Positions 1 to 61,311 are shown, counted from the first letter of the stretch. The stretch is 61,311 nt of DNA from Carcharhinus longimanus (GCA_030264375.1 JASCQW010000099.1:57775873-57837183); one strand, 5' to 3'. The notes: generated by a model from the letters alone, not told the origin. Numbers and translations: made by a program.

Positions 1-1823
1 TATTCATTGGTAATTGCCAAGTTTAACTGAAGTAGCTCACTCTTCTCAGATCACTCACAAGAGGATGGCAGGAATCATGCCAGCGCAAACAGGTGGTAAA
101 TGATCAAACACTATTTTCACGCCACTACCATCCTGTTTAAGTCAGGTGGCAGGACTTAAAATTGGTCCCAATACATGTAAGGTGTTCTATCAATTACTGA
201 GGCAGGCTAATGAATTATTCACTCTTTATTATCTTTGGTGAAACTGCTTCAATGTCTAGCGCATTATTCTGGATGTTGGGGTCAGTAGCAAAGCAATGGT
301 GTTGTCTGCTAAATTAGAAGAAACTTGCCCATAATGAGCTAGTGAATTTTGTTGAGTAGATTTCCTCTTTTCTGATAATTTGTGTATGCTACCAAGTCAA
401 CACGTTTCCCGATGTCCAGCAACAGTGGAGTCATCAAGCAGGGTAAACAGCCAATCACTTTAAGAGTTTGTTTAAAGGGTGCAGCAGAAAATAAAAGGCA
501 TTGATTATTCATTTTTCATCCAATTTACAGAGGGTGAAAGATTGGGCCATACGTATTAGAAGTTGAAATATCATAAATAAATTTAGCCATCATTACAACA
601 ACAAAACTCATACAGTAGCAAATTAACCACATTTCACTTTCAGATTTTTAAAGTCTTGTGAATAGATGGTGCTTTAAACTTGAACATTAAATGTAACTCT
701 TTTTGCAAGTCGTTCTTGTGGAAAAATGACCAAAAGTCCCAACGTGTAAAATCTCACAGAGCAGAAGAGGCCAGCCACAGTTACATTAGTTGATCAGACC
801 CAGTCTAGTGATCAGGACACTAGCGTCCCTCACATAAGGAGGGAAAAACATCACCTCCACATTCACTCCTGATCGATTAACACTAACCCGTACAGAAAAC
901 TGAGTGCATAGACACCGGTGGAGTACAGATTAAACTTGGCTATAATGCCCTCCTGAAGGGAGCCAGGCTTTTGAGAAATGAAGACTGATCATGAATAACA
1001 TACCCAGAAGGATATCAATGTGTTGAGGGAAGAAAGAATGGGAGAAGAAAGGAAGTTTATGACTGCTGTTAGTGTCACAGTTGCAGATTGTGAAAATTAA
1101 AGAGGAGGACTATATGTTGGTGTATAAATAATGTCATGTTACACTGCACATCTCAGCTCAGTCACTGTGATAGGAGCTTTCCCTACTCAGTATCCTTCTG
1201 CTCACTTATTCTCTCTAATCCTTGAGTCTGCTGCTACCAAAATTAATAATTTATTCTCATGAAATATTGCCGCATTCTCTACATTACAAATGTGACCATA
1301 TTTCAAAAGCCCTTGGTTGGCTGTAAAGTGCTTTGGGACACTCTGAAGTCATGAAAGGTGCAGTATAAATGCATGTTCATTCTTTTACTGAAACATGCGA
1401 CTAAAAAGAGTCAGCCTATCTTGGTGTAATTAACCAACATGACTGGTAATTTAGTGAAGCATAATGTTATTCAGGGTTACATTGTCCTTGTAGGTGCTGA
1501 GAGTGAATAGCCTCATTCGTCACCAGTGATAGATTGCAGGCAGTGTAGCTAAGTTTTTCCAACATACTGCCTCATTTTTGACATTTAAGCTTTAATGAGG
1601 AAAGTGGCTAACCCACTACTTCCTTTTTGAATTAGTGACATAACCAACAGTTTAGTCGCCCTCTACATTGTGTTCAATTCATTGTGGGCAGTGTAAATTT
1701 ATAATAATACGATCAAAAGTAAGGCTAATGACAAATAAGTGCGACGCAAGAAATGATAACTAGAGGAAGACATGATAGCAGACTGAACAAATTCGGCTGT
1801 AAGATTTACAATTGGTTAATATA

Positions 1824-1992
1824 TTTTTATTCACTCGTGGGACATGGGCATTGCTGGCTAGCCAGCATTTGTTGCCATCCCTAGTTCCTGCAGGAGGGAG
1901 GTTGAGAGTCAACCTGGATCTGTAGTCATATGTAGGCCAGACTAGGTAAGGATTGCAGATTTCCTTCCCTAAAGGACATTAGTGAACCAGAT
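1824..1992 (-). mobile_element. Deu-domain SINE, 3' fragment
   Basis: Reverse complement of the Deu core (ggttcactaatgtcctttagggaaggaaatctgc) plus a LINE-like tail; matches the copies at 22192 and 60782. Confidence 0.75.
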
Positions 1993-3084
1993 ACAGATCA
2001 GTATACGTAGTTTAAGGCCTAAGTGTCGAACTAGCATAGAGGGTTGACTGCCCATTACATAAATGGACCAATTTTTAAAATATTCATTTGAAGGATGTGG
2101 GCTTCACTGGGCTGGGGCACCATTTATTTCCCATCTCTTGTTGTCCTTGAGAAGGTGGTGGTGAGCTGCCATTTTGAATCACTGCAATCCATGTGGTGTA
2201 GATAAACTCACTGTGCTTTGAGAGAAGGAATTCCAAGATTTTAACTCAGTGACAGTGAAGGAATGGTGATATATTTCCAAGTCAGGGTAGTGAGGGACTT
2301 GGAGGGAAACTTCCAGATAGTGGTTGTGTTCCCTTCTTCTGCTGTCCTTGTCCATCTTGATGGAAGTGGTCGTGCATTTGGACAGTGGTCTCTCAGGAGC
2401 CTTGGTGTGTTCCTGCTGTGCACCTTGTAGATGGTACACACTGCTGCCATTGTGTGTTACTGGTGGTGGAAGGGGTTATGTTCGTGGAAGGGATGCCAAT
2501 TAAGTGGGTTGCTCTGTCCTGAACAGTGTCAGGCTTCTTGAGTGTTGTTGGTGCTGCACTCAACCAGGTGAGAGGAGAGTATTCCTCACACTACTGATAT
2601 GTGCCTTGTAGATTGTGGAGAGACTGTGGGGAGTCAGGAGGTGAGTTACTCACTGCAGGATTCTGAGCCTCTAACCGGGTCTTGTAGCTGCAATCCTTAC
2701 ATGGCTAGTCCAGTTCAGCTTCTGATCAATGGTATCCACAGGAGGTTGATAGTGGAGGATTTCAGCAATGGTCATAGCAAGGAATGTCATAGGGCAATGG
2801 TTAAATACTCCTTTGTTGGAGATGGTCATTGCTTGGTACTTGTGCAGTGTGAATGTTATTTGCCACTTGTCAGCCCAAGCCTGGATATTGTCCCGGTCTT
2901 GCTGCATTTGGACTGCTTCAGTGTCTGGAGAGTTGTGAATGGCCATACTGTCATAGTGATTTACAGCACAAAAAGAGACCCTTCAGCCCATCGTGTGTCA
3001 AGTATGATTCCAACCAGCAGAGGCTTCCCCCAATTCCCATTCACTCCAGTTTTGCTAGAGCTCCTTGATGCTATCCTTGGTCAA

Positions 3085-3356
3085 ATAGAATCCATGGAAA
3101 CCCTACAGTGCAGAAGGAAGCCATTTGGCCCATCGGCTCTGCACCGACTCTCCGAAAGAGCATCTCACCAAGGCTCACCTCCCTGCCCTATCCCTGTAAC
3201 CCTGCACATTTACCATGGCTAATCCACCTAACCTACACATCTTTGGACACAAAGAAGCATGGCCAACCCACCTAAGCTGCACATCTTTGGACTGTGGGAA
3301 GAAACCGGAGGACCCAGAGGAAACCCACACAAACACAGAGAGAACATTCTAACTCC
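3085..3356 (-). mobile_element. tRNA-derived shark-type SINE (HE1-like, tail A), 5' truncated
   Basis: Shared body ctgcacatctttggactgtggga..aaaccggag and CR1-like tail; inserted in the LINE. Confidence 0.85.
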
Positions 3357-3772
3357 TGTTATCAACGGCAGTCACTCTCACCTCACCTCTGGGATTTAGC
3401 TCTTTTGTCCATGTTCAGGCTGCAATGAGGTCAGGAGCTGAGTGGCCCTGGCAGAACCCAAAATGTGAACGAGCAGGTTATTGTTAAGCAAGTTCTGCTC
3501 GATAACACTGTTGATAACCCCTTCCATCACTTCACTGATTGTTGTGGGTAGACTGATAGGCAATAATTGGCTGAGTTGGATTTGTCCTGCTTTTTAATTA
3601 CAGTACATACCTGGGCAATTTTCCACATTGCAGAGAGGATGCCAGTATTGTGGCTGTACTGGAACAGCTTGGCTAGGGGTGCAGCAAGTTGAAGATCTCA
3701 ATTCTTCAGAACTATTGCTGGAATATTGTCAAGGCCCACAGCATTTGCAGTATCCAGTGTCTTCTTTAAAAT

Positions 3773-4117
3773 TAATTCATGGGACCTGGGCGTCGCTGGC
3801 ACGTCAGCATTTATTGCCCATCCCTAGTTGTCCAAGGGCAGTTGAGAGTCAACCTCATTGCTGTAGCTCTGGAGTCAAATGTATTGTCGATTGTTGGAAA
3901 AACCCATCTGGTTCACTTAGGGAAGGAAATTTGCTCTCCTTACTTGGTCTGGTCTGGCCTAGTTTCATGGTCATCAGTAGATTCTTAATTCCAGATTTTT
4001 TTTATTGTATTCAAATTCCACCATCTGCTGTTGGCGGGATTCGAACTCAGGTGCCCACAACATTAGTTGAGTTTCTGGATTAATAGTCTGGCGATAATAC
4101 TGCTAGGCCATCGCCTC
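3773..4117 (-). mobile_element. Deu-domain SINE with internally inverted core
   Basis: Colinear with 60782-61152 except about 3883-3961, which is in the opposite orientation. Confidence 0.8.
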
Positions 4118-5629
4118 TTGATAGCATGTGGACTGAATGGAATTGGCTGAAGACTGACATCTGGGGACATTCGGAGGAAATTTGCATTTATACTGAAGTT
4201 AATTTTTTGAATGCTCTGTTAGCAAGCTGACAATCTACCTCTATGTGAAAGCAGAACTTTACACACAACTCTAAAATCTATCATCCTAGAGTGAAATTAG
4301 CAAGGCAGAATTCTGGTAAACTGAGTTACACCATCTACTGCTTTTACTTCAGAATCTCTGATGTACAATTGCAACTTACACAAACAAAACTTTAACAAGT
4401 TACTGGGCAGATTGGGCTCCTGAGGGGATTTTAAACTTGATTTGCAAGCTTCTTAATGTTAGCAGAGTGCCACATGCGTCAGTGCCACTCATTAATATTA
4501 AAATTGTAACTGGCATTTGGAGGTTTGTAATTACAGATCGGAAATTGAGTGAAAATATGCATGTACAAAGCTTTGTTTGTTGGGCAGGGAACAATGTAGA
4601 GTTGCAATGCAGCTCAGCAATACTATTATAACTGTCAGAATTCATGGTTCTTTAGCTGTTTCACATCTCCGCTGCCTTGCTTTCTCATCATAAATCCACT
4701 TTTGGCAAAATTGACCGGCTTTCCTGGACTTTTGCTATGGAACAGGGTAGCTGGAGTCGGGAAATTTTCTGACACAGCAGACCCACTTCATTATAAAGGG
4801 ACCCCATCACACATAATCTTTGTTTTGGGGAGGCAGGGCAGATCCACTTGGGCCCACCAGCTGCAGAGGCAGTCATGATGTGGCCAAGTCCATTTGGAGA
4901 AACTGATGCATGCTCTTCTGTCTCTGTTGATACAGTTCCCAGATGGTCTCATCATGAACTCTCTGCTAAACTACAAGGCTCATGGATGGTTTAGCCTAGC
5001 AATCATACTGCATTAACAGATAGAATTGAATGTTTGCTTTGATTGATTGACATATTTATGGGATTATAATAAGCTGTTTGTCCTTGTTTTTTTTCATTAA
5101 TGTCTGTATGTTTATTTGAACAAGATTAAAGATGTGAAATGAGGATAAACTTCCATTATTGATGCAATCTTTGCATCAAGGCTGGCCTTTTGACACTTTT
5201 ATAGAATTGTAAGAACAATAGCTTTTTGAAAACCAATTTCTGACTTGTTATTGTTTTATAGGCTCATTATATAGTTCTACACGTCGTGCATACGAGTGAA
5301 TAGGTCTTGAGGGGACATGGGGGCACTGAAAAGCATGGGGCATGGGTTGGATCCTTTAAACTTGCCTTTCAAACTAGAGTTCACAACTGCTCTGTGGGCC
5401 ATGAATCATGAGTCCCCCAGAAACTGGCCCGGATCCATGAAAATTGCAAGGAATGTGCGATGCCCATGCTTGGAGCTGGTCAGTCGGGAGTGCAGGGTGT
5501 GGTTAAAATTGCTGTTAATGCAAGTGGGGATAGGAATTCCAGAATTGGGTCCCACTTATCATCTTTAAATCCTGTCTCTGTTCCGACGTGGATGCAAACA
5601 TAAAAATCTGGGCCCATGGGTTAATTTAC

Positions 5630-6020
5630 CAGGAGAGAACGCTTAAACTAGAATTGTATTCCCTGGCATTTATGGATAAGTGGTGATTTGATTGAAGTTT
5701 TTAAGGTTTTAAGCAGAATAGGTATGCCAGTGGGAGAGAAATTATTTCCACTGCCAAGGGAGCCTCAGATTAAAATTTGAACCTGATCTTTCAGCAGTGT
5801 AATTTGGAAGCTGCTCTTCTCATGAAGTGTTGTAGATATTTGGAAATGTCTCCTGCCAGAGGCATTTGATGCTGGATCAATCGTTAGCTTTGAATCTCAG
5901 ATTTCTCGGTTAACTAAATATATCAAAGCTTATAGGGCCAGGGTAGATTTGCAAAGTTAGCTCACCATGAATGATGGAGAAAGCATGAGAGCTAAATGTC
6001 CATCTCCTGATCCTGCACTC
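5630..6020 (+). mobile_element. Old CR1 LINE 3' fragment
   Basis: Diverged similarity to the CR1 3' ends at 31021-31335 and 7692-8070. Confidence 0.6.
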
Positions 6021-6221
6021 CAAGTTTCTCTGACAAACATTTCAATAAGTAACCTATTGGTCATTGAACTGGGCTTAGCAAGAATGTACTGTCTAGAAAG
6101 GTTTTACCCACTACAGCTTTTCACCTTACTTTGCAATTGGTAGCTTCATTAGATCACCAATATTACAATGTAACATGCTGAAATATTAGTATTGAAAGGG
6201 AAAAGATCCAGGATTTAGATT

Positions 6222-6550
6222 ATCATAGAATCATAGAATCCCTACAGTGCAGAAGGAGGCCATTTGTCCCATCGAGTCTGCACCGACCCTTCAACGGAGC
6301 ATCTTACCCGGATCCTATCCCTGTAACCGCACTAATCTCTCACCTACACATCTTGGGACACTAAGGAGTAATTTAGCATGGCCAATCCACTTAACCTACA
6401 CACCTTTGGAACTGTGGGAAGGAACTGGAGCACCCGGAGGAAACCCATGCAGACACAGGAAGAACTCCACACAGATAGTCAGTCATCCAAAGCTGGAATT
6501 GAACCCAGATCCTCGGCACTGTGAGGCAGCAGTATTAGCCACTGTGCCAT
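6222..6550 (-). mobile_element. tRNA-derived SINE (tail A)
   Basis: Head rc tggcacagtggctaatactgctgcctcacag with a B-box-like ggttcaattcc; tail ends in catagaat repeats. Confidence 0.9.
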
Positions 6551-7691
6551 TATCCCATCCCATCCCACAGGACGGAAAGTGANNNNNNNNNNNNNNNNNN
6601 NNNNNNNNNNNNNNNNNNNNNNNNNNNNNNNNNNNNNNNNNNNNNNNNNNNNNNNNNNNNNNNNNNNNNNNNNNNNNNNNNNATGACGGAAAGTGACACA
6701 AAAAAAATTAAAGCAAAAGCCATGACCATAACAACTTTAATCAAGTCACAATAAAATTGGATAAATTTATTCAAAAAGGCAAATGTTACCTGTTTTTTTC
6801 TTTGAAAAAGAAAAATGGAAAAGGAAATAGTTGAAGACAGATAGGCGATAGAGATGTGATGTGGGTGGGTGTTTCAGAGTGGGAAAGATGATTGAGGAAC
6901 AAAGGGAAGCAGAAAGCATGGAAGACAACTTGGAAGAAGGGGATGGACAGAAAGAATTAGAGAGTGGCAGACAGCAGAGAGACAACTGAAGAGAAAGAGA
7001 AAGATGCTTTTGTTGGTCAGCAAAACCACATGAGATTATCCGTTTATTAAAACTATTATTGAGGGCAGGAGGTAAAGCTTGATAATATAAATCAGCCACA
7101 AGAAGGTAACTGCAGAAGTTAGCAAACAGACATCTATTCTCTTGGGAGAGTCCTGGCGTTTGAAGTACTTGAACAAATCATCCATTGTATTCAAGTTGCA
7201 GGTGCAAGATGATTGAGTGCCAACCAACACTCCTTTTACACTTACACCCAATCAAAATCAGCAGATTGTCTCCTTGCTGCAAATATAAAAGTCAATTTTA
7301 GTCATCATTGTTCCCTGTGGAATCTATTTGGCAATTTTCCTCTGTTCAAAATTGAATGAATTGCACAGTGATGTTGAAATCAGGAACACATATCGAAATA
7401 TAACAGAATTGTGCTAGAAGCTTAATTCTGTTGTTAAGGGAGAACCTGCAGAACCCTGTCACAAATGGTGGCATTCCACCATCTCCAGCCTGACTTCTGC
7501 ATTGGGGGGAGGGGTAGCGGGAGGTGGTGAGCCCCCCAGTCTAGAAAATCTCATTAATGATATGGGGCAATGGCTGTACGGCTCAGGCTGGACTCCAGGC
7601 ATGGTGCACCTCTGGAGGTCAGTAAACCAAGTCAGTTGAGAGGCACCAGAAACAATACAGGCAATGGGGTCAAGGTCAGGCCTGGGTACCT

Positions 7692-8680
7692 AACATAGAT
7701 ACATAGGAGCAGGAGTAGGCCATTTGGCCCTTTGAGCCAGCTCCACTATTCCATAAAATCATGGGTGATCTGATTATGGTCTCAGTTCCACTTTACTGTC
7801 TGCCGCCCTATAAGCTTTGACTCCTTGGCTGAACAAAAATCTGTCTAACTTTGCCTTGAGTAAATTTAATAACCCAGCTCCTGATAATTTCTGGACAAGA
7901 CAATAACACACATCAATGATCCTTTGGGAGAAAAGAAATCTCCTCATTGCTGTCTTAAAAGGGAGACCTCTTATTTTTAAACCACTAGTTTGACTTCCCT
8001 GTCCCAAGAGGAAACATCCTCCCGATATCTAGCCTATCAAATCCCCTCGGGATCATATATGTTTTAATNNNNNNNNNNNNNNNNNNNNNNNNNNNNNNNN
8101 NNNNNNNNNNNNNNNNNNNNNNNNNNNNNNNNNNNNNNNNNNNNNNNNNNNNNNNNNNNNNNNNNNNNAATCACCACTAAGTCTTCTAAACTCCAATGGG
8201 TCTAGGCCTAACCTGTTCAGTCTTTCTTCTTAAGACAAACCAGGAATGCATTCAGTGAACCTTCTCTGAACTGCTTCTAAAGCAATTATATTTTTTACAT
8301 AAGAAGACCAAAATTGCATATATGCTCCAGATGTGATCTCGCCAAAGCCTTATATAGCTGTAATAAAATGTCCTTTCTTTAATATTCAATTCCTCTTGCA
8401 ATAAACACCAACATTCCATTTGCTTTCTTGATCACTTGGTATGCCTGCTGACTAACTCTATGTAATTCATGTACCAGAATACCTGGATCCCACCATACCA
8501 CAGATTGTGCTTTTCTGTCCTTCCTGCCAATGTGAACAGGTTCACGTTTACCCCCATTATATTCCAATTGCAAATTTTTTGCCCACTCACATAGCCTGTC
8601 TTTATCCCTTTGCAAACTCTCTACTTCCTCTTAACAATTTACTTTCCTAGCTATCTTGGCACTGATGGCAGATAGTACCA
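7692..8680 (-). mobile_element. CR1 LINE 3' fragment spanning a gap
   Basis: ORFs 8379..8615 (QRDKDRLCEWAKNLQLEYN...IKKANGMLVFIARGIEY) and 7774..8007 (FKTAMRRFLFSQRII) are CR1 ORF2 C-terminal motifs. Confidence 0.9.
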
Positions 8681-9863
8681 CTTTTGCCAGCTGCATGGGG
8701 CAGATGGGAATAACAGTGTTTGTGTGCTACCCTGCCCTTTGCAAGATAAGTGCCCTCCCTCAGGTTTTGCAAAGTCTTGGGAAGAGAATTGTGTCCTATG
8801 GGTTTTTAGCACCAAGTTGTTTGTAGATAGGAATGTTCACAAATAGACTATTGGTATTATTCTGCACTATGGGCACAGGTAAACTATTTGCAGAGAAAAC
8901 CTTTTGCTATATCATATTCTTCAACACCGGTGTTGATAGTATACTATAGTAATGACAGATATCGAAACCCACAAAGTAGAACTTAGAAACTTAAGGCTAA
9001 TGATAATTTAAGAATAGTTAGAAAGTCAATGCAAGATTTTGTATAATACGTATATTATAAGGTGGGTTTGATAGGTGTCAACTAAAGGAAAGAGAGCACA
9101 TCTGGGATTATAGTGAGTACACATGCTGACTGGCGTGAATGAACAAGTGTGTGTGTCAAATATTATGAAATGTCAAAAATTTCAGTTGTTTCTTATTATT
9201 TTTCAATGTTGTCGAGAGCAAAGCTTCACCATCTTGGGAATTCCAAATGGCTTTGATACATAAAAAATAATTGATCTTGATCGTTTGGGAACTACAGTAA
9301 CTGGGGCCCCTGGCAGGAACATTGCAAAGGTTATAAGGGCAAAGACTCACGTGAGACCATTCCATTTTCTAGTTATTAATTTTCACGAGGTTTCCCTCTT
9401 TCTTAACTGAAAGTTTATTGTAGAAATTTCATATTAACTTTTTAACTTCTGAAGTTTTAGTTTCGACACTGAATCAGTTTCGTAGGAAGAAGAAAATAGG
9501 AGCACAGTTATATTCAAAATGCATGATTGATGGCATAACTGCATGACCAAATGCCTGATAAACATTCGCGATAAAAGTAGAATGGGGAAAATTTCCCCTG
9601 TATGTCATCTACCAGGTTAGGAGTCCATACACAAGTTACGAATTCTATTCCGTTTGCAGATACAAGAGTTCTTTCTCTTGTGGCGTAAACTGAAATGCAG
9701 AAAAATCTTTTTGTTTATTCTCCTGTTCTAAGTGATACCAAAGTAGGATTCCAAAGTAAGTCATGGGTAACAGATGAGGCAATCATAAAGACTCATTGCA
9801 CAATTTCCAATATTAAATTGAAAGGCTGTGGAGGCTAAATTGGATAGCTTCAAAAACAGGTAT

Positions 9864-10135
9864 TAGAACATAGAACATAGAACATAGAACACTACAGCAC
9901 AAACAGGCCCTTCGGCCCACTAGTTGCGCCGATCACTTCTATACNNNNNNNNNNNNNNNNNNNNNNNNNNNNNNNNNNNNNNNNNNNNNNNNNNNNNNNN
10001 NNNNNNNNNNNNNNNNNNNNNNNNNNNNNNNNNNNNNNNNNNNNCCTCCCAATCCAGGCAACATCCTTGTAAATCTCCTCTGCACCCTTTCAATAGCTTC
10101 CACGTCCTTCCTATAGTGAGGCGACCAGAACTGAA
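9864..10135 (-). mobile_element. CR1 LINE fragment collapsed at a gap
   Basis: QFWSPHYRKDVEAIERVQRRFTRMLPG; tail of tandem aacatag repeats. Confidence 0.9.
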
Positions 10136-10390
10136 TCGTAATGGCAATGTGCAATTATCCTACACCATTTGAAATTGCATGAGTTTTGTGTGCAGCCAGA
10201 ACTAATTGTGCTGTTGACTAGCTGCTTGCAACACAGGTGACTAAAACTGATACCTGCTAGCACTTCTTAAAGGCAGCCTGTCCTACTTAAAGTTAACCTG
10301 CATCTCTTAAAATGGAGCATTGAATGCTTTTTGAGCTCAATCTGACCTGGAAAAACCGGAAGAATATCTGTACACGGGAGACAGCAGGTA

Positions 10391-10910
10391 CCCAGATTTT
10401 CCAATGTTGCACTGAGGTCCTGGCGGAGGAGTTGGAATATAAGAACACTGCCCTTTATCTGCAAGGAGACAGACACACACATACAGTGGGAAGACAGTAA
10501 GCAGATAGCCACAGAGATCAATGCCAAGGTTTAGCCCCAAGGACCTCGATGCAGTTCTACAAGAAGTTTAATGACCTCATATGATTAAGGGCAGTAAATG
10601 CATCTTCATATCCAATCAACAGCACTTGGCCACTCATTATCATTATACTGCCCAACACTCATCTACTGTCTTTCAATTGGGATTCACACCTAACATTCAT
10701 AAGTTTCACCTCACACTCACTCATTTGGTTCTATTGCAAGATTCATACTCACATTTCACAGCTTGTACATACTCTCAGCTATTCAATTTTGATAGCCACA
10801 TGTTGTATCATACTCACTGAATGGAGACTGGAGACAGTAGGAACTAATTGAGGGAGGATCTGCATGTTTTAATATCCGTGATGGAGGCGGCTTTGGCCAT
10901 AATTGGAATG
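10391..10910 (+). pseudogene. Decayed Myb/SANT-like DNA-binding gene of a PIF/Harbinger transposon
   Basis: Manual translation across frameshifts: PRFSNVAL/EVLAEELEYKNTALY...KQIATEINAK/APRTSMQFYKKFNDL; a downstream segment gives RQ*ELIEGG...MEAALAIIG. Confidence 0.7.
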
Positions 10911-11158
10911 TATATTGCTGTGCCCAAGGTCAAAAGCGGGACTGAAATGTTTGGAGATGTTGGTACACTAATACCTAATCTACTTTCTTGCATCACATGT
11001 TCCCTCATCCCTTAATCACTTCTGACTAATAAATGTAGATGTGTAAAATGCACCTATTACTTATTCCCTGCAACATCACCTTAACCCTCATGCCTTTTTT
11101 CTTTCAGGTCCTAAGAAGTACAACCTTGTCAGACAGTGGTGGAAGACCAAGAGATTAA

Positions 11159-11478
11159 GGCAGCACTGTGGCACTATGGTTAGCATTGCTGCCTCACAGC
11201 GCCAAGTCAATCCCAGCCTGGGGTGACTGTCTGTCTGGCGTTTATGTATTTTCCCTGTATTTGCGTGGGTTTCCTCCAGGTGCTCCGGTTTCCTCCCACA
11301 CTCCAAAGATGTGTGGGTTAGGTCGATTGGTCATGCTAAATTGCCCCTTAGTCTCAGGAAGATTAACAGGGTAAATACTTGGGGTTACAGAGATAGGGCT
11401 TGGGTGGGATTGTTGACAGTGCAGGTTCAATGGGCTGAATGGCTTCCTTCTGCACTGTAGGAAGTCTATGATTCTATG
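11159..11478 (+). mobile_element. tRNA-derived SINE (tail A)
   Basis: Head ggcagcactgtggcactatggttagcattgctgcctcacagcgcc; tail ctatgattctatg. Confidence 0.9.
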
Positions 11479-12821
11479 AGATGATTAATGAAGAAGACAC
11501 AGAGTACAGCATGCAACAGTTTAAAACCACTGATCAATTAGAAACCAGAGAAAGGGAGTATGAAACTTCCCTGTAAATGATGTAGGTATTATTTTAACTG
11601 ACATTAGGCAGAGGACAGGTTAATGAACTTTTGGGAATGAGTGATAGGACATCTGTTAATATGGCAACTCAGACTTGTGAATGTGTCACAGGTAGTGAAT
11701 GGTATTCCCCCATTACAATTTAGCCTCCTCCCTACTGCAGAACAAAGTTTGATAACTGCAAAGGATAAGCAGGAGATGATTGTAATCCACCATTAACTCT
11801 TATTTTGTATGTTTCATAGATATATACCTTATAATTCATTCTCAAATCTAAGGTACCTCCTGTGTATCAAACGATCTGCCATGACACTGCACATAGAAGT
11901 CTTCTATTAAATCTAATAATCTTCTATTTATTAAATGGATACAGTAACTTGTAACACCCTCAGACTAATCAAAATCTTATTGTTTTGTTAGCAATTTCAT
12001 GAGAACAATTAATGAGAATTCTTAAATAGTCATCAAGTTGAACAGTCTGTGGCTAACATTAAGGTCTAGATTTTCACTAAGCTGGGTTGACTCGAGAGCG
12101 CTTTAAAAATGGTAGGCATGTACCGATTTCAGGATTCCCAAACTCTTTCCCAGATTTTTGAATTTTCAGGAGTGCCTTCAAAAGGTGCAGACTGTTTCTG
12201 GTCAAAAACACGTAGCTTGCATCCCAACTTAGCCAGCTCCATTAGAGCGATAGGCTTGTCCTACTCCTCTGCAATTTTCATGGAGTCAGGCACTTTCCAG
12301 AACCAATGAACACCATGGTGTATACTGGATTGTGTAAAAAAAAGTTTTGAAAAATTGTAATCCATTGATAACTTTCTCCTGTGCTTGAAAAGAAAGTCTG
12401 GACTGCAAATTAATAACATGTCAATCATCCAGATCTTTTGCAGTTTCAAAAACCACAAACCCTTGAAACCACTTAACTTGGGTCAACAAATATTGTGAAA
12501 TTGACTTCAGAAATTAGAGAACCTGAGCTGTCAATCAAACAATGTCTCCTCTGGGGAGCAGCTGTTCTCATATTCTAATAGCTACCTAGGCTCACATTCA
12601 AGAATACGTAACGAGGTTCTAGTAATTGCACAGTGGATCAATGGGAATGGATTGCCATAGATTGGCACTGGAGGTATGAGGGGCCTGAGGGGGTGGATGG
12701 GAAGGCATAGCTTGCCATAGGGGCCATGAGGGGACACGTGTGGGCGGGAGTCACGAGGTGGCATCGATGTTGCAAGGGGAGTGTTTGGAGGGTGAAGAGG
12801 GTGTGTGGGGTGAACCTTTGA

Positions 12822-12943
12822 GGGGAATTTTCCCGCCTTTCCCACCACGGGAATTGCAGTGGATGAGGGGCAGACCATGCAAAGGCCCGTTGACCTCGGG
12901 TGGGATTTTCTGGTTTTGGTGCGAGCGCGGTTGGAAAATCCCC
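12822..12943. mobile_element. About 120-bp MITE-like element
   Basis: Termini ggggaattttcc / ggaaaatcccc; interior related to 38815-38929, 40968-41081 and 51893-52019. Confidence 0.7.
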
Positions 12944-13632
12944 ACCCTTTTTTTCCTCACTGAGACAAGACCCATGGCATAGAGTTGGGCCTCTTAAACA
13001 ACTCACCTCCACCTCCAGCAGCCTGTGTGGCTGTCTCCACAGTTATTTCGGGTTCAGCTGGCCTGGTTCCAGCCCGTACCCTACCCCCAGTCTTTGCTGG
13101 CATTTTCCTCTCAGGTGGGCAGGCTGAGCACGGAATTTTGCCGACTTTTCCTACCAATTTTGAGGATGAAAGTCCAGCTGAAGTGTCCTTCTGATATGCA
13201 GGACAGGAGTAAGCCTAATAAAGCCTAAGAAAGGGATAAAGGTTAACAAGAGGACGAGGCATTTAAAGTCATGAGAACTCAGTAAGCAAAGCCATAGGAG
13301 ATGGGAGGATTTGCATCAACAGATGATTTGTACTGATTAAGTGCTAATGGCCAAAGATGAGAAATGGTTTCTCTTTTCGCCTCTCACATGTCTAACCAGG
13401 AGGAAAATACGGAAAACATGAACTCATTATTCAAAATCTTCTTATCACTGCAGAAACAGGAAACAAGAAAGCGATTAGGGAGTGAGAGAGGGAGAGAAGG
13501 AGCCAGGATCAAAATCTTCAACATGAAAAGGCAGAAATGTGGGACAGGCTTCATGGATACAATGGGATGAAGGGTCTACCTCTGCACTAAAACTGTCCTA
13601 TGGCACTGCAAATAGAAATTGGACGTAATGGA

Positions 13633-13990
13633 TTTTTAAAAATTCTTTGATGTCATTGGCATTTGTTGCCCACCCATAATGGCCCGTGAACTGAACCAAT
13701 TCAGAGGGCAGTTAAGGGTCAACCACATTGCTGTGGGCCTGGAGTCACACGTACGTCACACTAGAGTAAGGTCTGCAGATTTCCTTTCCTGAATTGCATT
13801 GATGAACAAGATGAATTTTTACAACAACCGACGACACGGTCACCATTCCTGAGCTTCATATCCCAGATTTATTAAATGAATTTAAGTTCCACCAGCGGCC
13901 ATTTTGGGATTTGAATTCTTGTCCCCAGAGAGTTAGCCTGGTGGCTCTTGATAACTCGTCCAGTGACATTCCCATCATGCCACCATCTCC
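13633..13990 (-). mobile_element. Deu-domain SINE, older copy
   Basis: Diverged but colinear with 60782-61152. Confidence 0.7.
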
Positions 13991-14049
13991 CCTCATTGCA
14001 ATTGGCAGCACTGAAGGTACATAATAGAAGTAAAATCAAAGCACTTCTG

Positions 14050-14145
14050 TTCTGAAAAAGGGTCATACTCGGCTCAAAACATTAAAGGGGTTTCAGTCTC
14101 TGCAGATGCAGCCAGGCCAGCTGAGTATTTCCAGAACTTTCTGTG
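14050..14145 (+). mobile_element. Penelope-like terminal repeat fragment (family 2) with decayed hammerhead
   Basis: ctgaaaa-a-gggtc-atactc-ggctc-aaaacatt, followed by sequence complementary to 21975-22030. Confidence 0.55.
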
Positions 14146-14768
14146 AATATTAACCTAGATGATTCAGTGAGTCTGCTTGAGGAATCGTCTACAATTCACG
14201 AGGGAAGACGAGGATGAGGTGTTGGAGATGGAACATGACATTTTGGAGTGGAAGTTTCAGCGATGCTAGATTCTGACTGTTCAGCATTCAGACGATGACC
14301 TCAGGGGTTCAGTGATAAAAAGACAAATTCTTGCAGAGCATCAGAACCAAATAAAGGCACAACAAAGATTCTCCGGTGATTGGCAGCAGATGGCAAAGAT
14401 GGCAACAGCATTCAGTACTCTGCAGTATCAGGAAGGATTCTTTATTAAGTATCTCAGAGTGACTGGCAACCAATCTTCTGCACATACCCCATCAAACAAA
14501 GAACGCCCTTTTATAGGCATATTACCCAAACAAGATACAATCTCAAGGGAGACTTTTAAACAAAAGCAGGAGCCTTTAGTTAAAGAGCAAAATATTGTAA
14601 CAATGTTCCACCTTAGATATCCTGCCTAGAAATCCCCCAGCCCTTTGCGATTTGATGTCCAGTGTTTGTAATACAACAGGATACCTCCATTCTTTGGGAT
14701 AATCCCAGACTGATCAGTTAGGCAACAGATATCCCCAGTACTGCGACCCCCTCTGGAATGATCCCTGC

Positions 14769-15543
14769 TAGCTGACAAGTGGCAAATAACATTTGCGCCA
14801 CGCAAATGTCAGGCAATGACCATCACCAATAAGAGACACTCTAACCACTGCCCTTTGACATTCAATGATGTAACCATCACTGAATTCCCCACAGCCAACA
14901 CCCTTGGGATTACCATTAACCAGAAACTCAACTGGACTCACTACATAAACACAGTAGCGACAAGAGCAGGTCGGAGACTAGGAATACTGCGGCAAATAAC
15001 TCACTTCCTGACTCTCCAAAGCCTGTCCACCATCTACAAGGCACAAGTCAGGAGTGTGATGGAGTACTCCCCACTTGCCTGGATGGGTGCAGCTCCAACA
15101 ACACTCAAGAAGCTTGACACCATCCAGGACAAAGCAGCTGCCTGATTGGCATCACATCTACAGACATTCAATTCCTCCACCAGTGACGCTCAGTAACAGC
15201 AGTGAGCACTGCAGCAGCTCACCAAAGATCCTTAATCAGCATCTTCCAAACCCAAGATCACCTCCATCTGGAAGGTCAAGGGCAGTGGATAAATGGGAAC
15301 ACCATCATCTGCAAGTTCCCCTCCAAGCTACTCACCATCCTGACTTGGAAATATATTGCTGTTCCTTTGCAGTTGGTGGGTCAAAACCCTGGAATTCCCT
15401 CCCTAATTGCATTGTTGGTCAACCCATGGACTGCAGCGACTCAAGAAGGCAGCTCACTACCACCTCCTCAAGGACAACTAGGGATGGGCAATAAATGCTG
15501 GCCAACCAGTGGCGCCCATGTCCCATGAATAAGTTAAAAAAAA
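14769..15543 (+). mobile_element. CR1/L2-group LINE 3' end
   Basis: ORF 14816..15145 LGITINQKLNWTHYINTVATRAGRRLGIL...IYKAQVRSVMEYSPLAW; ends in an A-rich tail. Confidence 0.9.
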
Positions 15544-16862
15544 GGCTGCCAATGCAGCTGACCTACGATCGGGGAACCTGTCAGAGCCAAGCTTCATTGT
15601 GAACATTGAAACCCAGAGTTCCGGCTTTCCTGTGAGCTACCTGACCACCCCCACTTCCCCCAATTCCCAGCACATCGGCAAGGAAATCCTCCCACCTTGA
15701 TATCTGACAACATGGTGATTCATCATCCTGCCCTCATTGGATACGGAGGCAGGAATCACAGAGACATGGGCAGCAAAGTAAACAATGCAGAGATTTCCGG
15801 CTCCTAATCCCTGCGATGCAAAGTAAAATATTTTGAAAATGAATCATGTTTGCAACAGGACTTTCTTTTGTAAGGGCATGTAAGCTTCTTTAGCTTGGAT
15901 CTATACGCACAATATTGTGATGATAGGGTGCTCCAGCTTTAACCTTTGAACTCCTACACAAGTTCCCATGCAGCCGCACCCCCACTCAAACGCCTCAAGG
16001 GGCAAATTATATTTTTGACACAACATTGTGTCATTGGCATATTTCACAATGGGAGGAGAGGAAATTGTTGGCATCCAAAAAAGGGAGGCAGAGAATAAGC
16101 GACGATCATTCGGAGAGTTCCAGTTTGAAGATACTGGAGTAGATTCCCTTTGGTGCGTTTCTTGTATCTGGCTGCTGGTGAACTGACCCAGGGAAACTAT
16201 TCTTTTTCAAGAACAGAAGATTCTCCTGGTTCTGAGAGTCCATGTGTTTCAGCTCACTGTTATTTTTAAATTAGCTGTGGGATAAATTAGAGGGTTAAGA
16301 ATAAAACAAAACCATCTGATGGGGAGGCAGGAAACAGATGTGGTTTGTGCTGTGAAAGAATAGTATCAGTTCACTGGCTTTTACAAAGCCACTTTTTAAA
16401 TTCCATTTTGCTGGTCACAAGGAAAATTTATGAGCTGCATTAACTTTTCCACTGCCACTTAATGGTTTAAGAACATAACTTTCGACTCTTTGAACTCTTC
16501 TAAGAGCATTCCAGAGAAATACGCTAAATATGGGAAAGTTTAGAAGTATTGATTTTTATAATCTGGATGCAAGGGACTTAACTGGCTGTGGGGGTCTCTC
16601 AGTTAGTGTCACAGTTGAACACCCCATGGATACGCTATTTTGTTCCATCAGTAAGAACTCACGAGTGGCAAAATAAGAGGAAAAACATTTCTTTAAAGTG
16701 GAATAGATAAAGATTCCAGTGTACACTTTCAAGCATTCTATTTGCATCACAGGCGAAAATTAATAGGTGTATTGAAAAAATGAGATCCTAGAGAAAGAAT
16801 TGCGATACTAGAGCTTGCTGTAACAAAATTAAGTGAAGTTTCCAAACTAGAAGTTACTAAAG

Positions 16863-17163
16863 GGTGGCAAGGTGGCACAGTGGTTAGCACTGCTGCCTCA
16901 CAGCGCCAGGGACCCAGGTTTGATTCCCAGCTTGAGTCATTGCCTGTGCGGAGTCTACACATTCTCCCCGTGTCTGCCAGGGTTTCCTTCGGGTGCTCCA
17001 GTTTCCTTCCACAGTCCGAAAGACATGCTGGTTTAGTGCAAGCCAGGTTAAATTCTCTCTTGGTGTGCCCGAACAGGCGCTGGAGTGTGGTGACTCAGGG
17101 ATTTTCACAGTAACTTCATTGCAATGTTAATGTAAGTCTACCTGCGACATTAATAAATAAACT
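16863..17163 (+). mobile_element. tRNA-derived SINE (tail B)
   Basis: Same head as tail-A SINEs but 3' end cacagtaacttcattgcaatgttaatgtaag...taataaataaa. Confidence 0.9.
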
Positions 17164-19263
17164 TATATAAGAAGAACTGCAATCTGTATTGTAAAGAGGA
17201 ACTTGTACGTAATGGGAAGATTGTGAAATATGCAAAATATTGCCATGCGTGGACTGGCCTTGAGAACCAAATCAAATTGGACTGGTTTGACAGAAACCAT
17301 GATTTTGGTTGATGATAAGGAAACATTATGTATGTGTCCAATCTCTGTAAATTCAATGACTTGTAGAAACTGGATTATATGTTTCCACCATGGGGCCCAT
17401 GCTACGCTTTTAGTAAGTTCATCTATTCCCAAGAACCATCATCTACAGCTGCTTCAGTTCCTCCTAATACAGATCTGGTGTTCTCCAGTTAATAGTCAGA
17501 GTCAAACCAAGTTTAACAAGCTCCTCAATATGATGAATGTTGCTTATTAAAAACCCATAACAAAAAAGGCTCCAAACCAGTGCATAATATAGAAAAGTTA
17601 CTCTTGACATAAAACTCAATTATAGGCATAGTTACAGAAATATTGGACTTTGGGTACAAGAAAAGACTCTCTTATATTTGATGGGAGGGTGTGTTGCACA
17701 ATGGAACCCATTAGCTTAGATATGTCTGACAGTAGGAGCAAGTTCAAAGATATTTGGCACTATAGCTCAAATGAAAATGAAGTATTTATCAAATTTATGA
17801 ATTTCAGGGCCACAAATTTGTTGACAGCCACAATTTTAATAGACATTTCTGTCTTTTGTGCCAAAAATCAATAAAGTTCAATAGGCTAGCAGGTAGTTTT
17901 GTGAAACCCTTTGGGACATTAAGGATGCAGCGTAAGTGCAAGATTTTGAACAAAAGAAGATGATACGGCGAAATGGAATATATTTGTCCATAGGTTGTAA
18001 ATCTTTGTATAAAATAGTTTTGAAAAGCTGGTACTTTTAAGAGGGGTACCATTTGCAAAATGGCTTCCACTACTGGCTGCGGGAAGATTTGATTCTATTT
18101 CTCCAGCCCTGCTGAGGCATTTCAAAAAGAAACCATTTAATCTGTTGATTACTAATAGTTACACGTTAACCAATCCCGAGGTTGTTTCTGCCAAAGTTCT
18201 AGGGAACTGCTTTGGAAATGCTCCATGTTGGTGTTTGAGAAAAGCAATGATCGCATTTTCAAACTGATGTCAGAATCTACTCTGGACAATTTGACTTCAC
18301 CAAAACTATCTCTCACCTTGGAAACATAATCTTTAACCAGTGTTGTGTAAATGCAGATTTGTTGGGTTCCATTGTGCAGGTAATTGCCTGAGTCTTGCAA
18401 GATTGGTCTCTCAGAAGCCAAGGCTGCGTTTAAGAGCCTAAGCAGTATAAACTTTGAGCATATCTGGTATATATGTTTGATTTCAAATGAGCCAGAACTG
18501 ACATAGAAGCAAGACATGGAGGCAAAATTTTAACTCCTAAAAACGGATTGATTGGGAGACAGATCAGAGGTTAAAATTGAGAAAAGATCAGAAATAGAAA
18601 CCAATTTATCTCAAACTTGCATCCTTCCAGTTTAAAAGGAGGCAGAATGAGAGGGGGAGGTGCGAACAATTCAATTGCAGGGGGTAGGTTGGTAACCTAA
18701 ATACTTTAGCATTTGTACAAATATGTGCCTCCATTTTAACAGCGATTCTATTGTTATCCACAGCGACTGGCCTTAGGGAAACCCAACAGGTGAAAGGAAG
18801 TCAGTCCATGAGGTAGGTGCCTTTACAACATTGCTTGTGGGTCATAAGATGCAGAAGCATTTCCTACAGGTTTTCCTGACAAGCTAACCCAGTAAACCAG
18901 TCCCGCCTCACTTCCTAACCAGATCTGTCTGTTTGTACAAACTATCATTGAACAACTATCCCCCCCCTTCCCATCTAGCCTCACTGATGACTATTGAGCA
19001 CCCACTAGGCCACATTTGGACTGCCCTGATCACCTTATTTCCCCTCTTGTGATAGGAAAACTCACCCTGTGACTGCAACCCCTCTCCACTGCCCACCCCT
19101 ACCATAATTAGAGCCCACCACCCATTCTCAGAACACTAACACAGTCACACTGTGATCCCATTGGAAAGTGGCCCCACTCTCCTGTCCTCCCTCACTCACC
19201 ATGAGAATGATTCAAAGTGTCCAGCTAGAGTGAAAATAGGAGAGTTGATTTATTTTTTGGATG

Positions 19264-20283
19264 AGTTTTCACACCCATTTTATGTACTTAGCCATTGAAA
19301 AAATGGTATAGTCTGTTTCTAGCTGCTGCAGGCAGCAGGTTGGGCTTAATTCACCAGCCAGCCTGTAGAGGGAGCTACTGCACATAAGCAGATCTCTGAT
19401 GCTGCACATGCACAATTTCAGCAGCAGGGGTCTAACGGACAGAGGTGGAGTTGTCAGACTGTTGCCTGTGGAGCCAGCCTGTACCAACCCTCCCCAATCG
19501 CAGGGTCCGCAGCTGACCGTGACCCCCCCTCAATGCACGGACATCTAGCTCCTGCTGCCCACTGCCTGCCTCCCAGATCGATCATGCCACCCTCCACCAC
19601 CCCATCCNNNNNNNNNNCATCATTACTGATCCCCTTACCACCCCCGCCCCCCCCCCCCCCCACCTAGACTGATCGCGCTCCCCCGTCCCTCCACCGATCT
19701 CAGAGTGGCAGCGGATCCCCCTTACCCTCAACTGATCTCAGGCACAGTGGCAGTGACCCCCTTGCCCCCTGATCAGGCTGTTCCCTTCATGCCCCGCCCT
19801 TTCAGGCCCCACCCGTTCATGCCCTGCCCCGTAGGCTGCCCCTTCAGGCACTTCCCCCCCCTTAGGCTCTGCCCCAGCACTGCACACTGGGCAATGCCAA
19901 GGTGCCAGGCTGGCACTGCCCAAGGAGCAAACTCTTTTGCTTTCAGCCACCCTGGGGAGGGCCTTAATGGCCTTCAGTTCCACCGGCGAGACCAACAAGA
20001 CAGTTACCTTCATTCATGGGGACAGATGGGCCTCGTTGGAGAGAATCTCTCCCGGGGAGGCCATAAAGGCAAGCGAGTCTGGATGATCGAGCGCCAGGCT
20101 CACCAAACAGATGAAAATTTAAATGTAAATATATTTAAATAAATTATTCAGTCTCTCGCCCATTTCCGGTGAGAGGCTGATCTTGCCAGAAATCCGGATC
20201 TCGTAAAATTGCAAAAGCCGAGAAATTGGGTGTGATTCTGACTCTTGCGCGATAGACAGGGTGAGACGGTATAATTTCACCCA
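19264..20283. mobile_element. GC-rich non-autonomous element, probably DNA-transposon derived
   Basis: GC-rich block related to 41232-42035 and 26445-26960; terminus gtataatttcaccc. Confidence 0.5.
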
Positions 20284-20449
20284 ATATGTCTCCTGTCCTT
20301 CTACGCTTCCTCTCGGGGGAGAGCGCTAGTGTAATGTGCCTGTGACCTGGTGTTGTAGGATTTCCTGCCCGCCAGACTTCTCGCCTGTCAATCTGTGGGA
20401 AATATAAAGATGCATAAGACATTTGAGAAAAGAGTCCTCCTGGACTTTT

Positions 20450-20710
20450 AAAGTTTATTTATTAGTGTCATAAATAGGCATCCATTAACGCTGCAATGAA
20501 GTTACTGTGAAAATCCCTTAGTCGCCACACTCTGGTGCCTGTTCGGGGACACTGAGGGAGAATTTAGTATGGCCAGTGCACATCTTTTGGTCTGTGGGAG
20601 GAAACCGGAGCACCCAGAGAAAACCCATGCAGACATGGGGAGAATGCGCAGACTCCACACAGACCCAAGCTGGGAATCGAACCTGGGTACCTGGCATTGT
20701 GAGGCAGCTA
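20450..20710 (-). mobile_element. tRNA-derived SINE (tail B)
   Basis: Reverse-complement match to 16863-17163. Confidence 0.9.
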
Positions 20711-21397
20711 TACCAACTTCAATATAGAATCCCCAACGCCCACTTCAACAGCCTGTCTCTGTGCTAAAAGCCAGTTCATGAACTTTCTTGGTAAGAATAG
20801 CTGTGTCAGTCTGCACAGAGAGCAGGGATTGGAGTGCCACTCGGTGCCGCTCTCTCTGCTAACTAGTTTTTCGGTTTAACCCTTTCATGCGTCAGTTCGG
20901 AATTACTGTATTATTTGAAACGTTGTCGAACGACCCACTTCGCTGTGGCAAGAAAAGAATTTCCATGGATTAATTAATTCAGTCTGGTAAAGGGGTGCCA
21001 AAATGTCTGACACAAACTGAAATTAATCATCCTTTCAATTACAACGGGGAGAAAAGGATTTGTTTGCAAATGCTGCTCGCAGATTGCCATTGATTCCTCA
21101 GAGGCAGAGGGTGACGTGGACAGCTTCCTGCTCCATCTGCGCTGCCTTCTTCACTGAGATCACTGAAGAAGCAGCCCTGTGAAACAAATTGTTCCCCTTC
21201 GGTTTCTGGCAGTCCGGTCACTGGATAATGAATTCCCACCAGAAGTTAAGCTGATTTTTGTTTTTCTTTCCTAGCCCAGAGCACTTAAACCAATTGTAGA
21301 GCCACTACCTACTGCTTTAGCGAGGGCTACTGAATCAGTGAAAAATAGGAATCATACCGACAACAAACCCTGATCTCTTTACCTCGGTTTCATATAG

Positions 21398-21690
21398 GAC
21401 AGCACTGGCGGCACAGTGGTTAGCACTACTGCCTCACAGCGCCAGGGACCCCGGTTCAATTCTGGCCTCGGGTGACTATGTGGAGTTTGCATGTGCTCCC
21501 CATGTCTGCATGGATCTCTTTTGGGTGCTCTGGTTTCCTCCCAAACTCTAAAGACGTGCAGGTTAGGTGGATTGGCCACGCTAAATTGTCCCTTTGTATC
21601 AGAGGGATTAACAGGGTAAACGCAGAGATGGGGATTCTTGCTGGTGCAGGCTCGATGGGCTGAATGGCTCCCTCTGTGCTGTAGGGATTC
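21398..21690 (+). mobile_element. tRNA-derived SINE (tail A)
   Basis: ggcggcacagtggttagcactactgcctcacagcgccagggaccccggttcaattc head. Confidence 0.9.
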
Positions 21691-21969
21691 CTCGTTCCTG
21701 GAGTTGTAATAACCAACTGAGCCATTGATGGAGCTGAAAAACAGGTGTTGTGATCCCCATGAGGGAGCTGTACACCAAAATAAGCAAATTTACTGGATTA
21801 CTTCCTCCCCAAACTGGAGAAATTATCAACACGATTGCATTTTTTGTAGCTTTTATTTTAACATGCGTCAGAATCAATGTAAATAAACGTGAATTAACAG
21901 ACAAACGATACTTCAGATAAAAATGCAAATTTCACTTATATAGCTGATACAGCAAAGATACATCTTACT

Positions 21970-22172
21970 CAAAACAAAAACAGAAAATGCTGGAAAATCT
22001 CAGCAGGTGTGATAGCATCTGTGGAGAGAGAATAGAGCCAATGGGTGCTTAAGCGAGACCGGAAAATCCCACCCAAGGACAATTGTCTGCCTCTCACCCG
22101 CGCCGATTCTGTGGCGGGTGGGACGGTGGAATTCCGGCTAACATTTTGAGTCTGGATGGCCCTTCATCAGGG
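21970..22172 (-). mobile_element. Penelope-like terminal repeat (family 2) interrupted by a MITE at 22043-22139
   Basis: rc of 22140-22172 = CC-CTGATGA-A-GGGCC-ATCCA-GACTC-AAAATGTT (decayed hammerhead); insert flanked by aat/aac. Confidence 0.65.
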
Positions 22173-22191
22173 TGTTTTGCTTTTTATGCTA

Positions 22192-22508
22192 CACTAATAC
22201 AGAAACTCAGCTAATGTTCTGGGGACCCAGGTTCGAATACTACCACAGCAGATGGTGGAATTTGAATTCAATAAAAAATATCTGGGATTAAAAATCTACT
22301 GATGACCATGAAACCATTGTCGTAAAAACCCATCTGGTTCACTCATGTCCTTCAGGGAAGGAAATCTGCCATCCTTACTTGGTCTGACCTACATGGGACT
22401 CTAGAGCCACAGCAATGTGGTTGGCACTCAACTCCCCTCGGGCAACTAGGGATGGGGATAAATGCTGGCCAGCCAGTGACACTCATCTCCCTCAAATGAA
22501 TTAAAAAT
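22192..22508 (+). mobile_element. Deu-domain SINE (SacSINE1-like)
   Basis: B-box ggttcgaatac, Deu core aaacccatctggttcactcatgtccttcagggaaggaaatctgcc, tail shared with the LINE end at 15470-15543. Confidence 0.8.
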
Positions 22509-23237
22509 AAGGTCTCTGCCCTAACTGAGTGGTCTCTCATGCAGCAGTGGGTTCTTCCACTGTTGTCAAATTGCCTTCTGAGGTGGGAAAGTAGTCCTAG
22601 TTAAATTTGGCTGCTGATAGACCTGATATTGGCAAAATAGCACAGTGACGGGAAGATATCGAACATCCCCTGGCACCTTCCATCTCTCAGTTTGCCCCTG
22701 AAGGGCTTGGACAATTCAGCCCCTCAGTAACCTGCAGTTACCTGATCTAATTCTTTCCCAGGAACAAGGAACAAAGGACAAAGAAAATTACAGCCCTTTG
22801 CCCCTCCAAGCCTGCACCAACCATACTGCCTGACTTAACCAAAANNNNNNNNNNNNNNNNNNNNNNNNNNNNNNNNNNNNNNNNNNNNNNNNNNNNNNNN
22901 NNNNNNNNNNNNNNNNNNNNNNNNNNNNNNNNNNNNNNNNNNNNACCCCACCCGACCTCTGCCCCTCCAAAGTGGCGACTCTGGGACCACCCCCACCCCT
23001 ACCACCACCCCAATGAACTTACCTGTGTCCCCCAGTGCCGTCCGAGTGGTGAACAGCCCAGAGTGTGCCTGCAAGCCTGAGTGCTCACCTCCCAAAGCCC
23101 CCTCAGGAGTGAAGGTGCCAGGGTCAGCTTTATATGGAGCTGCGGTAGATAGCGCCATTCCCGCAGACAGAGGGTGGCCTCAGAATCGGCCCCCCCTGTA
23201 GAATGAGACAGCACAACAGGAGGCCATTCAGCCCATC

Positions 23238-23648
23238 TACTGCGACACAGCGCTAGTGACCCGGGTTCGATTCCCGGTTTTGGTCACTGTCTGTGTGGAG
23301 TCTGCACGTTCTCCCCATGTCTGCGTGGGTTTCCTCCAGGCGCTCTGGTTTCCTCCCACAGTCTGAAAGATGTGCTGGTTAGGCCGTGCTAAATTCTCTC
23401 TTGGTGAACCTGAATAGGCGCCAGAGTGTGGCGATTAGGCGATTTTCACAGTAAATTCATTGCAGTGTTAATGTAGCCTACTTGTGACTAATAAACAAAC
23501 TTTATTTTACTTTTACTTTACTAGAGGAATTTCACAGTAACTTCATTGCAGCGTTAATGTAAGCCTTATTTGTGACACTAGTAAATAAACTTTACTATTA
23601 TTTTACTAGGGGAGTTTCACTGTAACTTCATTGCAGTGTTAATGTAAG
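23238..23648 (+). mobile_element. tRNA-derived SINE (tail B) with triplicated tail
   Basis: Unit ttcacagtaacttcattgcagtgttaatgtaagc recurs three times. Confidence 0.85.
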
Positions 23649-23649
23649 C

Positions 23650-23880
23650 ATAGAACAGAGAAAATTACAGCACAGGAACAGGCCTTTCGGCCCTCTAAGC
23701 CTGCACTGACCATGCTGCCCGACTGAACTAAAGCACCCTACGCTTCCGGAGACCAGATCCCTCTATTCCCATCCTATTCATGCACTTGTCAAGATGTCCC
23801 TTAAAAGTCACTACCGTATCTGCTTCCACTACCTCGCCCGGCAACAAGTTCCAGGCACCCACTATTCTCTGTGTAAAAAG
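23650..23880 (-). mobile_element. CR1 LINE 3' end
   Basis: acagcacaggaacaggcctttcggccc tail and gttccaggcacccactattctctgtgtaaaaa (rc encodes FTQRIVGAWN). Confidence 0.8.
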
Positions 23881-24739
23881 ACTTCAAGGCTTTGGAAATC
23901 TTCATCTTTACCAGTCTTCCCTTTCTCCCATAATTGACAGGATTTAAAAATCCAAGCTTAATATCTCCTTACAGTTGCCCCTAAGACTGGCTTCACCTTT
24001 GTAAATCTTCAACCTTTGGCTGCGCTGGACTTTTAATCTCAAACATTTTCTGTTTTAGAAGCATAGCATTTATACACGGCTCAGAAATTCCAATGGTTTA
24101 AACCAGAAGTTTATTGCTTTCCTTTAAGTTTTTTTATGCTCAGTATTACACACAATGTAAACTAAAGTTACAAATCCACTGCAAAATTTCTCCACATCTT
24201 GGATGCGTTGATGAAATAGAGAGGTGACTTACATTGATGTTTAAAACTAATATCATAAATTTCATGCTTTGGCAGGTGTGAAAGGGAAAACTGCAACCGT
24301 GGTTCCAATTCCAGTTCACTATCCAGTGATTATTGTCAGGAAGTATATGTTGTGGAAGTGCTGCATTTATACCCATTTTGACCTCTGACCCCATTTACCG
24401 ACAGCAATTGACCTTTCCCAACAATACAGAAATAGTAAATTGTAGTCTGTGTGTTTAACCACCTGCCGACTCTGTTGACTTATAAACTGCCAATAACAGA
24501 ACCATTGGCCTAAGAGGCAAAGGCCAAATGTGTTTTGTTTGGGCTGAATTTAATAAATGAATTGGAATGCACTGAAAATAACAGCATATTTACGGGATTT
24601 TATGAAACGTCAGCCACAGAAATATATAAAGTATGGTTCCACTTTGCTTTCTCTAGCTTTCAAAAAAATGAATTCTGTTTCCCACCTCTTCTCCTTTTTC
24701 AAACCATGTTCTTTGTCTGGGAAATGAGACAATGGTCTT

Positions 24740-24860
24740 GACTCTCTCCTTTCCTTCTCTATGAACAGTATGCTTCGTCTTTACAGCATGCAAGAAACAA
24801 TACTTTTCACTGTATACTAATACATGTGATAATAATAAATCAAAGCTCAATCAAATCAAA
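24740..24860 (+). mobile_element. LINE 3' tail of another family
   Basis: aacaatacttttcactgtatac...aataataaa followed by tcaaa repeats. Confidence 0.5.
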
Positions 24861-24867
24861 TTCTTTA

Positions 24868-25208
24868 TCATAGATTTTACCTACAGTGCAGAAAGAGGCC
24901 ATTGAGTCTGTACTGACTCTCCGACAGAACATATCACAGGCCCCATTGCCACAACCTCACGTGTTTACACTGTTAATCCTCCTAATCTACAGACCTTTGG
25001 ACACTAAGGGCCAATTTAGCACGGCCAATCAACCTAACCTTAATGCCTTTGGAATGTGGGAGGAAACTGGAGCACCCAGAGGAATCCCACGCCAACATGG
25101 GAAGAATGTGCAAACTTTACACAGACATTAATCCAAGCTGGGAATCGAACCTGGGTCCCTGGCGCTGTGAGACAGCAATGCTAAGCACTGAGCCACAATG
25201 CTGCCCCA
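24868..25208 (-). mobile_element. tRNA-derived SINE (tail A)
   Basis: Reverse-complement match to 11159-11478. Confidence 0.9.
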
Positions 25209-26444
25209 CCATGTTTGTAGTCACTGTCACTTCACAGCTTTAGTGACAGTAGCTTTGAGTCAAATTGAGCTGAGGACATGTGACTTTTTCTGAGAAAGTG
25301 AGGACCCCATTTCANNNNNNACTCCCAAGATCTAATGGAATCTCGTTACATTTTGGCTTCAATCCCCAACTTAGCCTTTATCTGAATTTCTGGAAGTTGA
25401 GCCTTTTAGAGGCTGCCTTATCTGTCCTGATGATTAAAATAATACAGTAACTTCTATGTTAACAGTTGTCAGAGAGCTTCACATAAATTACCTACTGAAA
25501 TTCGTGAAATTTTGTAACATAGACAACAGTGCAGCTCTTCACACTGGCAAGATTCCACAAATAGCAGTCAAATCATTGGACTGATGAGAATTTCCATGTT
25601 TACTCTGTCACAGTGTAAAAACCCTTGAAAAATTTACACCTTGCTCTATAAGGTGTAACTGTGCTCAGGGCATTACTGTTAAACAACCTTACTGGCCCAG
25701 AAAGGGTAATTTTATATTTACCGATTGTCAAATTTCCCTGTTATGATTCTCCATATTTGTTTGTGTTATTTTACCTTTTACCTTGATCTCATATATGTGT
25801 CCCAAACATTTATTTTTCTACCAGTAAAATGTAAAAATTAAGAGTGAAGGGTTCTGTGGGTTTTCCTGTCTGGATTTATGTCTGTGAGAATACTTCAAAG
25901 TGATTGGCTGCATACACTGCTTGATGCTATCATTGTTACTAGATGGCTGGGGATGCTCTTGACATGGCAACAGGAACAAACTATTGTTGGGAACCACAGA
26001 GGTAATGTGATCTTTATGGGCAACTTTCTCCAAGGTCAGTGGCAAGTGCTGTCTCTTCATTACTGGACACAAAATCCAACCCATTGAACAGCCAATAACT
26101 TGGCCTCATAAGGTATTAAAACAATGGAAAATTAAGTACAGCAGTTCCAAATATCCACCTTCAAAATATTCTATTGGAAAATGAGGAATGAAGAATGAGT
26201 AATGTAACTGAAATTAACCATGTTTTTGCTGTGTATCATTTATTAATTCAGGTGAAAAATGCTACCCTCATAATTTTGTAAAAATACTAAACTGCAAAGA
26301 AAGTTACAAAGTATTTGTGAAAGCTACTTCTGTAAAGATGTACAGATGTCATTTAACTTTCTATCAATTGTGTATCTTCATTTTTCCCCAATAAGTATGG
26401 TTTTGTATGTCCCAAGTTACAATTCAAGGGTAATTAAAAACACA

Positions 26445-26960
26445 GGGGTGATCTTAACAAAACAATTCTCAGTGCCAAACGGGTGTGAAAATGGGAGAGT
26501 TTCAGATCATGTTTTTGGTGAGGCCACAAATGAAATCTTACACCACTTAGTGCAAGAAATGATGCACAATCTGATTCCCATCAGTAGGGGAAGGGAATGG
26601 GGCCTAAGCTCGCCCACAGGCTGGCTGCTCACCCTAGAAGGCGGTATCGTGCATATGTAAATCTCTCTATTTTGTGTAACAGATCACAGAGAGATCTGTC
26701 AGTCACTCCCTCCTGCCCTCCACCTACATATCGTACATCCCACCCCCGATCGATGGCCTCCCTGGTCGATCGCATCCCCCCTCCCCTTGGATATCGACCC
26801 AATACCCATCCTTGATTAATCGCCGCCCAAATACCTGCCCCAGTCAATCACCCCCCAAAGCCCTGGCCCGGTCAATTGCCCCCTCCCAATCCCCTCCCGT
26901 TCTGTCAATCGCCGCTCCGGCCTATCACTGATCGCAGAGTGCGCAGCTCTCCCTCTCTCC
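26445..26960. mobile_element. GC-rich TIR element, one end
   Basis: 26445-26505 is the reverse complement of 41975-42034. Confidence 0.6.
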
Positions 26961-27009
26961 GCAGCAGTGAGATAAATAGTAACACTAACAGAATTAAAGA
27001 CTCTTTATC

Positions 27010-29050
27010 TTATCTGAATGGACTCAGCATTTATAATAAGAGTTAGATATTACATATTCTTTACCTAAAATCCAACAACCAGCCAGCTCCTATATAATAG
27101 CCTCGCTCTGTCTCAGTTAATGCCCACCACTTAAGTCCAATTAAATTGCCATTAATGTACAATTTAATTTCAGCCATTCATAAAATAATTAGATCTATCC
27201 TTGTTTTGGTTCAGAATGAATGAACTCACATTTACCTGCATAAAACTCCCATTTTTGCTCAGTCAATTCAACCATCAATGTCTCTTTTTAATTTTATTCT
27301 GTTATCTACATTATTTACTATACCACCAGTCATTGCACAGTTAGCAACTTTGGGTTTTGCCACCCCACATGTCTCCTTGTTTTGTCTCATAGTGACATCA
27401 TGGGATAAATCATGATTAGCAAACCTTGGGCAATAGGGATGAAAGGAGAGAGAATAACTTGGCCAGAACAGCTGTTAGATAGAGGTCAATTACTCTCTGT
27501 TTTTCCTTTCCTACCTTTCTTGAGCAATTGAGTTGCATTTTCAGTTTTGCAATCTGTAGGGGCAGATCCTGAATTGGAAAATGTTTATAAGATCTAAAGC
27601 ATGTGTAATTTCCTCATCTACTTCTGGTAAAACTCTGAACAGAAACCATTGGGTCCAGAGGGTTTGTCCATTGTTAAGGTCAAGGCTGTTGGTAAATGCC
27701 AAACTGTTTAAATACTAGAAGGGAAACTTGAAACAACTGCCCTCACGTTTGTGTTTGCAGTTTGTATACTATGTGGAGAGGTTTGGGAAATGATGTCCCT
27801 TATTACTTCTGGTGATTTTGAAGTGAAGTAAATGCTTCGTAAGAAATAGGAAAACATAATAAAATAAAGTATAATTACACTTAAATAAGACAATAGCTCC
27901 ACATAGCACTAATACTTTAAAACAGTTCCAAACAATCCTAACTTAATTCCTTCTCCATTTGTTCAGCAAAACCTTCTTTATGTTAAGATCTATAATGGTC
28001 CAGTAACCTTTACCATACAGTGTCTTTAATTCTCCCTTGGGGGATAACAACGGTTGGCATTTCAGACCTGGCTTCATACATACTGCTTGCTGGGAGTTTG
28101 ACCAACTATACCTGCTCTTTGCTGAGATCTAAAACTGTTTTCTTCATAAATTTCAGTATCTCCTCAAAGACATTATTTCCCTTGGATCTCTTCATTGTCT
28201 CACTGAGTCTCTTTAGAACTGTCCTCTCCCAAAGTTGATTAACTTCATCTCTTTACGTTAGCTAAAGAAAATTAAACTCACTTTATCCCTTCTTTACTTG
28301 TGATACCTTTCTTTCCGAACCTGGCATTTTTTTTCTTTGAATCACAATAATCCATTCAAATCAGCCCCTGTTCTGTAACCATCCTTGCTAAATTACCTTA
28401 GATAAGCATCTGTTTGCAGTCCTGCTAGGTCCATGCCCATATCAACTCCCCAGTTCAGATTACCACAGTCACTCTGTCCTTGCTTTAATTACTGCTCACA
28501 TACCCTTACAGTTTAAAAATATGGCCAGTATATTGCCAACAGAAAAATATTACAATTTCTTGGGTTTTCCTGATAGATTTTCTTGTTTTGTTAATGTGAT
28601 TTTTTTTCTAATCCTGCTTTTAGAGCCCGTTAATGTTAGCGAGTTCTCGTCCTTAATTTGCAGATAATATACTTGGAATGAGAAGCATGTTATTCTCATT
28701 CTGTACTTCAGAGACTGACACTTTGGGCCTGCTTTTAATTTGGATGAGTTAAAATTGGGATCAAAGTAACCATTCAATAAGCTATTTTCTCCTTTTCATC
28801 TGCAATTTTATCTGTATCTGTTTCATTCTCCTTGATGACCACTTTTCATTCAATATAACTGTAAAAACTTGTGTTAATCTTGATATCCTTTGCAAGCTTA
28901 TTTTTGTATTCTCTTTTAAAGCTCTTACTAGCTTAGTTGTCTCCCTTTGCTGTTCTTTATATCTCTCCAGTGTTCTGGGCCTACACTATTTTTTGAACTT
29001 TTGTGTACTCTTTTCTCTATTTTTCTAATGGATCCAATGAGAATAGTTGT
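27010..29050. mobile_element. Old scrambled CR1-like LINE debris
   Basis: YLNGLSIYNK at 27011 resembles the CR1 endonuclease start; RT-like pieces occur on both strands. Confidence 0.45.
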
Positions 29051-29880
29051 TATCTTTTGAGGGATTTACAATTAGAATAAATTGAACAAACATAAAACCA
29101 CTAATTAGAAATACTTACCTTGAGAAAGAAAATCATATGATTCATAATTTTAATCTCTAAGGTAGGGATATGTTCGGCACAATTTTGTGGGCCGAAAGGC
29201 CTGTATTATGCTATAGTTTTTCTCTGTTTCTATAATGTCTTAAAAATTCCATTTATTTAATAAAAAGATGAAGATTTTTACACCTTCATCCATTTAATAA
29301 CTGACCTAAACTAAAAATCAACAATTGATAGTTCAAGAAAGTGCTAAAATCTAAACCAAATTATGATTGAATCATGCTCAGCTAACCAATCATTTGATGA
29401 CTTGTGTGACATGTAGGTTATTAATAACCCAGTGAACCTTACTATCCTTCAATAAACACCTCTCTAGTCTACCAATGAACTGTGGTGACCTCATGTAGTA
29501 TTATGAGCAATGAGGAAAGCAAAGGAAAAGCCCTGAAGTAAGACTCATTTTTCAACTCATGCTTGTATTTGCTTGTAATGACAGTCCGGATCCAGTTCTG
29601 AAGTATATTAAACAATAATTAATGAACTCTTGTTGAGTTTATTACTGCAGTCATATTGATGGTGCGACTGAAAAGTACCAATCAATAACATAAGCCTAGG
29701 TTTCAGCTTTGGTCAACTGAGAAAGAAAATGGCTTTATCACCCCACAAGTAATGTATGTGAGTTAACCCTTCTCTCCCCAAACCTCTGCTTTCTTACTTA
29801 ATTTGATCATTATTTAACGCTCAAGCAATCTTGGTAAAATACCAGTGTGTTTATTAGAAGAATGATCAAAGCTGAAAATA

Positions 29881-30515
29881 ATCATTGAATCTCTACGGTG
29901 CAGAAGGAGGCTTGGGCAGCACGGTGGCACTGCTGCCTCACAGCATCAGGGACCTGGGTTCAATTCCGGCCTCGGGTGACTGTCAGTGTAACGATCGCAC
30001 ATTCTCCCCATGTCTGCGTAGGTTTCCCCTGGGTATTCCGGTTTCCTCCCACACTCCAAAGGTGTTAGGTTGATTGGCCATACTAAATTGCCCCAAGATG
30101 TGTAGGTTAGGGGGCTCAGCAGGGTAAATAGATGGGTCTACGGGGATAGGACTTGGGTGGGATTGTTGTCAGTGCAGGCTCAAGGGGCAGAATGGCCTTC
30201 TTCTGCACTATAAGGATTCTATGGATTCTATGGAGGCCATTTGGCCCACCGAACCTGTACCAACAATAATCCCAGGGAGGGCCTATCCCTGTAAACCCAC
30301 ATATTTACCCTCTGGTTCCCCTGACACTAAGGGGCAATTTAGCATGGCCAATCGACCTAACCTGCACATCTTTGGAAATGGAAGCACCTGGGGGAACCTG
30401 TGCAGATGCGGTGAGGACACGCAAACTCTACACAGACAGTGACCTGAGGCCGGAATTGAACCCTGGTCCCTGGCACTGTGAGGCAACAGTGCGAAACTCT
30501 GTGCCACCATGCCAC
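29881..30515 (-). mobile_element. tRNA-derived SINE (tail A) split by an insertion
   Basis: Tail at 29881-29911 resumes at 30232; head ends near 30515. Confidence 0.85.
29912..30231 (+). mobile_element. tRNA-derived SINE (tail A) nested in an antisense SINE
   Basis: Flanked by the direct repeat ggaggc (29906-29911, 30232-30237). Confidence 0.85.
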
Positions 30516-30842
30516 CTCAAGAGAAATAAATGGGACAGATGAAATAAAATTGACCAAAGTCTAGAGCTAGAGAATCAAATAAGATTGTGAACTCAACACA
30601 GCAAGAATTGAAGGAGAAGGAAAGGCGTGTAAGAATTGAATTTAATGTTTTTTCCATTTTCTATTGAGAAGGTTTAGTATTCTGCACTCACTTTTAGTGC
30701 TCTGTCACTAAGTGCACCATTACCTAGTGATAACCCAGCCAAGTGTGATGAATTGTACAACCTAAGATAACCTCAATTTAAGTACTTGTAAGTACTGGTC
30801 TAGCACGCTGGCACACTTGCTAGCAGTGCTACCTCACAGATG

Positions 30843-31021
30843 ATGATGTGGAGATGCCGGCATTGGACTAGGGTAAACACAGTAAGAAGTCTCACAACAC
30901 CAGGTTAAAGTCCAACAAGTTTATTTGATAGTAAACCCACAAGCTTTCGGGATTTGCCCCTTCGTCAGGTGAGTGACTAAACTTGTTGGACTTCAACCTG
31001 ATTTTGTGAGACTGCTTACTG
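30843..31021. mobile_element. Penelope-like terminal repeat (family 1) with inverted duplication
   Basis: 30881-30923 and 30978-31020 are reverse complements (4 mismatches in 43). Confidence 0.8.
30935..30974 (-). ncRNA. Minimal type I hammerhead ribozyme motif, apparently intact
   Basis: RNA ACUCAC-CUGACGA-A-GGGG-CAAA-UCCC-GAA-AGCU-U-GUGGGU: both core boxes, 6-bp stem I, 4-bp stem II, palindromic AGCU in place of stem III. Confidence 0.8.
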
Positions 31022-31335
31022 GGGGAGTCCAGAACCAGGGGTCACAGTTTGAGATTTCGGGGTAGACCATTTAGGACAGAGATGAGGAGACAATTCTTCA
31101 CCCAAAGAGTGTTGAGCCTGTGGAATTCATTACCACAAAAAGAAGTTGATGCCAAAATATTGAATGTATTCAAGAGACGGCTAGATATAGCACTTGGGGC
31201 AATGGGATTAAAGTTTATGGGGAGAAAGCAGGATTAAGCTATTGAGTTGGACAATTAGCCATAATTGTAATGAATGGCGGAGCAGGTTCAAAGGGGCAAA
31301 TGGCCTCCTCCTGCTCCTATCTTCTATGTTTCTAC
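31021..31335 (+). mobile_element. CR1 LINE 3' end
   Basis: ORF 31049..31237 FRTEMRRQFFTQRVLSLWNSLP. Confidence 0.9.
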
Positions 31336-31744
31336 GTAAGACTAGGGTAAGGTTAAAATGGATGTCCTTGGAATGGTCTCAAGCTTTTTTTTTGACAGGC
31401 CTTCACCAGGCAGGTGAGATTTGCTAATCTGGCAGGACGTAACACCAGAGTTAATGTCCAAAGATGACATTGGGTTCCTGATCTACACATTCAACCAATG
31501 AGCCATCTGGCTCAGAAGGGATCAACTCAGCTGTCTGCCCAGAAGTGCCAGTAAAAATCAACAGTCTGCGGAGGGATTATTGAGGAAGACAAACATCCCC
31601 AAATTGTATTTTAATGATTTACCCAGAGACATCGAGTGAGTATTGATGCCAGATCGTTCTTAACCACATGCTATATAATGACCGGATCTGTGGAATTCCC
31701 TGCCCAGTGAAGCAGTTGAGGCTACTTTGTTGAACGATTTTAAA

Positions 31745-31897
31745 CAGAGAAACATAGGAAAATAGAAACATAGGAACATGGAATATAGGAGCAGGAGGAG
31801 ACCATTTGGCCCTTCGAGCTTGCTCCACCATTCATTACGATCATGGCTGATCATCCAACTCAATAGCCTAATCCTGCTTTCTCCCCATAACCTTTGA
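31745..31897 (-). mobile_element. CR1 LINE 3' end running into a gap
   Basis: Reverse complement of about 31200-31335. Confidence 0.85.
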
Positions 31898-33573
31898 NNN
31901 NNNNNNNNNNNNNNNNNNNNNNNNNNNNNNNNNNNNNNNNNNNNNNNNNNNNNNNNNNNNNNNNNNNNNNNNNNNNNNNNNNNNNNNNNNNNNNNNNTAG
32001 GGGATTTTCACAGTGACTATATTGCAGTTTTAATGTAAGCCTGCTTGTGACACTAATTAATAATAATAAACGTGCCTTCTGTCATTCTGTGCTGTACTCT
32101 GATCTGAGAAAGCATGTCAGTTTTTGTAAAACTCATTACTCACAATTTTAAAAGATCAGTTTAGCAGAACAGTTTGATTGAGGCTATAGTGCGTGGTTGA
32201 ATTGTGAAGGTAAAAAGATAATTAAAGTATAAGGTGGTAACTGGGTGTTTCCATTACCTCAGATTACTTTCTTCCACAGTGTGATTTATTCATTCACATA
32301 TTTGTGACACAGTCAAAGTCCAACACTCTCAGAGTTTGTGAAACCAGCAACATATCTGAAAAACCCTTTGAAGTGAGTCAGGGTTTTTCTCTACTTCAGG
32401 GAATGTAGAAAGAAACTATATTTGTATTCAGATAAACAGTTGCAGCCATTGGAACTAAATGGGTCCTGTCAGTCCTGCAGTGGATTATTATTGTCTGTGA
32501 AACGTATGCTGGGATTCTCTGATGTCATCTCATCGCTGCGGCCAGTGAGAATTTGGCGCTCAGCCAAATCTTCATTCACTGCAGCGGGCCAGAAGAATCC
32601 CAGACGTGAGCGAGCTCAGAGAATTCCAGCCATAAGCCTGGAAAAGTTAAAAAGGATCACTTCTTCCCTGCCCTGAATGCAATTTTAAATTGCAAGTGGC
32701 TAGGGCACCTGTCTCAAACTGCAGTTCCATTTTAATTTGCAGATCTGAATTCAATGATATTAACTGACGCTGAGCCGCCATTTATAACCTGAGACTTGAG
32801 CAGAGGAGCAGTGAAAGTGCCCCCAAAGCCCAAAACTGACCATAGCAGTCAAGAAGCCCAGTATTCTGGACTTCCTCTACCTTTCCATCCCGGAACATTT
32901 GCCCTTGAACCGGAATGCTGAACCCTCAGCAATGTGTTCCTCTAATCCTATTTTAATATCCAAGCAGTATTTTGGTCAGGAGGCCAGTCATGTGCCAATG
33001 GGGGCTAGCCATAACCATCGACCAGGCTATCCAGCTGCCACATCAGGGTAGGTACATCTCTCATTTTGCCCTGTACATGGCTGGAGGTTTGTTCCCTACC
33101 CATTTCCGAGTAGACATTTCATTTGGATTTTAGAACGTGCCTCTCCTTTTATCATTTTGAACTGAGAAATTGGGAATCTTTTTCCAGACCTTCCATTCCC
33201 CGGAGAATCATACCACAGAGGTATCCCAGAAAATGCAGTGGGAGAAACCCCATGGAAGTCTCCAGGCAAGGACTGCATGAGAATTGTCTGGGAGATTTAA
33301 ACTTCTGCGGGGCATTTACCCTGTATCTGGAACTCTCCGAAAATCTGATTTAAATTGGAGACTTTGAACTCTCACTTCCTCCGACTCTGCTGCCCTGCAC
33401 AGAAAGGAGTCGAGAGCTGCTGCCTCTAAACATTTCACACCAGGCCTGGGTCAGAGGTCCAGGCAAGAAAAGTGCAGCTCCAGATTAAGATAGGTGAAAA
33501 GGAGTGAAGTGGCAAACCGAAAGTGATTGCCAGTCCACAAAAATTCTGGACCATTAATATCTAAAATATTAGC

Positions 33574-33631
33574 GGGCCTGATTTTAACCCATTCAAAACC
33601 TACCCACTTACACAGAGTTAAAATTGGGCCC
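33574..33631. mobile_element. 58-bp mini-MITE
   Basis: gggcctgattttaac...gttaaaattgggccc; second copy at 35918-35973. Confidence 0.7.
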
Positions 33632-35629
33632 ACTATCCCTGCCTGACTCACTCTAACTTTCAGTGGATACTTAAGTTGCTGAGGGAACGTTACCACAGGA
33701 AAGGGTAACCAGCCTCCCTATAAGCATAATACTGCGTATGGAATAAGAAAAGGTTAGTTGATTCATGAAGTCACCAATAGTTTGTGCTCATTATGTGTCG
33801 CCAGGGTCTTTCCCAAATTATCTAGCCAAGAGTAAAAGTTCCAAATTGATTAAGTGCTATGAACCCTTCCCTGACCCTGGAAGGCATTGAATGCAAATTC
33901 TAGGATATTGGAGCACCACTTACATGATTTAGATTGGTTACATTCTACAGAGGGCACTTCCATGCCCCAGCAGAACTGGAACAATAGTGCTTCTTACATT
34001 AGCTTATCACCGGTGTCTGTAATTAATCCTTATAATCATGATTCACATTCCAACCAAGCATTTGTCAGACTTGTTTTGAAAGGGGAACTGTTCTCCTGAA
34101 AGAGGCTTTTGTACATCTTAATGTTTGTTTCTTTTCATGCATACACGTCAGAGTGATGCCATTTGCATTAAATTGCATTTTACTTGTGATGAAAGTAATC
34201 GTCTCCCTCCTCAATCAAAATGGGGAATACTGCAGGAAAGGTAGTGGGTGGGGGCGGGGGGGGGGGTACATTTTGAACCCACATTCTCCATCCGCAGGAG
34301 TGGTGGCATGTGCCCAAAATTCGGAGAGCATGATTCGCGCTGGTGAGTTTCTAATTCCGATTTTACCAGCCCCCTCGCCAGTGGAGTGGTATGAAACATG
34401 CCGCAGGATCACAGGAAGCTGTGTCTTCTGGACACCACCCTCCCCCGCCACGGATATTCAGCGGGCTCCGACTTGGTGTCATGCCAACACCATTTAAAAC
34501 AGGTTCACCTAGACGTGAACCTGTCGTGGGGGTCACCCTCAGGTTGTAAAGGTAATCACAGCCTCCAGGGGGGGTGAGGGACATCAGTGGCCTGGCAATG
34601 CTCCCTGGCTCTTCCCCTTGGCACAGGTTGGCACTGCTAGGTTTGCATCTTGTCAACCTGGCAGTGCCAACATGTGTCAATGGGGTGGGCACCCAGTGAG
34701 AGCCCCACGGAGGGGGAGGGGATTCATTTAGATGTGGAGGTCGCTGGAACAGGGGATGGCGGTTGGGGGGTGTTGGAGAGAAACACACCAGTTTTCTCAC
34801 CGGAAACAGCATGCTGCCATTTTGTGGTTTTGCCCAGCATTTTATTCTGGGACAGTACCATTTAAAAAGGGTTCATTTGACACAGGATTAAAGTTTGCTG
34901 AGTCCGTATATCTACTATTGAGTGGAATCTTTTTTTCACAAATTAACTTAATTTGTTGAGGTTTGAGATTAAGAGACCAATTAAGTGGTCTCATCAATAT
35001 TGCATTTGGATTGCTTATCTTGCAAAGCATAGTGAACACTCAGCTCTGATTTTAACTTGAAGGGCAAATGGACAAATCCCTCCTCAGCGTGAGGGCCAGG
35101 CAATTTCACCTCTATATCCAGGCTGTACATTGATTGGATGTATCAGCAGGACGCCGATATTGTGATTGATTACTGCCATCTCTTTCTGAGGGTTGTTCAC
35201 CTTTAGAATTCACTACCACAGAGAGCACTAGAGGTTGGGTCATTGAAGGTTAGATTAAACAGATTTTTGATCTATAAGAGAATGAAATGTTTTGGGGGGG
35301 GGCAGGGCAAGGAAAAAAGTATAGTTAAGTCCACAATCAGATGTACCAAGAATGTAGTGGACGTATAGGGTGTGGTGTGACTTCATTTATAAACTTAGTT
35401 TCCATTTATTTTGTGGAGATGTTGATTTTTGTTTTTTGTTTAAAGTGCTGCTGTGATAGTCAGTAACAGAGGAAAGGTGCAGGTCTGTTTGTGAATGGGG
35501 AATTATGGTTGTGGTTACCGGAGTGTGGAAGCTAGAGGATTTTAACACTAACTTCATTGTGGTGTTTATGTAAGCCTACCTGTGACACTAATAAATAAAC
35601 TTTAAAAAATTGTGCTCATATCAGTTCTA

Positions 35630-36060
35630 TATGGACAGTCCAGGCAGGACTGCAAGTTGGAGAAGTCTGCAAATCTTGTGAAACTGTGTGCTCCGTTCAC
35701 CTGCCGGTCTCTGGCAATGAGAGAATAAAATGTTGTTAGTTCTCTTTGAATAGAGAACTTCACTTAAACTATCTCCAGCTTGGAAGGAGCCAGATGTATA
35801 AATGTTCATAGCTGCAAATGTCTTCAGAGCCACTAGCGATGTGATTCTCACTCTGTTTCGAAATTGCAACAGTTTTCAGTGAGGGCATCTTTCTGAAGTA
35901 CAGCGGTCTCACACATTGGGCTGATTTTAACCCACTCAAAACCCATTCACTTTTCACAGAGTTAAAATCAGGCATGTTCCTTAATGAGGTTCAGGAAGGG
36001 GAATTGTTCCCTGAACTCACACAGAGAGCTCTTCTCCCCTTTCTCCTCTTCCCTCTTCCG
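35630..36060 (-). pseudogene. Decayed PIF/Harbinger DDE transposase, N-terminal part
   Basis: Across frames: FREQF/FLNLIKEH..QCVRPLYFRK..LVALKTFAAMNIYTSGSFQAGD..EVLYSKR..FTRFADFSNLQSCLDCPY, resembling Harbinger ALxFYAxGSFQ and AGFPxVxGxIDCTH motifs. Confidence 0.75.
35918..35973. mobile_element. 56-bp mini-MITE inserted in the transposase remnant
   Basis: gggctgattttaac...gttaaaatcaggc; splits the KEH/QCVR segment. Confidence 0.7.
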
Positions 36061-38814
36061 GCACCTTCTTTCCATTCTCCATGTCGTGCTGCATTCCAAA
36101 GGGAAAGCCCTTGTCTGGGAGCAATTGACTTGTGCAGAAACCTTGAAATCAGCATAGAAACCCTTCACCAATTGTCACACCACTTCCTGCAGACGTTTGC
36201 AACTTGAAACAACTGTAGGAGGATCCAAACACCTGTACAATTATAGCAACATCCAGAAGAAGTCAACCAGCAGCTACCTGCAAGCAGTTGATGAATCCTT
36301 CAAATGGTGCTGGTTATCGGACCTTGCTGCTGCTGCACGTGTGCTCAACTGTGCAAGGTTAGCGAGGGTATTAGCTGGAGCATTGAGTTCCAAAGTGGTA
36401 TGCTGTTTGACATTCACATGTGGACATTCATTGTATGTGCGCTAACAGCTGCATCAATATGGTGTCTTGTCACAATTTATTCCATAAGAATGCATGCATG
36501 TAGTCACCATGTTGGAGCTAGCCTAATTTCTCTCCCATCATTTCTGAAACTCCAGTTCAGCCAGTAACACTGGTGGGTAATTCTCATCCAAGGTACTTTT
36601 ACCTAACTGCCTACGTTGCTTTTTAAAGATTCCTTTGAAAGCTCCGCCTTAGATACCCCTTGAGTTGACATGTGTTCCATGGTTGACCAGAATGTAAGTT
36701 AAAATATTGGAGGCACTTACTTGCCGTCTTCTTCTCATTCAATGCAGTTTCTCGCTGCATTGTGATGGCAGGCATATCCCCCAAATTCCTCANNNNNNNG
36801 GCTCTTTAGCACAGAGTCAAGTGAATCTTGATTTTGCTCAGGCAAGAAACTTCCTTTCTACCAAATTCTGTGAGTCCAGAATCTCTTGTCACTGCAGCCA
36901 GGGATGGAACTGCCTGTCCTGGTAACAGATGACTGTCACTCATCTGCGGCCGCCAGTTTGCTCCTCCTCAGTCACTGAACAATGGCAAACCTTGTCAACA
37001 TCATCAAGCTGATAATTCATAACTTCCAGGGTGTGTTTCCTGTGGAGGGGATTGGCAAACTATTACCTCAAGTGCAATTAGGGATGGACAATTAATGCTG
37101 GCTGCGCGAAAGATGCCTACGGCTAATGCATGAGTAAAACAAGATCATAAGAAACCGGTGCAAGGATTAAATCCTAGTTTTTCACACTCTAACTCCAATA
37201 CAATGGGATACAATTCCTATCATAAATAACCGCTGAATTCACGTAGGCACGATGCTACTGACTCGCCATGCCAAACCAATGAGATAGGCTGTGAGGCAAA
37301 AAAAGTGGATTTGCGCCTGATTTCTTGCCTCTTCTGACTTTGCCAGCCCCGTTTTGTCGACAAAATCAGCCCCGTACCAAGAAAAGGCAGTGGGGCAGCA
37401 ATTGGAAGGGGGAGGGATGTCTGCTGGGGTGCGGGGGGTTGACAGATCTCCCAGTGCACTGGAAAATCCAGACGCCTGCGCAATGGTACCCCTAGAGCTC
37501 AGCAGCTGGCTTCACGGGTGAGCTGAGAATCTGCTCCCCCCACTGGCGAGATTCTCATTATGGCTCCTGTTATGCAGAGTGCCGTAAATTCATGTTACTT
37601 ACCCCGCCGAGGAAAGTGATGAGAAAACCTGCCATTTTCTCACCTGTTCGACACTGAGAATTTGTTTTGAGAAAATTTCGCCCGTTGTTTCTGTTCATTT
37701 ATCTGATTGTCCAGCCGACTGGTCCCCCAACAGACCACACCATTTTAACATAGGGTTGACAAGAGGAATATCAGAGGTTTAATAGCAGACTGGAATTTTC
37801 TTGAAAAGCTTTGGTGGTTCACATTTAATAACACATTATTGATTTCCGCACTTACAGCAACAGCGTAAACCAGAACCTTTCTAAACGCAGGTACTAAAGT
37901 CACGCTGGCTGTATAAGTATTAATGATCAAAACTGTTCCCTTTTCAAATCTGTTTGGCATTGCTGCCTTCTCCCTCAGTGGGTCTCGCTGCAACTTAGAA
38001 AGCATACTAATGGTGTTACTCGTGATGATCCTCTGTCCCCAGAGTATCCTGTGAAAAGTCTTCCTGCAGTAAACAGATTGTATTTTCAGCTGTCAGATGC
38101 AGGCGCAGCTGCTGATACGTGGGTCCTGGAGGCTGCTCGCTTGTGGTTCCAATCCGTGTAATATAATCACAACATGGAAAAGCAGCTATATTGATTTCTG
38201 CTGAAGATGAGCACATCCTGAACAGCTGAGACCGGTCTCTCACAGTCGTGGGGCAGGCCTGCTTTACTGCTGGAATTAAATGGGGATTAAATCTCCTTGA
38301 CAGCTGCCCCAGAGCACCAGAGAGGGACAGAAAGAGGGAGAGCTGGAGCAGGAAGTACATTATAGGCTTCCCCGGGACAGCCAATTTTAGCAGGCAGATT
38401 TACGGCAAGTGGTTAAATTAGATGTTTTATGCTGAACAATAAACACCTTGTTACAAGTATCGAATGAGCTGCAGAGATACAAAGGAAGCTATTCCACATA
38501 CTGACTGGATTTAACACTGCCCGTCGCATTCGGAAATATAAAGGGGCTGAGCTCACTCCATGGTGGCCAAGGCCCTGCCTTGATCTCCTGGTGATGGGTG
38601 TGAAGTCAGACGGTGGAAGAGGCTGACACAGGATTACTGGTGGCTAGATATCAATTTGACTTATTATCGAGCCAGTTGGCACCCATTTCCCCTGAGGCCA
38701 CCACAATTTCCTGGTGCCTCAGGAAGCTGCACTACTTTCCCACATCCTTGGAAGGCCACCCAGTCAGGTTTGGCAGCAGCTTCTTTGGGTGAGGAGGAGG
38801 GGGGGTCCCTCGTT

Positions 38815-38929
38815 ATCAGGCGCTCATCCCAAAACCGTCAAATCCCGCCGGAGGTCAATGAATCTTTCCGTGGTCCGCCCCTCGCCCGCTCCGATTCCCG
38901 TGGCAGGCGGGATGGTAAAATTCCAACCT
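38815..38929. mobile_element. MITE-like element (120-bp family)
   Basis: Reverse-complement similarity to 12822-12943. Confidence 0.65.
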
Positions 38930-39691
38930 TGGGGTCTGATTGGGGCCTGAGCATCAGGATGTTGGGAAGGGGACAGGGTGTGGGAATGGGACAGGAGGTG
39001 CGGGGATTGGGTGTGCAGTGGGGGGAGAGTGTGTGCAGGGGAAGGGGCTGTGGAGGCTGAGAAGGTGGAAGGGTGGTCTTTGAAAGTCACTCCTTGTCCA
39101 TGTTTCCGATTCCCCCTGTCCCCTTCTTGCCCTCACTCCCCTTTGGTCTAAGCCTATTGGGACCCACGATCTTCCTGGGCGGTGCTGCCAGCAGTCACTG
39201 TCCCAGATAATGCTGGTGGCAATCAGTAGCTGTCCGTCCTTGATTGGCTGGCAGGTCTCGGCAGGAAGGCCCTCCACCCCTCCGCACCTCAATTGTGGGG
39301 GAGGCTGACGCTGGCCATTTAAATGCCTCAGGGTCTGGCACATATTGGGTCAATGTGGAACTGAGTAGAGTGTTGCCTACACAGAGAAGTAAGAGGGCAC
39401 AAGACCCAGAACCGGGGTCAGTGTTGTGTTGAACAGAGATATATAAAGAGTAAGCTTGGAGATAGCTCATCGCCTGAATCCTTTACTAGATGTATGTAAA
39501 GAGTTCCAACAGTTCATTAGGATGGACTGTGAGTAACATCATAGATTGGGTGATGGTGATGTGCAAGTCTCCACCAGAGAATGAGGCTTGATGTGTGTTC
39601 CTGGCTAATGGATGTATGAGATATATGGAGAAAGTCACCATTTGAATACATGATGTGAGTTTGATATGGAGGGAGCTGGGAGAGGACCTAC

Positions 39692-39918
39692 CCTGGCAGA
39701 GTGGAGGAGATCACTCAGCCTTTTCCTGCACTGTGCTGTGCTTCGGATGTGGATGGCAGTTGCGCTGACTTCCTAGGCATTGCCCTCCCAAGCTGGAGGT
39801 GGGACATTTTGGTGCTTCTCGGAGCCATCTTGACACTAAAGGGCTTGTCTCTGCGACTGGACTAATGAATCAAGGCCTAGAGGGCTTCGTGGTTAAAACT
39901 GGCGGCTGCCTTCTTCAT
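39692..39918 (-). pseudogene. Decayed Myb/SANT-like exon of a PIF/Harbinger transposon
   Basis: MKKAAASFNHEAL*ALI.../PAWEGNA*EVSATAIHIRSTAQCRKRLSDLLHSAR, then a GTAGGT donor; stops and a frameshift are present. Confidence 0.75.
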
Positions 39919-40967
39919 GAAGCTGGGAGCCCACTGTTTCTGGCTGGATATTATCTATATCAATGGGCTGTAGAGATGGAGATAGAGATATGTGTTGGAC
40001 TGGCGTTTAAATATGGAGCCTGGACCTTCAAAACTGGCAGCTAGCAGCAGACGTACAAATCAGCTTCTGATCTGCCAGGTAATTCAGAGAGATACCCGCC
40101 TGTGTATAATGAGGTTTTAAGCACGCAATCGGGCTCAATCTCCCCGCCATTCGAACCAGCAGGAACAGCACCACGGAAACCAACCATCACCGCACTTAGA
40201 AACGGGAATTCTGCCCATTTTTCTGGACAGCTTTATCATTTTGCCCCCGCACTTCACGAGATAAGTTTCTCTGCCCCTCACATTCTTTTAAAAATGTTAC
40301 CACGCGCTCACACACTGTGCATTTTGGGAGAGGACAATCACGCCATGCGACGGTGCCGAAGCAAGACACGGTTTTGCAGCTCTCGTGATATTTTCCGCCC
40401 CCATCGCTGAACCCGCCTGACATGAATTGGGCGCCGGGGTGGGCGCGGCGGGGGGGGGCGGGGGAGGGGGGCGGAAAATCCTAAACAGTGTGTTCTCCGT
40501 CAGTGAGAATCTCACTGAGCAATGAGCTTCGATAAAATGTAGAGTTTGTTCTTTGTGCATTATTTGCTTTAGAGCGACCGATTTAGTTGATCACAATGTG
40601 TACCTTTCCTTTGGGTCGGGCATATTAAATTCAGGACTGGCAAGGCTGAAGAACACTCCACAGAAATAAACAAAACCAATTTCTTCACGTCCTGTTTTGG
40701 TGACAGCTGCTGGCTAGGCCTCATCCAGAAACCAGCGGAGATACTGATTGTTTCAAATACAGAAACCTACAGCCTCTTTTTTTTAAACAGAACATTCTTC
40801 TAAATGGTACCCAATTCACATGTTATCTTCATATAACTGATTTTAGCAAAAACAAGTTTAGAAACTTCTGGAAACCAGGGAAATGGAACCAATCTTGAAT
40901 GTGGTGTGGCATTGATAGTCCCTCCTTAGATACAGCTCACTCAATCCCAGTACTGGGCAAATATACT

Positions 40968-41081
40968 GGGCAGGGTTTTAAGGCCTTGCCCAAGCAAGAC
41001 CAGAAACTCCTGCCTGAGGTCAACAAATACTTCCATTGTCCACCCCTCACCTGTGGCAGGCAAGGCTGTAGAATTCCAACG
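40968..41081. mobile_element. MITE-like element (120-bp family)
   Basis: gggcagggtttta...tagaattccaacg; interior cctgaggtcaac shared with the family. Confidence 0.6.
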
Positions 41082-41231
41082 CTCAAATCCAAGACTTAGA
41101 TCCTGAATCCTGTAGATAAAAAAATCATTAAAAGACACAAAAGGCAATTGAGTGGACAAATGTAACAATCTTATCCTGCAATTTTTAAAAACATTTTTGA
41201 TTAAACCCTTATTTTGAACATGGGGGGGAAT

Positions 41232-42035
41232 GAGGTGATCTTACTGTCACGTTGCACCAGCTGATGGGCAGGGTGAACTGATAAGATCGCGGGAGAGCTG
41301 AGAAATCAGGTCGGTGCCAGATTTCTTGCCTCTTGCGATCTGACTGGCAGCAAATATCTGGCCTGATCAGTCTCGGGCCTGAAAGGTTTATTTAAATAGA
41401 ATCAGTGAGCCTGGGACAGAATCATTCGGTCTCACTTGCCTCTCTGGCCTCGCCGGGGAAGGTTCTCCCTGGGTGAGCATCATGTATGGTGCCCCATCAA
41501 CGGGGATCTGATGTGCTAGCCTTGCCGGTAGAACCGGAGACCACAGAGCCCCCTCACTCTCCACCCCGTAGCTTGGGGGCAGGGGAGTACCCCTTGGGCA
41601 GTGCCAGCCTGCCATCCTGGCATTCCAATTGGGCACTGGGTATGCCAAGGAGGTTGTGGCCTGACGGGGTGTGGCTTCAGGGGGCAGGGCCAGACCAGGC
41701 CATGGCGTCGCGGGGGGGCCCCGCGGCCGACCCGCCAGCCGCGATGCGCGGCGGGGGGGGGGGGGATCTGCTGGGGTCCTGGTTGGCCGCTGTGCCCCCC
41801 GATAGTGTGTGGGGGAAGGGGGTCGCCAGGTGGGTGGTGGTGCTGGGCCACAGTGGCTGGCTAACAGCAGCAGAGGCAGTGATACCCACTCCCCCTGCTG
41901 GTGGATTTCAAGTTTGTCGAGTTTTTTTGCCACTGCGGTAGATATTCAATTTTTAAGTCACCCAAAAAAACGGTGCAAATTTCTCTCATTTTCACACTCG
42001 TTTGGCACTCAGAATTGTCTTGGTAAGATCCCCCC
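41232..42035. mobile_element. About 800-bp GC-rich non-autonomous TIR element
   Basis: Termini gaggtgatcttac / gtaagatccccc; related ends at 26445, about 37683 and about 45601. Confidence 0.6.
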
Positions 42036-42322
42036 TGCACCTACCCCGGAAGTTTCAGCATCTGACAAACAATGATAACTCAAAAATGTCCATGTAACAC
42101 TTTGCAGAAAATACTTTAAGACCAGTGATTTGTACTTCTAACTGGCTACTGGTCAGATTGTGCAGTGGTAGGGTGATGGGTTCATACAGGTGCTATCCTT
42201 TGTACATATGGATATAGAGATATATAATGGGAAAGATTTAGACAAATTGGGGTGAAAATAGTGATAACATGGAGTAAGGTTTCTTAGAAAATGCATGTGC
42301 AGATTAATAGATTAAAACTCAG

Positions 42323-43128
42323 TGTGGCATTGGTGTACCTTTAAGAAAGATTTTTTAAAAATCATGATCTCTGAAGCTCTCACAGCCTCAGTGTTTCTCA
42401 TTGCTGCCAAACTGGCTGCCACGTGTCCTTTTATTGTTCATCAAGTGGCTTAAAAGGGGCCTCAGGTACTTTCTGAGATTAGTTTTCTAACCCTGCATTG
42501 TTAGGAGGAAAATTGGTTGGCAGGTCAGTTGACAGGAGCTCTACCATTTTCAGTTCTAAGCTGCATGTTTTGAGTTTTAGACGAGACAGCAAGCTGAAAA
42601 GAAATGTTTCTCTCCCTGTTTTATTTAGAAATTCTGCTGGTTATCTGAAAGCAAGATCTTGCCTTTCTGAAGGGAAGAATCTGCTGCTGGTGATTTGCCT
42701 AGAGTCTCCCTGTGGTTCTGGGAAGCTGTTCTGATTTCAAACTGTTCTGAGTCTATCAAGGAAACTGTAGAATTCATCCAAAGGACTCAATTCTAGTATC
42801 ATATAAGCATTAGTCTTTGCTGTGTCAAACCTGTTGTTTATGGGATTGGTTTTGATTAAAATATCTTGGATATATATTTGTTGAGGGTTATACATTATTA
42901 TGGTTACTTTGTTTTTTGTTTGTAATTGATAGAAGTTCTTGCTAATTTTATTATACATGCTAACTATATCCTTAATTAAATTTTGTTTGGTAAAAGCTCC
43001 CTAGTGGTCATTTGAATCATACCTGAAGTCAAACATGTCATGCACATCCTAGTCAAATTCAAGTGCAAAACCTATGATTCAGACAGGCTCCATAAAACAC
43101 TTTGAAGTTTCTGACTTGTGCCATAGCA
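42323..43128 (+). mobile_element. Solo LTR
   Basis: Begins TG, ends CA, flanked by the 4-bp direct repeat TCAG (42319-42322, 43129-43132); attaaa near 42975; strand tentative. Confidence 0.7.
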
Positions 43129-43584
43129 TCAGTGAATGAATGAGATCTGTTCAATCTACTCTTACTGAAAAGTTTAAACGTACATGTGCCGACTGTTAGA
43201 ATGTAACCGGTGACAAGTTTGTATTGGATGTAATGTGACCAATGGGAGCAAGATGTAAGGGTCAGCTGACTCAATAAAACCACGGAAACAATTACAGAAT
43301 GATATAATAGTCCGCCGACCAGCCGATTCATTATAAAAGGAAACCATGTAGAATTTATGGGAAGCTTGGAGGAGCCCAGGGCGAGGCCCCAAGTTTGGAG
43401 TAATGATGTTTCTTTACTAAGCCTGTTCTTTGATTTATAAGTCGGAGTAAGTTTTGTTGTATAATCTGTATTTTGAGAAGTTCCTTCTGAGGAAACAATG
43501 ACAATAGATGACAATTGTATGATTTTATGACATGCGTTAACCATATTGCTTCCACATTAGTGTCCAATAGTTGCATTTTTAAAC

Positions 43585-44240
43585 ATACAAATTAGGAGCA
43601 GGGTACTCCACTCAGGCCTTTGAGCCTGCTCTGCCATTCAATAGGATCATGACGGACCTGTTTGTAACCTCAACGCCACATTCCTTTCACCTCCAATAAC
43701 TTTTCACCTCCTTGTTAATGAAGAACTCACTTAGCTCTGCCTTAGAAATATTCAAAGATTCTGCTTCCACTGCCTTTTCAGGCAGAGAATTCCAGAGACT
43801 CACGAGAGAAAACATTGCTCCTCATCTCCATCTTAAAGCAGCAATCCCGTATTTTTAAAAGTGACCCCATAATTCTAGATTCTCCGACGAAAGGAAACAT
43901 CTGCTCTGACCCCCATTTAGTCAAAACTCTTCAGGATCTTAAAGGTTTTGATAAGTCGCCATTTACTGTTCCAAACTCCAGTGGATACAAACCTAGCCTC
44001 TCCATCCTTTCCTGGACAACCCACCCATTCCTGGTATTAGTCTAGTAAACTCTCCATGAATTAATGCATTTACATATTTTCTTTGACAAAGAGACCAGTA
44101 TTGTACTCAATACTCCAGATGTGGTCTCACCAATGCCCTTTACAACCTCTCTTCTTTTGGAAGAAATACTCCTCACAACAAATGATAAAATTCTATTAGA
44201 TTTTCTAATTGATTTCCTAGTTAGTTTGAAGCTTCTCTTG
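43585..44240 (-). mobile_element. CR1 LINE 3' fragment
   Basis: Colinear with 7692-8460; IRKSNRILSFVVRSISSKRREV. Confidence 0.85.
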
Positions 44241-45939
44241 TTCATGATATTTTGATATTCTCCCCCCCTAGTTTGTAGCCATTTAGGCTCTCTCAGGACT
44301 CCACACCAACAGCAATACTCGATGTATTGTGCATTACTATTGTTTAAATCATGAAGCGTAATAACGTCTCATCCGGCCCACATCTAAAGGTGGCACAGTT
44401 ACTAAAAAGAAACTCAAAAATGCATTCCGACTACCCAAAAGGCTGAGTTCTCCTTCAGATTAATGGAACTCCTTTTTCATTCTTCTATAAAACTGCCCAT
44501 AGAAACAGGCCTAATGAAAACCAGGCCGGGCAGCTTAAATCAACAATCCGAACTGATAATTATCTGTGAAGGATGGAGATAGAAAACTGAACACAAGTCA
44601 GGAGAAATAACACTGGAATATAGTCACGGGGAGAGAGGGAAAGCAATAATGTCATAAATAGAGAGGAAGAATGACACCAGAGAGTGCAATAGGTTATGGA
44701 ATAGAAATTTATTGAGTAAAATGGTTGCTGCCTGCCATGGCTTGTATCTTTGATTCATGTCTGAGGTTCCTGAACATTCGGTGCCGCACTACAGCTGTTC
44801 GGCAGCTTGAGTAGAAAAGACAAGGCCAGACCACCATCGTGTTAGAGACAGTGTGCGCAGTATTGGATTTCACCGAGTCTTCCTCTGAAATATCTGAAAA
44901 AGATGTACTGCATCTGGTCCCAACTAGGTAGGTGTAAGTTGAGGACCCCTGGCAGACAGGACGGAATCATTCTCAAGGGACTTCGAGACAGCAGATTTAG
45001 ATTAAGTTTCATATTTGATAAAGACCTGGGTGTAATGTGAAAAGCGTTTTATGTCCTGTTTAGGAAACTCAGAATTGCTTGGAAGCTGGTGTAGAAAAAC
45101 TGACTGGGGGCGATTCTCCCAGCACACTGCATTGTCATGGGGGAGGGGGGGGGGTTTGCTGCTGGCCATGGAATGTTAGCGATTGGGGCTGGGTGGGGGA
45201 AGGAGGAGGTCGGGTAGGCTGCCGATCAGGTGGGGGTGGTGGTTGGGTAGACTGGGGATTCGATGGAGGGGGGTCGGTTAGGCTGGCAGTGGGGAGGGTG
45301 TGGTTTGGGAAGCCATCAGGAGGCCGATGATTAGGAGCCAGGAGACAGGGGAGCCAATGTGCACGCGCTGATCTGGCCAATCACGGATCAGTGCATGTAC
45401 AGCCGTCTGCTCAGTCCACTGATTTTGGCCCCTCCTGCAGGATGAGGCCCCCCCCTCCCCAACCTCTTACCAGCATGCGTTCCCCTGCAACCTGAATGCT
45501 GGAGATCCGTGAAACTAAATACGTCCAAAGAACTGGTGGAAAAATCTCCCATTTTCTGACCTGCTGGGCACTTAATGTTTGTTTGGGCAAGAATCCCAGC
45601 CAGTATATTTGTAACGATGAGGTATCTCAGTCTTGTAACCAGGATAATTGTAGACTAATCTGACACAACTTTGAAAATGGGATGTTTGCGGTATTAATCC
45701 AAAATGCATCTGTTTGAGTTGCAAATAAAATTTCCGAAGTGATGTCCATTTAACTGTTAACATAAATTGTAAATAAAGACTCAAACATTGAGAAAGGTTG
45801 AGTTTAAACTGCAAAATGCATTGACCCCAATATGTTTGGGAATAAGATCCTGGTAATTACTTTAAACTCTGGCTTACTGCTAGCCTTCGGTGTGGACTCC
45901 GTCAGAGTTTCTCCTCTGTTCACGGAATTTGGCAAGGTC

Positions 45940-46445
45940 AACATTTATCACCTATTACTAATTGCCATAGAGAAGTTGTAGATATGTTGACCATGCTGTT
46001 ATGAAGGGAGTAGCAGGAAATTGACACAGCTACAGTGAAAGAACATTGATATAGTTCCAAGTCAGGATGGTATGTAACTTGGAGAGGAACTTCCAGGTCG
46101 TGGTGTTTCCATGTATCTGCTGCACTTGTCTTTCTAGGCAGTAGAGGCCATGGGTTTAAAATGTGCAGCCAAAGGTGCCTTGGTGAGTTGCTGCAGTGCA
46201 GCTTGTTGGAGGAGCACACTGCTGCCATTGTGCGCTGGTGCGGAGAGAGTAAATATAGGTGGGGTACCGATCCAGTTGGTTAACTTTGTCCTGGTTGGTG
46301 TTGAGCTGCTTGACTAGAGCTGCACTGATCCAGACAAGTGGAGGTTATTCTATCACACTGAGTTATCCCTTGTAGATGGTGGATAGGCTGAGCGTAGTCA
46401 GGAGGTGAGTTGCTCACCTCAAAATTCCCAACATCTGACCTGCTT
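45940..46445 (-). mobile_element. CR1/L2-group LINE 3' fragment
   Basis: Colinear with about 2200-2690. Confidence 0.8.
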
Positions 46446-48894
46446 TTATTGAAGTGGCTAATTTTCTAGCTGTTTTCTGCTGCACCTTTGAAACAGACGA
46501 GTGCATGTTGTGGCTATTTCTGAGGGAAAATAACATTTAAATCATCGAACTGATTTTAAGCCTCTCATTTTTCTGAATGTTTCCCACCCCTGGAGTTAAT
46601 TAGCTTTAAGTGGTGCTACAGGGGGTAAATTTTGCAAAGTTCTGCTTCCATTGTGGAGTCCCGCCTGATGGACATGCCCTGTGGTGGATGAGTACTGCTG
46701 AGTACAGAACAGCTGACGGTTTTTGATTGGCTGGCAGATCTTGTCCAGTGGAACCTTTGCCCCTGGGGCCCTTGGGCCCGGAGATCCTGCCCCTTTTCCC
46801 AGCTGGCCTGCCAAGTGCCTGAGTGGCAATTAATTTGGCGGGCTTTCTCTGAAAGAGGCGACTTGGGACTCCTATTGATTTTCCAACAAACTGCTGAGAT
46901 CCCATTGCCTCCATTAAATCCAGCCTAGTAACAACAAATCAACTGGCCTATGCAGGGTGTCTCAGAGGGATGAATTGGCTTAAGGTATCTCAGTGTGCTG
47001 GATGTTTGAAAATGGCACTATTCATATAGTCACATCTCACACAAGTGACTTTGTGAACTTGTTGAACCTTGATGAGAGCTACAACACGATGTCTGTTTTG
47101 GGCATATGTGATTGAAACATAGAAATGACTGAGGCCTTTTAGCCCACCTTTAACCAAGGCTAATTCCTCAACTGAAGCTATCTACACGAATGTCTAAAAT
47201 ACTTCCTGGAATTTTCCTTTCCAGTGAATTTCAAATTGAGAAAATATTTGCAATTATTATTAACAAAACATTTTAAAATGAAAAGTGCTTGTGGGCCATT
47301 TGCCCGACCGTGTATAACATGGAGGCTATTAATCAAAGAACAGAAGGATTTAAGCTGTGTCTACAGCATGAAGCTAGCTATCTAAAATCAGTCTCTGTAA
47401 AAAAAAAAATCCACTTATATTCATACCCACATGCACACACACACATATATATAAATATATTTATTGATATAAGATATAGAACTAATTTTCAATTAACCCC
47501 ATATCCTGCTGAATAAATAACCCTTATATATGAGAAGGCAAAACAATTTTACTTTGAGGGTTAAGTTTGTTTGTACACAGGATAAACAAGCATCTGTTAT
47601 ATATTCAAGATGGTGATCACAAGATTCTGAGCTCAGCTCTTAGTCAAAACCTGGCTCTGGTTATTTGCTCCCCTTAGTAGTAATGCTGATGCACGTTCTC
47701 AGGATGTGTGCGAGAGAGACCCACCAAAATGACTGGAGCCTTGTCCAACACCTACATAGTGGAAGCGTTGCTTCATCTTGTGTTTTGAAGACTATTCTCA
47801 GCAGGATCTTGGCACGGGTCCTTCCAGAACTGTTTTCTTTGGAAGAAGCTGCTCTTCCAAGGAGCTGAAAATGGATAAATGTTCAGCAGTCATGAAGCCA
47901 GATGATATGTGCCACATGCATTGCCGTGGGCCCCACAAGTGAAAAGGGAATTGTTGCGAGTTAGAAACTGAATCATTACTGATGATAACAGACTCTATCT
48001 TATTTTATTTATATTTCCCATACGTTTTGGTTGCCTCATCTAAAACTCTACTCCCCTTATCTGAACTCTCACCAATTCCATCAGTCCCGTGCTCACTGAT
48101 TGGGCAATGCCTTAATATTAAAATGTATTCTTTTAAATCGCTGTCTCTATGGAGCAGACTTGGCCAACCTTTCCGCGCCAGGGGCCACTTTTCATTTCTT
48201 CTTCCCACTCGAGGGATCCGCTGAGTAGATTTCTGGAGGGTAAGGTTTGGCACAACTTTAGACATGAATTTCAATAAAAATATTGAGGTAGGAAGAAAAG
48301 AAACATCTTGCTGAGCAAAAATAAAGCTTTTTCAAAATAATAAATTAATCATTTAAAACACTAAGTAATTAATAAAGATGACCATTAGAGTGTGAGGGGG
48401 TCGAATTGTAATTTCCTGGCTCACTCTCAGGTTACTTGTCCATTCTCACCCACGACCACTGTGTGAGTCGCTGTGTGTGTATTGGTGTGTCAGAATTAGA
48501 GTAACCTCCGAGATTGGAAGCAAACAAAACCCTCACACTTTTGTTCACACACACATACTCACACTTGCTCCGAGAACCGGAGCAAGGCAATGCCTTGGAT
48601 TCACATCTGCAGCCACAGAAACAGAATATGTCCTTTTAATGAACATGCATGAAATGCTCATATATGCAAATTGGATTCCCACCGTTCGTCAGGAAGCTCG
48701 ATCCACCTTTAAGCCACCTTGAGAGTCAGGGGAACAGAATTTCAACAGTTTATCTTGCTGTCAGGAAACAGATTTTTTTGCCTCCCGCCATGATTCCTGC
48801 TGCTGGTGGGAGGGGAAAATTCCACCCTTTGTGTTTATAGATTGTTTTGTAACAAATGCTTGAAGTTTAAGGGAATAATTCCAAGTTTGAAATT

Positions 48895-49292
48895 GCACAA
48901 CACTAGCTTAAAGTCTAATAAGTTTATTTGGAATCACGGGCTTTCTGAGCACTGCCCCTTCATCGGATGAGTGGAGGTAGGTTTCACAAAACATGGCATA
49001 TATAGACAAAGACACAATTACAAGATAATTACAGATTAGAATATGAAGAATGGTGGGAAATCGGGTCTTTCCAGGTAATCAAGTCTTTACAGGTACAGAC
49101 AGTGCTCACACTGCAATCCAATCTATAATTTTTTTGTAATTGTGTCTGTCTATGTGTGCCCTATTTGTGAACCTACCTTTCCATTCTCCTGATGAAGGAG
49201 CAGTGCTCCGAAAGTTTGCAATTTCAAATAACCTGGTGTTGTGAGACTTCTTACTGTGACCATCCCAGTCCAATGCTGGCAACACTGCATCA
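48895..49292. mobile_element. Two inverted Penelope-like terminal repeats (family 1), each with a hammerhead motif
   Basis: About 48925-49040 is complementary to about 49120-49230; motifs at 48935-48969 (-) and 49186-49220 (+). Confidence 0.8.
49186..49220 (+). ncRNA. Minimal hammerhead motif, core intact, stem I decayed
   Basis: CUC-CUGAUGA-A-GGAGC-AGU-GCUCC-GAA-AGUU-U-GCA. Confidence 0.6.
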
Positions 49293-51189
49293 AGTTTGAA
49301 ATTAAAACAGAGTAAAATATTGTGATAAATTGCCACACTGGTGACTTCTTTTCTTTTGAAAGGTGAGGCCTGTCTGATCAAGGTCATCTCATCTCCTGGA
49401 ATATTTTGTGCCTACACACAACAGCTCTAAGGTACGATGAGTAAAATGGAACAGTATTATAGCCACCTATCTATAAAACTCGGCTTTGTTCCCAGTTCCA
49501 TGGAGCAGTGACAACACCATGAGAATGTTACACAGGACAGTGGTGACAGAGATCCTCCCCGAAATACTCAGACTGTTGCTATGTTGGCTCCAATATACAA
49601 CAGTCTCCCCTTACCTGGCTTCAGTATGTGGGAATGGCAGGAGGAGAAAGCCAAAGTATGTGTAGACTGAAAGAGTAGCGAAAATGGGGGTAAACTGAAG
49701 TAGTCATGGATAAGCTATGTCTTTTCTCATGGTGAGACCATTCTTCGTCCATCCAGAGTTATAAGAACATAAGAAATAGGAGCAGGAGTAGGCCATCTAG
49801 CCCTTCGAGCCTGCCCCGCCATTCAATAAGATCANNNNNNNNNNNNNNNNNNNNNNNNNNNNNNNNNNNNNNNNNNNNNNNNNNNNNNNNNNNNNNNNNN
49901 NNNNNNNNNNNNNNNNNNNNNNNNNNNNNNNNNNNNNNNNNNNNNNNNNNNNNNNNNNNNNNNNNNNNNNNNNNNNNNNNNNNNNNNNNNNNNNNNNNNN
50001 NNNNNNNNNNNNNNNNNNNNNNNNNNNNNNNNNNNNNNNNNNNNNNNNNNNNNNNNNNNNNNNNNNNNNNNNNNNNNNNNNNNNNNGTCGCCTGCTGCAT
50101 CCCTTTACTGCCGTTGCCTTTTTTCCTTAAAGAGGTACTCTTGCGTTTTCCTTACTGCCTCATTAGCACCCAGCTCCCTTGGTGGAGTTGCCAAGTCTCC
50201 AGAGCCGCTGGCCCCTGTGATATGGCTGGAAGTATCCTGAGCTTGTCTGCCGTCCTTAACTGGATGGTTAGCTTGAAGGTGGCCAGTTATGAGGCTGCCC
50301 TTGGGAGAATAGCTCATCTGCCTAGCTCCTGGCAAGGGCAGGCTCATCAACCCCAGACGTCAGAGTCACCAAGGCTGAGAGAAAATTCTGTCCTTTGATG
50401 GTGTGCTTTGGTTGTGGATAGAGTAAGTGGCATAGAGCGGAATTGTTTGCAGAGGCAGTGGCCCCACCGCACTGGCTGAACAGTCAGGGGTGGGCCTGCC
50501 TCAATTTGCAGAACCAGAAACCAATGATCAGCTTTCATGGCCTCCAGCTGCGAAGCGGCTCAGGTCATGGTTTCCATGCCCATCTGGGAGGATATCCAAC
50601 CAATCAGATGGCAGGCAGCTCTCCAATCAGAGCTGTGTCATCAGCAGCTGAGACTGCAGCCAATCCCCTGCAGCGGGAGCTGCCTGGAGACCGAACTGCA
50701 GGGTAAATGGGATGGTTTTGCTGGAACTAGTCAAGCAGGCCCCAGTGAGGGTGGATAGGGGGTCAACAATAGGGGGACCAGGGGGATGGAGGCAAATCAA
50801 GCCCCGGGCGGTGATCATCACTGGGATGAGGGAGTCACATAGGGTGACCACAAAGCTGGAGGACACCCCCGTCACCTGTACAACTGAGACCATGGCAAGA
50901 CCACTATGGTTTTACCATGCCCAACCATCAGTAAAATATCAATGCAAAATGAGGAAGCCTAATTATTAGCTAATTAATTGGCCACCTTGGGCCCTTGATT
51001 GGCCAACGGCAAAAGGATCAGCCAACACCTATCCTGCCATTGTAAAGAGACAAGCAGGAATTGGGCCTTATGCTGTTGCCATGACACCTGCCATCCTCCT
51101 TCCAGAAGTGTGTAAAATTCCAGCCTTGAGATTGATAGAAATTTCCCACCACACGATATTTCTGTGTTTGAAATACAGATGATATTTGT

Positions 51190-51478
51190 TTATTTATTTA
51201 TTTATTAGTGTCACAAGTAGGCTGACATTAACACTGCAATGAGGTTACTATGAAAATCCTCTAGTCGCCACACTCTGGCGCCTGTTCGGGTACACTGAGG
51301 GAGAATTTAGTACGGCCAACGTACCGAACCAGCATGTCTTTCAGACTGTGGGAGGAAACGGGAGCACCCGAAGGAAACCCGTGCAGACATGGGGAGAACG
51401 CACAGACGGTGCCCCAAACCAGGAATCGAACCTGGGTCCCTGGCATTGTGAGGTAGCAGAGCTAACTACTGTGCCACC
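51190..51478 (-). mobile_element. tRNA-derived SINE (tail B)
   Basis: Reverse-complement match to 16863-17163. Confidence 0.9.
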
Positions 51479-51559
51479 CAATAAATATTGTATTTATATG
51501 TCATATTTGGTGTTGCTTCTCTTTCTGCACCTAGTGGTGCATAAGGCAGGCTTTCATCT

Positions 51560-51810
51560 GTTCCCATAGCAAGCTGTTTATTTTTTCCCTTGGAACAGGA
51601 ATGCCACTCCACATCAAGCATGGCTAACCAGGAGTCTCTCCTGCTCTTGCTATCTGCCTTTGGCATATGTTGGAAGGATTTAGCAAGTTGGTACCCAACC
51701 TGTTTGACATTATTAACACACCTTCCTTGGCCATCAAGTCCTGGGGTGGGACTCGAACCCGAACTTTGGCACAGAAACAGGGACAATGCCGATTGTGTCA
51801 GAAGACCTTC
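51560..51810 (-). mobile_element. Different tRNA-derived SINE-like element
   Basis: B-box rc gggttcgagtccc at about 51748-51761; body unlike the other SINEs. Confidence 0.5.
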
Positions 51811-51892
51811 TACATTTTATATTCCCCTGAATAAGATGATTATGAGCATGTGATTGCCTGAAATCGTCCTCACCACTCATTATCAAGATAAT

Positions 51893-52019
51893 GGGTGGGA
51901 TTTTACAGCCTCACTTGTCCCGAAAATATAAAATTCTGCCTGACATCAACAGGCCTTTCCATGGTTGGCCCCTTGCTCACTCTGGTTCCCGTCACAGTCA
52001 GCTCGGTAAAATTCTAGCC
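51893..52019. mobile_element. MITE-like element with 3-bp TSD
   Basis: Imperfect TIR gggtgggattttac / gtaaaattctagcc; AAT on both sides (51890-51892, 52020-52022). Confidence 0.7.
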
Positions 52020-52149
52020 AATGTGTACATAAACGTTTCTCACAAAATTTTACTGTATACTGAATCACTGGACCTGGCCCTTGCTGCTTGGATAACACTA
52101 CACATATAATCCCAATTCTGTGTCCTCTACCCCTTTAGAATTCTCCCTT

Positions 52150-52585
52150 TGCCATGTGATGGCACAGCAGTCAGCACTGTTGCCTTGCAGCACCAAGGAC
52201 CCAGTTCGATTCCTGGCTTGGGTCACTGTCTATNNNNNNNNNNNNNNNNNNNNNNNNNNNNNNNNNNNNNNNNNNNNNNNNNNNNNNNNNNNNNNNNNNN
52301 NNNNNNNNNNNNNNNNNNNNNNNNNNNNNNNNNCTGGCTTGGGTCACTGTCTATGTGACGTTTGCATATTCCCCCTGTGTCTGTGTGGGTTTGCTCTGGT
52401 TTCTTCTCACGGTCCAAAGACGTGCGGGTTCAATGGATTGGCCATGCCAAATTGCCCCTTAGAGTCAGCAGGATGAGCGAGGGTAAATGCATGGTGTTCT
52501 GAGGATAGGGCCTGAGTGGGATTGTGGTTGATTCAAACTTGATGGGCTGAATGTCCTCCTCTATACTGTATGATTCTATGAATCT
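52150..52585 (+). mobile_element. tRNA-derived SINE (tail A) spanning a gap
   Basis: Head and tail match 11159-11478. Confidence 0.85.
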
Positions 52586-54019
52586 ATCTATTAAAAAAAA
52601 GTTGTTATGTATGTTGCATCCATTGTTTGGACTTTCCATACCAACCTGTGAAATAAATTTCTTCTAATCTCTATTGAGATTGATAAATCTGTTCATATTT
52701 ATGATTCAGTTCTTTAAAAATCAAGATATAATCAAAAAATAACAAACATTCATTTTGTATCCCTCAGAACAAGAATAGCCATTGCTATTGTGTGCAACTG
52801 TTTCATGTGTCTAAGCAGATTAACGGTAACAACATTCCATTGTATATGGCAACCCTTTAATTTCAAAATTGCTTTAATGCAGGGGATTTTATTCAAGAGG
52901 CCCTCAAAGGAAAAGAAAATCTGCTCTATACCACAGGGAATCGGAAACAGAATGAATTTGTTGTAGAACTCCCAGTTCAGCCCAAAATAACTCCATTCTC
53001 GAACCCTTCAGCACTTTTCTCTGTTACTCTGCTGGTCCCTGTGCGTTAGATTTACTGCACTCAGTATCATGTAGTCTCAGATACAATGGGACTTCTCACT
53101 ACTTGAATACAATTACAACCACATGAACATCGCTTGCATCCCCAAGGAAAATTAGGTTACGATTATAAGTCAAGCAAAATTTAAAATCCAATATCAATCA
53201 AATGAAATGGCGCCTGAAAATACCAATTGTATCTGATAATGGATGAAAAATAAAGTAAAACGCCAATATGGTTGGATGGTAAACTAAGAACAAATGCTAA
53301 TGGGAGCCGTAAAAATAAAAACACTGTTGAATGATATGGAGTACAATTATTAATGAAGCGGTGCTATCTTAATATATTCATGTTTTGGGTACATTACCAA
53401 TTCACGATGAATGAAAAATGATCAGAAATGTTCCATAAAACAGCATGCTTAATTACAATTTGGCAAATATCACTGTTTCCAACCCTAATGTTTAGCAGGT
53501 TCGGTTCAGGAGGAATAGGGTTGCACAGTGATGAGGTAAATCACACAGTTACTGCAATATTAGCATTTTCTTTTGCCTACAGTGAGAGCTGCATCACGAA
53601 GACTCACGCCATTCTGTGCAACTGGTCACTTGGGTCAATTTTGTGCTCCTTGCTAACCCATAAAACACTTTCTGGAGGCAGGTGATTCATTTCACAGTGG
53701 ACACTTTTCTTCCGTGAATCATTCTAGCTGGGGGAAGGAAAATTAGCCATCTCATAGTAACCCTTAACCATATGTAGTTCAACTCGCACAATATTTCCAA
53801 AGTGACACTTGCTATGATGTTTTTGATTAGCTCTGAAATATCCTATTAACAGCTGTTTCATATTCTTACCCGATTCTTCTCCCTAATGCAGGAAGAACTC
53901 TTCAAATTTATACTTTGGTGGAATTAAATGTTCCTTATTCTACTGATATATATTTTATAAAGCATTTCTAAAACTCTGAACTGTCTGCTTTTACAAGAGA
54001 AGATTGCTCTCTCTGGCTT

Positions 54020-54318
54020 TAAGTGTATTTATTAGTGTCACGAATAGGCTTCCATTAACACTGTAATGAGGTGAAAATCTTTTAGTTGCCATACTCCGGT
54101 GCCTGTTCGGGTACACTGAGGGAGAATTTAGCATGACCAATGTGCCTAACCAACACATCTTTTGGACTGTGGGAGGTACTCGGAGCACCTGGAGGAAATC
54201 CACACAGACATGGGGAGAGCGTGCAAACTCCACACAGACAGTGACTTAAGCCAGGAATCAAACCCAGGTCCCTGGCGCTATGAGGCAGCAGTGCTAACCA
54301 CTGTGTCTCCTTGCCGCC
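54020..54318 (-). mobile_element. tRNA-derived SINE (tail B)
   Basis: Reverse-complement match to 16863-17163. Confidence 0.9.
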
Positions 54319-55749
54319 TGGCATGACTAGTGTTAAAGAATGAGAAATTATTCTTGAATGAACCTTCTGGAGCCGAAAGGCATCTTTAACCACCAAGAAT
54401 GCTTATTCATTGAATCCATTTAATCCCCAATTTAACCATGGTTTGCTGCTGGATCTTTGCCACTGGAGAGAAGGACAGTCAACAGGAAGATGTTTTCCAG
54501 GGCACTGTAGATGCTGCAGACGACACATTCCCAAAAAGGCAAGCTCATGTCATCCAGAAAGCATTGGCCGGAAATCTCCAGTCTCACTCGTGCCGTTTCC
54601 ATTACCTGCAAGAAGGGAGAATTTGGCATTCTGCCAAATTTCCATTCACAGCAGTGGAACTGGAGAATCCCAACCATGGACGAGGTTGGAAAATCCAACC
54701 CATAGGAAAATTTGCTGGGAATTTAAAAATTGGTCTTATAGTGGTGTGAATTTCCCACAGGATCTTCCTTCATGCCCGCCATGGCAGAGAGGGAAACCCG
54801 CTGGAGATTGGCATGAAACTGATTTGAATTCCATGAATAGGATGCAGATGAAGGCCTAACCCGCCCGCACCTGATTCTCCATGTCTCAAAGACGTGCGAA
54901 AACACATCAATCTAGAACATGTCTGGAAGAGTGTGAAGCGCAGCAGTCAGGATTCATCTGATCATTGCCTGGATCTGCCTCTCGGAGTTTGGCCACCTAA
55001 CCACAGACCCTGGAAAATACCACAGCCGTGGGTGAGGGGACCATAAACAGGTGGATCACTCAGATTTAGTGGGCTGGATTCTCCAACCTACCCCTCACTG
55101 GGATTCTCCAGTCCCACTGCAGTGAACAGAGATTTGGCTGCATGCCAAATTCTCCGTTCTCACTGGTAGTGGAGGCAGGGTGTGAACAGCCAGAAGAATT
55201 GAGGCCAGTGTCATTTAGGAGGTCAACCTTCTAGCTTCAGAGTGCACTTGGAAATGCATTGTCATTTACAGGATAGTCCACCTTCTTACTTCAGTGTTGC
55301 ATTAGCGATGTTGGGCGCCTTTTCAATATGGTGCCCAGATATGGCAGCAGACTGCGCGCCATCATGTCCGTCACACCATGGAATATGTCGCTGAACTCTC
55401 GGGTACGCAATTAATGAGATGGGTGGTGTCAGAAGATATGGGTTGGTTTCCGGCTGGCCTCCGGAGCAGAGAGAGCCAAAAATAAGAATTCCATTGAGGT
55501 ATTTAAAAGGGAATTGGATTGCTATCTGTGCAGGAAGAATATGCAAGCTTATGGAGATAATGCAGGGGAATGGGGCTATGTAGAATGCTCTTTCAGAGAG
55601 CCAGGCATGAGTGAAAGCTGCTATTTGTTCTGTACCCCAATACCAACAACCATCCTTTCCAGTGACCTTCCCACTCTGATGACAGATTTGGCTTTAACTT
55701 GGTTAGGTTAGTAACCAATCCAATAAATCATTGAACAGCCTTCACATCT

Positions 55750-56620
55750 GTTTGTTGCTGCTATATCTCTCACCGTATCAGGACCTGGGCAAACGCCTTT
55801 CACTGTTAATGCACAACCTATGTTCCTGACTTCAGCTTTTTCTTGTCCAACTTGTAATCAGGAAATTGCTGCTTTTAAGCAACTTTTCTTGCAGGTATCC
55901 ATTCTTTGCATCTGGGAGAACTGCCTTGGACAATTGAGGAAGAATTTCTGCAATGGTTGGCGCAGGGTTGTGAGATCTCTGCAAAGCTTTACTGAGGTCC
56001 TTTGGATCTCTGCACACTCTCAGCTTTGTCAGCTTTTCCACTGCGACCGTGCTGTGAATCCAGTCTGTCAGTCTTTTGATTGCTCCCAATTTTTCAGCTT
56101 CCTGTGTCATGTCTTTCAAGCTGCTCTTGAGGGCAGCTGGAACTCTCCTCGGTAGATGTTGATTCGACCTCACACTCTCATCCACTTCAAGATGAGTCAC
56201 CAGGAAGGCACCCACAGTCTGGAGAAAACACCTTTGTAAAGATCAGTTGAGCAGTCAATGTCATGTAAAATTTTGCTAATCTCTCCTGATACACAGAGGG
56301 TCAACATTCCAGGCATTTGAACTTCTTTCAGCTGAGATGAGGGGTTTTGTTTAGTGTCTACTACCTGGAATTGAAGGTCTTCTTATTCCCAGTGCGCTGA
56401 ACTCCACTTATATTTTCCTCTTGGAGTGACTGTCCTTCCACCTGATATCCTCGACTTAATCTTCGATAGCTTTGTGTTTGAGTCACTGTCTGAGCAACTT
56501 GGGAAAATTTTACAAAGCTTCACGATGCTGCATGTACAGCCAGTGTCTACCTCACAATCCACATTAACTTGATGCTCTCCTTGTGCAGTCATCATTACAG
56601 CAGTTACAAACTAATTTCTA
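55750..56620 (-). pseudogene. Ty3/Gypsy pol remnant (protease and RT N-terminus)
   Basis: Protease motif VDTGCTCSIV; RT segment DWIHSTVAVEKLTKLRVCRDPKDLSKALQRSHNPAPTIAEILPQL...DAKNGYLQ. Confidence 0.85.
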
Positions 56621-56709
56621 CCTCAATCACCAATGCTCTACAGCACCAACCTATTCTAATGTGTAGTGAGCTTTGTCAGGATCAGCCTCTGGCATCTCTC
56701 CAGCAGTCA

Positions 56710-56889
56710 TGATGTGGGTATGCCGGCGTTGGACTGGCGTAAACACAGTAAAAAGTTTGACAACACCAGGTTTTAGTCCAACCTATTTATTTGAGTATAT
56801 TATCAAATATTATCCAACCTATTTATTTGAGTATATTATCAAATAAATAGGTTGGACTAAAATCTGGTGTTGTCAGACTTTTTACTGTG
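56710..56889. repeat. Penelope-derived 51-bp inverted repeat with internal direct duplication
   Basis: Arms 56744-56794 and 56839-56889 with 2 mismatches; tccaacctatttatttgagtatattatcaaata occurs twice. Confidence 0.85.
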
Positions 56890-57352
56890 ATCACAACACT
56901 TGACAGTCAATACTTCACCAGCAGCCAACAATTAAGCAGCAAGTTGCCACAGAATATCAATTAGAATATCAATGCATATAATCAAGCTATAGCCAATTGC
57001 TAGACATATTCAGGTAATGCCACTGGTCTGTTTTTTGGAGCAATCACATGTTTTATATATATTTTCTCCTCTGAGTGGCTTGCAGAATCAGCTACATGGT
57101 GAAGACTAAAATCACATGACGATCAGGCATGATTGCAGGGCGTGAAAGTTTCCCTTCCTTAAAAGCCATAAATAGTTCAATTTAAAAAATCTTCTGTCAA
57201 ATTCAATGCTCATTTTTGTCTGCTGTCGGATTTACTTAGTTCAATAACTTGCCAGCTGCTAGTTCAATACCAAAGGCACTACTTTCCCCACAAAGAAACA
57301 TTCCAGCAGAATTTCTGAAACAGAAGCGATTATACTGAATAAATGTACTTAC

Positions 57353-57463
57353 TAAATAGAGGAGGAAAGTGTGGAGGCCCGTGCCTAATCCAACAGAAGA
57401 CAGAATGCCTAAGCCTACCCAATAGGCACACCACAAAAACTTCCTTTCCACAAAACGCACATA
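57353..57463 (-). CDS. VMP1: Vacuole membrane protein 1 (TMEM49), internal coding exon, 111 bp, phase 0-0
   Basis: [37 protein letters not shown] matches the conserved VMP1 motif; pyrimidine tract plus TTGACAG acceptor; GTAAGT donor at 57352-57347. Confidence 0.96.
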
Positions 57464-57964
57464 CTGTCAAAGAAGGAAAACAAAGGCAAAATTAACAAAC
57501 AATTCATTATTGTGTCTTTAACCTAAAAAGCATTCCCATGGTCAAACCTGACTAGGAATAGATGGGGATTTTAGCACAATTATTTAAGTTACAGTTTCAT
57601 GGAAGGACGATGAAAAAGGCAGATTTTAGGTCACAAGATGCCAAGTCCACTCTTGGGAAACACATTACTTTCAAAAGATGTAGCAGGGATGAAAAGTCAT
57701 CAGAAGTGGACGTAAAGCTTTTTCATTCTGAATATCTGATTTATGCCTGGGACGCAGTTCTTCTGTTAGCAGTTGGTCTCTAACAGTCTCTTCAGGTGCC
57801 TACACTTCAGGTATAGGCTCAGACAACCAAATGAATGCAGCCACCAAAGCCTGATTTAGTTGTTGTCTGCTACATGCCCTGCCTGGATCATTGAATGAAC
57901 AGCAACCAAGAACAGACATGGACAGGTAACTCAGGATTTGAAAACTTCTTGCTCTATGTTACCA

Positions 57965-58175
57965 AGTAAGAAGTCTCATAACACCAGGGTAAGGTCCAAC
58001 AAGTTTATTTGGTCGCATGAACTTTTGGAGCGCTGCTCCTTCATCAGGCGAGTGGGAGTTGGGTTCACAAACAGGGCATATATAGACACAAACTCAATTA
58101 CAAGATAATGGATGGAATGTGAGTTCTAACAGGTAATCAAGTCTTTAAGGTACAGACAATGCGAGTAGAAAGAAG
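57965..58175 (-). mobile_element. Penelope-like terminal repeat (family 1) with decayed hammerhead at 58016-58050
   Basis: rc CGC-CTGATGA-A-GGAGC-AGC-GCTCC-AAAAGTTC-ATG; GAAA box mutated. Confidence 0.75.
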
Positions 58176-58288
58176 TTAAATATATTACCAAGCACACCAC
58201 CAGATTCTGCTGTTAGCCACTGAACTAATAGGACATGTCAAATGTAATTATCAATCGAGGAATTCAAGTTAAATTAAAGGAAATATCA

Positions 58289-58328
<40 letters not shown>
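58289..58328. repeat. (AC)n microsatellite
   Basis: About 20 AC units with one interruption. Confidence 0.95.
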
Positions 58329-58330
<2 letters not shown>

Positions 58331-59826
58331 CAAAAACCGGTTTTGAAATTAAACACAGTGCAACAGGAGTGTCATCAGGCAAAAACTAACATCAAGCCAA
58401 GGAGGCTGTGCGTGTGTTAAACGATCACAAAGGGTGAGCACGTAGAACTTAGGTCATAATGGAACAAAAAACCCCTAAAATTTACAGGACATAGTAGATG
58501 GGATGCCAGCTGAGAGCCCTGGATTAGATGCATGAAGGTGATAAAAATATGGATGAGCATTTCAGAAGTAGATAGACTAATGTAACAGAGGAAGTAGGAG
58601 ATGTTACAGAGCTGATGAAGTGGATAAAAGATGGAATTTAGCGTTCTGAAAATTATTTTCACTATTCTTTTCACGGTTTAGATTTTTTAATAGCAATATT
58701 ATTGGATAAAATTTCCCAGTTCCTCACCTAAATGATCAATTGAAGAGAATCCATTGTTTAAGTTAACTATTCTTGACGGATTTCCACAGAAGTGAACTGA
58801 TTGTAATGAGCCAGTCTATTGGAAATACTGGAACTTTTAGAGTTTTAATGCTATTTAAGACTTATAGTGTCATTAATAAAGGGTAATGACAATTAATTAA
58901 GGGAAAATGTTTATAGGGCTAGAAGGAAAGAACGATATGGTACTATTTGGTTAGCTCCACTAAAGAGCTTGCACAGATGTGATGCGTCCAATTGTCTCCT
59001 TCTGCTGTACTATCCTAGGATTCTACAAATTGAACAGCAATGTAAAAGCAAAATCAGTTCAATAATTTCAGGTGAAATTGAACAGCAAGAATAAGTGTGA
59101 CAGAGAGCCTCATTACAGAAACATTTCTCTCTCACACACAAGGTTTGTGTGCTAGTGTTGTTGGTGGGAACCATGGCTTCTGTATTCTTGGCATGGACCT
59201 AAAGTGGAGGATGGGCATGTGCCCAGAGGGCTGTTAATATGCCTGCGTGAAAATTAAAACTGACACCTGCAATTGGGTCCTCCTGCCTTCTTGCCAGTTC
59301 TGGAACTGGAACAAGCTATTAACACAGTGCCTGCAGTTCAGTTGGGTGACAGCGTGACAATAAGTTACTCTGGCCTTTTCCCCAAATCTGGTTGCAAACC
59401 CTTTGCATGCTGTCAATAATGAATTAAAAATTAAAGTCCCGCTTTACAACTCAGAACAGCGTACAAAAACTTTTTTTTAAAAAATGCAGGAATCACACAA
59501 TGCAAGCATGGGAATGGCTACGTTTACATGAGTACTTCCGTCAACGTTGCTTTTTCCTGCCATGTTCAAAATCCACTGATATTCAGTTACAATAAATTGG
59601 GATGAATCTGTCAGATTCTGATATATTTATTTTTCAGTTTCCTGACTCCAAACTGTCTCCTTCTAGTTCTGCCTACCTCCAGGCGTGGGAATGACTGCAT
59701 TCACATGAGCACTGGCTCTACTCATCTTTTACTCCTTTTATTTATCTGATGCACAACCCATAATTATCTAATCCTGAATGTATATTCCGTATTATGGTCC
59801 TGGAAGATCCTGATTAAAGCTAGGAT

Positions 59827-59899
59827 ACAGTAAAAAGTCTGACAACACCAGGTTTTAGTCCAACCTATTTATTTGATAATATTCTCACAAGCTTTCGGG
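59827..59899 (-). mobile_element. Penelope-like terminal repeat truncated by a gap, with hammerhead 3' half
   Basis: Near-identical to the 56744-56889 arms; rc of 59886-59899 = CCC-GAAAGCTT-GTG, as in the 30935 motif. Confidence 0.75.
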
Positions 59900-59999
59900 N
59901 NNNNNNNNNNNNNNNNNNNNNNNNNNNNNNNNNNNNNNNNNNNNNNNNNNNNNNNNNNNNNNNNNNNNNNNNNNNNNNNNNNNNNNNNNNNNNNNNNNN

Positions 60000-60140
60000 A
60001 ATGGGATCAAAGGTTATGGGGAGAAAGCAGGATTAGGCTATTGAGTTGGATGATCAGCCATGATCGTAATAAATGGCAGAGCACGCTCGAAGGGCCAAAT
60101 GGCCTCCTCTTGCTCCTACCTTCTATACGTCTATGTTTCT
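60000..60140 (+). mobile_element. CR1 LINE 3' end
   Basis: Matches about 31200-31335. Confidence 0.85.
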
Positions 60141-60781
60141 TTTCATCATTGACTTGTGCTTGGAAGGCTTAGAGTGCCTCGCAGCATTGTGCTCTGTTCT
60201 GTTGACCTTCCCACCAGTACACTTTAGCTGTCGATTAGCTATCTCAGAGATACTGTATATGTCAATAAGTTTCTTGAATGTAACCCAGCAAATATGCCCT
60301 CACAACAAGATCTCTTTGAACTTAAGCAATCATATCTTTGATGAATTCATCCCTGTTACCCAAATTCACAAGATACAGACAGATATCTCAGTGCAGTCAC
60401 ATACTGATCAATATTCTCCCCCACTTGCTGAATTTTAGTGTTGGACACATAGCATTCATAAATGACGTTTGCAGAGGGTTTGAAATGGGTTTCCAGAGCC
60501 TCCAAAGTTTCAAATATCTGGCTATTCTGCTCCCCATTGAGGTCTAAAGTGCAAACAGCTGATACACTCCTTTCCCATCACTGTTAACAGAGTTGCTGGT
60601 CAGATTTGTTTAAGTTTAGTGTTCAATTCTGTAGCAATTTCATAATTCTGCCATTGGGACCAGGAGAATTACAATTCTCTTTCAAATTTCCCTTCATCTC
60701 CATTGGAACAGGTACTGCAATATTCAAATCCATCCTGACTCACCCAGCAGTCGATATACTGTACAAAGTTGCAGCCCAAAG

Positions 60782-61152
60782 TTTTTTTTTTATTCAGTCA
60801 CGGGACATGGATGTCACTGACTGGCCAACATTTATTGCCCATCTCTTGTTGCCTTTGTTCAAAGGGCAGTTGAGAGTCAATCACATTGCTGTGGCTCTGG
60901 AATCATGTGTAGGCCAGACCAGGTAAGGACGGTAGATTTCCTTCCCTAAAGGGTATTAGTGAATCAGATGGGTTTTTCCAACAATCAACAATGGTTTAAT
61001 GATCACCAGTAGATCCTTAATTCCAGCCACGTCTTTTATTGAATTACACTTTTTACCATCTGCCGTGGTGGGATTTGAACCCAGATCTCCAGAACATTAG
61101 CTGAGTTTCTGGATTAACAGTCTAGTGAAATTACCACTAGGCCATCGCCTCC
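60782..61152 (-). mobile_element. Deu-domain SINE, near full length
   Basis: tRNA-like head (rc gggttcaaatccc), Deu core and LINE-shared tail. Confidence 0.8.
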
Positions 61153-61311
61153 TCAGCTGTTCACAGCTGCTGGCTCTCTTACAGCTGTCAAACTCCACTC
61201 AATAATCCTAACTATTCACTGCTGACACTATGCGCCTGATTTTGCCTTCAAGTTGTGCCCATTTTTGGGCACACAAACTTGGTAAAGACAGACGTGAGGC
61301 AAGTTGGGTGG

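Follow-up and report, generated by a model that had tools for sequence, protein, structure and literature searches.

The window, by which we mean the whole stretch of 61,311 nucleotides of the Carcharhinus longimanus assembly that was analyzed (GCA_030264375.1, JASCQW010000099.1:57775873-57837183), very probably contains six independent 5'-truncated insertions of two families of Penelope-like elements (PLEs), here called A and B, whose hammerhead motifs are decaying, together with a VMP1 exon that is likely misplaced. The notion that these motifs cut host transcripts at the VMP1 locus finds no support in the evidence presented below.

Hammerhead Motifs in the Window

Seven hammerhead motifs belonging to two families had been reported for this stretch by a sequence-only reading, and direct inspection shows that all seven coordinates and strands are correct. 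The division into families A and B is likewise confirmed, both by sequence and by profile searches (nhmmer, with profiles built from copies outside the window), which recover 7 of the 7 sites and add two inverted tails that have no hammerhead, one at 30976-31044 and the other a pair at 56703-56916. The seven motifs correspond to six insertions rather than seven, since those at 48935 and 49186 sit in opposite arms of one head-to-head insertion, flanked by an 11-bp direct repeat. The features are as follows, with motifs named in the text by their first coordinate.

14044..14144, plus strand: 3' end of a family B PLE, matched by the nhmmer profile of that family at E=6e-13; its hammerhead, 14050-14085, is decayed (G8>A, G12>A, palindrome altered)
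21965..22172, minus strand: 3' end of a family B PLE in two pieces, with an insertion of ~93 bp (22044-22136) between them and nhmmer matches at 22137-22170 and 21965-22043
30841..31044, minus strand: family A PLE 3' end, with an inverted tail piece on the plus strand (from 30976); its hammerhead, 30935-30974, is the only intact one of the window
48878..49298, both strands: head-to-head family A insertion, its flanking direct repeat (11 bp) being at 48882 and 49291
56703..56916, both strands: two family A tails in inverted orientation, neither with a hammerhead, and a 36-bp tandem duplication mid-pair; absent from the earlier list
57353..57463, minus strand: coding exon of VMP1, 111 nt long and encoding residues 104-140 (phase 0-0, open frame, AG/GT ends)
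57945..58162, minus strand: family A PLE 3' end; its hammerhead, 58016-58050, is decayed (G12>A, palindrome changed)
59822..59899, minus strand: 3' end of a young family A PLE, interrupted by the gap at 59900; the visible 3' half of its hammerhead is unchanged

Decay is also evident in the hammerhead at 22140-22172 (minus strand; G12>A and a stem II mismatch) and in the arm at 48935-48969 (minus strand; U4>C and C11.1>A), while the arm at 49186-49220 (plus strand) keeps both boxes but has a changed palindrome and a stem I of 1 bp. The gap-cut copy at 59822-59899 is a very high-copy repeat, with a summed contig depth of ~10^6 in 4 of 4 public runs. The window as a whole is rich in repeats and has eight gaps of at least 100 N, and the density of the cluster is that of the background: with the window included, 1.43 Mb of non-N sequence has 122 hammerhead-spanning copies, which gives an expectation of 5.2 per 60 kb and a probability of 0.26 for at least seven.

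The integrity of the motifs is lower than first described. The extra A said to follow CUGANGA in the six complete motifs is indeed present in all of them, but the box itself is exact in only four, having been lost in 14050 (G8>A) and 48935 (U4>C), and both boxes are kept in two of the six (30935 and 49186, by regular expression). The description of stem II as staying paired holds for 30935, 49186, 58016 and 14050 but not for 48935, which has a G-A closing pair, or 22140, which has one C-A. The palindrome is kept in the window only at 30935 and 59886, and 30935-30974 alone passes on boxes, stem II, palindrome and stem I together. The repeated decay noted at the CG of the stem II/GAAA junction is also seen here, the dinucleotide being altered in 4 of the 7 motifs (three CG>CA, one CG>AG). 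An Rfam scan of the window gave no hammerhead family at E<=10, which is to be expected if hammerhead models require helix III. Single-molecule folds of the six complete motifs have z values from -1.96 to +0.82, the motifs being very short for this statistic.

Penelope-like Origin of Both Families

The Penelope-like origin that had been assigned to the motifs is borne out at other loci of the genome, where the ends of families A and B are found 3' of GIY-YIG open reading frames. A search of the genome for GIY-YIG gave 50 matches, and among the 30 loci examined the family A end lies 3' of the endonuclease on the same strand in four (L112, L121, L124 and L127) and the family B end in seven (L113, L119, L123, L125, L126, L128 and L129), with 350-600 bp between the reading frame and the end. 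Both families have a C-terminal GIY-YIG with CCHH residues, and a CX4CxxC motif precedes the endonuclease in L112 and L121 (family A) and in L126 (family B). In L126, reverse transcriptase (RT) and GIY-YIG share one frame, albeit with weak Pfam scores (E=0.0095 and 0.001). No RT was seen in the GIY-YIG loci of family A, and a full-length element of this family was not recovered. Within the window, 5' truncation with an adjoining inverted copy is seen at 30841-31044, 48878-49298 and 56703-56916. Taken together, the upstream GIY-YIG, the CX4CxxC motif, the 5' truncation and the inverted neighbors mean that the sites in the window are pLTR stumps of endonuclease-bearing PLEs. Published work on PLEs suggests how such stumps would arise: copying would begin at the 3' end of the element and in most cases stop after 100-300 bp, often with an inverted second copy added.

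It is also important to consider whether the short palindromic units could be non-autonomous elements, similar to retrozymes or MITEs, that move as units and are not truncated PLE ends at all. The two-armed insertion at 48878-49298 with its 11-bp direct repeat has the appearance of such a unit. However, arm lengths and junctions vary between copies, both in the 30 loci and in the window, and neither self-comparison nor profile searches found head-to-tail hammerhead arrays in the window. Inverted 5'-truncated copies are moreover standard for PLEs according to the part of PMC8557442 drawn on here. We therefore consider movement as units highly unlikely and retain truncated PLE ends as the description of these sites.

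Copy Number and Covariation Across the Genome

The identification of the motifs as minimal hammerheads stands at the level of the families, as the CUGANGA and GAAA boxes with U16.1-H17 are found in both families genome-wide. The family A pattern (both boxes, stem II free) has 15,913 matches in the genome, 7,937 on the plus and 7,976 on the minus strand, compared with a single match to a reversed control pattern, so that the motif is well above chance. For family B, a narrower first pattern gave only 1 match, and a pattern with positions 3 and 8 free gave 838 matches with either core. The palindrome that replaces helix III is AGCU in family A and ACGU in family B.

The variation of stem II with retained pairing that had been noted between the copies of the window is seen genome-wide as compensatory G-C/A-U switches between subfamilies. 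In a hand tally of 100 listed family A matches, pair 10.2/11.2 was G-C in 73, A-U in 13, G-U in 2, A-C in 8 and other in 4, and pair 10.3/11.3 was A-U in 53, G-C in 30, G-U in 13, A-C in 2 and other in 2; these counts are of copies from a few subfamilies rather than of events, the independent switches being few, and G10.1-C11.1 is invariant in the tally because it was fixed by the search pattern. Among 100 listed matches of family B, positions 3/8 were U3-A8 in 63, C3-G8 in 21, C3-A8 in 11 and U3-G8 in 5, and one subfamily thus has a compensated U3-A8 core. This covariation evidence comes from profile HMMs and hand tallies, and suggests that self-cleavage by the motif was likely under selection in the parent elements. 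Under the published model, helix III would form between two hammerheads of tandem parent elements by pairing of their palindromes (AGCU or ACGU), and the hammerheads would then cut. The stem II switches and the vertebrate U3-A8 subfamily give family-level support to a PLE hammerhead under structural selection in the parents.

Decay of Inserted Copies

For the analysis of decay, copies were collected, whether intact or not, from a 1.43-Mb set of non-N sequence comprising the window, 100 kb on each side of it, the VMP1 gene and six other large genes. The CG at the junction is kept about as often as CpGs nearby: in family A, 32/67 copies keep it, compared with 44/96 at two CpGs of the tail (P=0.87), and in family B, 13/70 do, compared with 19/75 at the next CpG (P=0.42). 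The non-CpG mismatch rates of the core (ten positions, G12 left out) and of the tail are also similar, 47/570 vs. 241/2536 in family A (P=0.38) and 82/470 vs. 385/2067 in family B (P=0.60). Equal decay of core and tail accompanied by loss of CpG is the pattern of methyl-CpG decay without selection. The loss of the junction CG is ordinary CpG decay, and the inserted copies apparently decay neutrally; after insertion, catalytic positions mutate at the rate of the neighboring tail, with CpG sites going first.

The VMP1 Exon and Its Placement

The exon at 57353-57463 matches zebra shark VMP1 at 97% in a protein search, with shark proteins as the best named matches, although it was not named by a genome search with Pfam VTT_dom, by Pfam and PDB scans of its frame or by the ESM Atlas. 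The earlier placement of a VMP1 exon amid the motifs is therefore right in that the exon is genuine, but it is the sole one here: with a zebra shark VMP1 query, the remaining ten coding exons are found on contig C139 (6.36-6.48 Mb, minus strand), in their proper order and followed closely by mir-21, and the 100 kb on either side of the window contain no further VMP1 exon. On C139, the missing exon would fall between one that ends at residue 103 and one that starts at residue 141, 41 kb apart, and this interval has nine gaps of at least 100 N. With ten exons and mir-21 on C139, and a missing exon that fits the 103/141 interval, misplacement is the simplest reading, and the exon block is probably a scaffold piece misplaced by the assembly. 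The candidate block extends at a minimum over 50087-59899, which is continuous by way of a 21-bp overlap across the gap at 52234; its probable extent is 31998-59899, linked by a sized gap, and its possible extent is the whole window. A Pfam scan of 87 open reading frames of the window gave no matches and hence no second gene that would bound the block.

Instead, the exon could genuinely have been duplicated or translocated to C99, the contig of the window, in which case the window would not be a VMP1 intron. Matching of gap edges found none on C139 that continues the ends of the block, and the contigs of four public runs over 58400-59899 break at the repeat and fail to bridge the gap at 59900, both of which would be compatible with a real copy. 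On the other hand, the assembly has no copy of this exon besides the one on C99, which fits precisely between the C139 exons that end at residue 103 and begin at 141, the target interval on C139 is the one with nine gaps, and the exon has kept its open frame and its AG/GT ends. A real copy on C99 thus seems unlikely, and we flag a probable assembly error at VMP1.

Proposed Effects on Host Transcripts

Five of the seven motifs had been described as lying in the VMP1 sense direction. Five are indeed on the strand of the exon, but a proportion of 5/7 is not unusual (P=0.45). The further suggestion that copies could pair within one VMP1 pre-mRNA is not sustained, as the window has a lone exon and one intact sense motif that lacks an intact partner. 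Three sense copies fall within the probable block, namely 48935, which lacks U4 and C11.1, 58016, which lacks G12, and 59886, which is cut off by the gap. Were VMP1 intron to span the entire window, no sense copy other than 30935 would be visibly intact, and the only possible partner of 30935 would be 59886, which is 29 kb away and half hidden by the gap; 22140 is decayed and belongs to family B, with the other palindrome. Dimers between families A and B would be unable to form helix III (ACGU-type vs. AGCU) if the dimer model of PMC4209133 applies. Of the hammerhead-spanning copies in the VMP1 gene on C139, 4 are sense, 8 are antisense and none is intact; one more copy, at a gap edge and antisense, has both boxes.

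An impact on host genes, which had been proposed to be visible as strand bias, did not emerge when this check was run: 84 of 173 hits are sense and 89 antisense (P=0.76), a comparison in which any bias is diluted by head-to-head insertions, with one arm per strand, and by misplaced contigs. The test covers 1.18 Mb of non-N sequence in seven genes, VMP1 and six others defined and stranded, by inference, from clusters of same-strand LDLa or Sushi Pfam hits. Hammerhead-spanning copies in these genes number 53 sense and 49 antisense, and the core is intact in 8/45 sense vs. 9/41 antisense copies (family A, 7/27 vs. 6/22; family B, 1/18 vs. 3/19). Strictly intact copies are too few for power, with 1 sense vs. 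2 antisense among these hits, 2 vs. 3 by direct pattern and 3 vs. 4 by relaxed pattern, and the youngest copies are undercounted because they lie at assembly gaps. In family A, which is younger than family B and better preserved, core mismatches number 0.89 in sense vs. 0.86 in antisense copies. For family B, the means are 2.78 sense vs. 1.21 antisense of 10 positions (n=18 and 19, P=0.006, post hoc), but half of the sense mismatches are alignment gaps, mostly from 5' truncation, and substitutions alone give P=0.38. What remains is a post hoc difference in G8 substitutions, 7/14 sense vs. 2/19 antisense (P=0.02). This G8 excess in sense family B copies is the sole hint of selection against intact sense copies.

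With these numbers in mind, it is possible to weigh the proposal that intact sense copies in introns find a partner, in cis or in trans among ~16,000, and cut the pre-mRNA, being selected against or regulatory, with VMP1 as one case. Two copies of 30935 are predicted to cofold into the shape of a dimer (-25.2 vs. 2 x -11.1 kcal/mol), the G8 signal of family B points in the same direction, and the part of bioRxiv 10.64898/2026.07.22.740005 drawn on here reports retrozymes to be depleted from Xenopus introns, in an analysis that does not consider strand. Against this, neither the 173 copies nor core intactness show a strand bias, family A shows none, the single intact sense copy of the window is partnerless, and published minimal hammerheads are inactive as monomers and cleave at low levels as dimers (PMC4209133, in the part drawn on here). 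The proposal as a whole seems very unlikely to us, and we would give slightly less credence still to its genome-wide form, in which the ~16,000 intact family A cores, sharing one palindrome, would let intronic copies cut host pre-mRNAs in cis or in trans and would lead to selection against intact sense copies across the genome. Truncated and decaying insertions, as preferred here, would have no effect on the host transcript. A literature search combining hammerheads, intron strand bias and Penelope found no reports, and shark genomes hold enough intact copies for testing the host cost of these ribozymes.

Comparison with Known Systems

The closest known motifs are the minimal hammerheads of PMC4209133, which, in the part of that paper drawn on here, have one nucleotide separating positions 9 and 10.1, a palindrome and opposite-strand pairs 100-700 bp apart, number in the thousands in coelacanth and Xenopus, and include a U3-A8 variant in Schistosoma. 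The shark families share with them the type I layout, the lack of helix III, the palindromic 15.2-16.2, G10.1-C11.1, the nucleotide between 9 and 10.1, the predominance of single truncated copies, the opposite-strand pairs, the thousands of copies per genome and the U3-A8 core variant. They differ in their hosts, which in the same part of PMC4209133 are fishes, coelacanth, Xenopus and reptiles and not sharks, and in that U3-A8 is found there in Schistosoma and here in a shark subfamily; a literature search on U3-A8 hammerheads returned PMC4209133 only.

With regard to the elements themselves, a CX2-5CxxC linker between RT and endonuclease is given as a mark of Neptune and Nematis in the portion of Craig et al. 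(2021, PMC8557442) consulted. Compared with the endonuclease-bearing Neptune/Nematis PLEs described there, families A and B both have the C-terminal GIY-YIG with CCHH and the CX4CxxC linker, and agree as well in the pLTR hammerhead, the 5' truncation, the adjoining inverted copy and the trouble they cause in short-read assembly. The linker motif suggests that both families are of Neptune or Nematis type. Non-LTR retrozymes, which the available part of bioRxiv 10.64898/2026.07.22.740005 describes as PLE-derived hammerhead units of vertebrates, one chondrichthyan included, are arranged as head-to-tail tandem units, whereas the copies here are single or head-to-head.

A literature search on hammerheads and Penelope in sharks gave no report of a shark PLE by title or abstract, although the supplements of PMC4209133, PMC8557442 and bioRxiv 10.64898/2026.07.22.740005 may list some. 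The motif class, the extra A included, is already known; the shark families A and B add members to it.

VMP1 and the local assembly

The VMP1 gene is divided between two contigs of the Carcharhinus longimanus assembly (G000), with a single 111-nt exon of phase 0-0 on the contig bearing the window (C99) and the remaining ten coding exons, together with mir-21, on another (C139), a split that is probably a scaffolding error.

Window 57353-57463: single VMP1 exon
G000:C139:6437041-6478247: VMP1 interval on C139

Since their flanks overlap, several 100-N gaps in the window (6583-6682, 52234-52333) and on C139 (at 6439670 and 6461052) are false gaps. Many other gaps start or stop within young repeats, among which are young ends of family A.

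Repeats within the window

An abundant SINE-like repeat, presumably similar to shark HE1, has many copies in the window, and an 85-bp tandem tail lies at 23436-23649.

SINE-like copies:
11167-11458
16862-17164
21407-21683
23218-23676
29911-30211
52158-52570
others

Two young family A tails lacking the hammerhead form an inverted pair at 56703-56916, with an exact 36-bp tandem duplication at their junction. A family B copy is interrupted immediately 3' of the cleavage site by a GC-rich insertion of ~93 bp (22044-22136). Part of this insertion resembles window 38873-38924.

Hammerhead variants and other PLE-like frames

The compensated U3-A8 catalytic-core pair marks one family B subfamily (63 of 100 among the matches listed in a genome-wide pattern search of G000).

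Example loci, 3' of GIY-YIG:
L123
L126
L128

This variant has been described for Schistosoma PLEs in PMC4209133, the sole match in one literature text search for it.

Five short unplaced contigs (L103, L105, L106, L111 and L118) hold RT and GIY-YIG in long unbroken frames of 423-615 aa; three have hammerhead motifs of their own, with no match to family A or B, and the five are apparently other PLE families, young in appearance, or foreign contigs. At a further locus, L110, a 624-aa frame places GIY-YIG on the N-terminal side of the RT-like region, a domain order like that of permuted Naiad-type PLEs.
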